Virus record (IMG/VR): IMGVR_UViG_2671180089_000001
Span: 1-64,000 of that record
DNA: 64,000 bases
Reading direction: 5' to 3' (one strand)
From: a virus
Taxonomy: Duplodnaviria; Caudoviricetes
The translations under genes were made by a program, and so were the position numbers. The notes under the pieces were generated by a model. It saw nothing but the letters and a program-made list of their open reading frames with translations, had not been told where the DNA came from and searched no databases. Positions within the stretch are counted from its first letter, which is position 1. Each line of letters begins with the position of its first letter. This document shows positions 1 to 64,000 of this stretch, in pieces.

Positions 1-1131
1 GGCACGGGTCACGGGAGCTACTTGCCTCACATGCCTGACGCCCATTTCGCACCCGAGATAACACCCGGGCCGGCGCCGAAGTTCTGTGAGCGTGAGGACC
101 ACAACGGGGGCGCGAAGTGGCGGTATGAGCGGAGCGCCGCGGCGAAACAGGCGAGGCAGGCCGGCGCCGCAGAGGAGCCGGAGACCGACAAGCCGGTCAC
201 GGACTCTGCGGCCGACGCGGTCAACGTCCGTGAGGACATCGTCCGTCTGCTCAAGCAGCTCCCCGAGTCTCTCGAGCGCTACGTCAGTCTGCTGGAGACG
301 GTCAGCGACCCGGAGGCGGCCGAGGCCCAGGTGATGGCCGTGGAGAGCCAGGCCAACACCCGGGTCGCAACGGCGCAGGCCCGCGCGGACACCGAGCGCA
401 CCGCCAGAATCGCCGCGGTGAATGCGAAGGTGGCGGCCGAGGAGGAGAAGGATGCCGCCAACCAGGCCGCGGAGCAGATGCAGAAGGAGCTCGAGGCGGC
501 CCGCGCCCAGTTCGAGGAGGACACCGAGCGGATCACTGCGGAGGCCCAGCACGACATCCAGGAGGCGCGCAACCTCCAGGAGGAGAAGCGGCAGGAAGCC
601 GAGCGCCTGGTCCAGGAGGCGCGGGAGACGGCCGAGACGCAGGTCAACGCCGCTCGCCAGGCCGCAGCCGACGAGATTTCCGCGATCCGGGAGCGCGCCG
701 CCAAGGAGGTCCTCAACGCGGAGAACGCCGCGGGGGAGGCCCGGGTCAAGGCGGAGCGCCAGGTCGCGGAGATGACCACAACGCTCGCGGAGGCGCAGGC
801 CACCGCAGCGGCCAAGATCGAGGAGGCCAACGAGAAGGCCTCGGCCGCGGAGGCACGCGCCGCCACGGCCGAGGAGAACGGCCGGCAGGCGCTGCGGGAC
901 GCCGAGGGCATGGTGCAGGCGGCAAAGGGTGCGGCCGAGACGGTCCAGGCCGGGTTGCAGGCCGAGCTCGGTCGGACGAACGACAAGCTCGAGAAGCGGG
1001 AGAGCCAGATCGAGGGGTTGCGCGGCGAGCTGAACGCCTTGAAAGACAAGCTGCGCGCCGCGGAGGACCGTGCGCGGACGGCCGAGAACGGACTGCACGC
1101 CCAGGAGGCGCAGGACGGAGCTCCGGAGTAG
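1..1131 (+). CDS. Long coiled-coil protein (KfrA-like plasmid protein), probably 5'-truncated by the window edge
   Basis: Frame is open from base 1; Ala/Glu/Arg-rich heptad pattern over ~280 aa; high GC3. Confidence 0.6.
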   Translation, partial: GTGHGSYLPHMPDAHFAPEITPGPAPKFCEREDHNGGAKWRYERSAAAKQARQAGAAEEPETDKPVTDSAADAVNVREDIVRLLKQLPESLERYVSLLETVSDPEAAEAQVMAVESQANTRVATAQARADTERTARIAAVNAKVAAEEEKDAANQAAEQMQKELEAARAQFEEDTERITAEAQHDIQEARNLQEEKRQEAERLVQEARETAETQVNAARQAAADEISAIRERAAKEVLNAENAAGEARVKAERQVAEMTTTLAEAQATAAAKIEEANEKASAAEARAATAEENGRQALRDAEGMVQAAKGAAETVQAGLQAELGRTNDKLEKRESQIEGLRGELNALKDKLRAAEDRARTAENGLHAQEAQDGAPE

Positions 1132-1178
1132 TTCGGCTGGAACACCGGCTTCCACCCGGCGCCGCGGCGTACGGTGGT

Positions 1179-1228
1179 CACAGAAGGGCCCGGTACCGCA
1201 ACCCCCGTCGGTACCGGGCCCTTCTGTG
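1179..1228. terminator. Bidirectional terminator hairpin
   Basis: Perfect 20-bp inverted repeat CACAGAAGGGCCCGGTACCG / CGGTACCGGGCCCTTCTGTG between convergent genes. Confidence 0.8.
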
Positions 1229-1235
1229 CGCCCGG

Positions 1236-1454
1236 TCAGTCCGTGGCGTAGTCGTGCCGGTCCTCGTCGCCGCGACCGGCGATGGTGGCGGCGGCCCGTT
1301 CGAGGGCGGCCGCGAACGGGTCGCCCGCAGTGGTGATCCCGTCGCGCAGGTACTCCTCGGCGGTCTTGCCCGCGGCGGCCGCGGCGAGCTTCACCTGCTT
1401 CCGCTCGGCGGCCGTGAGCGGCGCTGTGAGGGCACGGGCCTGGTCGACGTCCAT
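1236..1454 (-). CDS. Small ribbon-helix-helix/antitoxin-like protein
   Basis: MDVDQARALTAPLTAAERKQVKLAAAAAGKTAEEYLRD resembles the RHH pattern; -10-like TACGGT 6 nt before ATG (leaderless). Confidence 0.5.
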   Translation of the reverse strand: MDVDQARALTAPLTAAERKQVKLAAAAAGKTAEEYLRDGITTAGDPFAAALERAAATIAGRGDEDRHDYATD

Positions 1455-1495
1455 GCGGGGACCGTACCAGCGCCCTGGGGGCCGCCAGGGGCCGT

Positions 1496-2515
1496 CTAGG
1501 TGGTGCTCTCCTCGGCCTGGTGCTGCGCGAGGAGAGTGCGGCGCATCGTTTCCCACCTGGTGGGGACCAGGTCGGTCTCCTCGACGCCCTGCTGGTCCTG
1601 CTCCTTTTGCACGGCGTCGGCGACCTTCTTGTACCACTTGCTGATGCCGCGCCGGAGGATCGGAATGCCGGCGTCGGGGTTCGGCGGGGCGGACAGCCAC
1701 AGTTGCCGCGGCACGCCGCCCTGTAGCCGACTGGTCAGCCTGGAGCGGCGGATGATCCAGTCATTCAACCGGGCGCGGGTGTCCTCGCTGAGCTCCCAGG
1801 TCTCCGGCTCGGGCATCTTCCCGCGGAGGCCTCCTTGGGGCTGGCGGATCAGGGTGAGGGTGCGCGGGGTATCGCTGATGAACGTGAGGTCTTCGAGGAG
1901 CATGGACTCCAGCTCGGCGAGGCGGGGCCAGACGTCGCGCATGACGCCCCACATGGCCAGGCCGCGGACGATGACGTCGGGCCGGTCGACGTCCGTCCAC
2001 TGGGCGGCTTCGGTCTCGAGGTGGCCGGTGATCAGGTTGGCCATGCGGGGGGAGACGGTCGGGCGCAGGCGCCACGGGGGGAGGTCGGGGGCCTCGAAGG
2101 GGAGCCGAGCCTGCTCGGCGATCCGCTCGAGGCAGAAGATCCGGATCCGCTCGGAGGTGTCGTAGCTGGTCGGGTCGGTGGCCACTATCGGCGCGCTGCG
2201 CAGGTGGCCGCCCCGCCCGTACAGCAGGTACGCGTGCACGGCCTCGGGGGCGAGGAGGTTGGCGAGGGAATCGCCGGCGCTCTCGGTCAGGCCGAGGGGG
2301 AGCGCCAGGGCGAGCTCGCCCGCGACCCACTCAAGCTGCTGCATGCGGGAGTCCGAGACGACGTCCTTGTTGCCGCGGTTGACGGTGCGGAACGTGTCGA
2401 GGATCCGTTCGAGCTGGCGGAGGGCCGGGGCGGGGCTGGGCACGGCTTGGAGGGCGACCGCGTGCGTCACGGGGTCGCCGCTGGCGCTGAGGGGGCGGGC
2501 GGTCGTCAAGGTCAT
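1496..2515 (-). CDS. Tyrosine-recombinase-fold protein, apparently lacking the C-terminal catalytic region
   Basis: WPRLAELESMLLEDL (RxxEL box I) and WETMRRT (HxxR-like); the protein ends ~12 aa later with no catalytic Tyr. Confidence 0.5.
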   Translation of the reverse strand: MTLTTARPLSASGDPVTHAVALQAVPSPAPALRQLERILDTFRTVNRGNKDVVSDSRMQQLEWVAGELALALPLGLTESAGDSLANLLAPEAVHAYLLYGRGGHLRSAPIVATDPTSYDTSERIRIFCLERIAEQARLPFEAPDLPPWRLRPTVSPRMANLITGHLETEAAQWTDVDRPDVIVRGLAMWGVMRDVWPRLAELESMLLEDLTFISDTPRTLTLIRQPQGGLRGKMPEPETWELSEDTRARLNDWIIRRSRLTSRLQGGVPRQLWLSAPPNPDAGIPILRRGISKWYKKVADAVQKEQDQQGVEETDLVPTRWETMRRTLLAQHQAEESTT

Positions 2516-2564
2516 GGCACAGAGTTTGCACGCTCCGGGCGCCCGTGGATGCACCTTCCTCGTA

Positions 2565-4358
2565 CTAATTGAGCAGGCCGCGGCGGCGCGGCGGGTTGAT
2601 CGGCTCCGGCTCGTACACGGTGAGCAGGGCCGCGTCGGCGCGGTCGGGGGACTTCATGCCGCGCTGCTTCATCGCCTTCTTCGACTCGACGACGCTGTAT
2701 CCGGCCGCGTTGGAGCCGAGGCGCGGGGTGGAGAGCTGGATGCCGGTCTGCCGGTCGACGCGGAGGCGGAGTCGGCCCAGGCCGGTCGAGGGGTCCGGCT
2801 GCAGCAGGCCACGGGTAGCGAGCCACATCTCGTCGCGTTTGCGGTACGGCCGCATCTGGGCGCCCGGGTCGTCCTGTTCGGGGGACTCGGACACCATGAC
2901 GCCGACGATCTGCGCCTGGTGGCGGCCGGTCTTCTCCCAGCGCTTGAGCATGCTGGTCACGCCGTGGCCGATGCCGTTCTGGTCGACCTTGACGCGAACG
3001 GCGTGCGGGGAGCCGATGGCGTTGGCGACGAGCTGCGCGGCCTTGATCTCCTCGAGGACCTTCTCGGCGAGGAGGACCTGGTCGTCGTTGATGGTGCCGG
3101 AGGAGCAGTAGCGGGTCTCGATGACGTCGCCGACGATGCGCGAAATGACGAACTCATCGCCACCGTCCGCGGCGACGTCGACGCCAAGGCGGACCCAGGC
3201 GCCGTCCTTCACCGTATGGGTGGCGGTCTCCGTCTCGATGCCGAGGTCGCACAGCCGGCGCCATCCGGGCCCGGTCGGGTCGTCGCTGGTCTGCGCGGCC
3301 TCGACCCAGGTCACGGGGATGGTGAGACCGCCTCCGCCCTTGGGGAACTTGGCGTGCACCTTCGCGATGACGTACGGGTGATCGGGCCCGTACTCGCGGA
3401 TCGTCCGGTCCACCCATTCCTGGTCGGGGAGGTGGATGGCCAGGGAGTGCGGCGGGACGCCGTCCGGGCAGTCGTTGCAGTAGGGGACGCGCTCCCCGGT
3501 GATCGCCGGGGACACGAACGTGGCGATCGGGATGGTGACGGTGCCGCGCTCCTCCGGATCCTCGCCCTCCTCGCACAAGCCCTCGAACCAGGACCTGGGG
3601 TCGTCCATCGCTGGGTTGCCGATGGCCAGCATCCGGGCGTCACCGGTGAGCAGGTTGTTCGTGCCGTTGCCGATGGTTCGGGCGATACCGCCGGCCTCGT
3701 CAACGATGATGAGCAGCTTGGGCGTGCCGTGGATGCCCTGCATGGCCGCTTCGTCGTTCTCGGGCGCGGTGAAGCCGTACGCCACAATGACGTCATTGCC
3801 CCACTGATCAGGCATTTTCCACTGGGTGGTGTCGCAGTAGCCGGGCAGGCCTGCCCGGGCGACGGTCTTCCGGATGTGCGGCCACAGCTGGTTCCGGACC
3901 TGCCGGAACCTGGTCGCCGTGGTGACGATGACCATGGTTCCGGGTGCGTTGACGGCCCCGGCCCAGGCAACGGCTCTACCCGCAATCCAAGTTTTACCGA
4001 CGCCAAATCCGGCGGGGACAGCGATGCGCTTGTTGAACGGGATGGCGTCGACGATCTCGCGCTGGCGGGACCAGATGCTTTCGCCGAGGACGTCCTCGAT
4101 GAAGCCGGAGGGCGTGTCGTGCCAGAGCCCGTACATGGAGCCGGTGGCCCGTTCGACTTCCCGCATGACGTACGGCCGCTCGCGGGCGCTGATGTCGTGC
4201 TTGAAGGCGTGCCGTCGTGCCGAGACGGGGGCGCGCAGCAGGATGTCGGCAACGTTGGAAGCGTCGCGGGAGATGACACCGGGCTTCCGTGCGCGCCGCA
4301 GCTCCTCGCGTTCGGGGGCGACGCGCAAGTTCGTGGGCGGGGGCTGCATGCGGGACAT
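2565..4358 (-). CDS. terL: Phage terminase large subunit
   Basis: Walker A AGFGVGKT, Walker B LIIVDEA, IGNP coupling motif; nuclease motifs LGVDVA, VDQNGIG, SPDRADA. Confidence 0.92.
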   Translation of the reverse strand: MSRMQPPPTNLRVAPEREELRRARKPGVISRDASNVADILLRAPVSARRHAFKHDISARERPYVMREVERATGSMYGLWHDTPSGFIEDVLGESIWSRQREIVDAIPFNKRIAVPAGFGVGKTWIAGRAVAWAGAVNAPGTMVIVTTATRFRQVRNQLWPHIRKTVARAGLPGYCDTTQWKMPDQWGNDVIVAYGFTAPENDEAAMQGIHGTPKLLIIVDEAGGIARTIGNGTNNLLTGDARMLAIGNPAMDDPRSWFEGLCEEGEDPEERGTVTIPIATFVSPAITGERVPYCNDCPDGVPPHSLAIHLPDQEWVDRTIREYGPDHPYVIAKVHAKFPKGGGGLTIPVTWVEAAQTSDDPTGPGWRRLCDLGIETETATHTVKDGAWVRLGVDVAADGGDEFVISRIVGDVIETRYCSSGTINDDQVLLAEKVLEEIKAAQLVANAIGSPHAVRVKVDQNGIGHGVTSMLKRWEKTGRHQAQIVGVMVSESPEQDDPGAQMRPYRKRDEMWLATRGLLQPDPSTGLGRLRLRVDRQTGIQLSTPRLGSNAAGYSVVESKKAMKQRGMKSPDRADAALLTVYEPEPINPPRRRGLLN

Positions 4359-4365
4359 GGGCGGG

Positions 4366-4395
4366 AAGGTGCCGCCCGGGGGGATCTAGTGTCGC
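4366..4395 (-). promoter_or_regulatory. Putative late promoter (leaderless terL)
   Basis: GCGACACTA-N15-CACCTT, 7 nt before ATG; the same geometry recurs before other virion/lysis genes. Confidence 0.65.
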
Positions 4396-4653
4396 GGCCT
4401 GGCCGGAGCCCATGCCCAGGCTGCCGGCCAAGCCGCGTGGTCCGGCACGGACCAAATGAACCGAACTGATCACCTCCACCCTTCCAGGTAGCGACCCGTG
4501 CCGGAAGTCTGTGCCGAGGGCGGCCCCGCTCCGGGGAGGTGGAGCAGGGGCGCCCCCGGTCTTCAAAGGGTGTGGCCGGAGTGCCTTCCCCAGGAGAATC
4601 TCGGGGTCGGAGGGCCAGCCGCACCCTGTAATACGTCGCGGGGACGAATCCTG

Positions 4654-5262
4654 TTACAGGTCGCCGATGAAGACCCGCGGGGCGGCCGCCTGCGTGCGCA
4701 TGACCCAGCGCTCCAGGTCGGACCAGGACAGGGTGAAGCTTTCCGCGGGCAAGGGCCGGATGCCGGTCAGCGGATTCTCGGCCGCCCACTGGGCGAGGTT
4801 CGCCGCGATGCGCTTCTGCAGGGCGGCACGCTCCTCGGCGGTGAGGGGGACGGGCTTGAAGGCGTACACGGTGGCGCCCTGGCCGCTGCTGTCGCCGTCC
4901 CAGCCGAGGGTGAGCTTCAGCCGCTTTACCTGCCGGGTGAGCTCGCTCAGGGCGCGGAGGGTGGAGCAGCCGGGGCAGTCGCAGGGCGCGGCCTCGTCGG
5001 CGGCCGTCGGCTGCTCGCCGGTCGGCTGCTCGGCGGCCGGGGCGTTGAAGCTCGCAACGAGGTCCTGCTCCTCCTCGGACCGGAGTATGGCCCGCCGGAA
5101 CCGTTCGACCTCGAGGTCTTCGGCCTTCTGCTGCTCGGCGGTGAGCTGGTACCAGTGCGGGAGCGCCCGGCCCTCCCCCTCGGCGATGAGGCGTTTCACC
5201 TCGTAGTGGTTGCGGGTGAGGTTCGGCGGGAGCAGGGTGCGCCGGGGCTTCACTGTCGTCAT
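4654..5262 (-). CDS. Hypothetical protein
   Basis: Clean ORF with Streptomyces codon bias; CDCPGC motif. Confidence 0.65.
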   Translation of the reverse strand: MTTVKPRRTLLPPNLTRNHYEVKRLIAEGEGRALPHWYQLTAEQQKAEDLEVERFRRAILRSEEEQDLVASFNAPAAEQPTGEQPTAADEAAPCDCPGCSTLRALSELTRQVKRLKLTLGWDGDSSGQGATVYAFKPVPLTAEERAALQKRIAANLAQWAAENPLTGIRPLPAESFTLSWSDLERWVMRTQAAAPRVFIGDL

Positions 5263-5470
5263 GCAGGGGGTAACGCCAGGCGGTCGAATTCTGTGACACC
5301 CCCCTGCCCCATCCCCTGCTGCTGCGCTTGTCGGCGCTCGATCGCTAAGAGGCCCCGATACGCGCCGATGCCTGAGCGAAGCGAAGGCATCGGAACTACT
5401 TGATGGTGGTACTTGATCTTCTTACTAAAGGGGCCCAGTCCTCGGGCGCCCGGTTCTACGGCGCCCCATA

Positions 5471-5526
5471 AACCGGCGACCGGAAAACGGTCTCCGGTGA
5501 CCGGGGACCGAAAACCGGTCCCCGGT
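5471..5526. repeat. Eight tandem imperfect 7-bp repeats (nnCCGGn) next to an AT-rich patch; origin/iteron-like
   Basis: AACCGGC GACCGGA AAACGGT CTCCGGT GACCGGG GACCGAA AACCGGT CCCCGGT; AT-rich 5395-5430. Confidence 0.6.
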
Positions 5527-5551
5527 GTGACCAGGTCAGATGCAACAAGAA

Positions 5552-5580
5552 GGCCGGCCCCGATGATGCTGGGGCCGGCC
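5552..5580 (-). terminator. Terminator hairpin
   Basis: GGCCGGCCCC / GGGGCCGGCC inverted repeat followed by TTCTT on the minus strand, just after the stop at 5599. Confidence 0.65.
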
Positions 5581-5598
5581 GTGGTGGAACCGGTGGCG

Positions 5599-6219
5599 CT
5601 ACAGGCCTCGTCGACGGCGGGCCGCGGCGCGCTGCTTGTAGATCAGGTTCCGCTCGACGTCGGCGTGCTCGGCGATCTTCTCGGGCTTCCAGCCGTAGGG
5701 CTGCTCCGACAGGGCGAACACTGCCTCCTGCATGAAGCGCACCGCGAGGTCACGGCGGGCCCGTGCCGCGAAGACGATCGGGGCGGCCTCGAGGAGCTTC
5801 TCCTCGGCGCCCTCGACTCGCTCAATGCCTGCGGCCTCGGCGGCCTGGATGAGCTCCTCGCCGTTGCCGGTCGGCAGCTCGTGGACGTGCTTCTTGTTGC
5901 CGAACATCACCGTGGCGAGCGCCTGCCGGTAGCCCATGTTCCCCAGGCCGACGGTCGCGGCCAGGCCGAGACGCTGCTCGTAGAACCACAGGTGGGCGAG
6001 CGCCTGGTCCCGCTCGTCGAGGTGCAGTGCGATCTCGGCGTCGGCCTGGGCGACGATGCCGGCGGCCTTCACGATCAGGTCCTCGGGGCGAACGTGGACT
6101 GCGTCCTCTGGACGCTCAAGGCCCAGCTTCTTGAGGACCTCGTCCTTGGAGTCCTTTTTGATCTGGGCGTAGTTCGGGGCCGGGATGCGCGGGCCGTACG
6201 TCTTACCAGCCTTGGGCAT
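5599..6219 (-). CDS. Putative HTH DNA-binding regulator
   Basis: C-terminal GWKPEKIAEHADVERNLIYKQR HTH; RBS GGAGAA; preceded by the early promoter box. Confidence 0.65.
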   Translation of the reverse strand: MPKAGKTYGPRIPAPNYAQIKKDSKDEVLKKLGLERPEDAVHVRPEDLIVKAAGIVAQADAEIALHLDERDQALAHLWFYEQRLGLAATVGLGNMGYRQALATVMFGNKKHVHELPTGNGEELIQAAEAAGIERVEGAEEKLLEAAPIVFAARARRDLAVRFMQEAVFALSEQPYGWKPEKIAEHADVERNLIYKQRAAARRRRGL

Positions 6220-6302
6220 GGTGGCTGTTCTCCGTCCAACTGTGGCGCGAGTTGTGCGCCGGCGCGGCGACTGGGGCAACCCCATGCCGCCGCAACGACG
6301 GG

Positions 6303-6321
6303 AATAGTACACCAAGGGAAA
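6303..6321 (-). promoter_or_regulatory. Early promoter/operator box
   Basis: TTTCCCTTGGTGTACTATT with -10 TACTAT; 9 related copies in the window. Confidence 0.8.
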
Positions 6322-6329
6322 TGTGGTTG

Positions 6330-6584
6330 TCAGGGAAGCGGACGCGACACGGGCACTGACCTGCATCGGAGGAAAGCGAACGCCCGGCCGGCCAGGACAA
6401 GTACGTAGCCGGCACCGTCGTTCACGACCGTCTGCCCCGAAGCTGGGTTCGGGGTGTCAGTCGTCGCGATCCGTCCGAAGCCGAGGTTCGGGCCCTGAGA
6501 GATCGGAGCGGTCCACAGCCGAAACGGCCCCAGGCGCAGGTAGCGCGGCGCCCGGATACGGCGCTGCAGCGTGACACGGGCCAT
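6330..6584 (-). CDS. Hypothetical protein
   Basis: ATG overlaps the upstream stop (TGATG coupling). Confidence 0.5.
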   Translation of the reverse strand: MARVTLQRRIRAPRYLRLGPFRLWTAPISQGPNLGFGRIATTDTPNPASGQTVVNDGAGYVLVLAGRAFAFLRCRSVPVSRPLP

Positions 6585-7165
6585 CAGCGGCGCTCCTTCC
6601 GCAGGGCCTTGAAGGCGGCTTGCGAGCGCTTGTACGCAGGCCACTCACTGCGCGGCACGAGAGAGAACGCCCCGACGACAACGGGGCCGAGGATGACCTC
6701 GAGGCCTGCGATCTTCGCGTTCCGGCCCTCGCCGTGCGTCGCCCAGGCCACACCGAAAAGCAGGGGCGGCGCCGCGGGCGTCACCGGCCACACCCCGGCG
6801 GTGAACCGGCCCAGGTCGACGAACCGCGGCCGGCGAACCCTGATCAGCAACTCCAGGGCGACGAACACGACGGCCGAAACCGGGGACGAGTACAGCCACA
6901 GGAGGAAGGCGATCGGCCCGTCCAGGGCCACCCACCAGGCGACGGCCCGGGCGGTCTTCCCTCGCGGAGCGCGCTTCGGGCGGTGGAACCACACGGTGCC
7001 GGGGAGCACCTCGATGACGTCGGGGTCCTCGTCGGTCCAGGACCAATGCCGGTCGTACGTGGGAGTCGGGGAAGCGCCGTGCGGGCCCTCGTGCTTGGCC
7101 AGGCGCTGGCACTGGACGTCGACGGCGAAGCAGGACCAGGTGGTGCACTGACGTTGGCGTCTCAT
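6584..7165 (-). CDS. Putative membrane protein with an N-terminal Cys/His motif
   Basis: C..C....C.....H.G.H at the N-terminus; hydrophobic segments; coupled start/stop. Confidence 0.55.
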   Translation of the reverse strand: MRRQRQCTTWSCFAVDVQCQRLAKHEGPHGASPTPTYDRHWSWTDEDPDVIEVLPGTVWFHRPKRAPRGKTARAVAWWVALDGPIAFLLWLYSSPVSAVVFVALELLIRVRRPRFVDLGRFTAGVWPVTPAAPPLLFGVAWATHGEGRNAKIAGLEVILGPVVVGAFSLVPRSEWPAYKRSQAAFKALRKERR

Positions 7166-7281
7166 CGCCGCCCCCAGGTGCACAGAAAGTCGGCGATGCC
7201 GTCGAAGATGCCTTCGACCACAGCGGCGACCCAGTCCAGAGGCGAGCGGCGGGCGCGGTCGGCGCGCTTGCGGGGCCTCAT
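7162..7281 (-). CDS. Small hypothetical peptide (39 aa)
   Basis: ATGA overlaps on both sides within the operon. Confidence 0.45.
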   Translation of the reverse strand: MRPRKRADRARRSPLDWVAAVVEGIFDGIADFLCTWGRR

Positions 7282-7700
7282 CGGGCGGCCTCGCCGTGGT
7301 GCTCGCGGTGGGCGATCACCTGGGCGCGCGTGGCGAGCTTGGCGAACATCAGCGTGCGGGAGGCGACCGTAACGGTGAAGCCGACGCGGCTGCCGTTGCC
7401 GCCGAACGCCCAGCCGGTCGACACCGGCACGGGCCGGATGGTTCGCCAGCCGCCGATCGTGTACCGGCCGAAGCGGTGGCCGAAGTCGCGGTACCAGCCG
7501 CGTGTGGTGTGGCAGCAGCCGGAGAACGCGCCGAGGGCGACGGTGAACCCGAGGAGCGAGGCGGCGAAGCCGATGATCCTGGCGGGGCCGTCGACCTGGC
7601 AGCGGATGGCCTTCGCGCGCAGGAGGTACTTGCTGCGCCACCCGGCGAAGTACAACCGGGAGGTCAGAGGGAACGCGCGGGTGTGGTCGGGGGCGATCAT
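7278..7700 (-). CDS. Hypothetical protein
   Basis: ATGA overlap with the HNH gene stop. Confidence 0.55.
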   Translation of the reverse strand: MIAPDHTRAFPLTSRLYFAGWRSKYLLRAKAIRCQVDGPARIIGFAASLLGFTVALGAFSGCCHTTRGWYRDFGHRFGRYTIGGWRTIRPVPVSTGWAFGGNGSRVGFTVTVASRTLMFAKLATRAQVIAHREHHGEAAR

Positions 7701-8044
7701 CGGGACACCGCCATCGCGCGGACACCGTCCGGCGTCAGCCGGTACTCGCTGCCGTCCGGGTAGCGCACCAGGACCTCGTTGGGGAGCTGCGGCCGGCGGA
7801 CCTTCCACCCGGCCTCGTACGACTCCCTGGGGTTGTCCTCGAACCAGCCGTTGCAGACGGTGCACACGAGGAGCAAGTTGTGGGCCTGGTTGATCCACTC
7901 CTCCCGGGCGCCGCCCATGCCGCGGTTCACGCGGTGGTGGATCGTGAGGTGGTCCCGCGTTCCGCAGCGCACGCAGGCGCCGCCGTCGCGGTCGTGGACG
8001 ATCGCCTTCACCAGGTCGGTGGGGCCGGTCCGTCGTCGTGCCAC
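7697..8044 (-). CDS. HNH endonuclease
   Basis: RDGGACVRCG...HHRVNRGMGG...NLLLVCTVCN; RBS GAGGAG before GTG. Confidence 0.85.
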   Translation of the reverse strand: MARRRTGPTDLVKAIVHDRDGGACVRCGTRDHLTIHHRVNRGMGGAREEWINQAHNLLLVCTVCNGWFEDNPRESYEAGWKVRRPQLPNEVLVRYPDGSEYRLTPDGVRAMAVSR

Positions 8045-8141
8045 AGCACTGGTCTCCTCGCCTGCCCCGGCGCCGGACCGATCGTTCACGGTCCTGGTGG
8101 GCGCCCGGGGCGAGGCGGGGAGAGTGGACGGCGGCCGCGGC

Positions 8142-8726
8142 TTACGTCGCGGCGTGCCCGAGGTGGTGGAGGACCTGACCGGCCGGAGCCTCCAGGTACT
8201 CGGCGAGGTACTCGGCCCGCTCCCGGCTGATGACAGCGGTGGCCTGGGTGTCCGGGACGGCGTCGGCGGGGAGCTCGGGCAGACCGGTGACGAAGAACCC
8301 GATGTGCCGCTGCTGCAGGCCCCGCACGCGGCTGAGGAGCAGCTCGGCCGCGGCGCCGTCCCACGGGCCGATGGTGTGCAGCGGCGACATGGCGCGGTAC
8401 GAGAAGTGCATGCGGCTGGAGAGGCTGTCGGATGCGGTCCGCGCGACGATGGCCCGCGTGTCCCGGATCCGGCCCGGAGACAGGGAACCGGCCGGGTCGT
8501 CGACGGCGTGCTCGACGAAGTCGGCCACGAAGTCCCGCAGGGGCTCCAGGTCGCGGATGGTGCCGCCGTACAGCGGCGCGGCAACACCCTGGGGGCGCGG
8601 CCGCTCGTCGATGACGCGGGTCAGGCCACGCATCCAGACGCGGATCCCGCTATCGAGGGAATGCGCGAAGACGAGCTCACCGCCCTCTTCGACGGGCGCG
8701 GCTAGGACGTGCGTAGGGGTGGGCAT
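8142..8726 (-). CDS. Hypothetical protein
   Basis: RBS GAGGAG; codon bias. Confidence 0.65.
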   Translation of the reverse strand: MPTPTHVLAAPVEEGGELVFAHSLDSGIRVWMRGLTRVIDERPRPQGVAAPLYGGTIRDLEPLRDFVADFVEHAVDDPAGSLSPGRIRDTRAIVARTASDSLSSRMHFSYRAMSPLHTIGPWDGAAAELLLSRVRGLQQRHIGFFVTGLPELPADAVPDTQATAVISRERAEYLAEYLEAPAGQVLHHLGHAAT

Positions 8727-8981
8727 CGAGGGGTTCTCCTCATCGGCGGCGGGATGGGCGCGGCCGAGGTCCCGGGCGCGCGCGATCAGCCCGGTCGGAG
8801 GGGGCTGCATCCCCGCCACTGCGGGGCCCAAGAGGGGAGTCCGACGAGGTCTCCGAAGCAGAGCCTACCGAGGGCCGCGGACGGGATGCAGGTGCTTCGC
8901 CTCGAAAACGCTGCCCGACTACGCCTCCCACAATGTGCGCGCCACGTTCTCCGTTCCCTGCGCCGCGCGCCCCGCCGACAG

Positions 8982-9275
8982 TTACGAGCCGGACGGCGGC
9001 ATGGGATCGCCTCCGATGAACTCCGGCGGGTCGGTGCGGGCGAGATCCCAGCCGCGCTCGTGCGCGTACTCGGCAATCTCGGCCAACGCCTGCTCAATCT
9101 CGGTGCGGGGGGTATCGGCGTAGAACAGGTACGTCCCTGGGGCGTCCTTGGCTTTGCTCAGGTACGCGTACAGGTTGGCGGTCGCCGTCTCTTCGGTCTT
9201 GCCACCGATCAACTGCTCCACGCCGTGGTGAATGGCGACGATGCCGGCCGAGTCCTTGAACACGTCAAATGTCAC
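8982..9275 (-). CDS. Hypothetical protein
   Basis: Globular-looking ORF; TACGGT 7 nt before GTG (start could also be 9284). Confidence 0.6.
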   Translation of the reverse strand: MTFDVFKDSAGIVAIHHGVEQLIGGKTEETATANLYAYLSKAKDAPGTYLFYADTPRTEIEQALAEIAEYAHERGWDLARTDPPEFIGGDPMPPSGS

Positions 9276-9296
9276 GGTTGACACCGTAGCGGCGGT

Positions 9297-9344
9297 GAGG
9301 TGACGTGACGCGGAACGGGCCCGGAAGCCGCGTCACGTCACCTC
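9297..9344. repeat. 17-bp perfect inverted repeat built from GTGA(C/G) units
   Basis: GAGGTGACGTGACGCGG / CCGCGTCACGTCACCTC. Confidence 0.7.
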
Positions 9345-9360
9345 TCTTCCTGCCCGGGGG

Positions 9361-9834
9361 TCAGGCCGCGCGGTGCTCGGCGAGCGCCTGCTCGAGCTCG
9401 TTGAGGATCGTCACGATGTCGTCGATCTTCACGTAGGAGATCCCGAAGGTGACGGTCCCATCCGCGTGGACGTCGAACTCGTACTCCGCGTACGACTGCT
9501 CGTCCTCGTAGTGGTAGCTGCCTGGCTCAGCCTCGGTGAACCCGCCGGGGCCCTCGTCGAACCAGTTCGCGCCCCACGTCTCCTTCATGGCGTGGCCGAC
9601 GGCGGCCTTGGGGACGCGCTCGAACTCGACTGTGGCGCGCCCGTGGTCATCGAGGCACACCTTGCCCTCGCCCTCCCCGGGCTGCTTCCAGCGCAGGGTG
9701 GGGCCGAAGCAATGGCACTTTTCTGCGGGGGTCAGGGCGGGGAACGCCGCGGTGAACGCCTCTTGCGCGGCGAACTGCTGGTTGTCCCAGGACATCCTCC
9801 AATCGTGCATGGCCTTCATGACGTGCGGCTGCAC
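9361..9834 (-). CDS. Hypothetical protein
   Basis: RBS GGGAG; codon bias. Confidence 0.7.
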   Translation of the reverse strand: MQPHVMKAMHDWRMSWDNQQFAAQEAFTAAFPALTPAEKCHCFGPTLRWKQPGEGEGKVCLDDHGRATVEFERVPKAAVGHAMKETWGANWFDEGPGGFTEAEPGSYHYEDEQSYAEYEFDVHADGTVTFGISYVKIDDIVTILNELEQALAEHRAA

Positions 9835-9954
9835 GCTGCTCCCTTCCGCCCAGGGCGCGGGGCCACCAGACGGCGGCCGCGGGCCGTGCCTCGGGCAAGG
9901 AGCGCACCCTGCACGTTGTGGAGGACTTGTGTCCGCTCCGTGGTTACTGGGTGG

Positions 9955-10788
9955 TCACTGCGCGGCGGCGGGGGCCGTGACCTGGTCACACGACGCGTAC
10001 AGCGAGAACCACTCCTCCGGCTCGTCGGCCGTGCCGCCCAGGGCGACCAGGCGGCTCGGGCCGTACGCGTTATCGGCCAGGAACGTCATGGTGGCGCGCA
10101 TGTCCGGATCGGCGATCCGGTCCGCGTCGGCGACGACAGCGACGTACTGGTGGAGTCCGCCCACGCTGTGCGGGGTGGTGTTCCACGCGGCGAACGCCAT
10201 GATGCGCTGCGGGCCCTCGAGGTCGTCGGCCCACCAGCCGCCCCGCCGGAGGTCCAGGCGGCCAGGCAGGCACGCGTTGTCGATGAACCGGGCAAGGATG
10301 CGCCACACGCTCGCCGACGTCGATCGGTACGGGGCGATGGAGACGGCGACGCGGGGGCCCTCGCCGAACGGGCGGGGGCACGACACCAGGGCCGTCCACG
10401 CGACAAGCACGGCGGCCGCAGTGTGATTGTCGATGCCCGGGAGGCGGGCGGCGATCCGGCGGGCGTCCGGGTCGGCGACGGCGTCCAGGGCGGCGCGCAG
10501 CTCCTCGTCGAGCGCCAGGCCGAGGACGTCGACGGCGAACCCGCTCGGGGTATCCCGCCACAGCTCGTACGCGCTGCCGGTGTGCTGATCGAGGGCGACC
10601 AGCACGTCCAGGAGGACGGCGTCGTCCAGGGCGGCGACGTGGGTGGCCCGCTGGTCAACCGGAAGGTTGAGCAGCCGGTGGGCGAGCTCCGCCGACTCCG
10701 CGGCCGGCTGCACGATGCGGTGCGGGCGGTTGGCGGTCCGGGCCTGGGAGGCGAGCGCGGCGCAGCGGGTGAGCGGGATGTACGTCAT
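9955..10788 (-). CDS. Degenerate terminase ATPase-domain paralogue (pseudo-TerL)
   Basis: TGSAYELWRDTPSGFAVDVLG versus TerL TGSMYGLWHDTPSGFIEDVLG; Walker A and B degenerate; no nuclease domain. Confidence 0.8.
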   Translation of the reverse strand: MTYIPLTRCAALASQARTANRPHRIVQPAAESAELAHRLLNLPVDQRATHVAALDDAVLLDVLVALDQHTGSAYELWRDTPSGFAVDVLGLALDEELRAALDAVADPDARRIAARLPGIDNHTAAAVLVAWTALVSCPRPFGEGPRVAVSIAPYRSTSASVWRILARFIDNACLPGRLDLRRGGWWADDLEGPQRIMAFAAWNTTPHSVGGLHQYVAVVADADRIADPDMRATMTFLADNAYGPSRLVALGGTADEPEEWFSLYASCDQVTAPAAAQ

Positions 10789-10948
10789 GGGCGTGGACCG
10801 TAGGGGCCGCAGAGGGTTGCGTCGCCCGCTGGGCTGGCCGGTGGCAGAGCCGCTCCTGACGTGGGGCGATGCGATGCAGAGGTGACCTCCAGGACGCGCT
10901 GCGCCCCGGCCGGGGAGTCGTCCGGCCGGGGCGCAGCGTCGTACGGGG

Positions 10949-11290
10949 TCAGGCGTCGGCGCCACCGATGCCGCTCGAGCACTCGGGGTCGAAGATGTTG
11001 CAGCCGTCCGGGTCCGGCGTCATCGGCGCGGTCGGCGTCGGCTGCGGCGGTTCGCTGGGTGCCGGGGTGGTGCTCGGCGTGGGGTCCTCGGGCGCCTGGG
11101 TCGACGGGGCGGGCTTCGGCTCGCTTGAGGAGTCGGGGCCCTGCACGATGACGACGGCGAGCGCGGCGACGCCCAGGGCCAGGGCGAAACCCCAGCAGAC
11201 GATCATCACGCGCAGCAGACGCGAGCAGCGCAGGCAGCGCGTCGCACGGGGGCAGGGGGCGGGCTTCGGGCAGGGGACAAGGTCGGACAC
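10949..11290 (-). CDS. Small membrane-anchored Pro-rich protein
   Basis: Cys-rich N-terminus, one TM helix, Pro/Thr tail; RBS GAAGGA. Confidence 0.55.
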   Translation of the reverse strand: MSDLVPCPKPAPCPRATRCLRCSRLLRVMIVCWGFALALGVAALAVVIVQGPDSSSEPKPAPSTQAPEDPTPSTTPAPSEPPQPTPTAPMTPDPDGCNIFDPECSSGIGGADA

Positions 11291-11358
11291 GGGCGTTCCT
11301 TCGGTACGGGGACTGGACGAGCGGACCGTGTCGGACCGACACCGCTTGTGTCGCGTGC

Positions 11359-11706
11359 TCACCGCCGCGGCGGCGCGATGCGGGGCGGCGCGGCCGGGGC
11401 TTTCGGTGCCGCGGGAACCTTCGCGGCCGGGGCCTTCGGCCGGACGGCCGGCCTGCGCGCAGTGCTCGGGCCACTCCCGGCATGGTTGGTACCAGCGTGC
11501 GGCGCGCCCGCGGGGCCGTACGGCAGGCACGTCACGGGGTCCACGGTGCCGACGGCGTGCCCGGGGCAGCGGCGGGAGCTGCCGTCGTGGTCGCCATCGG
11601 TGACGAGGAGTGCGAGCAGCACGACCAGGCCCAGCACGAGAGCAACGACGCGGGCGGAGACGACCAGGCGGGACGTGCGGTCGTCGGTCATGAGGAACTT
11701 GGTCAC
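11359..11706 (-). CDS. Small membrane-anchored protein
   Basis: TM VVALVLGLVVLLALLV; late-type promoter at 11741-11770. Confidence 0.55.
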   Translation of the reverse strand: MTKFLMTDDRTSRLVVSARVVALVLGLVVLLALLVTDGDHDGSSRRCPGHAVGTVDPVTCLPYGPAGAPHAGTNHAGSGPSTARRPAVRPKAPAAKVPAAPKAPAAPPRIAPPRR

Positions 11707-11790
11707 GACGTGGCCTTCCAGACGAGTGGTGAGGCCGCGGATCGTGGAGGCCGGAAGCGCCTTGCGTCGCGCGCTGCCTACAGTCGAGGG

Positions 11791-12171
11791 ATGAGCACGA
11801 TTCCCGAACCGGAGCGGGCCCGCCCCCACGGGGCCGAGGACGGGCCGCCCCCCGTTGTGTGGACATGGCCGCGGAGCGACCGTCCGGCGCTCAAGGTGTG
11901 GTCCGCGGGCCGATGGCGGTACGCGCCGGTGATCGCACGGCAGGACTGGGCGGACGGCACGGTTCGCTACCAGGTCGAGGCGGACCTTCGCGGGGACACG
12001 ACCGTCACAGTTTGCGCGTATCAGTGGCCACAGCCCGGGTTGCGGGTGGCGCACCGGAGCGGCTTGGAGCCGTCCAGGGCGGCCGACGGGCGGCGCCAGG
12101 GTGGAATGCCGCAGGCGCCGCACCGTCGGCCGCGTACGGGGCCGCAGAAGCGTTCGGCTACAGGTAGGTGA
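11791..12171 (+). CDS. Hypothetical protein
   Basis: Trp-rich beta-type ORF; TACAGT just upstream of ATG. Confidence 0.55.
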   Translation: MSTIPEPERARPHGAEDGPPPVVWTWPRSDRPALKVWSAGRWRYAPVIARQDWADGTVRYQVEADLRGDTTVTVCAYQWPQPGLRVAHRSGLEPSRAADGRRQGGMPQAPHRRPRTGPQKRSATGR

Positions 12172-12355
12172 TCTGGAGCTCCGCCGCGAGGAGACCACCG
12201 TTCAGCGGAGTGTCGGTGAGCAGCGCGCGGACGGGGCGGCCGTCGACCTTGAGCTGGACGACGGAGCCGGCCGGGGCCGGACTGGTGAAGGTGACGCGGC
12301 GGCCGCCGAACAGCGCGCCGGAGTTGATCACCAGGTAGGTGCGTACGGAGTCCAC
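12158..12355 (-). CDS. Hypothetical protein
   Basis: RBS GAAAGG; codon bias. Confidence 0.5.
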   Translation of the reverse strand: MDSVRTYLVINSGALFGGRRVTFTSPAPAGSVVQLKVDGRPVRALLTDTPLNGGLLAAELQITYL

Positions 12356-12616
12356 GGGAGTTGGCCTTTCGAGCTGGGGCCTGCCCCGTGCGGGCCGCCC
12401 TGTACCCCTTACGCGGGCTCGCCCCCGGTGGGACAGGACTACCGGAGCGGATTCTCTCCGGCGATCCGGTCGAGGTCTCCGATCTCGAACGGACAGGTGG
12501 GCGCTGGGGCAACGATCTCGCGGTTGCGGGTACCGGCGGGCGGGATTCGGCCGACGGGCCGCGTACGGGCCTCTCCGGGCCCGTATCGAGGCGCCCGACC
12601 GCCGGGTGAAGCCCGT

Positions 12617-12967
12617 TCAGCCTTTGGGGCCCAGTTCGAGCGATCGACAGTGCTCCGGCTCCGGCTCCTCGCGCATCGCAGCGTCGGCGCGCACCAGGGC
12701 GTCGGACACCGCTTCGCTCAGGTGTACCGGCTCGTACACGGTGATGGTCGGCTGGAGGCGGTCCGCAAGGGCGGCGGCAAGGTGGTTGCGCAGGGACCGC
12801 TCGTATCCGGCGCGGGCCTGCGGGTCAGCCTCAATGCACCGCCAGGCGGCGCGGTCTATCTGCTGCTGGACGGTGACCTCGGCGCCGTTCACGGTGACCG
12901 TGGCGGTCAGGACGACGAACGCCCCGAACGGGTTGATGAAGGGAAAGTCGTACACGGGGCCGCTCAT
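12617..12967 (-). CDS. Hypothetical protein
   Basis: ATGA overlap with the upstream ORF. Confidence 0.6.
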   Translation of the reverse strand: MSGPVYDFPFINPFGAFVVLTATVTVNGAEVTVQQQIDRAAWRCIEADPQARAGYERSLRNHLAAALADRLQPTITVYEPVHLSEAVSDALVRADAAMREEPEPEHCRSLELGPKG

Positions 12968-13212
12968 GAGCGGCGGGCCGTCGAGCGGCGGCGGGGCGTG
13001 CCATGGGCCCGGCCGTGGCGGCGGGGTGCCTGAGCCACCCAGTACGGCGCGCGCTGGCCTTCATCGAGCCGCGCGGCGAGGAGACGGAACGCGGCGGCGG
13101 CCTCCCGGAACTGGTCGCCCACACAGAGCGCGTGGAAGCGCTGAAACGGGGTGGCGGTCTCCCGGAGCTGGCGACCGATGTCGAGGCCCGAGAGGGGCGT
13201 CTGGTTACTCAT
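12964..13212 (-). CDS. Hypothetical protein
   Basis: ORF coupled to the next gene. Confidence 0.5.
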   Translation of the reverse strand: MSNQTPLSGLDIGRQLRETATPFQRFHALCVGDQFREAAAAFRLLAARLDEGQRAPYWVAQAPRRHGRAHGTPRRRSTARRS

Positions 13213-13308
13213 GTCGGGGGGAACGTCGGGCGGCCCCGGGCTGTGACAGGGGCCGGGAACGAGGACGGCCCCCGCCGGTGAGGGGCGGGGGCCAGGGGGC
13301 GGCGGGGG

Positions 13309-13632
13309 TCAGTCCTCGTCGATCCCGAGGTACGCCTGTCCGCCCCCGCCGGCGACGGCGTCCCCGTGGGGCTTCTTCTCGATCTGCACGCCGCCCGCCG
13401 GGGTCCAGGTGGCAATGTGCGCGAGGCCGGAGACGTCGGCGCCCGGGCTCTGCCCGTTCTCCTCGCCGGGCTCCCAGTCGCCTTCGTGCCACGCCTGGGC
13501 GTCGTCGGCGAACTGCCCCTTCATGTCGGCCGTGACCGGGCCGCAGAACTAGACGGTTCCCCCCTCCCCGCGCGTCAGGTAGACCCCTCCGGCGTTGTCC
13601 TCGTACGCCCGGATGCTGGCGGTGCTGGCCAT
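13309..13632 (-). pseudogene. Frameshifted/nonsense-disrupted small gene
   Basis: MASTASIRAYEDNAGGVYLTRGEG shifts frame near 13560 into ...TV*FCGPVTADMKGQFADD (in-frame TAG); good RBS GAGGGAG at the start. Confidence 0.6.
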
Positions 13633-13722
13633 GGTTCGCTCCCTCGGATGTGGTGGTTCTGATATAGCGGACGGCACGGACAGCCGGGGCGCCCTCGGCG
13701 GAGGACGCCCCGGCCGGGGCCG

Positions 13723-15042
13723 CTAGGCGACCGTGTCGTAGTCGTCGGCGTCGAGGTACTCGTGCAGCCGGTAGAGCTGGCACAGGTAGTCGGCGGCCCG
13801 CGCTTCGCCGTCGACGTTGAAGAACTGGGCGAGGACCCGCGCCGCCATGAGCGGGGGGACGACGTCGGCGAACTGCTGGAACACGCTCGTCCGGGAACCC
13901 TGACCCGGGTACGAGGAGCGGAACCCGACGAGGAGACCGGCCTCGTTCTGGGTGAGGCGCAGCCCGTCAGAGACGCGCTTCCAGGTGCGGGCCTTGCCGG
14001 TGAGGCAGTTGGACGGCTTGTCGGCGGAGAACTCGTTCCCGCCCTTGGCGCGGCCGGTGGCCGGGTCGATGGGGCGGACGCCACGGGTGTTGATCCGCTC
14101 GCCCTCCTTCCAGCCCAGGGCCTGCGCCATCGTGGTGCGGGGGACGTTCTCGCCGGGCGTGGGCAGGGACGACAGGCGGCGGGAGGCGAGGAAGAACACC
14201 CGCTCGCGGCGGGAGGCGAGACCGAACTCGGAGGCTTCGAGGATGCCCTGGGTGCTCCAGTACCACTGGCCCTCTTGCTGGCCGCCGCGCAGCTCCCGGC
14301 GGATGTCGCCGAGGATCTGCTGCGGCAGCCGGCTGGACTGCTCCATGGCGATGAACTGGAGCGGCGCGCCTGCGGCCTGCATGCCGAACGCCCAGAACAG
14401 CAGTTCCGCCATGAGGCCGATACGGGCGTCGGTGAGCGGGGCGAGCTGGGCGCGGAGTTCGTCCCAGGTGGCGCCGGAGCGGGGGGCGAACCCGTCGTGG
14501 TAGCCGAGTTCGTCGCAGGTGTCGCAGCCCTCGCACAGGTCGTCGAGTTCGTTGCCGGGGAGGAAGCCGCCCGCCTCGGAGGTTTGGGCGAGCACCGAGC
14601 ACAGGACGTCGATGTTTGCCTGTTCCTGCCCGGAGTGCTTTCCGGCGGGGGAGAACGAGGGGCACGGCGGGGAGACGATCAGGCCGCGAACGTGGCGCAG
14701 GGCGTAGTGCTCGGGGTCCAGGGCGGTGATGTCTGCGCAGATGCGGAAGTGACCGGCGGCGCGGGCGGTGGCGCACGCGTCCTTGGAGACGTCGATGCCG
14801 ACGGCGTCCACGGCGACACCGAGGACGGTGGCGAGACCCTCCGACCAACCACCGGGACCGGCAAAGAGCTCGATGATGCGGATCGGGTCGCCGGGCAGCG
14901 GGTCGAGGAGCCAGCGGCCGGGGAACGGGGCGGCGGCGGTGTCGAGGAAGGCGAGGACCTTGGGCGGGATCGGCAGCCCGTTCTGGCGGGCCAGAGTCGC
15001 GATGTGAACGGCGGTGGCGACCGTGGGGGGCAGGGTCCTCAT
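13723..15042 (-). CDS. DNA (cytosine-5) methyltransferase, orphan
   Basis: Motif I IELFAGPGG, IV SPPCPSFS, VI MEQ, VIII SRRERVF, X-like QFADVVPP. Confidence 0.9.
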   Translation of the reverse strand: MRTLPPTVATAVHIATLARQNGLPIPPKVLAFLDTAAAPFPGRWLLDPLPGDPIRIIELFAGPGGWSEGLATVLGVAVDAVGIDVSKDACATARAAGHFRICADITALDPEHYALRHVRGLIVSPPCPSFSPAGKHSGQEQANIDVLCSVLAQTSEAGGFLPGNELDDLCEGCDTCDELGYHDGFAPRSGATWDELRAQLAPLTDARIGLMAELLFWAFGMQAAGAPLQFIAMEQSSRLPQQILGDIRRELRGGQQEGQWYWSTQGILEASEFGLASRRERVFFLASRRLSSLPTPGENVPRTTMAQALGWKEGERINTRGVRPIDPATGRAKGGNEFSADKPSNCLTGKARTWKRVSDGLRLTQNEAGLLVGFRSSYPGQGSRTSVFQQFADVVPPLMAARVLAQFFNVDGEARAADYLCQLYRLHEYLDADDYDTVA

Positions 15043-15071
15043 CTGGTGTTTCCTCTTCTTCGCTGGTTCCC

Positions 15072-15118
15072 GTCGGCGGTGCTCTCCACCAACACCCCGA
15101 ATAGTACACCAAGGGAAA
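15072..15118 (-). promoter_or_regulatory. Early box plus AGAGCA leader hairpin
   Basis: TTTCCCTTGGTGTACTATT (15100-15118), then GUUGGUGG-AGAGCA-CCGCCGAC (15072-15093). Confidence 0.8.
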
Positions 15119-15181
15119 TCCAGCAAGCTCCTAACTGGGGAAATACCCAGTCGATTGCCCCGGGCTGACTGTTCCTGCGGG

Positions 15182-15565
15182 TCAGGCGAACGTGGCGGTG
15201 CGCGCCTGGGCCTCGATCACGGCGGCGGCGGCCTCGACGTCGGCCCCCAGGTCAACCCCGGCGCGCCGAAGGTCTTCAAGCAGCTCCAGGGCCGTCGGGT
15301 CGTCGCCCTGGTCGTACGCGGCGATGTGCGCGGCGACCTTCTCGCGCATCGCCACCAGCGCGGTCTCGACAGCCAACAGTCGGCGCAACAGCGGCGGCAG
15401 CGCGGTGCGGGCGTAGTTGCCCAGGGCCTGGGTCGTCCGGCGCCCGGCGACGGTGTCGGCGTGGATCTCGGCGACGTCCAGGAGGACGGGGAACGACGGC
15501 GGGGCACCGGGGCGCAGCGCGCGGTCCAGCTCGGCGAGCTGCTCGGGCTTAGCAGGGATCAGCAC
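15182..15565 (-). CDS. Hypothetical protein
   Basis: RBS GGAG before GTG; helical ORF. Confidence 0.6.
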   Translation of the reverse strand: MLIPAKPEQLAELDRALRPGAPPSFPVLLDVAEIHADTVAGRRTTQALGNYARTALPPLLRRLLAVETALVAMREKVAAHIAAYDQGDDPTALELLEDLRRAGVDLGADVEAAAAVIEAQARTATFA

Positions 15566-15632
15566 AGGGTGGCTCCGATTCGGAAGGGACGCGCCCGGAG
15601 CCGTGACGGGGCTCCGGGCGCGGTGCGGGCGT

Positions 15633-16484
15633 TCAGCGGGCGAGGTACGGGGCGAGAGAGACGAGGAAGTCAACGCCGACGGCGTGAAGGTCGACGGAGG
15701 CCGGGGTGGTGTCGCGCACCCGGGCGGCCGGGTCGGCGGCGGGCGCGGCGTACCCGTACACCCCGGGCCGCGTCCCGAACGCGATGCCGCCCGCGTCGGT
15801 CTGCTCCACGTCCACGCGCTGCGCGAGGAACGCGGCCATGCGGCGGGCGAGACGCCCCCGCACGTTGCGCATCGGCCACGTCTTCGGGTCGAGCGGCTTG
15901 CCAGGCAGGAACTGGGCCACGGCCCGCTCGACGGCGCGCACCGGACCCTCTATCTGGACGTCACACGCGGGGTTGGAGCCGTGCAGGGTGGCCGAGTAGC
16001 GCAGGCCGGCCGAGGACCAGGTGACGGTAGACGTGTTCACCAGGAGCCCGCCCCGCTCGTACGTCGCTGCGCCCTGGGCGCGCATCGCGGCGCCGATCTC
16101 GTAGAGCAGCTCCAGCCGGACGCGGGAGACGTCCTCGCGGGCGCGGGCCGCATCGTCGTCGAGGACGGGCAGGACCAGGCGCAGGATCTCGCGGGCGACG
16201 ACGTCCGGGCGGGAGGAGCAGAACGTGAAGTCCGGCCGGTACGGCTCACGGCCGGGGAGCTGCCACCCGACCTCGGTGTTCCAGGTGTGCCCGTTGGCGA
16301 CCAGGACCAGGGCGCGGGCGCCTTGGACCAGGCGGACGCCGGGGTGCCGGGCGGTCCACCACGGGGCGTAGGGCTCCACGGTCCAGGGGACGCCGGTTCG
16401 CGCGGGGAGCAGTGCGGCGACGTGCTCGGCGAGGGTGCGGGCGGGGCAGGCGACGGGGGCCGGGGCGGCCACGGGCGCGGTCAT
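15633..16484 (-). CDS. Hypothetical protein (paralogue of 16553-17383)
   Basis: Shares AALLPAR.G..W.V and GVDFL...A..L with its neighbour. Confidence 0.75.
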   Translation of the reverse strand: MTAPVAAPAPVACPARTLAEHVAALLPARTGVPWTVEPYAPWWTARHPGVRLVQGARALVLVANGHTWNTEVGWQLPGREPYRPDFTFCSSRPDVVAREILRLVLPVLDDDAARAREDVSRVRLELLYEIGAAMRAQGAATYERGGLLVNTSTVTWSSAGLRYSATLHGSNPACDVQIEGPVRAVERAVAQFLPGKPLDPKTWPMRNVRGRLARRMAAFLAQRVDVEQTDAGGIAFGTRPGVYGYAAPAADPAARVRDTTPASVDLHAVGVDFLVSLAPYLAR

Positions 16485-16552
16485 GTCGTGGGGCCTTTCG
16501 AGGGGGCCGCGCCCCGGTACGAGGGGCAGGGGCGCGGCCGGGCGGGTGAGGG

Positions 16553-17383
16553 TCAGACCAGGTGCGCGGCGGCGGCGAGCAGGAAGTCGACGCCGGCCGG
16601 GGCGACCTGGGCGCAGACCCGGGTGCTGTCGGTCACGGGGTCGCTGAGCTCGGCGCGGGAGGGAAGCGCGATCCAGCCGTGCAGGTCCTGGTAGCCGCCG
16701 AACTCGACCTCGTCGGCGTCGACTGGGCGGAGCTGCGGGAAGCGGTCCGTCAGGTGGCGCGTGAACGGGCTACCGGCGTCCGTGGGGACGTGACCGTGCA
16801 GCGCGGGCAGCAGGACCGGCAGCGCCCCATACAGGCCACTCATGGGCCCCTCGTAGGTCAGCGAGTAGTTCGAGCCCGCACCGTTCGCCCATACGCCCCA
16901 CTCGGCGCCGGACGCGCTCGCCCACTTGATGCCGGGGCCGTCGGGGCGCTCCGTGCTCGCGGGGGACACGCCCTGGTCGATCAGGTGGAACCCGAACTCC
17001 GTAAGCGCGGTGCCCTTGGCGTGCAGAACGTGGTGCCACCCCTTCTCGGCGGCGGCCTCCCGGATCGTCGCGGCGTCCAGGTCGGCGAGGAGCCAGCGCA
17101 GCGCACGTGTGGCGAGCGTGGCGACGGAGGCCGGGTCGGTGGAGTCGACGACGACGTCCGGCGTGTACGGGAACAGGTCGGGACGCTCGCCGTACAGCTC
17201 GACGCGGTTGCCCTCCTCGACGACGAGCAGGGAGCGGCGGCCGTCGGTGATCCGGGACGTAGCGGCGTGGTTGCGCGGGCCGTAGAGCGGGGCGGTGCCG
17301 ACCTTCCACGCCTTGCCCTGGCGGGCGGGCAGGAGGGCGGCGAGCGGCGCGGCGGTGGCCGCCTCGGTGACGGCAGAGATCAC
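16553..17383 (-). CDS. Hypothetical protein (paralogue of 15633-16484)
   Basis: Same shared motifs; AGAGCA leader and RBS upstream. Confidence 0.75.
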   Translation of the reverse strand: MISAVTEAATAAPLAALLPARQGKAWKVGTAPLYGPRNHAATSRITDGRRSLLVVEEGNRVELYGERPDLFPYTPDVVVDSTDPASVATLATRALRWLLADLDAATIREAAAEKGWHHVLHAKGTALTEFGFHLIDQGVSPASTERPDGPGIKWASASGAEWGVWANGAGSNYSLTYEGPMSGLYGALPVLLPALHGHVPTDAGSPFTRHLTDRFPQLRPVDADEVEFGGYQDLHGWIALPSRAELSDPVTDSTRVCAQVAPAGVDFLLAAAAHLV

Positions 17384-17500
17384 GGGGTGTTCCTCGTTTC
17401 GTGGTTCGGTCCGGCGCGGTGCTCTCCGGCCGGTGATGTGGTCATGCGGGTGGGGCTTGTGTCGCGGCCGGCCCCGGGGGCGGGGGTCGGCCGCGACAGG

Positions 17501-17743
17501 TCAGCGGGTCGGTTCGAACCCGGCGACGTCGTCCACCAGGTCGCCCTCGAGGTCGGGGCCGACCTCCTGGTCGTACGCCCGCTGAACGGCTTGGGCGTGG
17601 CCGTCGACCAGGAACTCGTACGCCCACACGTCGCGGCCGTCGAGGATGGCGTCGATCGCCGTCTCTTCTCCGTCCTTGACGGTGTGGGACTCGGTGATCG
17701 TGAGAACCGGGCCGTCCCAGGTGCCGACGAGCAGTACGGACAT
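17501..17743 (-). CDS. Small acidic hypothetical protein
   Basis: RBS AAGGAG; codon bias. Confidence 0.65.
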   Translation of the reverse strand: MSVLLVGTWDGPVLTITESHTVKDGEETAIDAILDGRDVWAYEFLVDGHAQAVQRAYDQEVGPDLEGDLVDDVAGFEPTR

Positions 17744-17799
17744 GGGGCGCTCCTTCCGGGTAGGGGCCGCGCGGTGGGCACGGCCCCGGGGGTGGGCGG

Positions 17800-18219
17800 T
17801 CAGGCGGCGTCGGCGAGCCAGCCCGACACCACGTCGGCGTCCTCGCCGTAGCACTCCGACGTGACGTCCGCGAACGACGCGTCCGGGTCATCCAGCAGGG
17901 TCAGCGCGGCGTTGACCGCGAAGTTGTCGATGTCGTCGGCGACGCCGTTGTGGAGCCGTGCGGCCATGTCGTCAACGGCGCGGTTCAGCGCGGTGGAGAC
18001 CTGGTCCCGGGTGTACGTCTCGTACGTGACCGGGTGCAGGGGAGTAGCCGGCCTCGGCACGGCGAGGACGTTCAGATATGCCCAGAACGCCGACTGTGTC
18101 GCTGCGAAGTCTCGGTTCTCAACGTCTACGCCGGACTCCTCGGCGGCCATGTTGAAACCCTCGCCGAGGGCCTTCTCGACCTGCTCGTACGTGAAGGCGG
18201 TGGCGGGAGTGGTGCTCAT
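17800..18219 (-). CDS. Hypothetical protein with an internal duplication
   Basis: FTYEQVEKAL...DFA and YTRDQVSTAL...NFA repeats; AGAGCA leader. Confidence 0.7.
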   Translation of the reverse strand: MSTTPATAFTYEQVEKALGEGFNMAAEESGVDVENRDFAATQSAFWAYLNVLAVPRPATPLHPVTYETYTRDQVSTALNRAVDDMAARLHNGVADDIDNFAVNAALTLLDDPDASFADVTSECYGEDADVVSGWLADAA

Positions 18220-18352
18220 GGTGGGTGTCCTTCGTTCGGATGTCCGGGCGGTGCTCTCCGGCCGGTATGTGGTCAGGCGGTGGGGGCTTGCGTCGCGCCC
18301 CGGGGCGGCTCGTGTGTCCGGCCCCGGGGCGTAGCGGCGGGGGGCGTGCCGG

Positions 18353-18826
18353 CTAAGCCGACTCGGCGTCACCGGCGCGCAGGTAGCGGCCGGTGTCGAT
18401 GTAGTGCTGGCAGGATGCGGACGACGTGAGGTCCCAGGCGGCGGGGTCGTAGCCGGTGACGGCACGGAGCGCGGCGGCGGCCCGCTCGGCGAGCGCCTTC
18501 AGGCCGTCCCCGGCATACGCCTCCACCAGGTACACACCCCCGGGCCGGTCGGCGACGCCCTCGGGCAGCTCCGGCGACTCGGGAAGGCTGTCGTCCTCGT
18601 ACCCCGTGTACGAGATGGTGAGGTCGCCTTCGTAGTCCACCTCGATCACGAAATCGGCGACGTACGGGTGCCCGGAGATGACGCCGTAGACGCCCCAGGG
18701 GCCGGACTCGGCGCTCCAGCCGGGACCGAGGAGCTGCGCCGTGGCGCGTGCGATGTCGGAGATGCTGAACGGGTACTCCGTGCCGGGCGCGGGCTCGTAC
18801 GCGGCCGGGGCGGTGGCGGTGCTCAT
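18353..18826 (-). CDS. Hypothetical protein
   Basis: AGAGCA leader plus RBS GAGGA. Confidence 0.7.
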   Translation of the reverse strand: MSTATAPAAYEPAPGTEYPFSISDIARATAQLLGPGWSAESGPWGVYGVISGHPYVADFVIEVDYEGDLTISYTGYEDDSLPESPELPEGVADRPGGVYLVEAYAGDGLKALAERAAAALRAVTGYDPAAWDLTSSASCQHYIDTGRYLRAGDAESA

Positions 18827-18923
18827 TGTGGGTTCCTCGCTTCGTTGGTTGGGCCCGGCGTGCTCTCGCCGGGTAGTACGCCGGGCGGGGGGTTCCTGTG
18901 ACGCCCCCGCCCGGCCGTGCAGG

Positions 18924-19460
18924 TCAGCGGCGGTTGCAGGGGCGGGCGTTGTCGACGTGCACCTCGGCCTCAAGGCGGAGGCGCTTCTCCCAGACCTTGA
19001 AGACCTGGCGCAGCCAGTCGTCCGTCCGCTCCCACTGGTGCGGGCCGTCGTCGTGCAGGAGGTGCAGCGCGTGCGCCTGCTCGGCCTCGCGCCGGCCAAA
19101 CTCCTCGAATCCCGGGTTGACCGGGTTCAGGCGGTGAGGGAGCGGGAGTTCGCGGTCGACGAGCGGCACCAGGACGTACTCGCCGAGGTCGGCGGGGAAC
19201 CGGGCGGCCGGGTGCTCCACGGCGATCTGCTCGGCCATGAACAGCTCCTCGGTGGCCTCCAAGGGCAGGTGCTCGTACGCGCCGGGCGGAACGGCGTCGA
19301 ACTCGCGGGCGGCGGCGTCGAGGCGCTCCGCGATGCCGTAGAGGGCGGCGCGAATGTTGGGGTCGGTGGTGAACCGGTCGCGGGCGATCTCGGCGACGGT
19401 GCGGGCGCGCTGGCCGGCCTGGGCGTACTGGTTGACGACCGGAGCCGTGGTGGTGGACAT
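18924..19460 (-). CDS. Hypothetical protein
   Basis: RBS GGAG; codon bias. Confidence 0.7.
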   Translation of the reverse strand: MSTTTAPVVNQYAQAGQRARTVAEIARDRFTTDPNIRAALYGIAERLDAAAREFDAVPPGAYEHLPLEATEELFMAEQIAVEHPAARFPADLGEYVLVPLVDRELPLPHRLNPVNPGFEEFGRREAEQAHALHLLHDDGPHQWERTDDWLRQVFKVWEKRLRLEAEVHVDNARPCNRR

Positions 19461-19538
19461 GGGGGTCTCCGTCTCTGGGGTGTTGAGGGGCCGGGGCGCG
19501 GCGGGGGGAGGCCGCGCCCCGGCGGTTCTGGGAAGGGG

Positions 19539-19976
19539 TCAGGCGGCGGCGCGGGCGGTGGCCGGGCGGCCGAGGCGGAGCGCGGCGAGGAAGTCGGCCA
19601 CCTGGCCGTTCTTCGGGGTGAAGCCGGAGAGGGCGACGGCGCGGATGTCCTCGCGGGTCCAGAGCGCGACGGAGACGACGCGGTGACGCTTCATGCGGGC
19701 GAGGTCGCCGGTGCGGGAGACGGTCAGGCCCTTCTTTCCCTTGCGCTTCTTCGCGGTGGTGGCCGTGCCTGCCTCACGGTCAAGGCCCTTGGCCTTCTTC
19801 GTGATGGTCGCCGCGTAGTTGTGGGCGACGAGCGGGGTAACGCCACCGGCCATCAGGTGGGCGGAGGCGGGGGCGGGACCGGCGGCAACGGCCTTGATGG
19901 CGTTGCGGGTCTCGCGCTGGGCGCGGGTGCGGGTGCGGAGGGTGGAAGCGGCGCGGCGGCTGCGGGCACTGGCCAT
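19539..19976 (-). CDS. Basic (Lys/Arg-rich) putative nucleic-acid-binding protein
   Basis: Very basic; early box (20034-20052) plus AGAGCA hairpin (20006-20027). Confidence 0.7.
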   Translation of the reverse strand: MASARSRRAASTLRTRTRAQRETRNAIKAVAAGPAPASAHLMAGGVTPLVAHNYAATITKKAKGLDREAGTATTAKKRKGKKGLTVSRTGDLARMKRHRVVSVALWTREDIRAVALSGFTPKNGQVADFLAALRLGRPATARAAA

Positions 19977-20162
19977 GTGGTGTTCCTCGTGTTCTTCGTT
20001 GGTTCGTCGGCGGTGCTCTCCGCCAACAAGAGGAATAATACACCAAGGGAAACCAGCAGGGGAAGCCATGATCCGCACGGACCTGGGTTTGCGCAGATGA
20101 GAGCGCGTCCACCCCCCTGGGGAGGGTCGGACGTGTTTCCTCCGGCTTACTGTTCGCGCGGG

Positions 20163-20399
20163 CTAGAACAGGGCGTCGTCCTGGGGCGTGGCGACGGCGG
20201 CCGGCCTGCGGGTGCGGGTGGCGCGCGGCTGGGTCGGTTCGTCCCCGAACAGGGCGTCGGTGCCGTTCGCGTGCGGCGCGGCCTCCACGCGGCGGGCGAC
20301 GGCCTGGGCGTCCACCAGGGTGAGCGGGGCGGCCGGGTCGAAGTCGGCGCGGTGCATGGTGGCCCAGTCGATGCTCTGGGGGCGGGTGGCAGTGCTCAC
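20163..20399 (-). CDS. Small protein with two DALF motifs (possible beta-clamp binder)
   Basis: GTDALFGD and C-terminal QDDALF. Confidence 0.55.
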   Translation of the reverse strand: MSTATRPQSIDWATMHRADFDPAAPLTLVDAQAVARRVEAAPHANGTDALFGDEPTQPRATRTRRPAAVATPQDDALF

Positions 20400-20464
20400 G
20401 GGGTCTCTGCTGTCTCGGGAACGGGGCCGGGGCGCGGGGTGCGCCCCGGCGGGGCGGGGAGCTG

Positions 20465-20911
20465 TCAGGCGGCGACGGTGAGGCGGGCGGGCGGGTGGGC
20501 GGCCTCCTCGCGCATCTCGCGGGCCGTGTCGCGCACAGTGGCCATGACCTCCTCGGCCTGGGCCGGGGTGAGCCGCTCGGCGCCCTCGCGCGGGCCCTCC
20601 TCGGCCTCCACGACCGCGAACACGGCCGCATAGATCTCCGTGACCAGCAGACGTCCCCCCTTCATGCGCTGAGCGATGGAGCCGGGCGCGGCGGCGTTGA
20701 ACTCCTCGCGGGCGGCGGCGACCTTCTGCCCGTAGTAGAGGGCGGATCCCCATCCGCGCTGCATGTACTCCGTGCGGACGGTGGTCTCTGCGATGTGCAG
20801 GCCGTCGCGGATCGCGCGGTTGGCCTGCCCGCGCTCCATCAGGACGGCGCGGACGTACTTGTTCACGACGTCGCGTGCGGCTCGCTCGGTGGCGCTCATC
20901 TTCCGGGCCAT
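20465..20911 (-). CDS. Hypothetical protein
   Basis: RBS GAGGA; helical. Confidence 0.65.
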   Translation of the reverse strand: MARKMSATERAARDVVNKYVRAVLMERGQANRAIRDGLHIAETTVRTEYMQRGWGSALYYGQKVAAAREEFNAAAPGSIAQRMKGGRLLVTEIYAAVFAVVEAEEGPREGAERLTPAQAEEVMATVRDTAREMREEAAHPPARLTVAA

Positions 20912-21008
20912 GACGTGGGGTCCTCTCGTGTGCTGTGCGGGGGCCGGGGCGCACGCGGGCGGCGCGTCCCGGCGGGGAGCTGCGGGGGTCAGGGGTGCGG
21001 CGGCCGGG

Positions 21009-21518
21009 TCACGGCTGGTTGTGCTCGAACCACTGGGCGTCGAGGGCGAACAGGGCGGCGCCAAACTCCTCGGTGCCCGGGACGGCGTCGATGCGGGTCA
21101 GCAGCTTCCGGCCGGCAGCGACGGTGTGCGGGGTGCCGTCGTTGTCCGTCCAGGCGTACGCGGGGCGCTTGGCCACGGTCGCGCACAGGTCGGCGTACTC
21201 GGCCTCGCCCTTGCACTGCGGCGGGACGCCGGGGCCGCACTCGCGGTTGCCCATCGTGGCGCAGTCCCACCCGGTCTCGTCCTCGTCGACCCGGCCGTCT
21301 CGGTTGTCGTCGCCCATCAGGTCGGCGCGCCCGTCGATCCAGCCGTCGTTGTACGTGGTGACGGCGTCGCTCTTCGGGGCGAAGTCGGCCGGGGTGGCGT
21401 CGGACGCTGCGATGGTGCCTGCGGCGCCCAGGATGATCACGGCGGTACCGACGGCGAGCAGGGACGCCGGGCGGGGGCGGCGGGCCAGCAGGCGGGCGAG
21501 ACGGGGGAAGCGCGGCAT
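21009..21518 (-). CDS. Secreted/membrane-anchored protein with a DxDxDG-like loop
   Basis: Signal-like N-terminus; DDNRDGRVDEDETGWDCATMGNRECG. Confidence 0.7.
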   Translation of the reverse strand: MPRFPRLARLLARRPRPASLLAVGTAVIILGAAGTIAASDATPADFAPKSDAVTTYNDGWIDGRADLMGDDNRDGRVDEDETGWDCATMGNRECGPGVPPQCKGEAEYADLCATVAKRPAYAWTDNDGTPHTVAAGRKLLTRIDAVPGTEEFGAALFALDAQWFEHNQP

Positions 21519-21663
21519 GGGGTGTTCCTTCGCTGGTTGGTGCGGTCCCGGTTGCTCTCCGGGGCCGTGGGCGGTGCGCCCTGCGCCCGTTCCGGCGGAC
21601 AGCCGGCCCAGGGGCGGGGCGCACCGCCCGCCGGGGGTGGCGGCGGGCGGTGCGGTCTGGGGG

Positions 21664-21951
21664 TCAGGCCGTAACGGCGCTGTCCGTCATGAAGAACGGG
21701 TTGATAAGGAAGTCGGCGCTGTCGCCGTTAAGGGCCTCGCGGAACCCGGCGGAGCGGTCCCGGGCGACCACGAGGTGAACGGCGGAGCCGGGGACGGCGT
21801 CCTTCACGGCCCAGGCGCGGGCCACCTGGTTGTCGTAGCCGGAGTCGGTGGTGACTCCGAGGTGGTGAACGGCGGCACGGTCGGTGCCCGCGTCGGTGAC
21901 AACCGCGATGAAGAGGTGGAGTTGGGGGGTCTTGTCCAGGGTGACGGCCAT
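21664..21951 (-). CDS. Hypothetical protein, first gene of the leftward early arm
   Basis: Early box 22004-22022 plus AGAGCA hairpin 21975-21994. Confidence 0.7.
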   Translation of the reverse strand: MAVTLDKTPQLHLFIAVVTDAGTDRAAVHHLGVTTDSGYDNQVARAWAVKDAVPGSAVHLVVARDRSAGFREALNGDSADFLINPFFMTDSAVTA

Positions 21952-21974
21952 GGTGTTCCTCGCTTCGTTGGTTG

Positions 21975-22212
21975 GCCCCGGTGCTCTCCGGGGCGACAAG
22001 AAGAACAGTACACCAAGGGAAATTCAGCGCAACCCCCTGAGGTAGGAAACCATAAGAAACCCAGGTGAACGGCTAGGAAGTCGCACTGCGCAGACCCTTT
22101 ATATTTCCCTGGGTTGACTATTCCTCTGGGGTGGGGCTACGTTCAAGGCACGCCACTAAGGCGGGGCCGGGGCGAGCATCCCCGGCCGAACCAACGAACC
22201 GAGGAGCACCCG
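21975..22212. promoter_or_regulatory. Divergent early control region
   Basis: Back-to-back early boxes (22004-22022 minus; 22104-22122 plus); TTGACT-N18-TACGTT; leader hairpins on both sides. Confidence 0.8.
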
Positions 22213-24195
22213 ATGGCTGACACCCAGACGACCGGCATCAAGAACGCGGACGAACTCATCACCCTTGCGGCCGCGTTCGGCCTGACCGTGACGGTCGAGA
22301 GGACCGACCGCGACACGCTCACCTCCTACGTGGTGCGCTTCGCGATCCCCGTCCCCGCCGCGAACGCCGGCACTGAGCTGGGCCGCGCCATCGCGGGCGA
22401 CACCATCACCCTCCTGTGGACCAAAGCGAAGAAGAAGGGCGCACGCGGCCGCCTGGCCGACGCCACCGTCTGGACCGTCGCCGGCCACCGCAAGGCGCGC
22501 ACCCTGCGCGCGGTCACTGCCGCCGTCGACACCCTGGGGCGCAGCTCCAACAAGTACGCCCGCGACGCTGCGCCCTTCCCCGAGGACGTCGTCGACGCCC
22601 CGCACGCCGTGTTCGTCGACGGCCACCAGGTCCACGCGGGCATCCCTGCCGCGCACGTCCGCACCATCGTGAAGAACCGCCGCTTCCGTGGCTGGACCTT
22701 CCACCAGGACGCCGACAAGGCCATCGTGTGCGAGACCCGCCGCTACGTCCCGGTGCAGCCGGCCGCCGCCGAGGAGGCCCCCGCCCCCGTCGCCGACGAG
22801 CGCCAGCACGTTCGGATCACCAACGACGGCCCCGCCGAGGTCATCCCGACCCGTGAGGCCCTGGACGAGATCAACGCCGCGATGATGGAGCCGGAGGTGA
22901 AGCGGACCGTCAAGCGCATGTCCGCGAGCAAGTCGACGGCCCACATCGTCTACCGCGACGGCCGGACCGTGTACCTGCGCCCCGCCACCCCCGGCGACGT
23001 CTTCCCCACCCCGGCGGAGCGCCCCACGGACGCCGAGCTGACCGGCGACATCGACGCAGGGCACGCCGCCTACCTCGCCGAGACGTTCGCCGCCGTCGCC
23101 GACGGTACGGCGCTCCCCGTCCGCGCCGACATGATCCGGCCCGGCATGGACGTGATCCACGCGCACATGGGCGAGACCCGCACCATCGACACCGTCACGG
23201 CCTACGTCGGCGCCCCCGGCGCGCCGTGGGTCCGCCCCTCCTGGACGTTCCGCAGCCACGACGAGAGCACGGCCGGCAGCACCTACCCGCCGGAGATGCA
23301 CCTGATGGTTACCCGCGCCTCCCTGGACGCCGTGTTCGGCCCGGCCCCCGTCGAGGACGCCGCCCCCGCCGCGCCGGTCGACGAGAAGACCCGCCGTTGG
23401 GCCGAGGGGTTCGCCGCGAAGTGGTGGGCCGAGCAGAACACCGGCGAGCCCACCGACGCCGCCCTGGCCGCCGTGTTCGCCCACACGGTGAAGCCGCCGA
23501 AGCCGGAGGCGTACCCGCTCATCCGCGAGGCCATCACCGCACTCACGCCCCCGCCCGCCGCCGCGCCCCTGTTCGCCGCGCACGCCGCCCGTGAGGCCGC
23601 CGAGGAGGCCACCGACCTGACGCCGCGCGCCCTGTCCACGCTCGCCCACCACTTGGAGACCCTGCCGCTCGCCGCGCCCCCCGCGCTGCACGAGAGGCTG
23701 CACGCGGCCCGAGACACCGCCGAGGGTGCGTGGGAGGCCCTGCGGTTCGCTCACAGCCTGGCCGCCAAGACGGCCGCCCGTAGTGCCGCAAAGGACGCCA
23801 TTGTTCGGGCAAGGGCCGCCATCCTGGCCGTCCAGCCGCACGCCCGCCGGATGCACGGCACCGACATGCCACACACCGCCGACAGCATCCGCGCCGCCGC
23901 GCTCGCCTACATGCACCTCGGAGCCACCCCCGACGAGACCAACGCCCTCAAGAACGGCGCCGCCGAGGTACGCATCGACTGCCGCCCCGACACGGGGAAC
24001 GGGTGGACCGTCACCGCCCGCATCACGGCCGGCATCCGGGACGTCCGCTGGTTCCTCCCCGCGCACCCGCCCATCGTCGTCAAGTTCCGCAGGGTCGACG
24101 GCCGCCAGAGCCCCGCCGACAACGCGCGCAAGGTGATCGGGTCCATGCTCCGCGTGGACGTACCCGTCACGTACAAGGACGCCGCGCACCACTGA
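22213..24195 (+). CDS. Large multidomain hypothetical protein
   Basis: 660-aa ORF with high GC3; leader hairpin plus RBS. Confidence 0.8.
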   Translation: MADTQTTGIKNADELITLAAAFGLTVTVERTDRDTLTSYVVRFAIPVPAANAGTELGRAIAGDTITLLWTKAKKKGARGRLADATVWTVAGHRKARTLRAVTAAVDTLGRSSNKYARDAAPFPEDVVDAPHAVFVDGHQVHAGIPAAHVRTIVKNRRFRGWTFHQDADKAIVCETRRYVPVQPAAAEEAPAPVADERQHVRITNDGPAEVIPTREALDEINAAMMEPEVKRTVKRMSASKSTAHIVYRDGRTVYLRPATPGDVFPTPAERPTDAELTGDIDAGHAAYLAETFAAVADGTALPVRADMIRPGMDVIHAHMGETRTIDTVTAYVGAPGAPWVRPSWTFRSHDESTAGSTYPPEMHLMVTRASLDAVFGPAPVEDAAPAAPVDEKTRRWAEGFAAKWWAEQNTGEPTDAALAAVFAHTVKPPKPEAYPLIREAITALTPPPAAAPLFAAHAAREAAEEATDLTPRALSTLAHHLETLPLAAPPALHERLHAARDTAEGAWEALRFAHSLAAKTAARSAAKDAIVRARAAILAVQPHARRMHGTDMPHTADSIRAAALAYMHLGATPDETNALKNGAAEVRIDCRPDTGNGWTVTARITAGIRDVRWFLPAHPPIVVKFRRVDGRQSPADNARKVIGSMLRVDVPVTYKDAAHH

Positions 24196-24398
24196 CCCCG
24201 CCCGGCGCCGCCCGGCCGGATCGGGTCGGGCGGCGCCCTCGAGGCCCCATACGCGCCCGCGCGCGTGTGGACGGTCCAGAAAGTCCAGGAACCCGCGTCA
24301 CCTGCCCCGTTCCCTCTGGGGCGACGCAAGCCGTCTCCGCGCGGCCCACTGCCCGGCGAGAGCACGCCGGGCCCAACCAACGAAGTGAGGAACCCCCG

Positions 24399-25244
24399 AT
24401 GTTGACCCCCCTTGAGCGCGCCGACGAGATGGCGCGTCTGGTCATCGCTGCGGCGCAGCAGGACAACGCCTGTGTTGTGACCGGCGGCCTGGTGGACACC
24501 GTGATGAAGCTGCACGCCGACACGGAGGCGGGGAAGGCGAACCCGGTGACGGTGCGTCGGCTGATCCGGGCCGGCGCCGGGGCCGAGGGGGTCCGCGTCG
24601 TCCTCACCGATGATGAGCGGTACTGGGCGATCCGGGAGCAGCTCCACCACATGGGCGGCGACGAGGTGCACGCGCTGCGCGACAGCATCTCCGACGGCGG
24701 CGAGCTGGACCCGCGCGGCAATGACCGCGTGCTGGTCGAGGCGATCTCCGTGCGTCTGTCGCGGCGTCTGCCTCCGCACCGTCTGAGTGGTGCCGAGCCG
24801 GTCTCCATCCGTCTGTGGGACGAGCCGGAGCCGGACGGAGTCGGGTCGCTCCCGGAGTACGCGGGCCACCCGAGCGTGGTCGCGGCCTTGGAAATCCTGC
24901 GCGCGGCCAGGGTGCCGGTGGCCACGGTCCCCGGGCGCAAGATGCTGTACCGCGACTGGCACAGCCCGCAGGGGCCGCAGGGTGCGTTTCTGTGGACCTA
25001 CACGGGTTGGACGCTCGAGGTGACGTGGTTCATCGACGGCGCCCAAGACGAGCGGGGCATGCGGTCCCGTGACGTCCGCCGTGTGCGGGGTGCCCGTAAC
25101 CAGGCTCTCGACGACGTCGCCGCAGCGTTCCGTGCGGCGGGCTGGACGGCGTGGCGGGTGATGAGCCGTAAGACGGCGACGCGGTGCGATCTCCGCTTGG
25201 ACGTAGCACCCCCGGCGGCCGTGGAGTCCCCGGCCGTCTCCTGA
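24399..25244 (+). CDS. Hypothetical protein
   Basis: AGAGCA hairpin 24351-24372 plus RBS GAGGA. Confidence 0.7.
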   Translation: MLTPLERADEMARLVIAAAQQDNACVVTGGLVDTVMKLHADTEAGKANPVTVRRLIRAGAGAEGVRVVLTDDERYWAIREQLHHMGGDEVHALRDSISDGGELDPRGNDRVLVEAISVRLSRRLPPHRLSGAEPVSIRLWDEPEPDGVGSLPEYAGHPSVVAALEILRAARVPVATVPGRKMLYRDWHSPQGPQGAFLWTYTGWTLEVTWFIDGAQDERGMRSRDVRRVRGARNQALDDVAAAFRAAGWTAWRVMSRKTATRCDLRLDVAPPAAVESPAVS

Positions 25245-25340
25245 CGCCCCCAGTCCCGTTCTCCCGCCCTGTCGCCGTCGTCCTGGTCGCCGAGTGCGTC
25301 CAGACGCGGCGGGGCGCTCCCAGGAAGGCCCAGCCCCGAC

Positions 25341-25703
25341 ATGCCCATGCCCCCGTGGCTCCGCTCCCACCTGCCTGCCGAGCCCACCCGTACGTTCGTC
25401 GCGTTCACCGACGCGGTCGCCGAGCTTTTGGAGCTGCCGCCCGCGCCGCCGGCCGAGGTCTACGCCCGCCGGTACGACACGGACCACGTCTGGATGGTCT
25501 GGCGGTACAAGGACGGCGGCGCCTCCCTGTTCCTCGAGCGCCCATACGGGGAGCTGCGCGACGGCGTGTGGGTTCGCCTGCACTGGCACGAGTCGCCGAA
25601 CCCGGAGGTGGTGGCCGCGATGATCCGGGCCTACGTGCGCCGAGGACGTCGCGAGCAGCGCCGCCGCCCGTGCTGGCTCGTCCGCGTGCTGTTCGGCCGC
25701 TGA
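25341..25703 (+). CDS. Hypothetical protein
   Basis: Codon bias. Confidence 0.6.
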   Translation: MPMPPWLRSHLPAEPTRTFVAFTDAVAELLELPPAPPAEVYARRYDTDHVWMVWRYKDGGASLFLERPYGELRDGVWVRLHWHESPNPEVVAAMIRAYVRRGRREQRRRPCWLVRVLFGR

Positions 25704-25793
25704 GCCGGCCCCGTGATCCCCGGCCCGCACCCCGTGGGCCGGTCCCCTGCGGCGGAGAGCTACCGCCGCAACCCGAAGGAGAGGAACAAGCGC

Positions 25794-26813
25794 GTGAGCG
25801 CGTACGTAGAGATCCCCCGCCCGTACGAGTCGGCCCCCGGCCGGTTCACCGTCGACCTGGTGTTCCCGACTGCGTCGAAGCGCCGGGCGAAGCAACACCA
25901 CGACGTGGCGTGGGCCCTGGCCGACGTCCACGGCGTGGAGGCGTCCACCCCGTTCGCCCTGAACCCCAGGTGGTCGTACTACAAGGAGATGTGCGGGAGC
26001 GATGAGCGGTACGGCGGGCCCGACGAGCGGCGCCTGACGGTGCAGGGCGGAGCTCGAGCGGTCGCCCGGTACCTGGTCGCCCTCGAGCGTGTCCTCGACG
26101 AGGTGGAGGCCCTGGCGACGCGAGCAGTCCGCGCGTTCGGCGCGTGGAAGCGCTCCGTGGCCGGTGAGCCGTTCCTGGAGTACGAGGACGCGTCCACCAT
26201 GCGCGTGCGGTCTCGGGAGTTCCGGGCGGACGTCCTGCGGGCCCTGGTGCAGGGTCTGGACGCCCGTACGCGGCCCGTGGGGGAGCGGGACAGCTCCCGG
26301 CCGCTGTGGGAGCAGTACGGGGCCGTCGCCGAGGAGGTACGGGCCGCCGCGGGCGGAGTCGACCTCGAGCGGGCCGACGAGGAGGCCATGACCGCCCAGG
26401 AGGCGCGCATGGTCCCGGCGGCCGTCGCCGAGGCGGAACGCCTGGTCCGCGCCGAGGCGGCCCGGCTCGAGGAGCAGCGCCTGGAGGAGGAGCGCGAGGA
26501 GCTGTTCCGGCAGGTCGACGCGGCGTGCGCGCAGGAAGCCGACGAGGCGGACGCCGAGCGGTGCGCCCTGGACGGACAGGGGGCGTTGTTCGCCGTCTCG
26601 GAGGCCCGGCCCGCGCTGGTGGTGCCCCCGCCCCGGCCGGTGAAGCCGCGCCGCGCGCCCCGTGAGCGCGTGCCCGTGGCGGCCCGGTTCCCCGACGGGA
26701 CAACGCACGTTGCGATCAGCCGGGAGCAGGTGGAGCACTTCAACCCGGGCATCGCGGCCGCCATGTGGCCGAAGGTGAACCCGGAGCGCCGGCGGTACGT
26801 CCCCGCGGCCTGA
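25794..26813 (+). CDS. Hypothetical protein
   Basis: AGAGCTA hairpin 25749-25769 plus RBS before GTG; QGALF motif. Confidence 0.7.
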   Translation: MSAYVEIPRPYESAPGRFTVDLVFPTASKRRAKQHHDVAWALADVHGVEASTPFALNPRWSYYKEMCGSDERYGGPDERRLTVQGGARAVARYLVALERVLDEVEALATRAVRAFGAWKRSVAGEPFLEYEDASTMRVRSREFRADVLRALVQGLDARTRPVGERDSSRPLWEQYGAVAEEVRAAAGGVDLERADEEAMTAQEARMVPAAVAEAERLVRAEAARLEEQRLEEEREELFRQVDAACAQEADEADAERCALDGQGALFAVSEARPALVVPPPRPVKPRRAPRERVPVAARFPDGTTHVAISREQVEHFNPGIAAAMWPKVNPERRRYVPAA

Positions 26814-26980
26814 CAGCTCCCCGGAGTCGGGACCACCCCGAACGCTAAGCCCGGGTGAATCCAGGGGTGCGAATCCCTGGTTTCACCTGGGCTACCCCTT
26901 CCCTAGATTCCCCTGGGTGTACTATTCTTCTTGTTGGCGGGAGAGCAACCCGCCGCAACCAACGAAGGAGGAACACCCCC

Positions 26981-27403
26981 ATGAACGCTGCCCTGGCTGC
27001 GAAGCCCCTGCCGCAGCTTTCCGCGCAGTACGGGCCCATGCGGTCCGTGATCGGCGCCCCCAGCACCACCGACGTCATCCCCGAGCAGCACGACGCCTAC
27101 CTGTTCAACATCGCGGGCGGCAACGTGCTTCGGGAGTCCGTCATCAAGGGCGCCGACCGGAAGCCCGTCCTGGCCGTCCGGTTCGTCGAGTACACCGACC
27201 CCGTCACCCGCACGCAGCGCTACGCCGTCGACTTCTGGTCGATCCGGCGTATCAGCGTCTCGGACCACGGCAACCGCGCCATGGCTGAGGTGACGTACGA
27301 GCGGGCGGTGCGCGCCGAGTACGAGCGCCCGACGCTCGACCTGCCCGCCGAGCGGCTCGGCAAGGGCCTGTCGGCCTACTACGACGTCACCGACGTCGCC
27401 TGA
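26981..27403 (+). CDS. Hypothetical protein
   Basis: Early box 26908-26926 plus hairpin 26936-26954 plus RBS GGAGGA. Confidence 0.75.
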   Translation: MNAALAAKPLPQLSAQYGPMRSVIGAPSTTDVIPEQHDAYLFNIAGGNVLRESVIKGADRKPVLAVRFVEYTDPVTRTQRYAVDFWSIRRISVSDHGNRAMAEVTYERAVRAEYERPTLDLPAERLGKGLSAYYDVTDVA

Positions 27404-27500
27404 CCGGTCCGGTCCCTCTCTCGCCGGGGCGCGACCGTACGCGCCGCGCCCCGGCACCCTCCCCCAACTCGCCACCACTCCACCGAGGAGACACCCCGCC

Positions 27501-28856
27501 ATGGGCAAGACCACCGACGCCGCCACCCGCACGATCCACCTTCAGGGCGTGGGCCGCGTGCCCGCCGTCGAGGCCCAAGACCTGAGCGTTGGCGACCAGC
27601 TCATGTACAACTCCGGCAGCGTCTACCAGATCACTAAGATTGAGGACGCCTCCCCGAAGTTCTTCCGGATTTTCCAGGTCAGCACCGAGACCGGCGAGGA
27701 GTACAGCCGCCGTGTCAAGAAGGACCGTCTCGCGGCCCGCGTGCCCGAGGGAAAGCGCCGCCGTCTGGGCCACGACGCCCCGGCAACCAACTACCGCGCC
27801 CAGGTCTGCGCCCCCCAGGGCGGTATCTGGGTCACGGTGAGCCACGGTGACACTGCCAAGGCCGCCGCATGTGGCCGTACTCCGCTGAACCAATTCTCCT
27901 ACTTCGGCTCCGTGATGCTGGGACGTCACGGGCTCGGCGACACTTACGACGCCCGCGTCGACAACATGGCGGCCATGGCGGCCGGCGCGACCCTCACCGC
28001 CGAGAACGGGCACCGTTTCCGCATCCTGCCGCCAGAACAGCCGAGCGTATCCGTGGAAGCCGCCGCGCTCGCCCAGAAGTACCCTCTCGGCGCTGCGGCC
28101 GTCTTCACGCCGGAGGGCGCCACGGAGCGGGACGTTGTCGTCGTGAACTCCGCCCCCGACGCTGACGGCACCGTCGAAGTGCTCAGCGCCCGGCAGAACG
28201 GTAAGGCGCTCCGGGTGCCGCTTGCCGCGCTGGAGGAGCTGCCCGCACTGCCCCCGGCCCCCGAAGGCGACCCCACCGACTATTGGACCGTCACGGACGA
28301 CAAGGGCCAGGAAGTAACCCGCGTGCGGGCCGAGACCAGGGTCGGCGCCCGTACCGAGGTGGAGAGGAACCCCCAGGCTGCGGCGGTCGCCAAGAGGCTC
28401 GGTGGGCTGTTCTACCGGCGCCTCAGCACATCGGAGCTCCCGCCGGAGCTCCGGGCCGCGCTGGAGGCCGACACCGCCCGTCAGGCCGCGCCTCGCGCCC
28501 TTGGCTGCCTCCCCGGAAGCGTTGACGTCCCTCAGGTGAAGGCCGCTATCCGTCTCCTCACACACGACGGGCAGCCGCTCGCCGCGTTCGACGAGCGGGA
28601 CCGGTGCCTGAGCGCCGGGGCCTACCTGGACCCGCGCCGCGAGACCGGCGAGGTGGTCCTCGAGTTCCTCGCCGAGCACCGGCCGGCCGCCGGGCGGAAG
28701 GAGCTGGCCGACGAGCAAGAGCGGGTCACCCTCGAATACGCCGCCCTGTTCCGAATGGCCGGCTGGACCGTGCAGGAGTTCCAGGAGCGCGACCACACCG
28801 GCCAGGAGCGTCTGGCGCGGCTCATCCTCACGCCTCCGACGCCCCACAGCGTCTAG
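27501..28856 (+). CDS. Multidomain hypothetical protein (SH3/KOW-like N-terminus)
   Basis: VEAQDLSVGDQL...YQITKI; RBS GAGGAG. Confidence 0.75.
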   Translation: MGKTTDAATRTIHLQGVGRVPAVEAQDLSVGDQLMYNSGSVYQITKIEDASPKFFRIFQVSTETGEEYSRRVKKDRLAARVPEGKRRRLGHDAPATNYRAQVCAPQGGIWVTVSHGDTAKAAACGRTPLNQFSYFGSVMLGRHGLGDTYDARVDNMAAMAAGATLTAENGHRFRILPPEQPSVSVEAAALAQKYPLGAAAVFTPEGATERDVVVVNSAPDADGTVEVLSARQNGKALRVPLAALEELPALPPAPEGDPTDYWTVTDDKGQEVTRVRAETRVGARTEVERNPQAAAVAKRLGGLFYRRLSTSELPPELRAALEADTARQAAPRALGCLPGSVDVPQVKAAIRLLTHDGQPLAAFDERDRCLSAGAYLDPRRETGEVVLEFLAEHRPAAGRKELADEQERVTLEYAALFRMAGWTVQEFQERDHTGQERLARLILTPPTPHSV

Positions 28857-28926
28857 CAGCTCCCCCGGCCGGGGCGCAGCCCGTACGCCCCGGCCCCACC
28901 CGTCTCACGCCCTGGAGGACCACCCG

Positions 28927-29376
28927 ATGCAGACCATCGCCCTGTTCGACGTCCCGACCGCTCCGCAGCCGGCCGCCAAGCTCCATCGGGCGCCGCTCGC
29001 CCTGGGGGAGCTGCCCGTGTCGAGTGTTCCCGCCGCGTACGACCGGGAGCACCTCTACAGCCCGAAGGCGAACACGGCCGCGCTCGTCGACCACCGGCCC
29101 GGCGACCAGTTCCCGCCGCTCCCGGTGTCCCCGCCCGGGCCGAAGGCGTGGGGCGCCTGGTGGCGGACCGAGGCCAGCGTGACCACGCCGGACTATCTGG
29201 GGCTGGAGCCCGGCGACGTGATCACCCTGGACGACGGCGACACGGCGACCGTCGTATCCACGTGCCGGTTCGGCGCGGTCGTCCGCTACGCGCTGCCCCC
29301 GAGCGAGTGGTGCGACAAGGAGTACGCGGAGCAGTACGTGACCGCCCGCAACCAGTTCGGCCGCTGGTACCGCTGA
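28927..29376 (+). CDS. Hypothetical protein
   Basis: RBS GGAGGA; N-terminus MQTIALFDVP. Confidence 0.7.
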   Translation: MQTIALFDVPTAPQPAAKLHRAPLALGELPVSSVPAAYDREHLYSPKANTAALVDHRPGDQFPPLPVSPPGPKAWGAWWRTEASVTTPDYLGLEPGDVITLDDGDTATVVSTCRFGAVVRYALPPSEWCDKEYAEQYVTARNQFGRWYR

Positions 29377-29463
29377 CCACCCGCCCACGGGGCGCAGCTC
29401 CCACGCTGCGCCCCGGCCTCTCCGCCCCTTCTCCGCCCGCTCCACGCCCTTGAGGACCCCGCC

Positions 29464-30564
29464 ATGCAGACCGTGCCCCTGTTCGACCTCCCCGACATCC
29501 AGACGCTCCAGGAAGCCCCCGCGGCCGCCGCGCCGGCGAAGACCAAGCCGAAGCGGAAGCGGACGAGCCGCGTGCACCCGTCCGTCCCCCTCGAGCCGTC
29601 GACGACCGTGCCGGACGAGATGATCCTCAACGCGGACTGGATCGTCATCTCGAGCAGCGGCGGCAAGGACTCGCAAGCGATGCTCTCGTACGTCGTGCGG
29701 CGCGCGAAGGCCCTGGGGATGCTGCACAAGGTCGTCGTCGTCCACGCGGACCTGGGCCGGGTCGAGTGGGAGGGGACGCGCGAGCTCGCCGAGCTCCAGG
29801 CGGCGCTCGCCGGAGTCCCCCGGTTCGAGGTGGTCCAGGCGAAGGGCGCCGATCTCCTCGACCGCGTCGAGATCCGGTACGGCAAGCTCAAGGCGAAGGC
29901 CGAGGAGGAGGCGCGCGAGCGCGGCGAGGACCCGGCCACGGCGAAGGTCGCCCCGGCTTGGCCGTCGAGCGCAGCACGCTGGTGCACCCCGGACGCGAAA
30001 AGGGGCCCGATCCGGACCCTCTACACCCGGCTCGTCGACGAGCTGGGCGACCTGGGCCGCCCCGTGCTCATCCTGGAGTGCATCGGCCAGCGGGCCGCGG
30101 AGAGCACCGCGCGGGCGCAGCTCGCCGAGGTGGAGGTCAACCGCGGAGCGAGCAACGGGAAGCGGCACGTCACCACCTGGCGGCCGATCCACGCATGGAG
30201 CGACCGGAAGGTGTGGGCGGAGATAGCCCGGTCGCGTCTGCCCTACCACCCGGCGTACGACTGGGGAAACCGGCGCCTGAGCTGCGTGTTCTGTGTCCTG
30301 GGGTGCAACAGCGACTTGGTGAACGGTGCCCGTCGGGTGCCGGAGCTCGCCGCGGCGTACGCCCGGACCGAAGTGGTGGTCGGCGCCGACTTCAAGAAGG
30401 GGTTGAGCATGGCGGAGATCATCCGGCGCGCCCAGGCGCTCGAGGAGGCCGAGGGCCCCGCCGCGCGGCCGCCGGCCGGAACCGCGATGGCAGTGCACAT
30501 CGGCCAGGCCGCAGCGACGAAGTACCGCGTCCGTCAGGTGGCGTTGTACAGCCTGGCCGCCTGA
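29464..30564 (+). CDS. PAPS reductase/DndC-like PP-loop family protein
   Basis: ISSSGGKDS PP-loop; RWCT...K; GQRAAESTAR; PIHAWS; HPAY...RLSCVFC. Confidence 0.85.
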   Translation: MQTVPLFDLPDIQTLQEAPAAAAPAKTKPKRKRTSRVHPSVPLEPSTTVPDEMILNADWIVISSSGGKDSQAMLSYVVRRAKALGMLHKVVVVHADLGRVEWEGTRELAELQAALAGVPRFEVVQAKGADLLDRVEIRYGKLKAKAEEEARERGEDPATAKVAPAWPSSAARWCTPDAKRGPIRTLYTRLVDELGDLGRPVLILECIGQRAAESTARAQLAEVEVNRGASNGKRHVTTWRPIHAWSDRKVWAEIARSRLPYHPAYDWGNRRLSCVFCVLGCNSDLVNGARRVPELAAAYARTEVVVGADFKKGLSMAEIIRRAQALEEAEGPAARPPAGTAMAVHIGQAAATKYRVRQVALYSLAA

Positions 30565-30640
30565 TCTTCCCCATGCCCGCGCCGGGCCCGGTCCGGCGCG
30601 GGCAGACTGACCCCCGACCCCTTCCGATGGAGAGACGACG

Positions 30641-31213
30641 ATGCCCGAACAGCACCAGGACCTCGACGAGCAGCCGGAGGCGGTGCGCGCCCTGGTGGGC
30701 CGGACCATCACGGTGACGGAGGCCCTGTCGGGGATCCCGAACGCCCGCCCGTACCAGCTCCGGATCACCGAGGCCCGCATGACGTCCGACCCGGCGTCCC
30801 ACACTGTGCACGTGACGGGGGAGCGGCTCCGCATGGACGGCCGGCCCGCCACCCGCAAGTGGCGTCCCGTCGAGAACACCACCGTGTGGCTGACGGACGG
30901 CTGGACGGACGTCCTGGGCCTGCCCGCCTTGCCGTCGCGGGAGTGGCTCCGGGAGGCCGTGGGCCAGCCGGTGTACTCGGAGAGCCAGCGTGCCGGTATC
31001 GCAGCCCAAATCATCGACCAGGGCGCGGCGTACCGGGTCACGGTCGGCGAAGTCGTCGAGGACCAGGCCGTGCCCGGCGACGAGGTGACGCGCCGGGTGG
31101 CCGAGGCGCTCGCAGAGAAGGGGATGCGGCTGGACCGGCACGCGCACGGGCGGACGTTGCGGCTGCGCTACGCGGACGGGCGCCCCCTGGTGTTCTTGAC
31201 CCCGGAGGGCTGA
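30641..31213 (+). CDS. Hypothetical protein
   Basis: RBS GGAGAG; codon bias. Confidence 0.65.
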   Translation: MPEQHQDLDEQPEAVRALVGRTITVTEALSGIPNARPYQLRITEARMTSDPASHTVHVTGERLRMDGRPATRKWRPVENTTVWLTDGWTDVLGLPALPSREWLREAVGQPVYSESQRAGIAAQIIDQGAAYRVTVGEVVEDQAVPGDEVTRRVAEALAEKGMRLDRHAHGRTLRLRYADGRPLVFLTPEG

Positions 31214-31356
31214 GCCGGCCCGCACGGCGGGGGTCGTCCTGGTGGGCGGCTCCCGCTTTTTTCTGCCGTTCCCTACCCCGGCGGATTTCCCTTGGTGTAC
31301 TATTCCTGGTGTTGGTGGAGAGCAACCACCGGCGAACCAGCGAAGCGAGGAACACC

Positions 31357-32250
31357 ATGTCCGCAGCCGTTCTTTTCGACGTCCCCGCCATCACGGCGAA
31401 CGCTAAGCCCAAGGAAAAGCGTCCCGCTCCGGTGTACGCCGAGCGTCGGTGGTTCGCCGACCTCGACCGGGTGACGTACCTGGGCACGCACCAGCCGTCT
31501 TGGCTCGCCCGCGAAGAGTTCGGCAACGACTGCATCCCGCTGTGCGTCGCCCACCAGCGGCTCGACGGCCGCAAGACCCTGCCGCGCGCCGTCACTCCCT
31601 GGATGCTCGACTCCGGCGGCTTCACGGAGCTGTCGAAGTACGGCCGCTGGACGGTGTCGCCGTACTACTACGCCGCGGCGGCGCGCCGGTACTACGACGA
31701 GACCGGCCTGATGGACGCCTGCGCGATCCAGGACTGGATGTGTGAGGACGAGATCCTCGCGAAGACCGGCCTCACGATCGCCGATCACCAGCTCAAGACC
31801 GTTGCGTCGTTCCTCAACCTGATGAGCCTCGACGCCGAGCTCCCGTGGATGCCCGTGATCCAGGGCCGCACCCTCGACGACTACCTGCGGTGCATCGACC
31901 TGTACGACCAGGTCGGCGTAGACCTCACGCTCGAACCGGTCGTCGGCATCGGCTCCGTGTGCCGCCTGCAGCAGACCGACGAGGCCGCCCGGATCATCGA
32001 AACGATCTGGGGGATGGGCATCCGCCTGCACGGGTTCGGCTTCAAAAAGACCGGCCTGCGACGCGTCGCCCACCAGCTCTACAGCAGCGACTCCATGGCC
32101 TGGTCGTACAACGCCGTGAACCGGGCCCCGATGCCCGAATGCGTCGGCAAGCACGTCCACTGCGGCAACTGCCCGAAGTACGCCATCGCCTGGCGTAACG
32201 CGCTCCTCAACTCCCTGCCGGACGACCCGCAGCTCCTGCTCGCCGCCTGA
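31357..32250 (+). CDS. TGT-fold (DpdA-like) base-exchange transglycosylase-like protein
   Basis: LDSGGF, PVIQG, VGIGS, LHGFG, SSDSMAW and C-terminal C...H..C.NC motifs; early box 31286-31304 plus hairpin. Confidence 0.75.
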   Translation: MSAAVLFDVPAITANAKPKEKRPAPVYAERRWFADLDRVTYLGTHQPSWLAREEFGNDCIPLCVAHQRLDGRKTLPRAVTPWMLDSGGFTELSKYGRWTVSPYYYAAAARRYYDETGLMDACAIQDWMCEDEILAKTGLTIADHQLKTVASFLNLMSLDAELPWMPVIQGRTLDDYLRCIDLYDQVGVDLTLEPVVGIGSVCRLQQTDEAARIIETIWGMGIRLHGFGFKKTGLRRVAHQLYSSDSMAWSYNAVNRAPMPECVGKHVHCGNCPKYAIAWRNALLNSLPDDPQLLLAA

Positions 32251-32342
32251 CCTCGGCAGGCCCCTGGGGCGCCCCGCACGGGCGCCCCGCCCCCCTTCGG
32301 GCCGGAGAGCACCGGCCCCAACCACGAAATGAGGAACCCCCG

Positions 32343-32693
32343 ATGACCGCCACGCGCATCTACGGCACCTGGACCACCAAGGTGAATCTGTACTCCACCG
32401 GCCCCGACGCCGACGTCGACGCCGTGGTCGACGGTGGCGCCCCGGACTGGCGCGCGATGCTCGCCGACACCGGCGCCCTGGACCGCATGAAGGCCGAGTA
32501 CCGCGCCGCCATCGACGCGGCCCTCCCCGGTGACGTCGCCCTGTGCGGTGAGCAGTTCTTCGGGCCGGCCGAGCCCGAGGCCGGCGAGTTCGACGGCTAC
32601 CCCGTAGACGAATACGGGGCACTGGACTTCGCCGCCATGGTCGAGGAGATCGACCTCGCCGCGATCGTCGACCGGCACGACCCGGACGCGTAG
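32343..32693 (+). CDS. Acidic hypothetical protein
   Basis: AGAGCA hairpin 32299-32318 plus RBS. Confidence 0.7.
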   Translation: MTATRIYGTWTTKVNLYSTGPDADVDAVVDGGAPDWRAMLADTGALDRMKAEYRAAIDAALPGDVALCGEQFFGPAEPEAGEFDGYPVDEYGALDFAAMVEEIDLAAIVDRHDPDA

Positions 32694-32808
32694 CAGCTCC
32701 CCACCGGGCCCCTCTGGGCCTGCCCCGCCCCCGTTCTGACACAGCCTGCCGCGGCGTGACGTTCCTCCATGCGCCCGGCGACACCGCAACGCCCCTGAAA
32801 GGACACCG

Positions 32809-33321
32809 ATGGACCCCGTCGTCTTCACCGCGAAGGACATCAGCACCCTGCGCCAGGCCGCCCGGTTCCTACGCGCAATGGAATTGCAGCTCCCGGCCAC
32901 CTCGCACGACATGACGCACACGGGCGTTCTCACGTCCGCGTTGTGGCTCGACCACCAGGCCGACGAGCTGGTCGCCGCGCCGCAGCCCGCGTCCCGGGAG
33001 ACGCGCCGCCCGATCTTCAACCACCTCGTTGCCCCCGCGGCCGGCGGGCCCGTGCTCCACGTCCAGGCAAAGGCGCTGCTCGACGAGCACGAGGCCGCCG
33101 TGCGGGCCGAGGCGCTCGCCGACCCGGAGGCCGTACGCGCCGCCGTGGCCCGCCTGAACCAGGTCGACACGGCCGCCGAGGACGACACGGCGCACCGCTG
33201 CACGCTGCCGCCCACCCGCCGCCTGCCGTGCGGCTGCTGCCCGCACGCGCTCTGCGAGGACTGCGAGCGGTGCGGCCACACGTGCACGTGCAGTCGCGCC
33301 CCCGAGGCCATGGAGAAGTAG
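32809..33321 (+). CDS. Protein with a C-terminal Cys-rich (Zn-binding) tail
   Basis: CGCCPH..CEDCERCGHTCTC; RBS GAAAGGA. Confidence 0.65.
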   Translation: MDPVVFTAKDISTLRQAARFLRAMELQLPATSHDMTHTGVLTSALWLDHQADELVAAPQPASRETRRPIFNHLVAPAAGGPVLHVQAKALLDEHEAAVRAEALADPEAVRAAVARLNQVDTAAEDDTAHRCTLPPTRRLPCGCCPHALCEDCERCGHTCTCSRAPEAMEK

Positions 33322-33392
33322 CCCACCGGCCGGGCGCCGCCACACACCCGGCTCCCGTCCCACCACACCGTTCCGCCGGCAGGAGATGCGAG

Positions 33393-33695
33393 ATGACGCC
33401 ATATGAACGCCTCATGGCCGAGGCCATCCCTACTGGCAGATTCGGTGACCCTGTCGGCGAGACCCGCCCTCAACGCCCTCTGATGACAACGCAGGACCAG
33501 CAGGCCGCGCGCCGCGCCGCCTTGGCCGAGGCCCAATCCGACTGGCGTCTGCCGGATGCCGCCTCCCAGCGCAAGCGCGCCCGGTCCGCCGCGGTGGCGC
33601 TCGAACGGTCCGCCGAGCGGGCCCGGGCGCGCAAGGAGTCCCGCCCGCGTCACCTGCGCATCGTGCCCGACCCGAACGACACCCAAGCCGCTTGA
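33393..33695 (+). CDS. Hypothetical protein
   Basis: MTPYERLMAEAIPTG; RBS AGGAG. Confidence 0.6.
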   Translation: MTPYERLMAEAIPTGRFGDPVGETRPQRPLMTTQDQQAARRAALAEAQSDWRLPDAASQRKRARSAAVALERSAERARARKESRPRHLRIVPDPNDTQAA

Positions 33696-33722
33696 CCATC
33701 ACACGCCCAGAGAGGCACCGCC

Positions 33723-33860
33723 ATGCGCTGGAACGTCACGCCCCGCCGCAGCAAGCCGAACAGCGGCCGCTGGAGGGCCGACCGCACCGAGTACGCCCGC
33801 CGCCGGCCGTGGCCGCTCGAGCTGCCCGGTCTGTCCGTCCCCCGCCCCGCCTGCGCCTGA
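33723..33860 (+). CDS. Small hypothetical peptide
   Basis: RBS GAGAGG; fills the operon gap; not in the ORF track (45 aa). Confidence 0.35.
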   Translation: MRWNVTPRRSKPNSGRWRADRTEYARRRPWPLELPGLSVPRPACA

Positions 33861-33896
33861 CCGTCCGCCTGATTACCACCGCACTAGGAGAAGCCC

Positions 33897-34535
33897 ATGC
33901 CCAGCACCACCCCGGCCGAGCCCAGCCGGCTGATCTACCCGTACGGCTACGTCGACGGCCAGAACCACCGCCTGCTCCTGCGCACCGCGGTCGATGGGAA
34001 CGGGCAGCCGTACGTGTGGGTGGAGGCCGAGAACCTCGCGGCCGGAGGCGACACCGCGGCCGTGTGGCTGTCGCTCGAGCAGGCCGCCAGCCTCCGCGCC
34101 GCCCTCGGCGAGGGCCAGGCGCACCACGTCACCGACTACACGGGCGACACCCTGACCGTGCTGCCGGGCAGTGCGTGGACCACCTTCGAGGTATCCCGGC
34201 AGGCGAACGACGACGACGAGGCCGCCGCGGTGCGCGTCGTCGTCCTCACCGGCCGGCTCCCGGAGCTGCGCGAGGCGCTCGCCATGACCGCGCAGTTCGC
34301 GCAGCAGCGCATAGCCGCAGGCGAGCAGAAGCCGCACGTGCTCACCCCGGCCGAGCACGACCGGGCGTGGCACGCAATCGAGGGCGCCGCGGGGGAGCCT
34401 GGGGCCGACCCGGGCACGATCCTGCGGGCCGTCCTCGGCGCGCTGCAGATCCTGCCGCCCAGCGCCGAGGACTGGCAGGCCGCCCGCGAGGACCTGCACC
34501 GCCGCGTGGGCAGGAGGTCGCCCGATGGCCAGTAA
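33897..34535 (+). CDS. Hypothetical protein
   Basis: RBS AGGAG; codon bias. Confidence 0.7.
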   Translation: MPSTTPAEPSRLIYPYGYVDGQNHRLLLRTAVDGNGQPYVWVEAENLAAGGDTAAVWLSLEQAASLRAALGEGQAHHVTDYTGDTLTVLPGSAWTTFEVSRQANDDDEAAAVRVVVLTGRLPELREALAMTAQFAQQRIAAGEQKPHVLTPAEHDRAWHAIEGAAGEPGADPGTILRAVLGALQILPPSAEDWQAAREDLHRRVGRRSPDGQ

Positions 34536-34570
34536 GGCAGTCGAGGGCGGGTACGGCAGGAGGCAGCGCC

Positions 34571-35113
34571 GTGGGTGACTGGTTCGGCGTCGGCTTGACC
34601 GACTACTACGACCCGGGCGACTGCCACACCGGCGACGTCTGGCACACCCCCGGGACGCCCGTACGCGCTGATGACGACTTCGTCTTCTTCTTCGACGAGC
34701 TCGGCCGCCGGCAGCCGGTGGAGCACTGGTCGGACCTGCTCTTTCAGTCGACTTGGTGGCAGGACGCCGAGCGGAGCATCTGGCGCCTGGACGAGCTCGA
34801 CGAGATGCGGTGCAGCCGGATCTACGGGTTCGCGGCCCGGCGCGAGGAGGAGACCGGCACGCTCCTCGCCTGGGAGGCGACTCGCGGGCCGGTGCCGAAC
34901 GGGGACGTGGCGTTCGACGCGTACGACCGTGGTCTGGGGCAGCTCCTGGACATGGTCGGTGAGCACGGGTGGATTCACCGCACTGAGCTGATGGTCGCCC
35001 TGCAGCGCCGCATGCGCGGGTGGCCCGCGATCGAGGGGACGTGCTTCTGCGGCTACCCCGTCGCCGAGGGCTGGGACCACGGCGCGTGCCACGCCGGAAT
35101 GGAGATCGCCTGA
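34571..35113 (+). CDS. Hypothetical protein
   Basis: RBS AGGAGG before GTG; C-terminal CFC...H..CH. Confidence 0.65.
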   Translation: MGDWFGVGLTDYYDPGDCHTGDVWHTPGTPVRADDDFVFFFDELGRRQPVEHWSDLLFQSTWWQDAERSIWRLDELDEMRCSRIYGFAARREEETGTLLAWEATRGPVPNGDVAFDAYDRGLGQLLDMVGEHGWIHRTELMVALQRRMRGWPAIEGTCFCGYPVAEGWDHGACHAGMEIA

Positions 35114-35162
35114 CAGCTGGCAACTCGGTGAACTGCCGTATGCTGCACACCAGTTTCATGCG

Positions 35163-35201
35163 CACGGAGGCCCGGCCACCAACATTGGCCGGGCCTCCGT
35201 G
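35163..35201. terminator. Bidirectional terminator
   Basis: CACGGAGGCCCGGCCA / TGGCCGGGCCTCCGTG between convergent genes. Confidence 0.8.
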
Positions 35202-35219
35202 TTATGCGGACGCTGAGCG

Positions 35220-36158
35220 CTACTTGAGCGCCTCTCTGGCGGCCTTCCTGGTGGCCTTCTCCGCCTCCTGCATCCGCTCGAGGACCGCGTCGTAAACGGT
35301 GGTGTCCTCCGGGTCGGCGAACGCCTCCATGAGCCGAAGGGTCACCTCCGAGCGGGAGATCCGGGGACGGTTGAGGGCGTCTGCGATCTTGATGGCGGTC
35401 CTGTCGACGGCCCGGGTCACCGCGGGCGGGATCGCGCGGGAGACCGGCGGCTGGATCTCCTCGACGAGCACGCCCTTGATGGTCTTCGCCAGGGCGTCGA
35501 CGTCCTCGTCCTCGTCGAGCTTGAGGTCGCCCGGCAGCATCTTGACGGTGTTGCGGAGCCGCTCGGCGGTGACCTGGTCCGGGCCCCAGGAGTCGGCGAC
35601 CAGGACGTACACCGCGACGGCCGCGTTCAGATTGAAGGCGTTTTTGACCGGGACGATCTCACGGACCTGACCGGGGTTGACGTCGTAGCTGCGAGCGGCG
35701 AGGACTTCTCCGATCGCCCAGCCGGCGCGCAGCTTGCTGCACTTGCCAACTGAGATGCCTTTCTCCAGGGGCGCCCACTCCTCGATGGTGCGGTAGGTCC
35801 GCTCCGGCTCTAGCTTGTGTGGGGTGTCCCGAAACAGCTTGCCAGTGGCGATGGTGTCGAGGGCTTTGCCCTGGATGAACCAGGCTGTGTTGCCCAGGTC
35901 GACGCCCTCGAGGCACTCCTCGTACCGCGTCCGTTCCTCGTCGGTGAGCGCGCCCTCCCCGGCGGGCTCGACCGGGTCGGGGATCTTGTGGAGGCCAGGT
36001 CGGGCCTCCTCGACGGCGGTTTCGACGGCCTTCTCTATGGTCGCCTGGCGGTCCGCTTCGACGGCCTTGGAGCCCTCGGCCAACTTGCCTTTGCCGCGGC
36101 GCCGGGCCGAGCCCCAGCTCGCGTCTTGCGCCCACGCCTCCTTCTTGTCGTCGCTCAC
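35220..36158 (-). CDS. ParA partner (putative centromere-binding protein)
   Basis: GTGA overlap with the parA stop; basic N-terminal arm. Confidence 0.65.
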   Translation of the reverse strand: MSDDKKEAWAQDASWGSARRRGKGKLAEGSKAVEADRQATIEKAVETAVEEARPGLHKIPDPVEPAGEGALTDEERTRYEECLEGVDLGNTAWFIQGKALDTIATGKLFRDTPHKLEPERTYRTIEEWAPLEKGISVGKCSKLRAGWAIGEVLAARSYDVNPGQVREIVPVKNAFNLNAAVAVYVLVADSWGPDQVTAERLRNTVKMLPGDLKLDEDEDVDALAKTIKGVLVEEIQPPVSRAIPPAVTRAVDRTAIKIADALNRPRISRSEVTLRLMEAFADPEDTTVYDAVLERMQEAEKATRKAAREALK

Positions 36159-36994
36159 GCGGCATCCACCAGCCCGGCCTTGACCGCGATCGTGCGGAAG
36201 AACTCGGCGGTGTCCGACTTCGGCCGGTACATCTGGACCGGCTTGCCCTCGGCCTCTGCTTCGCCCAGGTCGGCGCCGCGGAACGGAATCTCGACGAGGG
36301 GCGCCAGGTCGGGGTGGCTGCGGAGCTGCTTCAGGATCACCTTGTTGTACTCCCCGCGCCCGTACAGGGCGAGGCTGATAACCATGCCGAGTTCGTGGAA
36401 GTCGTCGCGCTCGAGTTCTTCCATGATGCCCTCGTGCTGGTCGAGCTGGGAGCCGACAGCCTTCATCGCCCACTTGTGGGTATTGGCCATCATGAGGGCG
36501 CCGTGTGCCGCAGCGGTAATCGAGCTGGTGTCCGTGTCGATGGCCGGTCGGGTGTCGATCAGGATGTAGTCGTACTCGCCCTCGAAGTGGGCGAGCATCT
36601 TCCTGTGCGCGTGGAGCGCGTTGCCTCGCTCGCGCAGGCGCGCGGGGAGGAACGTCAGGTCGAGGCTGGACGGCAGGACGTGAATCAGCTCGAACGGCTT
36701 GGCGACCAGCGGGTGCGGGTCGAGACCCTTCAAGAGGCAGTCGGTCTGTGTGGGGCCCTCGTCCTCGTCGAGTCCGTCGAGCTTGAACCCGTCGGTGAGG
36801 TTCATGGACGGGTCGCCGTCCACGATCAGGACTCGCATGCCGTAGGAGGCGAGCGCGCCGGCGAGGTTCATGGTGGTCGTCGTCTTGCCGACGCCGCCCT
36901 TCTGGTTGCACATCGCGATGATGCGCGTCATCGTCGCGGGTCCGGTGAAGGGCCCGTAGCGGAGCCGTTCAATCTCGGCTGCTGATGTCGTCAT
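36155..36994 (-). CDS. parA: ParA/Soj family partition ATPase
   Basis: Deviant Walker A NQKGGVGKTT, VLIVDGDP, YDYILIDTRP. Confidence 0.92.
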   Translation of the reverse strand: MTTSAAEIERLRYGPFTGPATMTRIIAMCNQKGGVGKTTTTMNLAGALASYGMRVLIVDGDPSMNLTDGFKLDGLDEDEGPTQTDCLLKGLDPHPLVAKPFELIHVLPSSLDLTFLPARLRERGNALHAHRKMLAHFEGEYDYILIDTRPAIDTDTSSITAAAHGALMMANTHKWAMKAVGSQLDQHEGIMEELERDDFHELGMVISLALYGRGEYNKVILKQLRSHPDLAPLVEIPFRGADLGEAEAEGKPVQMYRPKSDTAEFFRTIAVKAGLVDAA

Positions 36995-37133
36995 GAGAGG
37001 GACGATAGTCAGACCGTCGCCATGTTTCGGGCAGTGAGCCCGTATAGGTACCGGCGGCGGCACGTGATAGGGCCCCGAACGTCACCCGTACGGGGCCCTG
37101 GAGAATTGCCCAATTGGGCAAGAATGATCTTGG

Positions 37134-37874
37134 TTACCTGCCGAAGGTGCGGCGCTGCGCGGCGTGGACGGCGAGCGCCTCCTCGAGGGCCTGTCCGTCG
37201 TAGTCGGGCCAGTGCCGGTCCTCGAAGTGCAGCGTGGCGTCCGCGGCCTGGTAGAGCAGGAAGCCGGACAGGCGGCGCTCTCCGCTGCTGCGGATGATGA
37301 GTTCGGGGTCGGGCAGGCCTGCGGTGGAGAGGAAGTCGTCCAAGGGCAGCTCCTGGCGCCCGTCGTAGTTGGGGGCGGTCAGGGACCGGGCGACGGCCTG
37401 GCGGACGTCGGCGCGGCCGTCGTAGCCGATGCCCAGGCAGACGGTCATGCCCTGGCGGTCGGCCGTGAGTCGTTCTGTCCGCTCGATCGCGGCCAGGAGC
37501 CGGCCGGGGACGAGGTAGAGGCCGGAGAGCTGGGAGAGAACTCGGACGGGGCCGGTGGAGACGGCCGCCTCAGTGTCGAGCAGGTCGACCAGCACATCGG
37601 TGAGGGCCTTGACCTGGGCTTCGGGGCGACCGAAGTTCCGCTCGGACATCAGGAAGACGGAGGCGGCCCCGACGCCGAGGGCGCGGCAGTGTTCGAGGAT
37701 CTGGTGGACGACGGCCGTGCCCTGCCGGTAGCCCTCTTCGACGGTGAGGCCGTGGGCGGTGGCCCAGCGGCGGTTGCCGTCGGCGATGAAGCCGATGTGG
37801 CGGGGGACGTCGAGGCGGTCAACGGCGGGCGCGGGAGCGGGAAGCGTCTGCATGGGCCGGAGGAGTACAGGCAT
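37134..37874 (-). CDS. uppS: cis-prenyltransferase (UppS family)
   Basis: HIGFIADGNRRWA, SERNFGR, YDGRAD, DPELIIRSSGERRLSGFLLYQ. Confidence 0.9.
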   Translation of the reverse strand: MPVLLRPMQTLPAPAPAVDRLDVPRHIGFIADGNRRWATAHGLTVEEGYRQGTAVVHQILEHCRALGVGAASVFLMSERNFGRPEAQVKALTDVLVDLLDTEAAVSTGPVRVLSQLSGLYLVPGRLLAAIERTERLTADRQGMTVCLGIGYDGRADVRQAVARSLTAPNYDGRQELPLDDFLSTAGLPDPELIIRSSGERRLSGFLLYQAADATLHFEDRHWPDYDGQALEEALAVHAAQRRTFGR

Positions 37875-37887
37875 GGCGGTCTTTACG

Positions 37888-38505
37888 TCATCCGGTGAGC
37901 GCGGCGAAGACCGCACCGGCGGTTGCGGTGCCCGCGGCGGCGCCGGCGATTGTCTGGGCGAGGGTGTGGTCGCGCAGGGAAATACGGGACCAGGCGATGA
38001 CGGCGACGAGCGGGTAGGCGAGCCAGACGAGCGGCCCCCAGGTGAGGGCGAGCATCGCCAGGGCGCCGCCGGCGACCGCGGTGTGCACGCTGATTTTCCA
38101 GAGCGCGGTGACCGGCAGTAGGACCGCGAGGGTGGCGAGCATCGCGACGACCAGGGCGACCATGTCGGTCGGGGCGTCGAGCCAGAGCATGCCGCCGATG
38201 CCGAGGCCGACCAACGCCATGATCACGGGGATGAGGATCATCCGGCGCTGTCGCTGCCCGATGTGCCGGTCGGCCCACATGCCCTTGCGCATGCCGTACT
38301 TGATGAAGGCCATGGGCAGGACCGCGGCGAACACGATGGCCTCGAGCGCCCAGAGCGCCCCGGTGATCGGGTTGTTCTGGGCCAGGCCGACGCCGAGGCT
38401 CACCCCGATGATGACGTTGCGCGGCTCCATTCCGTCGGTGATGAGGCGGGCCGCGCGGTTCTCCTCGCGGGCCGGGGTAGGAGCGGCGGTCGTGGTGCTG
38501 GTCAT
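37888..38505 (-). CDS. PAP2-like membrane phosphatase
   Basis: About 6 TM helices; WKISVH and SRISLRDHTLAQ (C2/C3-like motifs); ATGA overlap. Confidence 0.7.
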   Translation of the reverse strand: MTSTTTAAPTPAREENRAARLITDGMEPRNVIIGVSLGVGLAQNNPITGALWALEAIVFAAVLPMAFIKYGMRKGMWADRHIGQRQRRMILIPVIMALVGLGIGGMLWLDAPTDMVALVVAMLATLAVLLPVTALWKISVHTAVAGGALAMLALTWGPLVWLAYPLVAVIAWSRISLRDHTLAQTIAGAAAGTATAGAVFAALTG

Positions 38506-39788
38506 ACGGCGACTTCCTGGGGAGCTTGCCGGCCGGAGAGCTCGGCGGCCGCTTCGGCGAGGCTGGGCGAGGTGTAGTGGTGAGCGACCCGGGCGAGCCA
38601 TGCTGCGTTCGCCAACAGGTCGTTGTGCATGGGCATCTGGGAGCCGGCCGCGTACGTGGCGGGCTCCTCGCCCTCGACCGCCTTCCTGCGGGCGACGCGC
38701 AGGGTGATGGCCTCCCGGGCGGCGCGGGCGTCGTCGCCGCGCAGGCCTGCGCTGTGGGCGATGTCGAGGGCCTGGCGGTGGACGTCCTGGCTGATCCAGG
38801 GCAGGAGGGTGAACCACGCGTCGGAAATGTCGACGACGCGCTTGTCGAGCCGGTCGTACAGGTCGCGGGCCCGGCGCCGTTCCTCGCGCGGCGAGTCGGT
38901 CTCCTGAAGGCGGCGCAGGATGACGTCCGATGGGAGGACGGAGACGAGTTCCTCCCACAGCGGGCGCAGGGCGAGCAGGCCGTGGCGGTGCTGGAGCGCG
39001 CGGATGAGTAGCTCGGCGGCGCGTACGGAGCTGCCGATGATGACCAGGAGGATTGTCACCATCTGGAGCAGGGATCCGCCGCGGTGGAACTCGCCCTCGC
39101 TGAGGGGGAACGTCCAGTCGGTGAAGCCGCAGACCAGGAACGAGAGCCGGTAGACGGGGTAGAAGGTGCCTGTCCCGGCCCCCGCGGCCATCAGGCGCAT
39201 GCACAGCCGCAGAAGCCGGTCGTCGGTGCGCCGAGCAACAGTGAGGCAGAGCAGCGCCGAGGGGGCCAGGGCCGCACCCATGGTCAGCAGGTACAGCGCC
39301 AGGTGCACCGTGCCGGCAACGTTGCCGTACTGGGCGCTCGCGAAGTCGGCGGATCCGTCGGGGGCGATGACGGAGGGGGAGGAGAACGGGAAGACAAGGG
39401 AGGCCGCGATGCTGGTTCCGAGCAGGAAGACCATGCGGGGTTTGAAGGAGACCCAGCGGCGCCAGGCCGGTTCCTCCTCCAGGGGTGGTACGACCGACTC
39501 GACCCATCCCACCAGGAGAATGCAGGCGACCATCACGGCCAGGTGCTTGGGGAGCACCGCGGCGTCGTGAAGGCCGGTGTGCTGGTTCAGGAAGTCCTCG
39601 ATGAACGACAGGCGCAGCGTGGCGCCGGCCGCGAGGGCGGCAAAGGTCGCAAGGATCGCCCGCTTCCCGCTCGTCCGTGCCGTGTCGCGATCCTGCTTGC
39701 GGTCGCGGATCTCCTGATAGGTGCGGATGCCGACCACCAGCCAGAGCGGGATGGTGGTGAACAAGTCAATGACGTCGTCGGTAGGCAC
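38502..39788 (-). CDS. MAB_1171c-like multi-pass membrane protein with a cytoplasmic C-terminal domain
   Basis: About 7 TM helices, then LRPLWEEL...RVVDISDA...WLARVA. Confidence 0.75.
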   Translation of the reverse strand: MPTDDVIDLFTTIPLWLVVGIRTYQEIRDRKQDRDTARTSGKRAILATFAALAAGATLRLSFIEDFLNQHTGLHDAAVLPKHLAVMVACILLVGWVESVVPPLEEEPAWRRWVSFKPRMVFLLGTSIAASLVFPFSSPSVIAPDGSADFASAQYGNVAGTVHLALYLLTMGAALAPSALLCLTVARRTDDRLLRLCMRLMAAGAGTGTFYPVYRLSFLVCGFTDWTFPLSEGEFHRGGSLLQMVTILLVIIGSSVRAAELLIRALQHRHGLLALRPLWEELVSVLPSDVILRRLQETDSPREERRRARDLYDRLDKRVVDISDAWFTLLPWISQDVHRQALDIAHSAGLRGDDARAAREAITLRVARRKAVEGEEPATYAAGSQMPMHNDLLANAAWLARVAHHYTSPSLAEAAAELSGRQAPQEVAV

Positions 39789-39813
39789 GGGGGCTCTCAG
39801 CGGCAGGTGGGGG

Positions 39814-40347
39814 TCACAGGCTGTGGTGCAGCCGGTCGACCAAGGGGTCGTGGTGGCGGGTGTCGCGGGCCTGCTCGGCAGCCTGCCGGCGCAGCAGGTA
39901 GGCGAACCCTTCAGCCTCATTCTCGATCCGGACGTACTCGGGATCCTGGGGCCCCTCGTGCGAACGGGCCCGGCCGAACAGACAGCCGTCGAGGAAGTCG
40001 GGGCCGAGGAACTCGTACGGCTTCGGCTTGACGGGCAGGAGGAGCGGCTTGTGGCCCATCTCCTGGTGGCCCCACTCGTGGCCGAGGTTGTGCACCGCGG
40101 CGGAGCCCGTGAGGGCAGCGTCCACCCAGACGGCGTCCGGGCCGTCGCCAGGGCGTTGGACCCACAAGGCGTTCGCATGCAGGCCGGGGATGGGTGAGGG
40201 CCCGCGCAGCAGCTCCAGAAGGCGTCCGTAGCGGAGCTGGTAGCGCTCCTGCATCAACGCGAACAGCGTGTCGAACGTCAGCGGGGACGGGAGGGTGACG
40301 GCGGCAAGGGCCTGGCGGATCTTGCGGTCATGGGCGGATTGGATCAC
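39814..40347 (-). CDS. ImmA/IrrE-like HExxH metallopeptidase
   Basis: HNLGHEWGH and ENEAEGFA. Confidence 0.75.
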   Translation of the reverse strand: MIQSAHDRKIRQALAAVTLPSPLTFDTLFALMQERYQLRYGRLLELLRGPSPIPGLHANALWVQRPGDGPDAVWVDAALTGSAAVHNLGHEWGHQEMGHKPLLLPVKPKPYEFLGPDFLDGCLFGRARSHEGPQDPEYVRIENEAEGFAYLLRRQAAEQARDTRHHDPLVDRLHHSL

Positions 40348-40388
40348 CGGATTTGGACACCTGCAGGGGGACTAGTCGGTGGACGGGA

Positions 40389-40901
40389 CTACTGGAAAGG
40401 GCCGGTCTCGCTCTCCATCGCCTCGAGCTGCGCGAGCTGCTCGGCGTACCGGGCGACACGCGCCTGCCCGGCAGGGGACAGCCTGCGGGTTGTCCGGGCA
40501 AGGACACGAATCTCCGGAGGCTCCGGATCTTCGCTCTGCGTTGGACGTCTGGCGTCGAGGAAGCGTTGCACTTCCTCCACCACCTTCCTGGATGTCTCGC
40601 TGCCCGTGGCTTTGAAGACGTCCAGGGGGAGGCCGAAGAAGTCGGCGAGTATGGACGCCACCTCGATCCCGGGGTTCTTCACGGTGCCGTTGCGGAGCCG
40701 GCGGATGTGCTCATTCGTGATGGTTCCGGCCCCGAACTTCTTGTTGATCGCGTCGGCGATCTCCGTGTTCGTGGGCTCGATGAACTCACCGGGTCTGGTC
40801 GGGTCCTCCTTGGCCTGGGCCTTGAGAAGAAGGCCGAGCACGTCCTGGAACGTGTGGACCTGCGCGCTGGCAGCGTCCTGGGCATGGGGGTCTGCAGTCA
40901 C
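40389..40901 (-). CDS. EspR/XRE-like HTH regulator
   Basis: TNTEIADAI...ITNEHIRRLRNGTVKNPG...LADFFG. Confidence 0.8.
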   Translation of the reverse strand: MTADPHAQDAASAQVHTFQDVLGLLLKAQAKEDPTRPGEFIEPTNTEIADAINKKFGAGTITNEHIRRLRNGTVKNPGIEVASILADFFGLPLDVFKATGSETSRKVVEEVQRFLDARRPTQSEDPEPPEIRVLARTTRRLSPAGQARVARYAEQLAQLEAMESETGPFQ

Positions 40902-41227
40902 GGTGGAGTGATCTTCCTTGGCGGGATGGTGATGGCCTCACCCTAACTGTCATCCACCGATCGTTTGATGGAACACAAGTTTCAACCACAGATTGTTTGA
41001 CGTTTCACCCTTCGACCATCTTTGATGGTTCGCGAAACAGCGCGCTCGGCCGGTTACCGGCCGTGCGCACCCGTGCAGTCATCGCCACAGGTCGCGCCCA
41101 GGAAGGCATCTCGTGCTACCGCACCCCTCGTATCGCTCCGTGCGCCTCATCAAGCGCATGATTCCGCCGCTCTGACCTCTGCACACGCTAGCCGGTTTCG
41201 AACTAGCATTCGAAAACGTGCTACCTG

Positions 41228-41710
41228 ATGGAACGGACCATCGTGACGATCTCCGACGCCGCCCCCCACAACTGGCCTCCGCGCGCCCTCATGGGGGAGG
41301 GAGGTGCCGCCCTCCTGCTTGGCGTTGAGAACTCCGTCGACTTCGTCATCGGTCCCGACGTCGCGCCGATCGAGGCCATGGAACGCGCTTACGCCACGGC
41401 GGCGCTGCTCCTGCCTCGGCTCCTCAAGGGCGCGCCTTATGCCGACCGGACGGGCGACGAGGTCCAGGCCGTGCTCCAAGAGCTGGTAGACGTGACCGCC
41501 CGGCACTGCGCCGGCGCCGGTCTGGTAGCCCGGATCGCGTATGACGGCGGTGACGTCACGGTGTCGGTCGGGGACATGACCGGCGCGCTGCCTGCGCCCG
41601 AGGTCGAACCGGGGCTGTATCTGGTGTACCGCCTGGCCTCCGACGTGGGTCAGCACGTCGGCGACCATGGCGGCTGGGTCACCTGGGCTTCCGTTCCTTG
41701 TTCACGCTGA
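41228..41710 (+). CDS. Degenerate HATPase_c (anti-sigma-like ATP-binding) protein
   Basis: ELVDVTARH, VSVGD, PGLYLVYRLA and VTWA resemble degenerate N, D and G boxes. Confidence 0.6.
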   Translation: MERTIVTISDAAPHNWPPRALMGEGGAALLLGVENSVDFVIGPDVAPIEAMERAYATAALLLPRLLKGAPYADRTGDEVQAVLQELVDVTARHCAGAGLVARIAYDGGDVTVSVGDMTGALPAPEVEPGLYLVYRLASDVGQHVGDHGGWVTWASVPCSR

Positions 41711-42005
41711 GCAGCCCATCGTGCCCCGGTTAAACCTCAGCCACCGAAAGCCCGCCACGACGCGCCGGTAGGTGAGTGCTTTGGCGCGCGTGGCCAGTTC
41801 AACCCCCTCCGGTATCAGCCACTCCATTACTGCTTCACGGCCTCGGCCACAGACGTCCGGCACGGTCGCATGTGGCCGCGCCACCCACCCCGAGGACCGG
41901 AGCGCTTGCGCGAGGACCGCAGGGCCACCCGTACGGCGGCGCGGTCGACCGCGGGCGCCAGCCTCTTACAGATAGCAGCAGCCCTCTGACCTGCGAAAAC
42001 GTGAT

Positions 42006-42116
42006 CGATCTATTCCTCTTGCGTGAATAGATCGTCTGGCAAACAGGGGCGTTGTATTCCGCCTAGCGGCATAGATCGTGTGCGTCAAGGGTATTGCCGC
42101 GACACGCGAATAGAAC
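42006..42116. repeat. AT-richer region with (GA)ATAGATCG repeats; candidate plasmid origin/operator
   Basis: CGATCTATTC 42006-42015, GAATAGATCG 42025-42034, ATAGATCG 42071-42078, GAATAGAAC 42108-42116. Confidence 0.55.
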
Positions 42117-42179
42117 TCTGCAAAAGTTGCGTCCTGTGCTAAGTTTTGCACTCCCAGGACGGAGGAAGGAGCAGGTCAA

Positions 42180-42728
42180 GTGCCTACACCTGCAAGGCGC
42201 TCAGCAGCAGTAACACCGCCGCTGACGGCCCGGCAGCGTCTTGCCCCCGTACCGCCTTCAGCGCCGTCGGACGACGTGCTGCGCGACATGGTCAAGGCGC
42301 TCGACAAAGTCGCGACCAACGGCGGGCTTATCAGCTCGGATCCGCCGAAGCGGCCGTACCAGTTCGCCAGCGGCCAGCACATCAGTCTCGACACTGACCT
42401 CCAGGCGAACCTTTGGCAGTTTGGTCTGTCGCCCATGGCCCGTGACCTGCTGGACCACATGGCCACCCACCATGACGACCGGGGCGAGTTGCTGACCACG
42501 CAGAAGAAGCTCGCGACGCACTTCGGGTGCTCGCAACCGAAGGTCAGCAAAGCCCTTACTCAACTCGATAAGCTGCATTTTGCCTGGAAGGTTCGCCGGG
42601 GGGTGCTGCAGGTGAACCCCACATACGCTTACCGGTGGGGCAGCAGGAAGCAGCGCGCCCTGATCGCACAACTCGGAGCGAAGTTCCTCCGGGAGCGCAC
42701 CATCGTGATTCCAGAGGCCGGGAGGTAG
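42180..42728 (+). CDS. RepL-like winged-HTH replication/maintenance protein
   Basis: TQKKLATHFGCSQPKVSKALTQL...RRGVLQVNPTYAYRWG. Confidence 0.7.
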   Translation: MPTPARRSAAVTPPLTARQRLAPVPPSAPSDDVLRDMVKALDKVATNGGLISSDPPKRPYQFASGQHISLDTDLQANLWQFGLSPMARDLLDHMATHHDDRGELLTTQKKLATHFGCSQPKVSKALTQLDKLHFAWKVRRGVLQVNPTYAYRWGSRKQRALIAQLGAKFLRERTIVIPEAGR

Positions 42729-42730
42729 TT

Positions 42731-43195
42731 GTGAGCACCGCGCTTGTCCGCAACCCCGATATGTTCGAGCGACTGCCTGACGCGAGTCTGGGCAAGACAG
42801 CCCGGGATGTCTTCGACATCCTCCAGGCTCGCCAGGAGCCGGCTGGCCTCGTCCGCATCTCACAGAAGCAGATCGCGGAGCGCCTGGGCATCACAGTGCC
42901 GTCAGTCTCCCGTGCCATAGGAGAGCTCAAGGACCGCGGGCTCGTCCACCCCCGGACCGTGCACGGCAAGGTCCAGATTCACCCACTGTTCGCGGCGTAC
43001 GAGTCGATGGCGCACATGGTGAACCATCTCAAGGAGGAGGGGACGCACCTATGGCCCCTGACCTTCCCCGGCAGGATGGTGCAGCTTCCGTCTGGAAATG
43101 ACCCGCGCGCGGGCACGTCCTTCGATCCGGACCCAGATGGAGGGGAGCCGGCGCCGCTGCCCGACGCAAAGCCTCCCCTGCGAATCGCAAGCTGA
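42731..43195 (+). CDS. Second RepL-like winged-HTH protein
   Basis: SQKQIAERLGITVPSVSRAIGELKDRGLV...VQIHPLFA; RBS GGAGG. Confidence 0.7.
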   Translation: MSTALVRNPDMFERLPDASLGKTARDVFDILQARQEPAGLVRISQKQIAERLGITVPSVSRAIGELKDRGLVHPRTVHGKVQIHPLFAAYESMAHMVNHLKEEGTHLWPLTFPGRMVQLPSGNDPRAGTSFDPDPDGGEPAPLPDAKPPLRIAS

Positions 43196-43213
43196 CCGGT
43201 CCGCACTTGTAGA

Positions 43214-43245
43214 AGGGGCGTCAACCTGGCCCGGTTGACGCCCCT
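43214..43245. terminator. Terminator hairpin
   Basis: AGGGGCGTCAACC / GGTTGACGCCCCT. Confidence 0.75.
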
Positions 43246-43334
43246 CTTAGCTACCCTGATTCCTCGCCGGAGCCAGGTACTGCTTGGTCCCGAGAATACA
43301 GGCTCCGGACCAGGCCCGGGCCGCCGTCACCTCG

Positions 43335-43856
43335 TCAGCCGGGTCGGCGCAGCCTGCTCGCCGTGCCGGCGACGGTCTCGGCGTCGTCCCGGTTCTCGTA
43401 CCAGGAGACCGGCAAGTTGTGTTCCTCGGTGTCGACGACGGCGAACGGCTGCAGGCGGCCGTGCAGGACGACGTTGTCGTAGGGCCGGTACTCGACGCCG
43501 AAGCGTTCGGCCGGCTCGCCGTCGCGGCCGCCGAGGTTCGCCAGGCGCTCGAGGATCCGGGACACGTCCACCCCGGTCGGCGAAGTGGGGCGCGGGCGCC
43601 GACGCCCCGGGGGTTCCGGCAGGTCGTCGGGTTTGACCCCCAGGTCCTGCAGGGCCTGGGGGAGGTAGCCCAGGTGCCGGGCGACGATGTAGTCGTTCTG
43701 CTCCTGGAGCGTCCCGAGCTCGCGGTTGCCCAGGCGGACGTAGAGGGCGAGCAGCTCCTCGAGGGCCGCGGCCGCGGCACGCTCGTCGCGTCCGGCACGA
43801 GCCGTACGGATCTGCTCGGTCAGCGGGCCGGCGACAGCGGCGAACGAGTCAGACAC
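43335..43856 (-). CDS. Hypothetical protein
   Basis: RBS AGGAG before GTG. Confidence 0.6.
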   Translation of the reverse strand: MSDSFAAVAGPLTEQIRTARAGRDERAAAAALEELLALYVRLGNRELGTLQEQNDYIVARHLGYLPQALQDLGVKPDDLPEPPGRRRPRPTSPTGVDVSRILERLANLGGRDGEPAERFGVEYRPYDNVVLHGRLQPFAVVDTEEHNLPVSWYENRDDAETVAGTASRLRRPG

Positions 43857-44039
43857 GAAGTGGCTCCTACCCACGTCGGGAGGTACGGACGCGCCACGCT
43901 ACTACCCACCCCGATGGTTCCGGATAACGGGCCAGGGCGCCCCCCTCTCCTAGGTGCTTTTCGCGCGCGCAGCCCACGCGCCTCGCGGCGCGGCTGGCAA
44001 GGAGGGAGGGGCGCCCTGGCCCGTTATCCAATTGATCAG

Positions 44040-44312
44040 TCAGGCGAGGGTCGCGGCCGGCGTGCGCAGCTCCTCGACGACCCGCATCACGTAGAACCCG
44101 AGCCGATCGGGCTCCCGTCTCGTACGCAGGAGACCACGGCGCCGGCCGGTGCGGATGACCAGCCGCAACGTTTCACGAGGTAGCCCCACGTCTTCCACAT
44201 GCGCAGCCGCAGCCGCGGCCGGGATCCACTCCTCGTACGGGAATCTCATCAGGGCCGCGTAGAAGTTGACCGTGTCGGCGGCCGCAGGCGCGGGCGAGGC
44301 GTGCGAGGACAT
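44040..44312 (-). CDS. Small winged-helix-like protein
   Basis: LPRETLRLVIRTGRRRGLLRTRR; AGAGCAA hairpin 44347-44365; early-box variant 44387-44405. Confidence 0.6.
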   Translation of the reverse strand: MSSHASPAPAAADTVNFYAALMRFPYEEWIPAAAAAAHVEDVGLPRETLRLVIRTGRRRGLLRTRREPDRLGFYVMRVVEELRTPAATLA

Positions 44313-44562
44313 CGCGGGGTGCTCCTTCTCTTCGGGTTGGGCGCCCGCCGAGTTGCTCTCCCGACGCTCGCCTGCAAGGCGGAGATTACAGTAAGCCCAG
44401 GGAAATCTGCCATGGGGCCTCCGACCGGTGACTGGTACAACTTGGCCGGTTATGCTTCCCTCGCGCCACGCGGAAGACGATCCTCCTTTTCCCCGGTTGG
44501 GGGTTCTGGTCCATCGGGCCCGCCAGGGGGCGCTCAGACGGCATATGGGGGGACATCACGCC

Positions 44563-45243
44563 GTGACGGACAGCATCGCAAGCATTGACCAGCTCATCGC
44601 ACGAGCAGCCGCCGGTGGCTCAGACGCGCCGGAGGCCATGAGCGCCTTCTACGCGCGTCTCAACACCACGGTCTACAACTGGGTCCGCCAGTACGTGCGC
44701 GACCCGCACAAGGCCGAGGACCTCGCGCAAGAAGTTTGGATCAAAGTGGCTCAAAACGTGGGCCGTTACCGCCCGGGGACGAACCTCCTGGGCTGGCTGA
44801 TGACCATCACGCGGAACACCGCGGTCGACCACCTGCGCAAGGAACAGCGTCGCCCCACCGAAGTGCTCCAGCCTGATCACCTGCAGCTCGACCGGCCGCG
44901 GCCGGGCCTCTCCGTTCACGAGCAGACCGAGCGCCGGCAGCTCGCGACGGCCATGGTCCAGCGGATGAACGAGCTCAAGCCCGATCAGCGCACTTGCCTG
45001 CGGCTGCGTTTCTACGACGGCCTCAGTCCGGCGCATACTGCGGAGCTCATGGGCAAGACTGAGGGCGCGGTGCGCACCCTGACGGTACGGTCGTTGCGAC
45101 GGCTGGCCCAGGTGCTCCCGGAAGGGGACTCTTCCGCCGATCTGGTGGAGGAGCTGTTGAAGCTCGCGGCAGGCAGAGGAAAAGTTCACGGTGTTCGGGT
45201 CCAGACTTCACAGGAGAGGGCGCCCCATGTTGCAACGCGCTGA
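44563..45243 (+). CDS. ECF RNA polymerase sigma factor, BldN/AdsA-like
   Basis: AEDLAQEVWIK, WLMTITRN...DHLRK, LRFYDGLS...TAELMGKTEGAVRTL. Confidence 0.88.
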   Translation: MTDSIASIDQLIARAAAGGSDAPEAMSAFYARLNTTVYNWVRQYVRDPHKAEDLAQEVWIKVAQNVGRYRPGTNLLGWLMTITRNTAVDHLRKEQRRPTEVLQPDHLQLDRPRPGLSVHEQTERRQLATAMVQRMNELKPDQRTCLRLRFYDGLSPAHTAELMGKTEGAVRTLTVRSLRRLAQVLPEGDSSADLVEELLKLAAGRGKVHGVRVQTSQERAPHVATR

Positions 45244-45616
45244 CAGGGGAGCGGAGCGCCTCGAGCGTGCGCTCGAGGGCGGCCCGATCCCACACGACTC
45301 CGACACCCGCCGCGCCCTGGCGGCCGCAGGCGGCCTGACGCCGGGCCACGGGCGCAACCCTGCCCGCGTCCAGCAGACGCACGACGTGATGATGGCGGCC
45401 TTCATGCGGACCTTGAATCCGTCTGAGGCCCGCGACGACGCCGGCACCGACGACGGCCTGGAGGAGATGGAGCTCCACCGCACGGAAATCACGCTCCCCG
45501 ACGGCGGCCAGCTCGTGGTGTCCGACCTCGAGCAAATCACCCCCGAGCGGCTGGAAGAGGCCGCGCAGATGGCCGCCGAGATACTCGCGCGTAGGGCGAA
45601 GGACCACCACAGTTGA
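45227..45616 (+). CDS. Putative soluble anti-sigma factor (RsbN N-terminus-like)
   Basis: Overlaps the sigma gene; RGAERLERALEG...RALAAA...MMAAF. Confidence 0.5.
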   Translation: MLQRADRGAERLERALEGGPIPHDSDTRRALAAAGGLTPGHGRNPARVQQTHDVMMAAFMRTLNPSEARDDAGTDDGLEEMELHRTEITLPDGGQLVVSDLEQITPERLEEAAQMAAEILARRAKDHHS

Positions 45617-47175
45617 GCAGCCCTACCGACAAGCTCGACATCGTCGTGGGGGAATTCCCCACCGATGCGATGCTGTGCAATCTCAACGGCGTGCGCACCC
45701 TGTTCCTGGGGGTGGACCAGACGTTCGGCCGGGCCGTGAGCAACGTGCGCAACGTACTGCCGGGCATCACCGTCGAGGCCGCCGAACGGATGGTTCGCGA
45801 GCAGGCCCCGGAGCTACGGGACTTCGACGAGCTGCTCGGGCGGACCGATCCCGTCCCGCCCAGCGTTGAGGGGCCCGCCGCCGCCCTGGTGGACGACGCC
45901 GTCAGGGAGCAGCTCCCGCGCGGTGCCGCCAAGCGTCGCCGGAGGGCTGTCCTCGTCGCCGCGCTGCTGCCCGCCCTCGCTGCAAGCTGGGCGGTAGGCC
46001 GGTACACGAACATCGACGACGCCACATCGACGACCGCAGCCAGCGCGCCGGACGCCTCACCGAGTCTGGCTGATGCCGACGTGGTGAAGGCACCCTTCGC
46101 CGACCCCCAATTCAAGTGGTTCAGCGGGTCGAGCGAGATCGTGTGCGACCCGATAAACGCACTTGAGGCGGAGTGCACCGACTCCGACGGCATAGTGATG
46201 GCGACGAAGGCCGCGACCGGTCCGGACTCGACGATCTTCACGTTCTCGTACGGCAGCGAACGCATCGGCCTGCGGATCTTCTACGACGCCAAGTACGCGG
46301 CAACCTGGGCTAAGCAAGACGGCTCCCGAGAGCTGTACCCGAACATGCGGACCCACGACCGGTACATCCTGTGGGGCACGGACCCCGACCGGATCAGGGA
46401 GTACAACGACCTCCTGGAGGACGCGGACAAGACGTCCGGGCCGACCGCGATGGGCGGCGCCACGCCGCTGCCGCCGCGGCTGGCCGCGCTCACGCTGGGC
46501 ACGCTCGGACTGGACGACCACGAGGTGACGCAGATCATCGCCGCCCCCCAGGCGGCGCCGACTGACACTCCCACCCTGCTCGCCGCCCGCCTGGTGCTGG
46601 GTCTGGACAGCACACCCACCTGGCCCGAGCCGGGCGACGACGACATCGTGGCACTCGCGGCCGGGATCGAGCCGAACCCGCCGACCACGTCTCCCTCCGG
46701 AGGCGGCACGTCCATGGTGGTGCCGGTCGTCGAGCCGGACGTATCCGTCACGCCCACGGCGTCGGCGGGCGGTTCGGAAACGGACACCACGCCTTCCGGC
46801 GGAGGGACAGGGACGTCCCCGACGTCGCCTCCGGTGACCGATCCGACGCCGAACGATCCCGAGCCGTCCACCCCCACCACGCCGACTCCACCCCCGGTGA
46901 CGGACCCGACGCCGAGTGGCCCCAAGACGACGCCTCCGGTGACGGACCCGACGCCGAGTGTTCCCAAGCCGACACCGCCGGCCACCGAGCAGCCGCCGCC
47001 GGCCGAGGAGACTCCGCCGCCCGTGGAGGAGACTCCGCCGCCTGTCGAAACCCCGGCGCCGCCAGTGGAGGAGACTCCGCCCACGGGGCAGGACGGAACC
47101 ATTCCGGCCGGGCCGGAGGAGAGCGGGGACGACCTGCTGATCCTGGACTCAGCCTGGACCGTCTCAGCCGCATGA
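45613..47175 (+). CDS. Single-pass membrane protein with a Pro/Thr-rich repeat tail
   Basis: TM after RRRRA; PPVTDPTP and PPVEETP repeats. Confidence 0.75.
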   Translation: MSSPTDKLDIVVGEFPTDAMLCNLNGVRTLFLGVDQTFGRAVSNVRNVLPGITVEAAERMVREQAPELRDFDELLGRTDPVPPSVEGPAAALVDDAVREQLPRGAAKRRRRAVLVAALLPALAASWAVGRYTNIDDATSTTAASAPDASPSLADADVVKAPFADPQFKWFSGSSEIVCDPINALEAECTDSDGIVMATKAATGPDSTIFTFSYGSERIGLRIFYDAKYAATWAKQDGSRELYPNMRTHDRYILWGTDPDRIREYNDLLEDADKTSGPTAMGGATPLPPRLAALTLGTLGLDDHEVTQIIAAPQAAPTDTPTLLAARLVLGLDSTPTWPEPGDDDIVALAAGIEPNPPTTSPSGGGTSMVVPVVEPDVSVTPTASAGGSETDTTPSGGGTGTSPTSPPVTDPTPNDPEPSTPTTPTPPPVTDPTPSGPKTTPPVTDPTPSVPKPTPPATEQPPPAEETPPPVEETPPPVETPAPPVEETPPTGQDGTIPAGPEESGDDLLILDSAWTVSAA

Positions 47176-47180
47176 GACAA

Positions 47181-47216
47181 GCGAAGGGCCCCGGACATCA
47201 GTCCGGGGCCCTTCGC
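47181..47216. terminator. Bidirectional terminator
   Basis: GCGAAGGGCCCCGGAC / GTCCGGGGCCCTTCGC. Confidence 0.8.
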
Positions 47217-47226
47217 GTGCCTGGTG

Positions 47227-47676
47227 TCAGAACGGCGGCTCTTGGGTCGCCCACGGATCGTCGACGGTCGGCCCCTGTGCGGCGGCCGCGGCCGGGCGCT
47301 GCCCACCGCCGCCCGTCGTCTTGGTGACCCGGGCCGTGGCGTTGCGCAGGCTCGGGCCGACCTCCTCAACGTCGAGTTCGTACACGGTGCGCTTGACGCC
47401 CTCACGGTCCTCGTAGGAGCGCTGCTTGAGGCGCCCCTGGACGATGACCCGCATGCCCCGCTGGAGGGACTCGGCCACGTTCTCGGCCGCCTGCCGCCAG
47501 ACCGAGCAGGTGAGGAACAGGCCTTCGCCGTCCTTCCATTCGTTGGTCTGCCGGTCGAAGGTGCGCGGGGTCGAGGCGACGCGGAACTTGGCCACCGCGG
47601 CGCCGGAGGGAGTGAAGCGGAGTTCGGGGTCGTCAACCAGGTTGCCTACGACGGTGATAACGGTCTCGCCTGCCAC
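47227..47676 (-). CDS. ssb: Single-stranded DNA-binding protein
   Basis: [30 protein letters not shown]; C-terminal EPPF. Confidence 0.97.
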
Positions 47677-47734
47677 GGACGGGCCTTTCGAGAATCGGGG
47701 GCCGGCCCGCGGGCGCGGGCCAGCCGGGAAGGGG

Positions 47735-48787
47735 TCAGGAAAACAGGAGCTTCCAGGTCAGCGGGCCGGGGATGCCGTCGGCGTCGCCCTTGAGGGAGGC
47801 ATGCGCGAGCTGGAAGTCGCGGACGTTCTTCCGATCCGAGTCCGACCACTTCGGCCCCGGGCCCGAGGTGTAGTGCTTGCCGTAGCCCTTCCGGACGAGC
47901 TGCTGTCCGAGCAGGGTGATGGACGCATTGCTCTTGCCAGGGCCGAACTTGCCGACGCCGGGGAACGGCGGGGCCGGCTTCGCCGTGACCTTGCCCGGCA
48001 GGGTGCCCAGAAGCTCCTTGAGGGAGGTCACGCCCGGGACGCCATCCGCGTCCGCACCGCTGTAGCCGAGGGACTCCTGATAGTCCTGGTAGTTCCTCGT
48101 GTCCGCGTCAGTCCACGTCGGACCCGGGCCCGACGTGTAGTGCTTGCCGAACCCCTTCTTCACCAGGGCCCGGCCGACCTTGGTTACGTGGTCGCCCTTG
48201 GCGCCGTAGCCGTACGTCAGGTCGCTGATGGTGACCTGGGCACGGGAGACCTCGGAGCCGCCACTCGGAAGGGAGCCGCCCGGGTTCGGGGCCGCCTCGT
48301 AGTTCCCGGCCGGCATGCCCGCCTTGACCCAGGCGTACAGCTTGGTGCCGGGGCAGGCGGTCGCGAAGCCGTCCCGGTGGCCGCGCTTGGCCAGGGTGCG
48401 GCCGGTCTTCTTGCCTGCCTCCTCGTACAGCGCGCGGCATGCGGCCAGGGCCTTCGCGCTGGGCTCCTGGTCGCCGCCGATGGCGAACTGGACGCCGATG
48501 CCAGTGGTGTTGTGGTCGGGACAGTGGGCGCCCTGCAGGCCCCAGCCACGGCCCTCGTAGATGTTGCCGGCCTGGTCGATGACGAAGTTGTAGCCGACGC
48601 CGCTCCAGCCGTTGCCCAGGTGCTCCGCCTCGATGGCGCGCATGATCGCGTACCCGGTGCGGGTGATGTGGTGGGCTCCGTCGTAGTGGACGTAGAACTC
48701 GGTGCGCTTGGACAGCGGGACGGATGCCGGGGTGCCGTTCCACGGCTTCGCGCCCCAGGTGGCGCGGGAGATGATCTTTAGAGTCAT
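47735..48787 (-). CDS. Endolysin: amidase_2 domain plus two peptidoglycan-binding repeats
   Basis: [19 protein letters not shown]...IYEGRG...GAHC, GHRD...TACPG; two ...ADGxPG repeats. Confidence 0.92.
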
Positions 48788-48868
48788 GGGGTGGTGCCCT
48801 CCACTTGTTGATCGGTGGAGGGCACCGTGCAGGGCGCGGCCGGTTAACGTCGCGCGCTGCCGGGAGGA

Positions 48869-49513
48869 CTACTCGTCGACGACCTCGGCGTCGACGACGG
48901 AGCCGTCCTCGAGCTCCGGCGGGTACTCAACAGAGAACAGGCTGCGGTCCAGGCGCTCGGCGAGCGCGGACAGGTCAACGGCCTGATCGTCGGGGCCGGC
49001 GGCGAGGTCGCCCAGGCCGGTGATCTCGACGGCCACGATCGCGTCCTTGCCGTAGTGCTCGCGGTGCTGCCGCTCCAGGTACCAGGCATCGGCGCGCCAG
49101 TCGGGCGACGTGCGGTCCTCCACCGTCTCCTCGACGATCTCGCCGGTCACGGAGTCGCGGAACTTCCTGGTGGTGACCTTGGTGACGATGCCGCCGTCAG
49201 CGACCCGCCGGATGTTCATCATGGCGCGCGCGGCCGCCGTGGCGCGGGCGGTGCGGACCTTCTCGTACAGGGCCGCGTACTCCTCCTCGGCCGGGTCCGG
49301 CTTCTCGCCTGCCTCACGGGCCTCGACCTCGACGCGGCCGCGGGCCATCCACGCCAGGAAGCTCGAACGGGAAACCCCGGCCATCTCGGCGGCCAGCTCG
49401 ACGGCAACGCCGGTACGCGACGCGCCGACGAGGCGCGCCTCGACGTCGTCGGAGAGCAGGCGTGGCCGACCGCTGCGACCTTCGGGCCGGCGTGCCTTGC
49501 GTCGGATGGACAT
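48869..49513 (-). CDS. Probable terminase small subunit
   Basis: GRPRLL, HTH (AAEMAGVSRSSFLAW), DWRADAWYLER. Confidence 0.6.
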   Translation of the reverse strand: MSIRRKARRPEGRSGRPRLLSDDVEARLVGASRTGVAVELAAEMAGVSRSSFLAWMARGRVEVEAREAGEKPDPAEEEYAALYEKVRTARATAAARAMMNIRRVADGGIVTKVTTRKFRDSVTGEIVEETVEDRTSPDWRADAWYLERQHREHYGKDAIVAVEITGLGDLAAGPDDQAVDLSALAERLDRSLFSVEYPPELEDGSVVDAEVVDE

Positions 49514-49533
49514 GGTGTTCCTCGGAGGACGGG

Positions 49534-50169
49534 TCAGCGGCTGGACGTGAACATGTGCCCGCAGGCCGGGCAGGTGGCGTGCGGGGAGCGGCCCTCGTCG
49601 TCGGGGCTGAGGTCGCCGTCGCGTTCGCCGTCGTCGGGAAGGTGCAGCAGGGGCGTCTCGTCCTCGCGGCCGCCGCCGGGCAGGGTCTCGGGGTCGACCT
49701 GGCCGAGCAGCTTGTCGATCTCGTCGTGGGGGATGGCCAGGGAATCGAACAGCTCCGCGTCGCCGGTGGCCAGGTCCTCGAGGACCTCGGCAAGCTCGCG
49801 CGGATCCCATCCGCCCTCGCCGGGGAGCCGGTTGAGCTTGATGGCCAGGGCCTCGGCCTCGGCGTCGTTCTTCGAGGACCAGCCGCGCAGTACGGGGACA
49901 AGCCAGCCGCCGTCCTCGTCGATGACGATGCCGCTGGGTGCGCGCATCCCGCGGGACTGCATCTCGATCAGGGACTCACGGCGGCCGTGGCCGTGGAGAG
50001 TCTTCCGGGTGCGCTCGTCGACGACCGGGATCTCCACCAGGCCGTGCATGTCGATCGACGCGATCATGAGCTCGAGCTCGTGCCGCTTCGGGTTTCGGTC
50101 CGCCGGCATCAGGTCGGTCAGCGGCACGTAGGCGATGAAGCGCGGCGGCCTGGCGATCGTCTCGGTCAC
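49534..50169 (-). CDS. ParB/Srx N-terminal domain protein with a C-terminal Zn ribbon
   Basis: NPKRH...GLVEIPVVDE...LHGHGR; TCPACGHMF. Confidence 0.75.
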   Translation of the reverse strand: MTETIARPPRFIAYVPLTDLMPADRNPKRHELELMIASIDMHGLVEIPVVDERTRKTLHGHGRRESLIEMQSRGMRAPSGIVIDEDGGWLVPVLRGWSSKNDAEAEALAIKLNRLPGEGGWDPRELAEVLEDLATGDAELFDSLAIPHDEIDKLLGQVDPETLPGGGREDETPLLHLPDDGERDGDLSPDDEGRSPHATCPACGHMFTSSR

Positions 50170-50176
50170 GGCTGGT

Positions 50177-50383
50177 GCGGTCCTCTCCCATGCGTCGATG
50201 TCCCGACGGCGGGGGAGGGCTGCGAGCCCGCGGACTTCAACCGCGGCGCCCCGCCTCGCAAGCAGGGCGATGCCGTCATGGCCGACCCCCACCCGCCACC
50301 GGGCCGCCTCCGCCCTCGTTCCGGTTGGGGCGGAGCCGGGGCCCCGCCGCTACCGGTGACGTCGCCGGGCGCTGCAGAACCGC
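50177..50383 (-). ncRNA. Candidate structured 5' leader with tRNA-like arms
   Basis: T-arm-like CGCGG-UUGAAGU-CCGCG, an anticodon-like arm with a 7-nt loop, and a closing helix; the 5' end is complementary to the RBS region. Confidence 0.45.
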
Positions 50384-50431
50384 GAGGAACGTAGAGGGGC
50401 GCGCCGCTTGTGTCGCGTGCTCCACAAAGCA

Positions 50432-50479
50432 TTTCCCTGGGTGTACTATTCGGAGTGGCTGGGAGAGCAACCCAGCTAC
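50432..50479 (+). promoter_or_regulatory. Early box plus AGAGCAA hairpin driving the replication operon
   Basis: TTTCCCTGGGTGTACTATT, then GUGGCUGGG-AGAGCAA-CCCAGCUAC. Confidence 0.8.
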
Positions 50480-50599
50480 CTGGGCCTAGGTGTAACAAAT
50501 TTCGGCCGGTGACGTACCTCCATACGACGCCCCGAAGACACCCCGCCCGGGACAACCCGAATCCTGGGCCTGGCGTCCGGGGAAGAGAGGAACACCGAG

Positions 50600-51202
50600 A
50601 TGTCGAACGACGTCGCCGACGACACCCAGGCCGAGGAGCCCATCGGCGTCCCGCTGTCCACCCTCGCGCTGGTCGGGGCACTTGCCCGCGCGATGGAGGA
50701 CCACCAGCGGGAAGTCATCAAACCTCGGAAGGACGCCCCGCGCGACCCCCTCGTCGAGGACTTCCTGGCGACGAAGAAGCCGGAACTCGTCGTCGAGATC
50801 GACGGCGAGAAGGTGGGCCACTACAAGGTCAACGTCACCAGGGACCGGTTCGAGGTCGCCGACGACTCAGCGTTCGAGGCGTACGCGGAGGAGAAGGGCG
50901 AGATTGACATCGTCATCGTCCCGAAGCCCGCGTTCGTGGATGCAGTTCTTGCACATGCGCAGCGTGACCCTGAGACGGGCACCATCTTCGATTCGCGGTC
51001 CGGCGAGGTCATCCCGGGTCTCCAGTTCGTGTCGGGCGGGAAGCCCACCGGCACCGTCACCTGGACTTGGAACAGGTTCAAGGGGCGCCCGATCGGTAAG
51101 GGCGTACTTCTGGCCGCGTACAAGCGCGGTCGGCTCGACGAGTTCCTCAAGGAGACGCCGGAGCTGTTGCCCAAGGCACAGCCCGGCGCGCGCGACGAGT
51201 GA
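50600..51202 (+). CDS. Phage protein, possibly Gam/Gp157-like
   Basis: DPETGTIFD..SGEVIPGL motif; RBS GAGGA. Confidence 0.55.
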   Translation: MSNDVADDTQAEEPIGVPLSTLALVGALARAMEDHQREVIKPRKDAPRDPLVEDFLATKKPELVVEIDGEKVGHYKVNVTRDRFEVADDSAFEAYAEEKGEIDIVIVPKPAFVDAVLAHAQRDPETGTIFDSRSGEVIPGLQFVSGGKPTGTVTWTWNRFKGRPIGKGVLLAAYKRGRLDEFLKETPELLPKAQPGARDE

Positions 51203-51261
51203 CACCGACCGCTTGGGCCCGGCCCCCTGCGGCCGGGCCCCTCTCCCTGGGGACCAGCACC

Positions 51262-51540
51262 ATGACCGCCACCGCGACCGCCGCCCGGAAGCTCTCCGAC
51301 CGCGCGCACCGCATCGTCTTCGAACTCGCCCTGCACGGCGGTGAGTGGGTCGACGTCACCGACATCTACACCCGCCTTGGGCTGACCTCGCACCAGGTGC
51401 GCAGCGCCCTGAACGAACTGATCTACGCGGGCATGGCCGAGAGGGAACGGCGCCCGGTGGCCTCCGAAACCGGATGCCGCCGCACGCACCGGACCTACTT
51501 CCGCCTGACCGACGAAACCCCGAGCGAGGCCCCTGCATGA
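51262..51540 (+). CDS. Winged-HTH protein
   Basis: VTDIYTRLGLTSHQVRSALNELIYAG. Confidence 0.7.
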   Translation: MTATATAARKLSDRAHRIVFELALHGGEWVDVTDIYTRLGLTSHQVRSALNELIYAGMAERERRPVASETGCRRTHRTYFRLTDETPSEAPA

Positions 51541-52586
51541 GCCGCCTGACCAGCCCCACCGGGGTGCGAGTCAACCGGCGTCCCCGGTTCGTCGCCATCG
51601 ACTCCAAGACGATCCGGGACACCACCATCAGCTACCGCGCGCTGGGGCTGCTCGGCTACATCCTGGACCAGAAGGAGGGGTGGCAGGTCCGATCCGACCA
51701 GCTCTCCAAGGGCGAGGGACGCGAGGGGCGCGGCGCGGTCCGTACGGCGCTGCGCGAGCTCGCCGAGCGCGGCTACTACCGGCTCGAGCGCCGCAGGCTG
51801 CGCACCGGCAAGTGCGTGATGGGCACGGCCGTCTCGGAGTACCCCGTCGAGCAGTGGATCAAGGACCACGAGATTTTCAGCACCGTGTCCGACCCGGCCG
51901 TCCCCGTGGTCGAGCAGGAAGACGGCTCGTTCCTCGTCGAGTACCCCGACGGCACCTTCGGCAGCGACGGGTTCGAGTCGGACCCGTTCGACAACGAGGA
52001 GCCGCCCGCCGATCCCGAGCCGGAGCCGGAGCCGGAGGACAGCGGCGAGGAGGACGAGGACACCGCGGAGGAACCGCCGGCCGAGCCGGAGAAGCCCCCG
52101 GTCCGCCCCCGGCGCACCCGCCGCACCTCGGCGCAGAAGGCGGCCGACGACGAGCAGAAGGCCGCCGAGAAGAAGCAGAAGGACGAGAAGAAGGCCGCCC
52201 TGGACGCCGCCGTCGAGGCGGTCGCGAAGTGGTGGTGGGAGGACGCCGAGAAGCACCTCGGCAAGTACGTCGGGAAGACCAACGGCTACTTGGCCATGCG
52301 CGGCATGGTGAAGAAGGCCCTCGAGGCGGGCTACACCCAACGGCAGTGCGCCGATGCCCTGCGGCACGCACGTAAGCACCTGCCCAGCGCGCAGCAGTGG
52401 CAGACCGCCCTCGGAGTCGCCACGAACCACATCGTCCCGAGCCAGCCCACCGGCCGGATCCCGTACAGCGACAAGGCGACGTGGGGTGCCCAGAACGACG
52501 CCCCGCCGTCCACGCCCGGCGACGCCCCCACCCCGGCCGCTGACGACTCCGACGACGCCACGTTCGGCGTCATCGCACGATCGTAA
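51537..52586 (+). CDS. Phage replication initiator (O-like wHTH)
   Basis: FVAIDS..IRD..ISYRALGLL.YIL...EGRGAVRTALRELAERGY; directly upstream of the loader ATPase. Confidence 0.75.
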   Translation: MSRLTSPTGVRVNRRPRFVAIDSKTIRDTTISYRALGLLGYILDQKEGWQVRSDQLSKGEGREGRGAVRTALRELAERGYYRLERRRLRTGKCVMGTAVSEYPVEQWIKDHEIFSTVSDPAVPVVEQEDGSFLVEYPDGTFGSDGFESDPFDNEEPPADPEPEPEPEDSGEEDEDTAEEPPAEPEKPPVRPRRTRRTSAQKAADDEQKAAEKKQKDEKKAALDAAVEAVAKWWWEDAEKHLGKYVGKTNGYLAMRGMVKKALEAGYTQRQCADALRHARKHLPSAQQWQTALGVATNHIVPSQPTGRIPYSDKATWGAQNDAPPSTPGDAPTPAADDSDDATFGVIARS

Positions 52587-52598
52587 GGAGCGCACCCG

Positions 52599-53408
52599 AT
52601 GTCGGCCACCACTCACGCCGCCCCCGCGCGCGGCATGAACGCCCTCGGCGACCTGAGCGAGCACATCGTCCGGGTGCTGCAGAAGAACGGCGCCGACATA
52701 TCCCAGCTCGGCATGCCGCCCCAGCCCGAACCCGAAGACGGGCTCTGGGAGGACGTCTCGGTTCCCCAGGCCCGCGCCCGCCTGAACATGTGGAGGAACA
52801 GCATCTACGACGCAGCCCAGAACGAGTACCTGGCCTTCCGCTTCAGCCACCTTGACGACAACCAGAAGCCGAACACCCTGCGGGGGTGGCTCGACTCCCT
52901 GGTCGAGGCGAAGAAGCTGGATGCCCGCCCGTCGGTCCTCAACATGCTCATCCCGGGGCCCATCGGCAGCGGAAAGAGTGCCGCGGCGTGCGCCCTCGGC
53001 AACGAGGCCGCGGAGCGCGGGCTGTGGGCGCTGTACGTGAAGCACGCGACGTACCTGACGTGGCGTCGCCCCGACTCCGCGCCGCACAACATGAAGGCGT
53101 GGGAGGTCCGAAAGCGGTTCGTCGAGTGTGACCTCCTGGTCCTCGACGAGCTGTGCGGCGAGATGGACGTCACCGCGACCGAGTTCGCCCGGCGGGAGAC
53201 CATCGACCTGATCGACGCCCGTATCTCCGCCGGGCGGCCCACCGCGTACACCACCAACCTGCGCAGCCGCAGGCAGCCGGGAAGCCAGGCCATGGGCGTA
53301 GTCGACATCCTGGGGGAGCGGCTGCTGTCCCGGCTCGAGTCCTCGGCGCACCTGGCGAAGATCGTGGGCCCGGACCGGCGGAAGCCCGTGCAGGCTCTCG
53401 ACTGGTGA
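52599..53408 (+). CDS. DnaC/IstB-like helicase loader ATPase
   Basis: GPIGSGKS, DLLVLDEL, PTAYTTNL, GERLLSRL, GPDRR. Confidence 0.88.
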   Translation: MSATTHAAPARGMNALGDLSEHIVRVLQKNGADISQLGMPPQPEPEDGLWEDVSVPQARARLNMWRNSIYDAAQNEYLAFRFSHLDDNQKPNTLRGWLDSLVEAKKLDARPSVLNMLIPGPIGSGKSAAACALGNEAAERGLWALYVKHATYLTWRRPDSAPHNMKAWEVRKRFVECDLLVLDELCGEMDVTATEFARRETIDLIDARISAGRPTAYTTNLRSRRQPGSQAMGVVDILGERLLSRLESSAHLAKIVGPDRRKPVQALDW

Positions 53409-53559
53409 TCCGGGGTCAAACGCCCTGTATGTCGCTGTTGCTGGCGGGGTGTGGGCGTCGGTAAAGGCGCAGGAGGCGGAAGACGCTATATCGTTTGGTC
53501 GACCCGGGAGGCCATGAGCATAAGCCGACCGGGGAGACCCGAACGAGAGGAAAGGTGTC

Positions 53560-54813
53560 TTGAAGCTGCCGTTCACCCGTGCCCGCGAGGGCGACGAACC
53601 GCAGACCCCCGTCGACCACGAGCCGAGCTCCACCGACTCCGCCGATTCCGGCGTCCCTCCGCTCAGTCTCTGGGAGCGCCGCGGTATCAAGCTGACCGCA
53701 CTGGGCGGAGCCGGCGTCGGCGGCCTCGGCTTCTACGCGTCGTTCGACGCCGTGTCCGCCAAGGCCCTGGAGTGGGGCTTTGACGAGCCGTGGGTTCTGC
53801 CCACCGCCATCGACTCCGCCATCCCCGTGTTCACGGGCGCCTACCTGTTCCTCATTCGCATGGACATGCGGCTGTGGTGGGCGCGGCTCGTCCCCTGGGC
53901 GCTGAGCCTGATCACCTGCGCCCTGAACGTCGCGGCCGGTACCTCGCTGTGGTCCAAGGTCGCGCACGGCGCCATGTCCCTGCTGTGGGTCGCCGTCTCC
54001 GAGATCGCCGCGCACACCTACGCCGTGCGGATCGGCGCGGCCACCGGCCGACGCCGCCGCATGGACAAGGTCCGGTGGGCCCGATGGATCCTGGCCCCAC
54101 TGCCCACCTTCCTGCTGTGGCGCCGCATGAAGCTGTGGGAGCTCACGTCGTACGACACGGTCCTCGAGCTCGAACAGGGACGGCTCCTCTACCAGGCAAA
54201 GCTCCGCGCCCGGTTCGGTCGGGCCTGGCGCACGAAGGCGCCCGTCGAGTCCCTGATGCCGCTCCGTCTCGCCCGTACCGGGATCCCGCTGCAGGAGACC
54301 GCCGCGGACGGGCTACGCGCTGCGGGCCTCGAACTGGGCATCTTCGCCCCTCCGGTCGCCCCCGTTGAGGAGCTCCCGGCCCTTCCCACACCCGTGCCGG
54401 CAGCCGCCGTACCTGCGGCGTCCCTGAAGCCGCGCCGGATCACGGCCACCGTCCCCTCACAGCCGGCGAAGGTCCTCAAGCCGGCGCCGACGCCGGAGGA
54501 GCCCACGGCCGCGGCCGCGGAGGAGCCGGGCGAGCCGCAGCCGTATGTGGTCCCGTCGTGGAGCACCGAAGGGGAGCTGCGCGAGATCCTCGTGCAGGTC
54601 ATCGACGGCAAGCACCGCGACGTGTTCGACGGCCCTCTGACCGGTGCTGCGATTGCGGAGGTCCTCGGCCAGAGCGAGGGCAACGGGCGCAAGGTCCGCG
54701 GTCGCATCATCAAGGAGTACGCCGCGCAGAGGGGTGTCCAGATTCCGCCGCGCGCGACCGTCGACGACGTCTTCGCCGCGTTCGACCAGGCGCTGACGGC
54801 AACCGGCTCGTAA
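53560..54813 (+). CDS. DUF2637/SpdB-like plasmid membrane protein
   Basis: GFYASFDAV...LPTAID...TCALNVAA...RW.LAP.PTF.LWRRMKLWE. Confidence 0.75.
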   Translation: MKLPFTRAREGDEPQTPVDHEPSSTDSADSGVPPLSLWERRGIKLTALGGAGVGGLGFYASFDAVSAKALEWGFDEPWVLPTAIDSAIPVFTGAYLFLIRMDMRLWWARLVPWALSLITCALNVAAGTSLWSKVAHGAMSLLWVAVSEIAAHTYAVRIGAATGRRRRMDKVRWARWILAPLPTFLLWRRMKLWELTSYDTVLELEQGRLLYQAKLRARFGRAWRTKAPVESLMPLRLARTGIPLQETAADGLRAAGLELGIFAPPVAPVEELPALPTPVPAAAVPAASLKPRRITATVPSQPAKVLKPAPTPEEPTAAAAEEPGEPQPYVVPSWSTEGELREILVQVIDGKHRDVFDGPLTGAAIAEVLGQSEGNGRKVRGRIIKEYAAQRGVQIPPRATVDDVFAAFDQALTATGS

Positions 54814-54890
54814 GGCATCCTGCCCCTACCCGTACCGAAGCGGCGGGCCCCCGACCTGGGGTGCCCGCCGCCTGCATGATCGGACCCTTC

Positions 54891-55304
54891 ATGACACCGG
54901 AGATCCTGGCCCGGATCGCCACCGCCCGCGCCGCCCGCGACCTGTCCGACCTCGCCCGGCAGGCAGTCGCCACCACCGCCGAGACCACCAGCCCGGCCGA
55001 GCGCATCCGTCGGGCGCGCGAGCTGCGCGAGCTGACCAATCAGCTCGTCGACCTGGTCGTGCTCGCCGAGTCGTTCGGGGGCGCGTCTTGGGAGGAAATC
55101 ACGGCAGCACTTGGCCGGCGCGACCCGGGCACGGTGCGGAGGGAGTTCGCCGGCGACATCGCCGACTGGGGCGGGAAGTCCGAGGAGGAGCTCGAGCGCG
55201 CGGCCGAGGGGTACGAGGCGCTTGACCAGTGGTACGCGCGGCACCGGGAGGACCAGGACCCCGAGGGTTCAACTCCCGTCGCCGATCTGCTCAACCGGCA
55301 TTGA
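54891..55304 (+). CDS. Small HTH-like protein
   Basis: GASWEEITAALG motif (start may be 54876). Confidence 0.6.
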   Translation: MTPEILARIATARAARDLSDLARQAVATTAETTSPAERIRRARELRELTNQLVDLVVLAESFGGASWEEITAALGRRDPGTVRREFAGDIADWGGKSEEELERAAEGYEALDQWYARHREDQDPEGSTPVADLLNRH

Positions 55305-55424
55305 GCTATCCCGCCGAGCGGGTAGAATAGTAAGCCGATGGCAACGGCGAGAGGCTAACCCCTCTGCCGTTGCATCCTCCGCGGGAGAGCAACCCGGGGA
55401 ACCACGAAGTAGAGGAACAGCCAG

Positions 55425-57194
55425 ATGCCTGGTATCACCGCGCCTCAGCGCGCCCGCACGTCCCGCCGACCGACTGGCCTGCCGAACCCGCCGATGATCC
55501 TTATCGCGGGCCCGGAGAAGACCGGCAAGAGCCGCGTTGCGGCTGAGGGCACCGCCTCCGAGCTGGTCGGGATGACGTACTGGATCGAGATCGGCGGCTC
55601 CGAGGGCACGGCCGACTACTACGGTCGGATCCCCGGGGCCAACTACGAGATCGTGTCCCACAATGGCAGCTACCAGGACATCCTCGACGCCGTTCGGTGG
55701 GCCGTCGCGCAGCCGCCTGCCGTCGAGGGCAAGCGGAACATGATCGTGGTCGACAACGTGTCCGTGCTGTGGGACATGCTCAGCGACGAGCAGGCCCTCT
55801 ACGCCCGGTGGCGCGCGGAGAGGAAGGCGCAGGAGCAGCGCCGCCGCGGCCCGAACCCGGACCTTCCCGTCACGGTGGACCCCGACCTGTGGAACCGGGC
55901 GAAGGACCGATGGGGAGAGATCCTCTGGCTTCTGCGTCGGCACTCCGGCCCCACGATCCTGCTCGCCCGCCAGGAACTCGTCACCGCGTTCGAGAACGAC
56001 AAGCCGACCCGGGACAAGACCCGCAAGACCAAGGCCGAGAAGAACCTCCCGGCGTCCGTTGACGCCATCGTTGAACTTCACGCGCTGGGGGAGGCGTACC
56101 TGACCGGCGTGCGCACCCTGCACTGGGAAGTCACGCCCGGACAGAGCGAGCGGTTCGAGAATTTCAGTATCGACACCCTGCTCCGCCGCATGGGCTTTCA
56201 GGAGGCCGCGGCCGCCCGACAGGTCACCGAGACGCGGCCGCACGCGTACCTGGACGAGCAGCAGGTGCAGCGGGAGCAGCAGCAGCGCCCCCAGCAGCAG
56301 CGACAGCAGCGGCCCGACCAACGGCAGGGGCAGGGGCCCGCCCGGCAGGACGAGCGGCCGAAGCTGACCGGCGACCAGGCCGTCGAGCTGATCCGTAAGG
56401 CGCTCGCCGACGAGAACAACCCGGAGGCCGCGCTGCACAACATCCGGGAACAGTGGGGCATGGTCACCCTGCGGCAGATCCAGACCCGCACAGAGGCCTG
56501 GGGCGGGATGAACGCGGACGACCTGATCACCCGCTCCCTCGCATACGCCAAGGGCCGCGCCGAACAGAAGCGGCAGCAGGGAACCGGGAGCGCCGGGCAG
56601 GCCCCGTCCGCGCAGCCGAGCACGGCTCCGAGTGCGCCTCCGGAGCAAACTCCGACCGCATCCACGGCCACGCCCCCGGCCCAAGGCCAGGGCCAGGGCC
56701 AGCCGGAGGGTGCCCGCGAGCACCAGACGCACGAGGACCTCGAGCCGCCGGCCGATGACAACGCACCCCCGCCGCCGCCGGACCCCCAGTTCGACGACGA
56801 GCCCCCGGTCGACGAGCGCCCGGAGGAGGTCAGCGAGGCCGAGGAGCCCCAGGCGGCCCCCTCCGCACCGGCAGCCGCCGCGGCGCCTCGGGCAACGCGC
56901 CAGACGCGCGGCGAAAAGCTGGCACTCAAGGCGCTGAACGCCGAGGCAGTCGTCCAGGCCCGGATCAAGATGATGACGGTGGGTGAGCACCTCGGGCCTA
57001 TCTCCGAGGCGGGCGACCCGCCCATGACCGTGCTCCGGGACTACCTCCAGCAGCACCGGCCCGTGATCATCGCCCAGCTCGAGCAGGAGGGGCAGACGGA
57101 GCTCGCCGCCTACTACCGGAAGGCGCCGACCGTCGATCCTCAGATTCAGCAGAGGTTCGCTCAGTACTTCGAGGGCGCGCCCGCCGGGAAGTGA
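55425..57194 (+). CDS. AAA_24/Sak4-like recombination ATPase with a long low-complexity C-terminal region
   Basis: AGPEKTGKS, IVVDNVS; AGAGCAA hairpin at 55382-55396. Confidence 0.75.
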   Translation: MPGITAPQRARTSRRPTGLPNPPMILIAGPEKTGKSRVAAEGTASELVGMTYWIEIGGSEGTADYYGRIPGANYEIVSHNGSYQDILDAVRWAVAQPPAVEGKRNMIVVDNVSVLWDMLSDEQALYARWRAERKAQEQRRRGPNPDLPVTVDPDLWNRAKDRWGEILWLLRRHSGPTILLARQELVTAFENDKPTRDKTRKTKAEKNLPASVDAIVELHALGEAYLTGVRTLHWEVTPGQSERFENFSIDTLLRRMGFQEAAAARQVTETRPHAYLDEQQVQREQQQRPQQQRQQRPDQRQGQGPARQDERPKLTGDQAVELIRKALADENNPEAALHNIREQWGMVTLRQIQTRTEAWGGMNADDLITRSLAYAKGRAEQKRQQGTGSAGQAPSAQPSTAPSAPPEQTPTASTATPPAQGQGQGQPEGAREHQTHEDLEPPADDNAPPPPPDPQFDDEPPVDERPEEVSEAEEPQAAPSAPAAAAAPRATRQTRGEKLALKALNAEAVVQARIKMMTVGEHLGPISEAGDPPMTVLRDYLQQHRPVIIAQLEQEGQTELAAYYRKAPTVDPQIQQRFAQYFEGAPAGK

Positions 57195-57276
57195 CGTGAG
57201 GTGATGCGCGCCCGGCCCCCTTCGGGCGCGCGCCTCCGCCGCTCCGCTCCTCCGCGCTTTCATCACCTCACGTCAC
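57191..57276. repeat. 16-bp perfect inverted repeat of GTGA(C/G/T) units
   Basis: GTGACGTGAGGTGATG / CATCACCTCACGTCAC. Confidence 0.7.
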
Positions 57277-57946
57277 CTCGGCACGGCACGGCGCGCCCGC
57301 CCTCCCCCGTGCGCGCGCTCTGGTGATCGCGCGTCCAGTCCGGGACCGCGCTGCTCCGCGCCCGCGCCGTACCTACCGGCGCGCCCGGGCGCGCGCGTTC
57401 GGGCGCGCTCGGCATCGAGGCGCGCCCGAACGCGCGCGCCGCGCGCCGGCCGTGTGGAGCGCGCCTCCACGCGCGCGCTCAGGCGCGCCGGGCGCGCGCC
57501 GTGCCCGCGCCGATCCGGGCGCGCCCTCCGTAGATCGCGCGCGCCCGGATCGCATGGACCGCGCGCCCGCGCCGAGCCTCCCGCGCTCAGGCGCGCCCGC
57601 AGCAGCGCGCCATGGCGCGCACCGTTGACCTGCCCTTTTACAGGGCGCGCCGCGCGCCTGGCCGTCGCGCGCCACGATGGGCGCGGCCTCCTGGATATCG
57701 TCGGCCACGCGCGCCGGCCGTGTGGAGCGCGCCGCGCGGCGCGGTGATCGCTTCTCAACGGCGCGCGCCCGGCGGCGCGGATGACCAGGCGGGTGCGCGC
57801 CGACCGGCCGATCGCGCGCGCAGGGCCGCGCCCCAGGAACGCGCGCCGCCGCGCCCTCGGGCGCACCCCGGACACGACGAAGGGCGCGCCATCGGGCGCG
57901 CCCTTCGGGGAGGAACGGTCAGCCGGTGGCGCGCCCTATCGCGCGC
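57206..57946. repeat. GCGCGC-saturated non-coding tract
   Basis: About 30 runs of GCGCGC or longer by manual count; 25-bp direct repeat at 57441-57465 and 57709-57733. Confidence 0.85.
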
Positions 57947-58757
57947 CCTGCCGGGCCGCACGGCGGACCGCACGCCGCGCCCTGCGCTCCTCCGCGGCCT
58001 TCTCAAGCGCGCCGCCGCGCTCCTGGCGCAGCAGCTCCATCAGCTCCTCGGGGTGCCGCTCGCCGAGGACCTTGAGCGCCTGAAGCCGAACGTTCGGTTC
58101 GCTCGGCATCCGGCCCTGGCGCGCCTCCCCGTACTGGACGGAGTAGCGCAGGTACGCGGCCTCGGACTCCACGCGCCGGCGGAAGTTCTCGACCCGGCGC
58201 TCCTGTGCGTTGCCGCTCTCGCCCGCGGGCGGCTCGGGCATGAAGCGGGCCGGCTCCTCGATCATGAGGCGGCACAGACGCGCCACTCTCCCGGCTACTC
58301 TCGGTGAGCGGAAAGCAAGGGCCTCGACATGCGGGGACGTCGGGGCGGGCACTGGCTCGTCGAGGACGAAACCTGTCCACCGGTCCGCGAACGAGTCGTC
58401 ACCGAGGGCGGCCAGTTCCTTCGCGTGGTCGTGGGCCAGGTCGTCGACGACGTCCTCGAACGGCGGCATCGCTGCCTTGATCGTCTCTCGCCACGGCGCG
58501 ATGCGGGCCTGCTGCTGCTTCCTGGTCTCGCCCTCCCGGATGGGGTTGTAGGCCTTCGCCCGCTGCACGGCGGTTCGGAGCGCCTGGAGAGTGCGAGGGG
58601 CGAGACGGGGATCGTGAAGGGCGGCGCCCTGGGTCTCGCGCGGCGCGCGCCTGTTGGTGCCACCGGTGACGTACTGGACGACGGTGTCCGTGAAGGCGTC
58701 GGGGCTCATCTCGGACAAACGCTTGATCTCCGCCGCAACCTGTCGGGCATCGGCCAT
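57936..58757 (-). CDS. Hypothetical protein
   Basis: AGAGCA hairpin 58783-58800 plus RBS GGAGGA. Confidence 0.75.
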   Translation of the reverse strand: MADARQVAAEIKRLSEMSPDAFTDTVVQYVTGGTNRRAPRETQGAALHDPRLAPRTLQALRTAVQRAKAYNPIREGETRKQQQARIAPWRETIKAAMPPFEDVVDDLAHDHAKELAALGDDSFADRWTGFVLDEPVPAPTSPHVEALAFRSPRVAGRVARLCRLMIEEPARFMPEPPAGESGNAQERRVENFRRRVESEAAYLRYSVQYGEARQGRMPSEPNVRLQALKVLGERHPEELMELLRQERGGALEKAAEERRARRAVRRAARQGAR

Positions 58758-58826
58758 GTACGTGTTCCTCCGCTTCGGGTGTGACCCGTGCTCTCGGGCC
58801 CTGGTGTCGTACTGCCTGCTGAGACA

Positions 58827-59059
58827 CAACGAGGTGACCGCACTGGGCGCGGAGATGCGTGTGCCGGATCTTCGTAGGAGCATCCACTCCCCGGCCCCGA
58901 GTGCTCTACACACACCCGGTTACTCGATTCGCTATGGCCAGGTAACCAACGGGCGAGAGGAACACCCCAGCTCTTGCGAGCGGCGTGGTCTTGAGCCCAT
59001 GAACCCTGAACCGGAACCTCGAACGCATTCTTCGCGGCCGCGGTACGGCCACCTCGTTG
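58827..59059 (-). ncRNA. Candidate ~233-nt structured ncRNA
   Basis: 17-bp terminal helix (two G-U pairs on the minus strand), inner helices, GCAA tetraloop, -10 TACCAT at 59063-59068. Confidence 0.6.
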
Positions 59060-59103
59060 CAGATGGTACCCGTCGGCCGGGGGCCAGCCGTGCCCTGTGG
59101 GCC

Positions 59104-59427
59104 CTAGTCGGCCTGCTGGGGCGTCTTCTTCGTGGTGAGACTCTCGATGATCGGGGCGAGCTTGCTGGGCTTCCACACGAGGTCGTAGCTCGTCTGGGAG
59201 GCAGCGAGCACGGCGAGGATGGTGACCGTGGTCAGCTTGCCGTGCTGGAACTGGTCCCAGCCGCCGTCCGCGGCCACGGCGACGACGCCGGCGACGAGCG
59301 CGGCTAGGACCGCAATGACCTTCTTGTACTTCGCCGACCAGGCGGGGCGCTGCACAACCGCGGTGAGCAGCGGAAGCACAGCGCCGACCTGGCCGCCGGT
59401 GGAGAGAGCGTCAAGCGTTGCAGACAT
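59104..59427 (-). CDS. Putative holin
   Basis: Three hydrophobic segments (LPLLTAVVQRPAWS...); 107 aa; late promoter 59466-59495. Confidence 0.7.
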   Translation of the reverse strand: MSATLDALSTGGQVGAVLPLLTAVVQRPAWSAKYKKVIAVLAALVAGVVAVAADGGWDQFQHGKLTTVTILAVLAASQTSYDLVWKPSKLAPIIESLTTKKTPQQAD

Positions 59428-59503
59428 GGGTGTTGCCCTTCATGCGTGGGGTGCGTGTCGGGCGGACTGTGCGCGCGGGCGGCCCCTTGCGTCGCGTGCT
59501 GGC

Positions 59504-59932
59504 TCAGCCGTCAGGCCGGTTGGCCAGGTCCTCGGCGATCTCTCCCGGCGGAGCGGGGACGGGCCGCTCGTAAAGCCTCGCGACCAGGGCGCGGAGCTGG
59601 TGGATGTAGTCGACGGCCGCAGCCTTCCACCGTCTCCACTGCCGTTGCTCCTCCTCCAGGCGCTCGACCCTGTTCTCCAGGGTGGTCACGCGCTCGAGCG
59701 TCTTCGCGTTTGTCTCGCGCTGCTGCTCGAGGAGCTGGGTGAAACCGTTGGTCACGGTCTGGACGGAGGTGACGAAGGTGGTGGCCTCCGCGGTCTCCGC
59801 ATCGGTGTCGTTCTTCTGTCTGTTCTGGCGGTACACCATCCAGGCCGCGCCCAGCACGCCCACCGTGCTGAATGCTGGGCTGAGGACAGGCGCCAGAGAG
59901 ACGAGCCACTCCATGAGCGCCTCCTCGGTCAT
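59504..59932 (-). CDS. Membrane-anchored coiled-coil lysis-module protein
   Basis: N-terminal TM, coiled coil, C-terminal PAPP; adjacent to the holin. Confidence 0.6.
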   Translation of the reverse strand: MTEEALMEWLVSLAPVLSPAFSTVGVLGAAWMVYRQNRQKNDTDAETAEATTFVTSVQTVTNGFTQLLEQQRETNAKTLERVTTLENRVERLEEEQRQWRRWKAAAVDYIHQLRALVARLYERPVPAPPGEIAEDLANRPDG

Positions 59933-60015
59933 CGGTCGTCAGTAGGGATGCGCGGGAGCCGGGGCCCGAAAGCCCGCGGCTCCCCGCAGCCGGAAAGCTG
60001 CACCATGCGAGGGGC

Positions 60016-60399
60016 TTATGTCGTTGCGTTCATCGTCTCGGCGGTCGGCGCGGGCCCGACGCCGGCGACGGCGTTCCATCCCGCACGCACTGCCTCGAGG
60101 ATCTGCTCGTCGGAGATCGCTGCGGCCATGGTTGCGGTATCGGTTGAGCTGGCGGCCGCCGCGGCGGCGAGCAGCGTTGGGGAGACGACGAGGCCGACCA
60201 TCATGGAGGCGGCTTGTGCCTCCGAGGGGCTGAGTACGGTCTTCGCCAAGTTCCAGCGCAGCGGGTAACCGGGCGACGTCGACGCCTCAACGAACACTTC
60301 CTGCGCGATGACGGCGATGGCCATGCGGACGCGTGGCAGTAAAGACGCCTCGGAGGCCAGGGCGCACATCGTGGTCAAGGACAGGGGTAGAGCGGGCAT
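60016..60399 (-). CDS. Small tail-associated protein
   Basis: Follows the tail-fibre gene; ...ISDEQILEAVRAGWNAVAG. Confidence 0.55.
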   Translation of the reverse strand: MPALPLSLTTMCALASEASLLPRVRMAIAVIAQEVFVEASTSPGYPLRWNLAKTVLSPSEAQAASMMVGLVVSPTLLAAAAAASSTDTATMAAAISDEQILEAVRAGWNAVAGVGPAPTAETMNATT

Positions 60400-60411
60400 C
60401 GCGGGGCTTCC

Positions 60412-63400
60412 TCACTTGGTGTAGGTGACGCGGAGCTTGGGGGGGTTGGTCTGGCCGTAGCCGCGGGCGCGGCCGTAGTACGTCGACGACGTGGAATTCG
60501 GGTCCAGCGCGATACCGCGCCACTTCGTACTGTCGAAAACGCTGGTGATATCGACCCACTTGCCTTCATTGCGGGCCCACGAGATCGTCTTGCCTTCACT
60601 GTCGGAGGAGAACGTTGCCGGCCGCGAGGCGTGGCTGTGGGCCTTGATCACGGCCTTGCCGCCCGCGTTCGCGTACCAGTGATCGAAGTAGAGGTAGACC
60701 TCGGCCTTGTTGATCGTCGCGCCCGACAGGTCGGAGGACAGGCTCGACGGGAAGCCGATCAGTGAGGCTTGCGTGCCGTTCGTCGACGAGTAGTAGCCCT
60801 GGTAGCAGGAGTTCTTGTAGTACGAGTTGTAGGAGCCGCGGCCCGCGTATGAGCCGGACCAGGAACACGCATACGTCTTGGTGACCTTCTTCGGGGTCGG
60901 CGCGGTGGTGCCGCCGCCGTCGTTGTAGCCACCGGTCTCGGGGATGTACGGGCCGATGTCCTCGATGTAGAAGTAGCCGCGCGAGTTCACAGCGCCATAC
61001 ATCTCGCATGTCTGCCCCGACGGACCGAGCGAGTTCATGAACGTGATCAGGAACCGGTGCGTACCGGCGCCGAGACTGGGGCCGGATTCGATGTGCTCCA
61101 GCCAGCTCGTGAAGCTGTTGCCGACAGGCATGGGTGCGACGGAGATGTATTTCTGCGTCGAATTGATCGTAGGCGTACCGGTTCCGCCGTCACGAAGGCG
61201 CAGTTGCAGCTCTCCACCGCCCGCGGACGGGTTCGCGCGGGCGGAGAACACGAACCGGTACATACGCGTTTCGTCGATGTCGGCGGCCAGCTCCACGAAA
61301 CCCATCTCGGTGCCGGATGCTGTGCGGGTGGTGATCTGGTAATCGATGGCCTGGATGCCGCGCGGAACGAGGTTCAGGTATTCCGAGAGGTCCGCTCCGC
61401 CGATGGTGAGGGTGTCGGCGACGGCCAGGCGCTGGAAGCCGGCGGCGCCGTCCTGGTCGATGGTGGCCACGGGCACGCCGTCGGTGCTGAGCGTCAGGTA
61501 GTTCGGGCGGCCGGTGACGAGCGCGACCGCTTCCTCTCCTGCGTCGTCGTAGAGCTGCAGACCCATCGGGGAGATCTCGGCGCGCTGCCCGGCGAAGCCG
61601 GAGGCGGTCACGTACCGGGCCTCGGCGTTGTCCCATGTCACCGTGCCCGCAGTGGAAGAGACCGACTTGAGGCGCACAACCACCTGCGTGGTGTTCGCCG
61701 GGGCCGCGACGCTGGCGACTCCGGCAATCCGCGTCCATGCCTCCTTCACAGTGGCGCCCGAGCCGGAGGTGATGACGGCGACGCCGAGCGAGGTACCGGC
61801 GGCGTTGCGCCACTCGGCGTAGATGCTGACCCGGTCGCCGGCCCAGTCCGCGGAGGCGAGGTAGTCGACGGCGAGGTACATCTTCTGGCCGGGGACCGCG
61901 GGAATGGGCCCGACCAGGTACATCTCTAGGGACGACGCCGCGTTGTTGCGCAGGGCCTGAGCGGTGCCGTTGCCGCCTGCGACGACGGACCAGGCGGTGT
62001 TGCCCGCGACCCGCTGCGCGGTCACGGCCCCCTCGAAGGAGGGGTCGGCAATGAGGTTGCCGTCGGTGCCGAGCGACAGCCGGTCCGCGGTCAGGGAGCC
62101 CGCCTTGATGTGCGTGGCGTCGATGACCCCGGCCGCGATCTTCGTGGCGGTCACCGAGTTCACGGCCAGCTTGTCCGCGGTCACGGACAGAGCGGCGATC
62201 TTGTCCGCGGTGATCGCCAACGCCGCGATCTTTTCGGCGGTCACGCCCAGGGCCATGAGCTTGTCCGTGGTGATCGCCCCGGCGAGAATCTTCGGCGCGG
62301 TGACCGAACCGTCGGCGATCTGCACCCCTGCCACCACCGGGCGCACGGCCGCATTGTCGAAGCGGACCGCGCCGAGCGTTGTCCCCGCCGACTCAAGGCG
62401 GATCCTCGCGTTCGCGGCCAGCGCGGGCGCCGTCACCGTCGCGGTCATCCGCGTCCACGTCTCCCGCGCCGGCGTACTCGTCAGCGCCTTCCCGAAGGTG
62501 AGGCGAGTCCCGGCCGCGTCATCCCACCGCGCCTGCAAGTTGATCTCGGTGCCGTTCCAGTCGCTGGACACCCAGTAGTCGACAGCCAGGTACAGCTGGT
62601 CGCCCGGCAGCACGGGCACGTTGGTGACAGGCACCTGGAAGGTGGAGGGGGCGGCGGCAACGCAGTCGATTTTGATGCTGGCCGGCGACCCGTTGCCCAT
62701 CGTCTTGTCCTGCGACGCGTAGGCGATCCCGGCGACCTGCGCGGCTGTGTAGGCGCCCTCGAACGACGGGTCGGACAGCAGGTTGGAGCCGCCGATTATC
62801 GTCAGCTTCTCTGCCGTCACGGACCCTGCTGCGATCTCGCGGGCCGTGACGGCGTCTGTCGCGATCTTTCCTGCGACGACCGCGTTCGCGGCGATCGCTG
62901 GTCCTGTCACCGCGTTCTCGGCGAGCTTCCCGACCTTGACGGCGTTGTCGGCGAGTTTCTCGGTGAGGATTGCGCCATCGGCAAGTGCAGTCGTCCCGAC
63001 CGCGCCGAGTGCGATCTTCGCCTCCGTGACAGCGTTCTCGGCGAGCTTGACCTCGGTGACGATCCCGTCGATGAGGTCCTGCTCCACGGCCTGGCGCGGC
63101 TTGCCCGCCACAGCCACTGAGGGAGCGCCGGTCAGGCCCGCGGTGCTGAGGGCGATCAGGCGCACCCAGCGCTCCTCGTAGCCCTCTACCGCGACGGTGA
63201 CGCTTCCGCCGGTGACGTCGGTGATGGCCGCGGCCAGGGTGACGGGCTCGGGGGTGAAGTCGGCGGCCGGGCCCAGGTGGACCTGCAGCGCGGCGAAGTC
63301 GGTGGGCGGCGCGTTGGAGTCGTCCCACCAGCCGTCCCAGGTGACGACCAGGCCGGCCAGTGCGGGGGCCACAAGGGGGGCGCCGGGCGTGGGCGGCGGG

Positions 63401-63624
63401 ACGGCGGCCGCGGGCTCCGGCACCAGCGCGATACCGCCGTCCGGCTGCACGCCCACCGACCCGGCGAGCGTGCCGTCCTCGGTGTAGATGTCGAGGGTGC
63501 CGCCCTCGATGCTGGTGTACGCGGCCTTGGACGTGCGCTCGAGGTCCCGGAGGCGCCGGTCATAGTCCGCCAGGAGCGCGGCGAAGCGCTTGGCGTCTGA
63601 CTGATCGTCCAGGAAGTTGACCAT
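60412..63624 (-). CDS. Minor tail/tail-fibre protein
   Basis: 10-aa AVTADKIAA-type repeats; two NLxxDPSFE carbohydrate-binding-like modules; C-terminal PPKLRVTYTK. Confidence 0.85.
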   Translation of the reverse strand: MVNFLDDQSDAKRFAALLADYDRRLRDLERTSKAAYTSIEGGTLDIYTEDGTLAGSVGVQPDGGIALVPEPAAAVPPPTPGAPLVAPALAGLVVTWDGWWDDSNAPPTDFAALQVHLGPAADFTPEPVTLAAAITDVTGGSVTVAVEGYEERWVRLIALSTAGLTGAPSVAVAGKPRQAVEQDLIDGIVTEVKLAENAVTEAKIALGAVGTTALADGAILTEKLADNAVKVGKLAENAVTGPAIAANAVVAGKIATDAVTAREIAAGSVTAEKLTIIGGSNLLSDPSFEGAYTAAQVAGIAYASQDKTMGNGSPASIKIDCVAAAPSTFQVPVTNVPVLPGDQLYLAVDYWVSSDWNGTEINLQARWDDAAGTRLTFGKALTSTPARETWTRMTATVTAPALAANARIRLESAGTTLGAVRFDNAAVRPVVAGVQIADGSVTAPKILAGAITTDKLMALGVTAEKIAALAITADKIAALSVTADKLAVNSVTATKIAAGVIDATHIKAGSLTADRLSLGTDGNLIADPSFEGAVTAQRVAGNTAWSVVAGGNGTAQALRNNAASSLEMYLVGPIPAVPGQKMYLAVDYLASADWAGDRVSIYAEWRNAAGTSLGVAVITSGSGATVKEAWTRIAGVASVAAPANTTQVVVRLKSVSSTAGTVTWDNAEARYVTASGFAGQRAEISPMGLQLYDDAGEEAVALVTGRPNYLTLSTDGVPVATIDQDGAAGFQRLAVADTLTIGGADLSEYLNLVPRGIQAIDYQITTRTASGTEMGFVELAADIDETRMYRFVFSARANPSAGGGELQLRLRDGGTGTPTINSTQKYISVAPMPVGNSFTSWLEHIESGPSLGAGTHRFLITFMNSLGPSGQTCEMYGAVNSRGYFYIEDIGPYIPETGGYNDGGGTTAPTPKKVTKTYACSWSGSYAGRGSYNSYYKNSCYQGYYSSTNGTQASLIGFPSSLSSDLSGATINKAEVYLYFDHWYANAGGKAVIKAHSHASRPATFSSDSEGKTISWARNEGKWVDITSVFDSTKWRGIALDPNSTSSTYYGRARGYGQTNPPKLRVTYTK

Positions 63625-63669
63625 GGCGCGGGATGGTCAACGGCCCGGGTGGTTAGTGTCGCGTCCTGG

Positions 63670-64000
63670 TTAGTAGTGGAAGCTGTCGGACCGTTTTAGG
63701 GCCAGGGTGATGAAGCCGTCGGCGCTGATCTCGTCACTGATGATGCGGTGCCACACATCGACGTCGCCGACCCACGGCACGTGCACCTGGACGCGGATGT
63801 CGTCGCCGAGGGCCCAGGAACCGAACTTGGCGTTGGGGTGGTCGACGATCTGTATGGCGGGGATCTGCAGGGCGGCGGTGCGGCCGGCGAGTTCCTGCTG
63901 ACCGCGCTTGCGCAGCGCCGTGGCGGAGGACAGCTTTTTGTCCGTCACCGTTGCCACCCGGCGCATGCGCCGGTTCGCCCAGGTTGCAATGTCGCTGACC
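63670..64000 (-). CDS. Minor tail protein, C-terminal part (partial)
   Basis: HPNAKFGSWALGDDIRVQ...WHRII; the frame runs off the window end. Confidence 0.7.
   Translation of the reverse strand, partial: VSDIATWANRRMRRVATVTDKKLSSATALRKRGQQELAGRTAALQIPAIQIVDHPNAKFGSWALGDDIRVQVHVPWVGDVDVWHRIISDEISADGFITLALKRSDSFHY

What the first reader, a model, noticed from the sequence alone, without database searches (positions are those of the whole stretch)
9955..10825. Catalytically dead, ATPase-only copy of the terminase large subunit under the same promoter type as TerL
Seen: the 277-aa ORF aligns by eye with the N-terminal half of TerL (2565-4358). TGSAYELWRDTPSGFAVDVLG matches TGSMYGLWHDTPSGFIEDVLG, followed in order by RIA, VAW, LPG, G.H, and RLVALG...DEPEEWF matching RMLAIG...DDPRSWF. 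Walker A GFGVGKT has become LPGIDNHT, Walker B IIVDEA has become VVADAD, and the nuclease domain is absent. The frame is intact and has its own leaderless late-type promoter (GCGACGCAA-N14-TACGGT). Established: Avs/AVAST STAND NTPases sense the terminase large subunit. Inference: a decoy that titrates terminase-sensing immunity, or a dominant-negative packaging regulator or exclusion factor against related phages.
Basis: partly seen in the sequence, partly recalled or inferred. Interest (0 to 1): 0.85.

Follow-up and report, generated by a model that had tools for sequence, protein, structure and literature searches.

The report
Dead terminase-ATPase paralogue, late phage gene
A large Streptomyces phage carries, besides its real DNA-packaging enzyme, a conserved but catalytically dead copy of that enzyme's motor half, switched on by the same kind of late promoter; it must work by binding something, and what it binds is still open.

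Summary
Window 9958-10788 (minus strand) encodes a 277-aa protein that is 30% identical (E 1e-18) to residues 12-268 of the phage's own TerL (2565-4358). Its predicted structure matches TerL ATPase domains best. It has no Q motif, no Walker A lysine, no catalytic glutamate and no nuclease domain. It is a real gene: 23 full-length homologues, dN/dS 0.15-0.53 (TerL 0.13-0.19), and an invariant leaderless promoter in 7 of 7 relatives. That promoter belongs to a phage-specific class that also drives TerL and the virion genes. New here: it forms a two-gene operon with a conserved 157-aa protein of unknown fold. It is one of two lineages of dead TerL paralogues in Gilgamesh-like ~125-kb Streptomyces elements. 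The second lineage (314-346 aa) survives in most relatives only as a ~112-aa N-terminal stub with the same promoter. The gene evolves faster than TerL and is broken in some copies, so it is an accessory gene. Its function is untested. I lean towards a TerL look-alike that competes for a TerL partner such as TerS. The Avs-decoy idea is neither shown nor excluded, and published data weigh against it. Earlier runs of this scan noted similar dead paralogues on other DNA.

The parts
9955..10788 (-). CDS of the dead TerL-ATPase paralogue ('decoy-A'), 277 aa plus stop
10797..10825 (-). Promoter-like block GCGACGCAA-N14-TACGGT, 8 nt before the ATG with no Shine-Dalgarno sequence (a leaderless transcript is inferred)
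   Evidence: It is the only conserved block upstream in 7 of 7 relatives. It belongs to a genome-wide motif class.
10880..10950 (-). 17-bp perfect hairpin after the upstream gene (terminator-like), which isolates the transcription unit
   Evidence: Free energy -57.5 kcal/mol, z -8.5, and 0 of 200 shuffles fold as well
9361..9834 (-). Second gene of the operon: conserved 157-aa protein of unknown fold, preceded by GGAAGGGAG
   Evidence: It directly follows the paralogue in all 7 relatives. Mean column identity is 85%. No fold match was found.
9285..9363 (-). Hairpin after the 157-aa gene (terminator-like end of the unit)
   Evidence: Free energy -41.1 kcal/mol, z -3.5, and 0 of 200 shuffles fold as well
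2565..4358 (-). The real TerL (597 aa), the catalytically intact relative
4366..4395 (-). TerL promoter-like block GCGACACTAG-N14-CACCTT, with the ATG 37 nt from the G of GCGAC
   Evidence: Conserved in 5 of 5 relatives

Best explanation
Identity (confidence about 0.9): a real late accessory gene. It encodes a binding-only pseudo-ATPase, a nuclease-less paralogue of the TerL N-terminal helical region and ATPase domain that cannot bind or hydrolyse ATP in the canonical way. It is the first gene of a leaderless two-gene operon with a conserved 157-aa protein. Mechanism (inferred; the confidence below is for this part): it is made at the same time as TerL and mimics TerL's N-terminal/ATPase half. 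It thereby competes for a factor that normally docks on that half. I think this factor is most likely a packaging partner such as the small terminase or specificity subunit, less likely TerL itself. The result would be tuning or diversion of packaging initiation, not DNA translocation. Shown: homology, fold, loss of catalytic motifs, selection, operon and promoter class. Inferred: expression timing, any binding, and the identity of the target.
Against: No binding was tested. TerS is not identified in this phage: the HTH-like protein at 5602-6222 is only an Atlas lead (score 0.83) and has no similarity to an annotated TerS of a related-TerL phage. The gene is dispensable in some copies. In L009 the promoter and the first 146 codons are deleted and the rest is frameshifted, while TerL is intact. 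Six shorter or disrupted database forms exist, P0027-P0032. It evolves faster than TerL: 67-69% against 89-94% identity in the same genomes. That is odd if TerL itself is the partner. The stub shows weak constraint: omega 0.41-0.75, and the upper bootstrap limit reaches 1 in 9 of 15 pairs. A protein that competes with the phage's own terminase is not obviously useful.
Confidence: 0.35

Rival explanations
1. Immune mimic. The protein imitates monomeric TerL towards a host sensor of the terminase (Avs1-3- or Upx-like). It would act either as a non-activating sponge or as a shield on free TerL, protecting the phage while TerL accumulates late in infection.
For: It is co-expressed with TerL from the same promoter class. 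It evolves fast and varies in presence, as conflict genes do. It lies among small orphan genes. EcAvs2 is triggered by the TerL ATPase domain alone, and TerL-ATPase-like accessory proteins physically engage Avs2; their authors suggest they may be anti-defence proteins (PMC13601566 Discussion; PMC11564622).
Against: SeAvs3 reads active-site residues and bound ATP, and EcAvs2 uses a bridging ATP that contacts the terminase's own ATP. This protein has no P-loop. All three published look-alikes activate Avs2; none inhibits it. The N-terminal stub lacks the ATPase core altogether. No defence-related family matched. Whether the hosts carry such sensors was not tested.
Confidence: 0.25
2. Neofunctionalised scaffold. 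With the 157-aa operon partner it does something unrelated to TerL's partners or sensors, and the TerL fold is only a reused frame.
For: The bicistronic unit is conserved in all 7 relatives. The former active-site strand (VAVVADADRIADPxMRA) is among the best conserved segments of the family, which hints at a new site. The family sits on a long stem branch of 1.26.
Against: The motifs best shared with TerL (GSxYxLWxDTPSGFxxDVLG, LPG, EEWF) remain invariant. The promoter class ties it to packaging and virion genes.
Confidence: 0.2
3. Dominant-negative poison or exclusion factor. The dead subunit enters the terminase of related superinfecting phages or satellites and stalls it.
For: It has the dead-ATPase architecture. 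A satellite-encoded TerL inhibitor, Gpi of PLE, shows that the packaging motor is a target in conflicts between mobile elements (abstract of 10.1101/2024.04.22.590561). These elements are temperate and occur in about 1% of sampled Streptomyces species genomes.
Against: The late-class promoter argues against expression from the prophage. TerL is 89-95% identical among relatives, so the phage's own motor would be poisoned too.
Confidence: 0.1
4. Decaying duplicate with no function.
For: Several disrupted copies exist. Omega is higher than for TerL. A sister lineage has clearly decayed to a stub or been lost.
Against: There are 23 full-length homologues down to 50% identity with no frame breaks. 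Omega upper bootstrap limits are all below 0.75. The promoter is invariant in 7 of 7 relatives. The model folds with confidence.
Confidence: 0.07

Closest known systems
The phage's own large terminase TerL (window 2565-4358; Gilgamesh gp1) and TerL ATPase domains generally (T4 gp17, P74-26, Sf6 gp2)
   Same: Homologous sequence over the N-terminal helical region and the ATPase domain. Same fold. Same promoter class and leaderless layout.
   Different: No Q motif, no P-loop Lys/Thr, catalytic Glu replaced by Ala, and no linker or nuclease domain. dN is 2-4 times higher than in TerL for the same genome pairs. It can be lost.
T4 vs.8 (PMC13601566, Evans et al. 2026; passages and Discussion read)
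   Same: A stand-alone accessory protein homologous to the ATPase domain of the phage's own terminase. Its role is unknown.
   Different: vs.8 keeps the Walker A and B motifs and is toxic with EcAvs2. The protein here has lost both motifs. The two belong to unrelated TerL clades; direct relatedness was not tested.
Ksap1 and Ksap2, small phage proteins that trigger KpAvs2 (PMC11564622, passages read)
   Different: They show no sequence homology to TerL and are activators of Avs2. Here the homology to TerL is plain and any link to Avs is untested.
TerS-binding N-terminus of TerL (P22 residues 1-58; lambda), from review PMC9611059 (passages read)
   Same: The module shared by TerL and all its dead paralogues here is the N-terminal ~100 residues.
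   Different: Whether this TerL clade binds TerS through that region is unknown, and TerS is unidentified here.
Dead TerL-ATPase paralogues noted earlier by this scan in P1/D6 phage-plasmids, jumbo, rumen and Sorangium phages
   Same: The same theme: a conserved, catalytically dead, nuclease-less copy of the packaging ATPase with an untested role.
   Different: Other genomes and other TerL clades. No sequence look-alike of this protein exists in the scan's index. These are unchecked AI notes.

Membership tests
Large terminase subunit (TerL) | Sequence homology to a bona fide TerL ATPase domain | tested here: met
   30% identity over 278 columns, E 1e-18. The profile of the family also retrieves 545-600-aa TerLs.
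Large terminase subunit (TerL) | TerL-type ASCE ATPase fold | tested here: met
Large terminase subunit (TerL) | Walker A P-loop (GxxxxGK[ST]) and upstream Q/adenine motif | tested here: not met
   GFGVGKT is replaced by PGIDNHT, and WSRQRE by LDEELRA. None of 24 family members has GK[ST].
Large terminase subunit (TerL) | Walker B with catalytic glutamate (hhhhDE) | tested here: not met
   IIVDEAG is replaced by VVADADR. The Asp is kept and nearly invariant; the Glu is an invariant Ala.
Large terminase subunit (TerL) | C-terminal RNase H-like nuclease domain | tested here: not met
   The protein ends at residue 277, aligned to TerL residue 268 of 597.
T4 vs.8-like TerL-ATPase accessory proteins | Stand-alone paralogue of the phage's own TerL ATPase domain | tested here: met
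T4 vs.8-like TerL-ATPase accessory proteins | Conserved Walker A and B motifs (as reported for vs.8) | tested here: not met
T4 vs.8-like TerL-ATPase accessory proteins | Toxicity with, or binding to, Avs2 | not testable with these tools
   Needs co-expression or pull-down experiments.
Anti-defence decoy of terminase sensors (Avs1-3, Upx) | Presents the features the sensors read (ATP-bound active site for SeAvs3 and EcAvs2) | tested here: not met
   No P-loop and no catalytic Glu, so a canonical bound ATP is not expected. This lowers the decoy reading but does not exclude other binding modes.
Anti-defence decoy of terminase sensors (Avs1-3, Upx) | Binds the sensor without activating it and rescues infection | not testable with these tools
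   An experiment is needed.
Small terminase (TerS) | TerS family match or TerS-like fold | tested here: inconclusive
   No Pfam, PHROG or NCBIfam match. The fold is TerL-like, not TerS-like. A TerS-like role is not excluded.

The most novel reading that the evidence does not exclude
Gilgamesh-like Streptomyces phages keep a small gene family of TerL-derived pseudo-ATPases. Each member carries the same leaderless late-promoter layout as TerL, as if copied along with the 5' part of the gene. In this reading they act as mimics of monomeric TerL that blunt terminase-sensing immunity. Together with the dead paralogues the scan noted in unrelated phages, this would be a convergent, widespread class of trigger-mimic counter-defence.
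Probability: 0.2. Interest if true: 0.85.

Novelty: new variant of a known kind. Interest (0 to 1): 0.55.

Why it matters
Terminase is the best-documented protein trigger of bacterial STAND immunity and the core of the packaging motor. Stand-alone TerL-ATPase look-alikes have only just been noticed in print (T4 vs.8, Ksap2), and their role is called an open question there. My four literature searches for catalytically dead TerL paralogues or TerL decoys found none described. They covered open-access papers and bioRxiv only. This locus offers a tractable case. The nearest cultured relative is phage Gilgamesh, whose host on record is S. lividans JI 1326. There is a clear parent gene, two dead lineages at different stages of decay, a defined operon partner and a defined promoter. 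Whichever target it binds, it would show how phages reuse their most conserved enzyme as a binding module.

Tried and rejected
The paralogue gave no match in any family library:
- Pfam: best hit MgtE_N, E 0.12, below the cut-off.
- PHROGs, NCBIfam and PADLOC: nothing.

Other searches that led nowhere:
- The family profile against PDB sequences gave 0 hits at E<=10.
- The viral-contig scan matched 31 patterns but confirmed none.
- tblastn against the phage collection found only Gilgamesh, in 2 records.
- Sequencing runs: no RNA holder is listed, and all DNA holders have small shares of at most 0.11. I did not lay reads.

The TerS hunt was inconclusive:
- The 207-aa product of 5602-6222 has only HTH/Sigma70_r4-like Atlas leads (score 0.83).
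- It shows no BLASTP similarity to the annotated TerS of phage Wheelbite.
- Neither does the 202-aa product of 4657-5262.

Promoter and terminator scans:
- The sigma-70 consensus and T-tail terminator scans were uninformative at 70% GC.
- My first regex used the wrong spacer and found nothing; I corrected it.

Rejected reading: the longer 336-aa frame from GTG 10965.

In the representatives search, hits with many short stretches in long proteins (P0056, P0075, P0081, P0087, P0096) were not followed; they look like composition matches. P0055 sits on a long branch outside the dead-paralogue clade, so its placement is unsure. The passages I read in the jumbo-phage review PMC7824862 and the Nature 2026 STAND paper PMC13581612 mention nothing about terminase paralogues.

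Full report
**Setting.** The window is the first 64 kb of a 126,324-bp virus record, about 70% G+C, estimated 97% complete. Its nearest named relative is the temperate Streptomyces phage Gilgamesh (129 kb). The DNA around the finding is 83% identical to it. In Gilgamesh TerL is gene 1 and the gene studied here is gp146, annotated 'hypothetical protein'. The window runs across the Gilgamesh record ends. On the minus strand the order is paralogue (10788 to 9955), then about 5.6 kb of small genes including an HNH endonuclease, then TerL (4358 to 2565), then a tyrosine integrase homologue.

**Observation.** The 277-aa ORF from ATG 10788 is 30% identical to TerL residues 12-268 (84 of 278, E 1e-18). 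A search of the whole record finds only the ORF itself and TerL. An all-against-all BLAST of my 216 candidate ORFs gave 6 paralogous pairs at E<=1e-3, and TerL with this ORF is one of them (E 2.5e-16).
- The Q motif is lost: WSRQRE becomes LDEELRA.
- The P-loop is lost: GFGVGKT becomes PGIDNHT.
- The Walker B aspartate is kept, but the catalytic glutamate is alanine: IIVDEAG becomes VVADADR.
- The protein stops where the ATPase domain ends.

**It is a gene.** The word-index search found 28 relatives.
- 23 are 272-295 aa long, cover at least 98% of the query, and are 50-87% identical.
- Most lie on contigs of 113-156 kb in Streptomyces assemblies. Two lie on chromosome-sized contigs.
- In the 24-row alignment no member has a P-loop lysine or the catalytic Glu. 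There are 49 invariant columns, including W77, W131, W162, W185 and EEWF, and the former Walker B strand is among the best conserved parts.

Nei-Gojobori dN/dS in three independent pairs is 0.29 [0.17-0.47], 0.15 [0.08-0.25] and 0.53 [0.38-0.73]. Against Gilgamesh it is 0.42 [0.30-0.58]. TerL in the same genomes gives 0.13-0.19. With GC3 near 0.9 this method probably inflates omega for all genes, so the comparison with TerL is the safer statement.

Against strong constraint:
- In L009 the promoter and the first 146 codons are missing and the rest is frameshifted, while TerL is intact.
- Six database forms (P0027-P0032) are truncated or frameshifted. Some may be assembly errors.
- Amino-acid identity between genomes is far lower than for TerL: 89% against 95%, 69% against 94%, and 67% against 89%. 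Against Gilgamesh it is 75.5% against 94.7%.
- The family occurs in 4 of 401 sampled Streptomyces species genomes.

**Transcription unit.**
- Upstream lies a 17-bp perfect hairpin (-57.5 kcal/mol, z -8.5).
- Next comes the promoter block, then the ATG 8 nt after TACGGT, with no Shine-Dalgarno sequence.
- No strong hairpin separates the paralogue from the next gene (z -2.2). That gene has GGAAGGGAG before its start.
- A 17-bp hairpin follows it (z -3.5).

I infer a leaderless bicistronic operon: the paralogue plus a 157-aa protein. That second gene follows the paralogue in all 7 relatives and is well conserved (85% mean column identity; omega 0.33-0.50). It has no family or fold match.

**Promoter class.** In 7 of 7 relatives the only conserved block upstream is G[CA]GACGCAA-N14-CTA[CT][GC]GT-N8-ATG, set in otherwise unalignable sequence. 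Upstream of TerL, 5 of 5 relatives conserve GCGAC[AG][CT][TA]AG-N13-GCACC[TC]T, again with the ATG 37 nt from the G of GCGAC. Genome-wide, GCGAC-R-Y-W-A-N occurs 27 times, 24 of them on the minus strand. It is usually followed 24 nt later by a CAYGGT-like hexamer. In the window a stricter form gives 7 matches against 0.03 expected. The sites precede the portal operon, the 3908-aa ORF, the protease operon, a 433-aa ORF, the major tail, two minor tail genes and the tail fibre (coordinates; gene identities). So 'same promoter type as TerL' and 'late-type' are supported by association. Timing itself is not measured. Only the -10-like hexamers differ: TACGGT for the paralogue and CACCTT for TerL.

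**A wider family.** Six of eight related genomes carry a third TerL-like gene 1-2 kb downstream. It is a 112-124-aa protein (Gilgamesh gp149) made only of the N-terminal ~100 residues. The window's genome and L005 lack it. The exhaustive profile search gave 70 hits at E<=1e-3. It showed what this stub is. A set of 314-346-aa proteins (P0033, P0035, P0038, P0039, P0044, P0046) lies on 124-135-kb Streptomyces contigs.
- They have the N-terminal region, the ATPase domain and the Cys/His linker, but no nuclease.
- Their Walker A is half-decayed (CFGGAKT, CFGSGKS, CFGSGAR).
- Their catalytic Glu is lost.

The stub matches residues 1 to about 101-131 of P0044 at 58-74% identity in 5 of 5 genomes. 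One contig length (21,940 bp) is shared by a member of each lineage, P0021 and P0046, which suggests both lie on one element.

I built a tree from 33 rows that I chose (16 TerL, 10 of the 24 decoy-A, 7 decoy-B).
- Decoy-A is one clade (100/100) on a long stem (1.26).
- Decoy-A plus 6 of 7 decoy-B form one clade (98/95).
- All 16 TerLs lie on the other side (96/95).
- P0055 is a long-branch outlier.

The root is the midpoint only, so an old duplication and a fast-evolving recent one cannot be told apart. The stub has the same leaderless promoter (GCGACGCTAAG-N13-TACGGT-N8-ATG) in 4 of the 5 scanned loci that carry it, not in L008. That fits duplication of the promoter together with the 5' part of the gene. 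The stub's constraint is weak: omega 0.41-0.75, with the upper limit reaching 1 in 9 of 15 pairs.

**What it does.** The protein can only act by binding. Three facts shape my reading.
1. It is made under the promoter class that also drives TerL and the virion genes.
2. It behaves like an accessory gene: fast-evolving, sometimes lost, and set among orphan genes.
3. The piece common to all TerL-derived copies is the N-terminal ~100 residues, not the ATPase core.

In P22 the TerL N-terminus (residues 1-58) is the TerS-binding domain, and in lambda the TerS C-terminus binds TerL (passages of PMC9611059). I therefore lean, at 0.35, to a TerL look-alike that competes for a TerL-N-binding packaging partner.

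The immune-mimic reading (0.25) is attractive because EcAvs2 is triggered by the ATPase domain alone and TerL-like accessory proteins engage Avs2. However, those proteins activate it. In addition, Avs3 and Avs2 read the ATP-bound active site, which is absent here (PMC13601566, abstract, passages and Discussion read; PMC11564622, passages read). The remaining rivals are a reused scaffold working with the 157-aa partner (0.2), a poison or exclusion factor (0.1) and a relic (0.07). No binding test could be run.

**Novelty.** Earlier runs of this scan noted the same theme on other DNA: P1/D6 phage-plasmids and jumbo, rumen and Sorangium phages. These notes are unchecked, and none resembles this protein in sequence. 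In print I found stand-alone TerL-ATPase homologues only as T4 vs.8 and the weaker look-alikes Ksap1/2. I found no description of catalytically dead TerL paralogues (searches; open-access papers and bioRxiv only). No paper mentions phage Gilgamesh.

Noticed in passing
L004:12117-12488; L006, L007, L008, L009; Gilgamesh gp149 (L001:3871-4209): A 112-124-aa gene holds only the N-terminal ~100 residues of a second dead TerL lineage (314-346 aa elsewhere, e.g. P0044). It has the same leaderless promoter. It is absent from the window's genome and from L005.
   Followed up: yes
Whole record; window sites at 4395, 8150, 10825, 11354, 11770, 17465, 18296, 48853, 50416, 59495, 63662 (minus strand): A phage-specific promoter-like class, GCGAC-R-Y-W-A-R followed 24 nt later by CAYGGT. 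It occurs 27 times in the record, 24 on one strand. Several copies lie exactly 37 nt before a start codon (leaderless). The factor that reads it is unknown. The HTH/Sigma70_r4-like protein at 5602-6222 is a candidate.
   Followed up: partly
Relatives' contigs; Gilgamesh genes 2, 10, 32 (L010): Relatives sit on stand-alone contigs of 113-156 kb in many Streptomyces assemblies. Gilgamesh encodes two tyrosine integrases and an FtsK-like translocase. These may be extrachromosomal prophages (phage-plasmids) as well as integrated ones.
   Followed up: no
window 9361-9834 (-): A strongly conserved 157-aa protein (85% column identity) with no family and no convincing fold match, co-transcribed with the paralogue.
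   Followed up: partly
G000 73546-74085 (L016:13546-14085, -), outside the window: A 179-aa ORF resembles the C-terminal MuF/head-morphogenesis part of the portal-MuF fusion (30% over 73 aa, E 3e-5; phrog_859 E 7e-8). This is a second partial copy of a core virion gene.
   Followed up: no
window 15633-16484 and 16553-17383 (-): Two adjacent orphan genes of 283 and 276 aa are paralogues of each other (26% over 269 aa, E 3e-8). They are unrelated to TerL.
   Followed up: no
G000 84521-96265 (-), outside the window: A single ORF of about 3,910 aa lies between the portal and the protease genes, with its own leaderless promoter copy. Its counterpart in Gilgamesh is gp48.
   Followed up: no
G000 71891-72724 and 75987-76619 (-), outside the window: The major tail protein and a 210-aa ORF share a C-terminal 84-aa segment at 58% identity (E 1e-17).
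   Followed up: no
window 1496-4358 (-): TerL lies next to a tyrosine-integrase homologue and tens of kilobases from the portal gene, not in the usual terminase-portal-capsid order. No TerS is annotated in Gilgamesh.
   Followed up: partly

Follow-up and report, generated by a model that had tools for sequence, protein, structure and literature searches.

The window examined here comprises the first 64,000 nt of a virus genome of 126,324 bp (~126 kb). This genome has ~81% identity to that of the Streptomyces phage Gilgamesh over an aligned 67%, and it is resembled by Streptomyces "plasmids" of 125-130 kb; from these two likenesses it follows that it belongs to a phage-plasmid family. An earlier note on the window had listed 17 dispersed copies of a hairpin with a near-constant loop, AGAGCA, and at all 17 places the described hairpin was present on the strand given. 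In 16 of the 17 an ACCA/CGAA-type box, a GAGGAAC-like Shine-Dalgarno (SD) sequence and then ATG or GTG were found 3' of the hairpin, with 23-34 nt between the end of the stem and the start codon. The remaining copy, at 50455-50479, had been described as lying further from its ribosome-binding site and is indeed a hairpin only, the next start being 121 nt downstream. The start codon was ATG in 15/17 copies. The copies are as follows, with scores from the covariance model described below.

15040-15093, minus strand: leader copy of the C5 DNA methylase gene 13723-15042; hairpin GTTGGTGG/AGAGCA/CCGCCGAC, box, SD and ATG; 53.0 bits
17381-17433, minus strand: leader copy of gene 16553-17383; stem with one bulge; 50.4 bits
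18217-18265, minus strand: leader copy of gene 17800-18219; C.C mismatch in the stem, diverged box; 45.4 bits
18824-18874, minus strand: leader copy of gene 18353-18826; 44.4 bits
19974-20027, minus strand: leader copy of gene 19539-19976, encoding an arginine-rich protein of pI 12; 56.8 bits
21516-21566, minus strand: leader copy of gene 21009-21518; 7-nt loop AGAGCAA; 41.5 bits
21949-21995, minus strand: leader copy of gene 21664-21951, which lies first on the left side of a divergent promoter region; 55.1 bits
22163-22215, plus strand: leader copy of the 660-aa gene 22213-24195; variant loop CGAGCAT, kept in 9 orthologous copies; 39.5 bits
24351-24401, plus strand: leader copy of gene 24399-25244, which has no Gilgamesh counterpart; 47.4 bits
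25748-25796, plus strand: leader copy of gene 25794-26813 (GTG start); loop AGAGCTA; 34.2 bits
26933-26983, plus strand: leader copy of gene 26981-27403; 44.8 bits
31311-31359, plus strand: leader copy of the DpdA gene 31357-32250; 43.4 bits
32298-32345, plus strand: leader copy of gene 32343-32693; 62.3 bits
44310-44368, minus strand: leader copy of ORF 44040-44312, divergent from an ECF-like sigma factor gene; the weakest, with a G.U-rich stem; 27.1 bits
50455-50479, plus strand: hairpin-only copy 5' of gene 50600-51202; 9-bp stem, loop AGAGCAA, no ACCA/CGAA box; adjoins a promoter-like motif
55378-55427, plus strand: leader copy of the AAA-ATPase-like gene 55425-57194; 4-bp core stem; 34.6 bits
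58755-58802, minus strand: leader copy of gene 57936-58757; 52.5 bits

The hexamer AGAGCA by itself was weakly enriched (29 matches against 19.3 expected, 29 being reached in 1/100 shuffles). When AGAGCA was required at the start of a loop closed by an uninterrupted stem of at least 5 bp, with G.U allowed, the whole genome contained 15 hairpins against a mean of 0.675 and a maximum of 4 in 200 dinucleotide shuffles, which places the structured motif far above chance. In agreement with the earlier claim that the motif is always on the sense strand, 14 of these 15 were intergenic and all directed toward the next gene, while the fifteenth lay within a gene in sense orientation; there was no antisense case. 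The stem ended 23-34 nt from a start codon in 13/15. A covariance model (R1) built from 16 copies from the window and Gilgamesh, and run with filters off, gave 16 matches in the window at 27.1-62.3 bits, the next match scoring 17.9 bits, and 18 such matches in the whole genome, two of them beyond the window at 113881-113928 and 114918-114964. The exact box AACCARCGAAG occurred eight times, each immediately 3' of a hairpin, and the remaining copies had the shorter forms ACCACGAA or ACCCGAAG.

With the collection of 137 copies (131 distinct) from 12 related elements the anatomy of the motif could be defined. The stem is uninterrupted, mostly of 7-8 bp within a span of 4-11 bp, and closed by G-C; its arms differ among copies yet remain complementary. 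Paired cells made up 96.4% of the total; shuffling lowered this to 67.4% and sliding the partners to 57.3% or less. The counts come from an alignment fitted to the model, which favours pairing. All six modelled pairs (6/6) were changed on both sides, and the covariation score was 0.601 versus 0.154, so that the compensating stems proposed previously were borne out, as were the stem variants, the G-U pairs and the loop variants CGAGCAT and AGAGCTA. There were 50 G.U/U.G pairs against 4 A.C/C.A, which indicates selection on the sense strand and points to RNA. The loop census was AGAGCA 80, AGAGCAA 34 with a further 7 aligned as GAGAGCAAC, CGAGCAT 9 and others 7, giving the consensus A-GAGCA(-A). 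The core GAGCA was kept at 126-128/128 letters per position, while stem positions carried 0.4-1.4 bits except for the near-invariant closing pair. The loop is thus under selection, being fixed where the stems are free, and the identical loop stands 5' of mutually unrelated genes.

Between hairpin and SD lies an A/C-rich, nearly U-free spacer (1.4% U, whereas U makes up 11.2% of the 30-nt stretches preceding 118 other genes) that carries ACCA and CGAA(G). The ACCA and CGAA positions were kept at 0.88-0.99 without a pairing role, and no complement to the box was found in 16S rRNA. The spacer is followed by an extended SD, RAGGARCACCC, and the start codon; by eye, GAAGnGAGG is able to pair with the 16S 3' end. 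The hairpin was part of the predicted MFE or centroid structure in 13/16 leaders, although folding energies were unremarkable, with z-scores from +0.23 to -2.88 and below -2 in 2/16. In the centroid folds it was self-contained and the SD unpaired. Simple occlusion of the ribosome site was rejected because the hairpin never covers the SD or start codon, and an intrinsic (Rho-independent) terminator was rejected because no U-run follows it in the U-poor spacer.

About 18 non-structural genes carry the leader in the whole genome. The motif had been noted as missing from virion and lysis genes, and this extends to the virion module, the genome being free of matches from 59 to 113 kb, and to the lysin gene (47735-48787), which has no copy 5' of it. 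Only 2/19 leader-linked proteins scanned exceeded the curated Pfam cut-off (C5 DNA methylase and DpdA); one further protein had a weak match to AAA_24 and the rest had no Pfam match. The early or replication role that the earlier note gave to the marked genes is accordingly tentative. By tblastn 4/18 leader-linked genes were without a Gilgamesh counterpart, one of which (19539-19976) is a diverged Gilgamesh orthologue when judged by eye.

The signal is restricted to the Gilgamesh-like Streptomyces phage-plasmid family. Related records of 125-130 kb had 12-20 covariance-model matches each, and a 180-kb plasmid with some genes in common had one marginal match. In four whole Streptomyces genomes, where 150 of ~20,000 first-look candidates were scored per genome, 65/72 matches lay on the element's contigs and the other seven all scored at most 26.7 bits; of these seven, two were inspected and lacked a hairpin or a start codon. 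The suggestion that the motif belongs to the element and not to host chromosomes is upheld by this distribution. It also appears to be, as was suspected, no described family: Rfam 15 gave no matches at the gathering score over the whole window or at E<=5 over 14900-32500, the region with 13 copies, and no description of the hairpin motif was found in the literature.

An addition to the first description is a promoter-like 19-nt motif, TTCCCTTGGTGTACTATTC, of which there are eight in the window against 0 expected. Seven of the eight are 5' of a hairpin copy, six of them at 3-10 nt.

6302-6320, minus strand: promoter-like 19-mer, exact; the hairpin 3' of it is of another kind, lacking the AGAGCA loop, and precedes gene 5599-6219
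15099-15117, minus strand: promoter-like 19-mer, upstream of a hairpin
20033-20051, minus strand: promoter-like 19-mer, 1 mismatch
22003-22021, minus strand: promoter-like 19-mer, 1 mismatch; leftward half of a divergent pair
22105-22123, plus strand: promoter-like 19-mer, 3 mismatches; rightward half of the divergent pair, ~40 nt 5' of the CGAGCAT hairpin
26909-26927, plus strand: promoter-like 19-mer, 2 mismatches
31287-31305, plus strand: promoter-like 19-mer, exact; directly 3' of a canonical terminator (31226-31257) and its T-run
50433-50451, plus strand: promoter-like 19-mer, 1 mismatch; 5' of the hairpin-only copy

Among the 137 copies a loose regex called the element upstream of 60, with the hairpin following this promoter-like -10 element at 3-10 nt in 47; this spacing makes the hairpin the predicted 5' end of the mRNA. 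Some 56% of copies had no promoter-like element and lie 10-25 nt 3' of the preceding gene's GC hairpin, so that a position at the 5' end is not universal unless it is created by processing. The upstream sequences (55 nt) of the 137 copies sort into several classes that bear no relation to one another. Between 13501 and 33500 there were eight terminator-like sites, none of them a leader hairpin and only that at 31226-31257 canonical; GC-rich hairpins without U-tracts stand 3' of most genes in the 13-34 kb arms.

The closest analogue of the motif is the SAS/ESAS of cluster K mycobacteriophages, themselves unsolved in function, which were described in 2011 (PMC3203893) and included in a 2025 survey (PMC12699233). 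The likeness to cluster K SAS is one of behaviour and not of sequence: in both cases there are 11-19 copies per genome in a single orientation, a few bases 5' of start codons, serving non-structural genes only and unrelated gene families, enriched for ATG, overlapping or extending the SD and absent from host genomes. Unlike the leader hairpin, SAS is a linear 13-mer, GGGATAGGAGCCC, which at up to two departures had 2 matches against 2.48 expected, neither at a leader copy. ESAS are presented in PMC3203893 as 17-bp inverted repeats with conserved arms, in which departures lend no support to RNA pairing, whereas the arms of the leader hairpin are free in sequence and covary and the loop alone is fixed; host genus and phage family also differ. 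The stoperators of mycobacteriophage L5, mentioned in PMC3203893, are conserved 13-bp asymmetric DNA repressor sites which, like the leaders, are dispersed in short intergenic regions and oriented with transcription, but the fixed part of the leader is a 6-7 nt loop between variable paired arms. A CsrA/RsmA site, another of the analogies offered at the outset, was rejected since no loop of the 137 copies contains GGA, and those with lambda nut, PeSL and CUP each fit in part. PeSL (promoter-early stem-loop) of T4-type phages and the CUP repeats of IncN plasmids are DNA-level promoter or recombination modules. The resemblance lies in repeated promoter-plus-hairpin cassettes between accessory or early genes, the cassette apparently staying while genes are swapped, as suggested by the four genes lacking a Gilgamesh counterpart by tblastn, one of them a diverged orthologue by eye. 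The leader differs in that its conserved part takes in the covarying RNA hairpin and runs on as far as the start codon, and in that over half of the copies lack a promoter-like element.

The interpretation favoured here, to which we give a probability of about one half, is that the motif is a cis-acting RNA element in 5' untranslated leaders which is read by one trans-acting factor, the genes behind it forming a post-transcriptional regulon. The hairpin would protect and mark the leader, and the loop together with the ACCA/CGAA box would be the docking site of the factor. This factor, most simply encoded by the element itself, would control all leader-bearing mRNAs jointly through ribosome access and/or decay. 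We infer that the hairpin is transcribed, that the factor binds it and that binding would raise or lower expression. One weak candidate for the factor can be named.

19539-19976, minus strand: 145-aa, pI-12 protein with invariant N-terminal arginines

Its gene stands behind promoter and hairpin in 11/11 elements where it was found. The protein has no assigned family. A folded structure is predicted for it (Atlas pTM 0.73), and the only named proteins resembling that structure, weakly at TM 0.40-0.45, are Bro-N/AntA/Rha DNA-binding regulators. A more specific and tentative proposal is that the hairpin serves as RNA operator for a new phage-plasmid-borne RNA-binding regulator, maybe this protein, itself behind a copy, with ~18 operators per genome possibly switching DNA-modification and accessory genes post-transcriptionally. 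To our knowledge Actinobacteria lack Hfq and CsrA, and the proposal, if true, would amount to a phage-borne post-transcriptional regulon in this group.

It is rather unlikely that there is no dedicated factor and that the motif is simply an optimised expression leader, in which a 5' hairpin blocks 5'-end-dependent decay while the open U-free A/C spacer, strong extended SD and ATG give high translation. The T7 gene 10 leader has a similar architecture. Such a leader would account for the self-contained hairpin, the unpaired SD, the scarcity of U in the spacer and the position shortly after a promoter-like -10 element in the 47 copies, and it sits well with the finding of no RNA-binding Pfam family among ~115 proteins scanned (25 of 27 families being listed in one scan). 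A pure stabiliser, however, requires a stem and no particular loop, so that the retention of GAGCA across 12 diverged elements with free stems counts against it; the ACCA and CGAA positions, kept with neither a pairing role nor a 16S rRNA complement, speak in the same direction.

Nut-like processive antitermination, in which an arginine-rich N-like protein would bind a boxB-like hairpin and polymerase would then pass the U-less GC hairpins 3' of most genes, is quite improbable. Lambda-type nut sites combine boxA with a hairpin, boxB, to which the arginine-rich N protein binds, the boxB pentaloop following the pattern G-N-R-N-A. By eye GAGCA matches this pattern, although an additional A, or A...A, around it makes the loop 6-7 nt long, and the leader shares with nut a short hairpin, a fixed purine-rich loop, a variable stem, a conserved linear box, a position partly near promoters and, behind one copy, a conserved arginine-rich small protein. 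A genome has one or two nut sites, however, which are untied to ribosome sites, and nothing in them requires a fixed distance of 23-34 nt from start codons or a separate copy for each gene. In lambda boxA is 5' of boxB, whereas the linear box of the leader is 3' of the hairpin and no conserved boxA-like element was found in the 55 nt upstream of the 137 copies. The predicted fold of the pI-12 protein and its DNA-binding look-alikes also fit poorly with an N-like protein, and the 20 kb searched held a single canonical terminator.

An RNA processing signal is very unlikely. An endoribonuclease would cut polycistronic transcripts at the hairpin, leaving single-gene mRNAs with a 5' hairpin and, at the 3' end, the GC hairpin of the upstream gene; early T7 RNase III sites and Cas6-type hairpin recognition are comparable. 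This would explain the copies placed shortly after a GC hairpin without a promoter-like element, and would give every copy the 5' end predicted for the promoter-linked ones. The only nuclease families seen were HNH and RusA-type, however, and a stem length of 4-11 bp is low for an RNase III substrate.

Hardly any weight can be given to a DNA-level role, whether as an operator, with GAGAGCAC at its centre, for a DNA-binding protein or as an N4-kind single-stranded DNA hairpin promoter read by a virion-carried polymerase. In its favour, ESAS were judged to act at the DNA level (PMC3203893), and among the products of the genome are many HTH proteins, an ECF-like sigma factor and, from the virion module, a giant 3912-aa protein. 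A duplex site, however, would keep neither complementary variable arms nor the 50 to 4 excess of G.T over A.C on one strand. Read on the template strand those pairs become A.C mismatches, a point against an N4-type hairpin, and the 3912-aa protein, having no Pfam, PHROG or PDB match, gives no sequence indication of being a polymerase.

Should there be a dedicated reader, as the regulon interpretation has it, the hairpin and its factor would be a new RNA-protein pair for gene control in Streptomyces. Dispersed start-associated motifs of actinobacteriophages have been reported since 2011 and are unexplained, and the 2025 survey calls for functional tests (PMC12699233). The clear RNA structure and invariant loop are such that stem, compensatory and loop mutants give clean predictions, and the motif is present in a cultured phage, Gilgamesh, which is grown on the tractable host S. 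lividans. It may also furnish a portable expression or insulation part for Streptomyces, a genus of wide biotechnology use. In genome assemblies the motif marks members of the phage-plasmid family, and it helps to locate start codons; judged by the leader, the annotation of two Gilgamesh starts is suggested to be wrong.

The evidence strongly supports the AGAGCA-loop leader as a real RNA motif, one confined to a single family of elements. All 17 of the hairpin copies listed in the earlier note were found, on the strands it gave. The hexamer AGAGCA by itself was barely enriched in the window (29 matches against 19.3 expected). Scanned for as the loop of a hairpin with an uninterrupted stem of at least 5 bp, it occurred 15 times genome-wide; 200 dinucleotide shuffles scanned likewise averaged 0.675 and never exceeded 4. 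Fourteen of these 15 strict hairpins were intergenic and faced the next gene and the remaining one was intragenic on the sense strand, which bears out the claim that the motif always lies on that strand. A covariance model of the leader (R1) used 16 of the 19 copies with a six-nucleotide loop (alignment A4); three copies with GCG/CGC stems, which MAFFT had shifted by two columns, and all copies with a seven-nucleotide loop were left out of the building, and all of these were recovered by the model. The MAFFT alignments A1-A3, in which loops were misplaced, were discarded. With filters off R1 detected 16 window copies at 27.1-62.3 bits, the next match scoring 17.9 bits, and 18 copies in the whole genome. 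The stretch from 59 to 113 kb, which homology with the Streptomyces phage Gilgamesh identifies as the virion module, contained none, so the reported absence from virion genes stands. As R1 includes the Shine-Dalgarno (SD) sequence and start codon its matches are necessarily sense-oriented, and the independent test of orientation is therefore the hairpin-only scan.

The compensating stems that had been read from individual copies were confirmed in a large alignment, A6, of 137 copies from the window and the rest of its genome, Gilgamesh, three plasmids, four Streptomyces genome contigs and four IMG/VR contigs. Standard pairs made up 96.4% of 746 cells, compared with 67.4% in shuffles and at most 57.3% with slid partners. 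Each of the six pairs showed changes in both partners (163 cells, compared with 52 in shuffles), and the covariation score was 0.601 against 0.154; A6 was fitted to R1, which favours pairing, but the margin over the controls is large nonetheless. Unrelated complementary arms can be seen in the raw copies (GTTGGTGG/CCGCCGAC, CCCGGCG/CGCCGGG, GGCCCG/CGGGTC and GGCTGGG/CCCAGCT). The hairpin appeared in the minimum free energy or centroid structure of 13 of 16 leaders, with z-scores from +0.23 to -2.88, so that thermodynamics by itself is unremarkable. The leader hairpin is an RNA-type structure.

The window is the opening 64 kb of a virus record of 126,324 bp with a completeness rating of 97%, and has a G+C content of 70-75%. 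Gilgamesh, a cultured 129 kb phage of S. lividans, was 80.7% identical to window positions 14-34 kb over 67% coverage, and the likeness to circular 125-130 kb Streptomyces "plasmids" was patchier. Gilgamesh has genes for terminase, portal, capsid and tail proteins together with ParA/ParB, integrases and a sigma factor, and the combination of virion genes with ParA/ParB and integrases makes the family look like phage-plasmids. Genes of the window genome were called with a GC3-based caller and cross-checked by tblastn against the Gilgamesh annotation. Among the proteins of window 1-40347 were an undecaprenyl-diphosphate-synthase-like (Prenyltransf) and a PAP2 phosphatase family, unusual cargo for a phage. 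Outside the window, the virion module holds an ORF of 3912 aa (84521-96259 of the whole genome, minus strand; 522-12260 of locus L039), the counterpart of the 4624-aa Gilgamesh gp48. Searches of Pfam, PHROG and PDB sequences with its product gave no match, so nothing marks it as an N4-like polymerase.

At E<=0.001 R1 matched Gilgamesh 20 times and other related records 17, 12 and 18 times; a 180-kb linear plasmid with some genes in common gave one marginal match of 18.4 bits. Four whole Streptomyces genomes (8.8-10.2 Mb) gave 72 matches at E<=0.01, with 150 of ~20,000 first-look candidates scored per genome. As 65 of these lay on contigs carrying the element, one of them (C54 of genome G001) assigned to it through 82-94% identity, and the other seven reached at most 26.7 bits, the motif, among the candidates scored, goes with the element rather than the host. 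Two of the seven were inspected; one had no hairpin and the other no start codon. A loose pattern scan of IMG/VR matched at least 116 stretches, and among the 80 loci listed five had a true R1 match, the rest being chance matches. All five were on contigs of the Gilgamesh-like family and four were newly found. Of 50,697 phage records, blastn with a 77-nt cassette matched Gilgamesh alone, and of 72,556 plasmid records one; the method is too insensitive for this motif, as R1 finds copies in three such plasmids. Rfam 15 gave no match at the gathering score, in line with the suggestion that no known family is involved, and none at E<=5 over 17.6 kb containing 13 copies. Literature searches found no description of the motif, of Gilgamesh or of conserved intergenic stem-loops in Streptomyces phages and, as far as these searches reach, the leader is undescribed.

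Counts from 131 distinct copies defined the anatomy of the leader, which runs 5' to 3' as arm, loop and arm, a spacer of 0-9 nt, ACCA, 0-2 nt, CGAA(G), 1-5 nt, RAGG-A-R-CACCC and a start codon (ATG in 82% of copies, GTG in 18%). The stem arms carried 0.4-1.4 bits per position. The closing G-C pair was kept in 128/129 and 126/130, and so were the loop letters (A 122/128, G 126, A 128, G 128, C 128, A 126), a seventh A being optional. The census of 137 copies was dominated by AGAGCA (80) and AGAGCAA (34, plus 7 aligned as GAGAGCAAC), followed by CGAGCAT (9), with AGAGCG, ACAGCA and AGAGCTA twice each and TGAGCA once. The CGAGCAT loop belongs to the leader (22163-22215) of the first rightward gene, of 660 aa, and was kept in 9/9 orthologous copies (the window and loci L001, L026, L030, L032, L033, L035, L036 and L037), which suggests graded or separate recognition for this gene. 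Hairpin and start codon were a fixed 23-34 nt apart and the intervening stretch was 35% A, 38% C, 25% G and 1.4% U, whereas T made up 11.2% of the 30 nt ahead of 118 other genes and 15.5% of the genome. By eye, pairing of GAAGnGAGG with the 16S rRNA 3' end is possible, which makes part of the "box" an extended SD sequence. The one Streptomyces 16S rRNA compared held no 5-8 nt complement of the loop or of the ACCA(A)CGAA box, and RNAduplex optima were unremarkable.

An invariant loop beside freely changing stems is an argument that something reads the loop, and the fixed distance, the U-free spacer and the bias to ATG tie the element to translation initiation. From this we infer a mechanism, with a probability of about 0.5, in which the leader would be an RNA operator: one trans-acting factor would bind the hairpin of all the marked genes and, once bound, would set ribosome access and/or mRNA decay for the whole set. 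An optimised expression leader that works without any factor, and for which no particular loop would be needed, is unlikely. The chances are lower again for a nut-like antitermination site; the partial likeness to lambda nut is one that the leader also bears to T4-type PeSL, IncN CUP cassettes and the T7 gene 10 leader, and it is to the start codon that the hairpin keeps its distance. An RNA processing signal is a slightly poorer candidate still. A site acting at the DNA level is very improbable, as G.U/U.G pairs outnumbered A.C/C.A pairs by 50 to 4, which argues against a symmetric duplex-DNA constraint, and a template-strand hairpin would give the reverse.

Among known systems SAS/ESAS, from cluster K mycobacteriophages, comes nearest (PMC3203893, PMC12699233). 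The common features are copy number, single orientation, a place before the starts of non-structural genes, a bias to ATG, absence from hosts and a function unknown in both. The arms of ESAS are conserved in sequence and RNA pairing is held by the authors to be unsupported (PMC3203893), whereas the leader arms are the opposite, free in sequence and with pairing supported. The SAS consensus was not enriched in the window and, together with this opposite behaviour of the arms, membership of the SAS/ESAS family was rejected. The proposed leader operator is directly testable, since Gilgamesh is in culture with a tractable host.

A 19-mer, TTCCCTTGGTGTACTATTC, occurred eight times in the window against 0 expected, and six of the eight sat 3-10 nt before an AGAGCA hairpin. 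There was a divergent pair at 22003/22105, the rightward member ~40 nt before the CGAGCAT hairpin; another copy (6302-6320) precedes a different hairpin, and one of the six, at 31287, comes after the sole canonical terminator found in 20 kb (31226-31257). Judged by its sequence the 19-mer is probably a promoter, presumably of the actinobacterial extended -10 type; it has TAnnnT and no TTGACA-type -35. A TTGACA/TATAAT promoter was rejected, a sigma-70 consensus scan of 13501-33500 having given no promoter-like site. In the family as a whole, 60/137 copies had a promoter-like element upstream by a loose regular expression, in 47 of them 3-10 nt before the hairpin, so that about a third of hairpins would lie right at the 5' terminus of a primary transcript. 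These promoter-adjacent copies suggest that the hairpin acts at the 5' end by shielding against decay. The remaining copies lay 10-25 nt after the GC-rich, U-less hairpin of the preceding gene or after other conserved contexts. A search of sequencing runs with window 15001-25000 found no RNA run, and four DNA/unknown runs with 6-7% of sampled words.

In both arms (window 13500-34000) a GC-rich hairpin of 8-12 bp that lacks a U-run comes after nearly every gene; examples lie upstream of 18924-19460, 27501, 28927, 29464 and 30641. Intergenic spacers there measure 70-260 nt, which is unusually long by phage standards. A second dispersed motif, GCGACRCAAGC, gave five exact and five one-mismatch matches, including:

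8140-8150, minus strand, GCGACRCAAGC
10815-10825, minus strand, GCGACRCAAGC
11344-11354, minus strand, GCGACRCAAGC
11760-11770, minus strand, GCGACRCAAGC
17455-17465, minus strand, GCGACRCAAGC
18286-18296, minus strand, GCGACRCAAGC
24321-24331, plus strand, GCGACRCAAGC
50406-50416, minus strand, GCGACRCAAGC
59485-59495, minus strand, GCGACRCAAGC

Of the ten, nine were intergenic and shared the orientation of the following gene, and three of them stood ~45 nt ahead of an AGAGCA hairpin. As a raw count, 10 against an expected 6.2 is not significant, and local folds were inconsistent.

A Pfam scan of 19 leader-linked proteins identified one C5 DNA methylase and one DpdA, a family of 7-deazaguanine DNA modification, the rest being without a family bar one weak match to AAA_24 under the cut-off. 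A DNA-modification cluster (29464-32250) encodes DpdA and a PAPS-reductase-like protein, with the C5 methylase at 13723-15042, and in this set the leader is confined to the genes for DpdA and the methylase. By tblastn 4/18 leader-linked genes had no Gilgamesh counterpart, yet the leader was kept at the same place; one of the four, 19539-19976, proved to have a diverged orthologue there. The 660-aa product of the first rightward gene had no Pfam family and no Atlas match.

Screening of ~115 proteins, a set without 17 virion-module proteins and three genes spanning locus borders, found no Pfam family of RNA-binding domains. The sole nameable candidate for the trans-acting factor, and a weak one, is the 145-aa protein of pI 12 encoded by 19539-19976 (minus strand). 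In this protein, whose Gilgamesh counterpart is gp129, the arginines at positions 14, 16, 18, 21 and 24 are invariant, and its gene stood behind the promoter-like motif and hairpin in 11/11 elements where it was found. Its 27 homologues are all "hypothetical", most of them on 124-131 kb contigs, and no sequence relative was found in the PDB. Its ESM Atlas model is a folded one (pTM 0.73), whose only named structural look-alikes were Bro-N/AntA/Rha DNA-binding regulators, with TM 0.40-0.45.

Other regulators are encoded by the element. An ECF-like sigma factor (Sigma70_r2 and Sigma70_r4_2; 44638-45243, plus strand) is divergent from a leader-bearing ORF (44040-44312, minus strand) for a basic protein of 90 aa, and HTH_31, DUF5753 and HATPase_c_2 proteins are of families typical of Streptomyces WhiJ/AbaA-type loci. 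Two deposited gene starts of Gilgamesh (MN234216) may be wrong. For gp137, a DNA methylase with an annotated start at 118223, the leader predicts an ATG at 118268, 15 codons downstream and inside the ORF, and for the FtsK-like gp10, annotated from 8869, it predicts an ATG at 9007, 46 codons upstream and in frame.

Follow-up and report, generated by a model that had tools for sequence, protein, structure and literature searches.

What could a non-coding tract of 741 bp and 81% GC be doing between two convergent genes of a phage genome? The tract occupies positions 57195-57935 of the stretch of viral DNA analysed here, 64,000 nt in length and called the window below, and is crowded with the hexamer GCGCGC: 42 copies were found in it, or 55.9 per kb, where the remaining window has 1.6. 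GC content was 0.809 at 57195-57946 (752 bp), compared with 0.708 for the whole window. In the same 752 bp we counted 35 maximal alternating G/C runs of at least 6 nt, most of them 6-7 nt and the longest 9 nt long, and 57195-57935 held 32 (GC)n cores when counted at n of at least 3. First-order Markov simulations of 752 bp (n = 1000 each) gave 2.4±1.6 runs for the dinucleotide content of the window (maximum 9) and 14.1±3.3 runs for that of the tract itself (maximum 26). The observed runs exceed both expectations, and the excess is therefore not due to composition alone. A preliminary description of this locus had counted about 30 GCGCGC runs where about 2 were expected, and the numbers above bear this out; the convergent orientation of the flanking genes and a direct repeat of 25 nt at 57441 and 57709, also reported there, were found as well. 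The tract is single in the 126,324-bp genome, where every other 750-bp stretch has 5 runs or fewer, and it is the most GC-rich and hardest-to-melt 740 bp of that genome. No coding signal was detected in it: codon periodicity was absent, open frames varied among relatives, and GC by codon position was flat (0.83/0.78/0.82), as compared to about 0.7/0.5/0.9 in the neighbouring genes. This agrees with the earlier impression that the ORFs across the tract are nonsense.

The element carrying the tract is a Gilgamesh-like Streptomyces phage-plasmid of about 126 kb, and its record is a circular permutation of Gilgamesh. The tract lies where the early replication/recombination operon meets the late structural-lysis operon of about 55 kb (Table 1). 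The ATPase on its left is composed of an N-terminal AAA_24/Sak4-like part, a small conserved middle domain, a disordered linker and a C-terminal helical domain. It matched Pfam AAA_24 at E 3e-4, below the curated cut-off, PHROG 1366 at E 3.5e-21 and a Sak4-like entry at E 3.3e-7; an Atlas search returned AAA_24 clusters only, and a PDB sequence search returned nothing useful. In Gordonia phage Clawz, the homologue of this ATPase is encoded between a RecE-like exonuclease and SSB. The model of its C-terminal half contained a helix-helix-helix-hairpin-helix domain, for which two fold searches yielded no winged-helix or other DNA-binding match and generic matches at Z up to 6.4. The 273-aa protein on the right had no Pfam or PHROG match. 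An alignment of 23 sequences and a structure model with a pLDDT of 89.5 were available for it; Foldseek returned no fold at E up to 0.001, VIA-align gave generic helical matches at Z up to 5.7, and in a search for distant homologues all 27 matches belonged to the same family, with at least 40% identity.

We are confident that the tract is not an artefact of assembly, a concern raised at the outset, since a like tract recurs in dozens of contigs assembled independently and in complete sequences as well, namely three plasmids and a finished phage genome. Eight of 50 related records end at or within it, which indicates that it is hard to assemble and that individual copy numbers may be imprecise. 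Among 42 related loci with both flanks, 37 carried a tract of the same kind (447-756 bp, 11-39 runs), three carried other C-rich tandem repeats, one an insertion and one a deletion; the absence in relatives considered in the preliminary description was thus not what we found. Its proposal of a conserved composition without sequence identity was borne out, the tract alignments scoring 0.57-0.64 against 0.53-0.59 for a shuffled control. In a viral collection, dense arrays occurred at 13 of 80 fetched loci, in all 13 cases between the same flanking genes. Position, size and motif density are kept although the tract sequence is barely alignable, and a coding signal is lacking. This supports the cis-acting DNA element that had been supposed from the window, and we read the tract as a lineage-specific, non-coding one.

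The exceptions among the relatives are of interest for what follows. In three of them (L004, L197 and L198) the interior was swapped for other C-rich tandem repeats and the central box described below was gone. These replacements are independent of each other (a 28-bp unit repeated 23.7 times, with 99% identity for a higher-order unit of 130 bp; a 15-bp unit repeated 70 times; and 14/22-bp units), and all three are C-rich on the same strand (C 0.50-0.53). L197 is nearly without GCGCGC, with 3 runs in 566 bp. Another relative carries a 2.4-kb insertion within the tract. The tract-less relative (G005/L026) is an element-sized contig of 126,055 bp, otherwise syntenic, in which the late-operon neighbour gene is truncated to 114 aa, ParA is kept and the C5 methylase is missing; it may be lysis-defective. 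Its presence as an element-sized contig suggests persistence in the plasmid state without need of the tract, which, judging from this one relative, would be dispensable for keeping the element as a plasmid.

The repeat unit is the octamer palindrome GGCGCGCC, which is the AscI/SgsI site, or its one-sided form GCGCGCC; GCGCGC is the BssHII site. The tract carries 10-17 AscI sites. The octamer type was dominant in each of the three clades, even where ATPase identity was as low as about 50%, and core density was near constant over 26 tracts, at 3.90±0.53 per 100 bp. Of the 684 cores in these tracts, 329 were full palindromes, 210 plus-only and 84 minus-only, and 25 of 27 tracts had more C than G on the ATPase-sense strand. 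A/T was enriched at ±5-7 from the core centres, which gives a site of about 14 bp. GATC, too, was more frequent than expected (102 observed against 26.4 in 25 tracts). Outside the tract, GCGCGC and GGCGCGCC were neither avoided nor enriched. We considered the octamer as a dispersed operator and rejected this: 20 of the 25 outside copies fell within ORFs of a crude gene set, and one copy, at 50398, was situated in the divergent early promoter region. The five copies outside ORFs include those at 49091 and 49432, in an unlisted region with a small-terminase homologue.

The spacing of the cores provided a further clue. Over the family, core pair distances peaked at 22, 33, 44, 55, 66, 77, 88 and 99 bp. 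The best period was 11.0 bp, with a statistic of 513.8, which neither random placement of the cores (160±26) nor shuffling of the gaps (217±34) reached in any of 500 trials each; these nulls count related tracts as independent. Phasing was positive in 25 of 26 tracts and separately significant in two clades; it was not significant in the most distant clade (59/500) nor in the window alone, where 472 of 1000 random placements reached it. Spacings in multiples of one helical turn imply that the GGCGCGCC and GCGCGCC copies face one side of the duplex.

Table 1. Genes and sequence features in and next to the tract (positions in the window).
Feature	Position	Strand	Remarks
589-aa ATPase, last gene of early replication/recombination operon	55425..57194	+	Pfam, PHROG, Atlas
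Left bracket, inverted repeat GAAGTGACGTGAGGTGA...TCACCTCACGTCACCTC	57188..57279	+	overlaps ATPase stop codon; encloses an inner GC hairpin
C-rich, G-poor 78-nt stretch, C/G 2.75	57231..57308	+	ATPase-sense strand
Array block A, GGCGCGCC/GCGCGCC cores, irregular spacings	57289..57613	.	quantised at 11 bp family-wide
Perfect palindrome, 21-bp stem, 11-nt loop	57388..57440	.	inverted repeat; fold -63.4 kcal/mol
25-nt direct repeat, copy 1	57441..57465	+	
Central module GGCGCGC-N5-TGACCTGC-N10-GGCGCGCC	57614..57651	+	sole conserved unique-sequence island within array
Array block B	57652..57877	.	
25-nt direct repeat, copy 2	57709..57733	+	
Right bracket, hairpin GAAGGGCGCGCC-loop-GGCGCGCCCTTC	57878..57908	-	about 30 nt past stop codon of convergent gene
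273-aa all-helical arginine-rich protein, last gene of late operon	57936..58757	-	always adjoins tract

Both margins of the tract are marked by hairpins. From its sequence, the left bracket looks like a terminator of the early operon (RNA fold -54.6 kcal/mol, z -4.9), and GTGACGTGA, which forms part of it, was found in the tracts of 20 of 27 relatives. The stem motif of this bracket also makes a hairpin at 9295-9341. The right bracket (-36.1 kcal/mol, z -3.4) looks terminator-like for the late operon in the same way. It includes invariant alignment columns, its GACGAAGGGC was present in 16 of 27 tracts, and the hairpin was kept in the variant L198. With the hairpins of both operons at the margins, the array lies beyond them. 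Inside the array, long hairpins were not conserved: a stem as long as that of the perfect palindrome occurred in 2 of 26 tracts only (the window and L030), making it a local feature, and stems of at least 10 bp were missing from 5 of 26 tracts. This points to duplex sites rather than to folded strands. The central module, on the other hand, was conserved. Its TGACCTG was detected in 21 of 27 tracts, each time between two octamers; where the tract measures about 740 bp, it sat 422-457 nt in from the left. The sole less GC-rich island in the tract is this box, about 12 nt at 57626-57643.

We tentatively favour the reading that the tract is a duplex-DNA platform for a sequence-specific protein and forms a boundary between the two operons. 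A protein-spreading platform had been listed among several options in the preliminary description and is the best reading that remains. About thirty sites are arranged in two blocks around the central box (TGACCTGC and two octamers), between the terminator-like hairpins. A sequence-specific protein, encoded by the phage or its host and probably a dimer with a footprint of ~20 bp, would bind these sites cooperatively on one face, and the bound protein would build up a large nucleoprotein block. Such a block might then serve as the border between early and late regions by halting RNA polymerases and/or replication forks that cross over. It is the position of the tract, and that alone, which suggests this boundary role.

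Several observations sit uneasily with a platform. The models of both neighbouring proteins gave no match to a DNA-binding fold, and the 11-bp phasing is a property of the ensemble, not significant in the window alone or in the most distant clade. A strictly sequence-specific platform would not predict the replacements in L004, L197 and L198, unless these alleles arose recently and are defective. The orientation bias that we observed, be it in the one-sided cores (210 vs 84) or in the excess of C over G (25/27), is more than a purely palindromic site calls for. The insertion of 2.4 kb inside the tract was tolerated in one relative, and RNA transcribed from the tract would fold very stably (z -6.1).

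A possible, if unlikely, alternative is a lytic replication origin or cis-replication region, in which the octamers would be iterons for the phage's initiator or helicase-loading proteins, encoded in the same operon 4-6 kb upstream, and the central box would be the opening or loading site. The tract indeed closes a replication module, with an HTH/initiator-like gene (51345-52586), a DnaC-like loader (52599-53408) and the Sak4-like ATPase, and its many short repeated sites make up two blocks that flank a unique, less GC-rich box. Streptomyces oriC and P4 ori/crr likewise carry many short boxes. The tract was also kept in a ParA-less relative whose element sits in a 7.46-Mb contig. Against an origin stand the extreme GC content throughout, with no AT-rich unwinding element, and the convergence of genes on the tract, which is better suited to a terminus. 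A GC-skew search for an origin or terminus found skew that follows gene orientation only, and the divergent promoter region from which the replication operon starts showed no cluster of octamers, the copy at 50398 being the one present there. For a plasmid origin, the tract-less relative on its own 126,055-bp contig is a further counter-argument. It does not address lytic replication, and its truncated late gene, with the lysis defect that it may have, would be compatible with an origin of the lytic kind.

The tract could also act at the level of RNA, as a shared 3' end zone of both operons where stacked GC hairpins and Rho loading at a C-rich stretch would end transcription and shield the 3' ends of the mRNAs; we consider this quite unlikely. 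Its setting between convergent genes and the terminator-like hairpins at both margins speak for it, as does the 78-nt stretch directly after the ATPase stop codon, the composition of which resembles that of a Rho utilisation site. This stretch is positionally conserved: 22 of 26 tracts had the start of their maximum-C/G segment 30-77 nt in from the left, and the median maximum C/G was 2.12 in the tracts against 1.72 in the upstream gene. PMC6407284 describes Rho loading for a 78-nt segment with C/G above 1 and regular C spacing, structure being inhibitory. The stretch fits these compositional criteria, including a C spacing of 11-13 nt. The fold of the whole tract (-503 kcal/mol) and the C-richness of all three tandem-repeat variants on the same strand are in line with a role in RNA, too. 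However, the interior of the tract has a C/G of just 0.8-1.4 and is highly structured, which would inhibit Rho loading according to the same paper (PMC6407284). A scan for consensus promoters and terminators gave no match, and none in particular to an intrinsic terminator with a U tract, and stems of at least 10 bp are not found in every tract, as noted above. Searched at a permissive threshold, Rfam gave no family at gathering score; it gave five miRNA-type matches of at most 32.9 bits, where gathering requires at least 75, four on the palindrome at 57388-57440 and one at 57881-57949 on the right hairpin. Moreover, two marginal hairpins would suffice for such a role, and 600 bp of conserved motif density with helical phasing would be left unexplained.

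Could the array instead be read through methylation? The palindromes and the enriched GATC would then be targets of the C5 methyltransferase encoded at 13723-15126, and a protein would read the methylation of the phased cluster to time replication, packaging or late expression, or to mark self DNA. SeqA reads GATC clusters at oriC in such a manner, and P1 pac depends on the methylation of its hexamers. C5 methylases act on short CpG-rich palindromes such as this motif, and its sites are in helical phase. A methylase homologue was found in 13 of 15 element-bearing bacterial genomes and in all three virus records that are at least 87% complete. The two methylase-less genomes were the tract-less G005/L026 and one with a tract of 607 bp, as compared to 725-743 bp in its nearest relatives. 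This association was not significant, as the tract-less case would fall among the two methylase-less genomes by chance in 2 of 15 cases; one methylase-less relative still has 27 runs, and no methylase family was recognised among the genes that replace the methylase in the tract-less relative. The Pfam match covers only the N-terminal part of the enzyme and a PDB sequence search found no match to a solved structure. GCGCGC occurs at the expected frequency elsewhere in the genome. A link between the tract and the element's C5 methylase is a weak lead, and methylation read-out appears rather improbable to us.

Returning to the protein platform, a bolder version of it may be worth stating, although we regard it as a long shot: the tract would be a phage-built, chromatin-like insulator, in which a protein polymerises on one face of the ~thirty phased GGCGCGCC sites, possibly only once these are C5-methylated, and acts as a polar barrier to forks and RNA polymerase where the early programme runs into the late one of 55 kb. 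If true, phages would have their own equivalent of Tus-Ter or of the fork barrier in ribosomal DNA, one whose methylation is read in the manner of SeqA.

It is decidedly unlikely, in our view, that the tract has no sequence-specific function at all and is a slippage-prone GC-rich spacer retained because of some bulk property (its length, its thermal stability, or a topology with gyrase access as in BIME-2), the motif being a by-product of local amplification. Rapid sequence turnover, with three independent tandem-repeat replacements, would be expected of such a spacer, and one insertion and one deletion were tolerated while contigs broke at the tract in eight of the 50 records. Gyrase, moreover, has a preference for phased sequences, for regions downstream of transcribed units and for BIME-2 (PMC6379681). 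A bulk property, however, does not need the same octamer to be dominant in three clades, nor does it account for a conserved central box with flanking octamers. We found no periodicity of A/T content in the tract, unlike what is described for the gyrase-wrap motif in that paper (PMC6379681), and REP/BIME are dispersed in many copies whereas the tract is single in its genome.

Four further functions proposed in the preliminary description are, taken together, very unlikely. A clt-like locus would fit with an array that directly follows an ATPase gene, given that clt loci carry 8-bp repeats (PMC4447253), but no TraB of the FtsK/SpoIIIE type is encoded and the neighbouring ATPase is AAA_24/Sak4-like, with homologues in recombination modules. 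A packaging (pac/cos) site is disfavoured by the distance of about 8 kb to the gene annotated as small terminase in Gilgamesh, as well as by the tract not being at the ends of the Gilgamesh record. A restriction decoy is suggested by both words being restriction sites, and for it one would look to the rest of the genome, where GCGCGC and GGCGCGCC were neither avoided nor enriched. Z-DNA is difficult to reconcile with alternating runs of 6-9 nt only and with the L197 repeat, which has only 3 runs; short alternating runs pay two B-Z junctions each. Least credible of all is a partition centromere for the element's ParA (36155-37063, followed by a protein of about 300 aa without Pfam family) and its partner: the tract is the most conspicuous repeat array of a genome that exists as a plasmid of about 126 kb, there is no repeat array beside the ParA operon, and in phage N15 the centromere sites are likewise remote from the sop genes, but a ParA homologue (E up to 1e-35) occurred in only 6 of 15 element-bearing bacterial genomes, eight genomes have a complete tract without ParA, one of them with the element in the 7.46-Mb contig, and ParA is present in the tract-less relative, itself an element-sized contig.

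To our knowledge, little is understood of the large temperate actinophages that persist as plasmids, and hardly any of their cis-acting sites have been mapped. The tract offers a conserved and tractable cis element, single in its genome, easily deleted or transplanted, and present in the cultivable Gilgamesh (Streptomyces lividans). Should it prove to be a protein platform, a new DNA-binding specificity would come to light, along with a phage means of separating converging gene programmes; should it be read via C5 methylation, the literature searched has no earlier example of such a cluster in actinophages. Its tendency to break assemblies and its AscI sites matter for sequencing and cloning these elements in any case. 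Literature searches turned up no paper on Gilgamesh as a Streptomyces phage, and the texts consulted on Streptomyces phage-plasmids do not mention this element. For the octamer in Streptomyces repeats and for GCGCGCC in phages, nothing but primers and adaptors came up.

How, then, does the tract compare with known systems? With iteron arrays such as P1 incA/incC, P4 ori and crr and the DnaA-box cluster of Streptomyces oriC, it has in common many short words in non-coding DNA near replication genes, protein binding being the feature of iterons. It differs from them in its extreme GC content, the lack of an AT-rich opening element, its converging genes and its dispensability in a relative in the plasmid state. 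The SeqA/GATC cluster and P1 pac resemble it by their short methylatable palindromes clustered on one helix face, and the element here does encode a DNA methylase; there it is N6-adenine that is methylated, whereas here it would be C5-cytosine. As to a Rho-dependent terminator, the tract has a stretch of about 78 nt with C above G after the last early gene, followed by hairpins, but the likeness extends to only the first 100 nt or so, the array not being C-rich and being strongly self-complementary. REP/BIME-2 are described in PMC3733652 and PMC6379681 as clustered GC-rich palindromic intergenic units at gene 3' ends, often between convergent genes, for which roles in termination, in mRNA stability and in the binding of gyrase have been suggested. 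REP units, however, measure 20-40 bp and are dispersed in many copies per chromosome, whereas the unit of the tract has 8 bp, occupies one phage locus and shows no A/T phasing. The Streptomyces clt loci carry 8-bp repeats recognised by the adjacent translocase (PMC4447253); the same host genus and several 8-bp words directly downstream of an ATPase gene are found here. The clt repeats are direct and read by a translocase of the FtsK/SpoIIIE type, while the tract has ~30 sites, half of them palindromic, beside a Sak4-like ATPase.

A last comparison concerns R1 parC, a locus of 159 bp with 10 contiguous direct repeats beside its own parMR. The tract, at 740 bp, has ~30 mostly palindromic, non-contiguous sites, no adjacent parM or parR and no dependence on the element's ParA, its neighbours being the Sak4-like ATPase and the helical protein. 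Both have short sites in two blocks and a central unique region; the helical register of parC (11 bp) is seen for the tract across the family but not in the window alone. At parC, ParR binds 11-bp-phased sites, two blocks of which surround a central region, cooperatively and with one dimer per site, and the DNA folds (PMC2241845). By analogy with this precedent, an arrangement like that of the tract may well be able to bear a cooperative protein complex.

The tract, a GCGCGC-rich stretch between the gene of an AAA_24/Sak4-like ATPase (589 aa, last of the early operon) and the convergent late gene for a 273-aa protein, is a real, unique, non-coding and family-specific element whose place and composition are conserved. 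It measured 741 bp with 81% GC, as compared with 70.8% for the window. We counted 35 maximal alternating G/C runs of at least 6 nt or, alternatively, 32 (GC)n cores with n ≥ 3, where window composition predicted 2.4 ± 1.6 runs (maximum 9; first-order Markov, 1000 simulations) and a simulated model of the tract's own dinucleotide content 14.1 ± 3.3 (maximum 26). GCGCGC occurred at 55.9 per kb in the tract and at 1.6 per kb elsewhere in the window. Any other 750-bp stretch of the 126,324-bp record, whose first half the window makes up, held at most 5 runs, and outside the tract the whole record contained 183 GCGCGC (183.3 expected) and 25 copies of the octamer GGCGCGCC (30.5 expected). GC was flat over codon positions (0.83/0.78/0.82), in which the surrounding real genes differ, and an Rfam search of the tract returned no family at its threshold. 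The saturation claimed in the preliminary description (about 30 runs where about 2 were expected) was thus confirmed by the run and core counts, its non-coding nature by the flat codon-position GC; the convergent flanking genes and the 25-nt direct repeat were also found as described. No published description of the tract was found in the literature searched, which omits most subscription journals and supplements.

The window encodes ParA, a ParB-like protein, an HTH/initiator-like protein, a DnaC-like loader, a DUF2637 membrane protein, SSB, an amidase, a C5 DNA methylase and tail proteins. Over their full length, the 3.5 kb around the tract aligned with Streptomyces phage Gilgamesh (129 kb, 76.5% identity), and they aligned also with three Streptomyces plasmids (125–130 kb, recorded circular, 68–69% identity). 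Relative to Gilgamesh, the IMG/VR record is circularly permuted. The element is therefore a phage-plasmid. Replication and recombination genes (50.6 to 57.2 kb) run rightward into the tract and structure, tail and lysis genes (about 112 kb down to 57.9 kb) leftward into it, which places the tract at the convergence of the early and late blocks. The table also lists a very long frame in the late operon, a coding repeat and two genes of the variable 'plasmid' segment, both missing in a relative embedded in a chromosome-sized contig.

Relatives were gathered by an ATPase protein search of viral and genome collections, by alignment of the 273-aa neighbour and from phage and plasmid databases, giving 50 records (L020 and L037, identical in counts, are probably one genome entered twice). 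Eight stop at or within the tract (L010, L016, L022, L025, L027, L181, L185, L189). Among the 42 loci with both flanking genes, 37 had a tract of 447–756 bp with 11–39 runs and three had other tandem repeats at its position. The provirus L009 carried a 2.4-kb insertion of about 65% GC inside the tract (L009:5890–8290), whose two ORFs (281 and 429 aa) matched no Pfam family; in the related locus L026 the tract was gone, and the adjacent late gene was missing its final 60%. Length was near-constant in the closest group (741, 742, 734, 742 and 739 bp for the window and four database relatives). Global identity to the window dropped with distance from 0.82 to 0.57 (shuffled controls 0.53–0.59), a turnover comparable in speed to that of the ATPase gene at its poorly conserved end. 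Composition kept without sequence identity, which the preliminary description had proposed to look for in relatives, was therefore observed, together with position, length and motif. From the viral collection, at least 80 loci were listed as having three GGCGCGCC inside about 70 bp. Among the 80 listed matches 13 had at least 15 runs per 750 bp, and the same two genes flanked 13 of 13, so that the array belongs to the phage family and to the position.

The tract is defined by its unit (GGCGCGCC/GCGCGCC), a constant density, an orientation bias, a family-wide 11-bp phasing, a central module and bracketing hairpins. Over 26 tracts (3.90 ± 0.53 cores per 100 bp), 329 of 684 cores were full palindromes G(GC)nC. 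Of the others, read on the ATPase-sense strand, 210 retained the 3′ C alone, 84 the 5′ G alone, and 61 lacked both. In 22 of 26 tracts the one-sided cores leaned towards the ATPase-sense orientation, and 25 of 27 tracts had more C than G on that strand. A/T was raised 5–7 nt to each side of core centres (0.27–0.36, compared with about 0.20), and GATC was about four-fold enriched within tracts (102 observed, 26.4 expected, 25 tracts), often as GATCGCGCGC. Of 27 tracts, 21 contained the central box TGACCTGC; its distance from the ends was conserved, and it had octamers on both sides every time. At the margins, the arm word of the left inverted repeat was found in 20 of 27 tracts, a C/G maximum at the matching position in 22 of 26 relatives, and the right hairpin, invariant in a five-way alignment, in 16 of 27. 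Long perfect stems were not conserved (none of at least 10 bp in 5 of 26 tracts).

Positions of the tract, its parts, the variant arrays and other features (window coordinates; G000:C1, whole-genome coordinates beyond the window)
Feature	Position	Particulars
Tract limits	57195–57935	stop codon of 55425–57194 (+) to stop codon of 57936–58757 (−)
Left margin inverted repeat	57188–57279	overlaps ATPase stop codon; RNA fold −54.6 kcal/mol, z −4.9
C-rich, G-poor stretch	57231–57308	within and just past left hairpin; C/G 2.75
21-bp palindrome	57388–57440	common to window and related locus L030 only
Central module	57614–57651	splits array; GGCGCGC-N5-TGACCTGC-N10-GGCGCGCC
Right margin hairpin	57878–57908	about 30 nt past late-gene stop codon; fold −36.1 kcal/mol
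TGACCTGC copies	6357, 41987, 42178, 42443, 57626; G000:C1 81216, 124434, 125308	
Stretch without ORF passing codon-bias filter	41711–43334	1.6 kb; three TGACCTGC copies
Intergenic hairpin	9295–9341	near-perfect; stem word GAGGTGACGTGAC, as in left margin of tract
C5 methylase	13723–15126 (−)	467 aa; Pfam match confined to first conserved block, residues 82–171
PAPS-reductase-domain gene	29464–30564 (+)	variable 'plasmid' segment
Hairpin beside ParA operon	35163–35201	perfect 16-bp stem
Gene after ParA	35220–36170 (−)	overlaps end of ParA; about 300 aa, no Pfam family
Undecaprenyl-diphosphate-synthase-family gene	37134–37916 (−)	Pfam E 1e-49; adjoins ParA, variable 'plasmid' segment
Coding repeat	47005–47072	14-nt word GAGGAGACTCCGCC ×3, spacing 21 and 42 nt, inside gene 45613–47175
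Single open frame	G000:C1:84521–96265 (−)	3,914 aa, late operon, outside window; relatives conserve only parts
ATCTGCGGCA cluster	G000:C1:119231–119317	×3, both orientations, within 90 bp; outside window
GATGGGATGAG cluster	G000:C1:125036–125102	three to four times within 70 bp; outside window
Variant array	L004 (complete plasmid)	28-bp unit ×23.7; 130-bp higher-order unit, 99% identity; total still 739 bp
Variant array	L197	14/22-bp units built on CCGCGCCACCG; 566 bp, 89% GC, only 3 alternating runs
Variant array	L198	15-bp unit about GGATCGCCCCCGCGC, ×70; 1187 bp

Two words of the tract recur elsewhere. The intergenic hairpin with stem word GAGGTGACGTGAC looks like the terminator style of the phage and probably represents a recurring site, either a terminator or one for a protein. 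TGACCTGC, with 16 copies in the 126-kb genome where composition would give roughly 4–5, may be a regulatory word of the phage; about half of them fall where there is no confident ORF, and three fall within 41.9–42.5 kb, in a candidate regulatory or immunity region.

Core-centre distances clustered at 22, 32–33, 44–45, 54, 65–66, 77, 87–88 and 98–99 bp. The best period for 26 tracts was 11.0 bp with a statistic of 513.8, reached in 0 of 500 random placements (160 ± 26) and in 0 of 500 gap shuffles within each tract (217 ± 34), a significance overstated by these nulls, which take related tracts as independent. The statistic was positive in 25 of 26 tracts. Clade A (6 tracts, 145.0) and clade B (12 tracts, 315.5) each had a best period of 11.0 bp, reached in 0 of 500 random placements; at 10.9 bp, the most distant clade (8 tracts, 56.9, 59/500) and the window alone (20.9, 472/1000) were not significant. 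The 11-bp period recurs in groups whose tracts are no longer alignable, and A/T content showed no such period. One-turn phasing of duplex sites is the expected look of cooperative binding on one DNA face. We tentatively favor, as a reading a little short of probable, that the tract is a protein platform or boundary: it would act as duplex DNA carrying a cooperative protein complex, in a role tied to the place where the early and late operons meet and not to plasmid maintenance.

The main evidence against a platform or boundary comes from the variant arrays of L004, L197 and L198. All three lack the central box and are strongly C-rich on the ATPase-sense strand (C 0.50–0.53, G 0.31–0.36); L004 has 23 GCGCGCC on that strand and 2 on the other, L198 keeps both marginal hairpins, and the repeat units of L004 (29 copies) and L198 (51) have GATC as their core. 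They could signify that what counts is a bulk property with a strand bias and not the octamer. We give more weight to recent amplifications that wrecked the normal array, since the octamer array is the state in all three clades; the variants are rare (3/42) and at least one is very young.

A lytic origin or cis-replication element is unlikely, the tract being the least meltable DNA of the genome, with genes converging on it. Quite unlikely, too, is a cluster read through methylation. Of 15 genomes, 13 had a C5 methylase homologue, as did all 3 virus records of 87% completeness or more (smaller fragments being uninformative). The two methylase-less genomes were the tract-less relative and one with a 607-bp tract (725–743 bp in its nearest relatives), an association that is suggestive but weak: the one tract-less genome would fall among these two by chance with a probability of 2 in 15. 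The methylase had no sequence match among solved structures and, judged by its sequence, is a divergent enzyme; neither the Pfam match nor the structure search pointed to a target. We would hardly expect an RNA-level termination zone either. The tract RNA is predicted to be very stable (−503 kcal/mol, z −6.1), and the left 100 nt have C/G > 1 over 78 nt with a C every 11–13 nt, the composition rule for Rho loading given in PMC6407284, but the interior is neither C-rich nor unstructured. A spacer acting by bulk properties is improbable; the tract's position would suit a role in topology, its exact 8-bp word and missing A/T phasing would not.

The remaining ideas of the preliminary description are, even together, very improbable. 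Z-DNA has a minimum length requirement for alternating runs, and GGCGCGCC and GCGCGC are sites of named restriction enzymes (AscI/SgsI and BssHII, respectively). A clt-like locus is disfavored by the adjoining ATPase, which is AAA_24/Sak4-like and whose homologue in Gordonia phage Clawz lies between a RecE-like exonuclease and SSB, without array; a packaging site, by the tract's place, which is not at the Gilgamesh record ends and is about 8 kb away from the gene that the Gilgamesh annotation calls small terminase. A ParA centromere, also suggested there, is extremely improbable: of the 15 bacterial genomes with the element, 6 yielded a ParA homologue (E ≤ 1e-35) and eight had a complete tract without ParA, one of these eight having its element in a 7.46-Mb contig, without the entire 19–45 kb 'plasmid' segment, and the tract-less relative, an otherwise syntenic 126,055-bp contig, kept ParA. 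By this distribution the tract is not tied to ParA, and the single natural deletion suggests that it would be dispensable for persistence in the plasmid state. The protein encoded after ParA could be a centromere-binding partner of a new kind; beside the ParA operon there were no repeats, only a hairpin. The GATGGGATGAG and ATCTGCGGCA clusters are candidate operators or partition sites.

Among known systems, the tract can be compared with SeqA/GATC, P1 pac and incA, P4 crr, the N15 centromeres, Tus-Ter and the rDNA fork barrier. According to PMC6379681, gyrase has a preference for DNA that is phased, for regions that follow active operons and for BIME-2 clusters, and phage Mu has a strong gyrase site; the tract resembles such sites in position and differs by its exact word and lack of A/T phasing. 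R1 parC, as described in PMC2241845, has a 39-bp centre with five 11-bp iterons on each side, and each iteron takes one ParR dimer; the tract family compares with it in the 11-bp phasing, which was not significant in the window alone.
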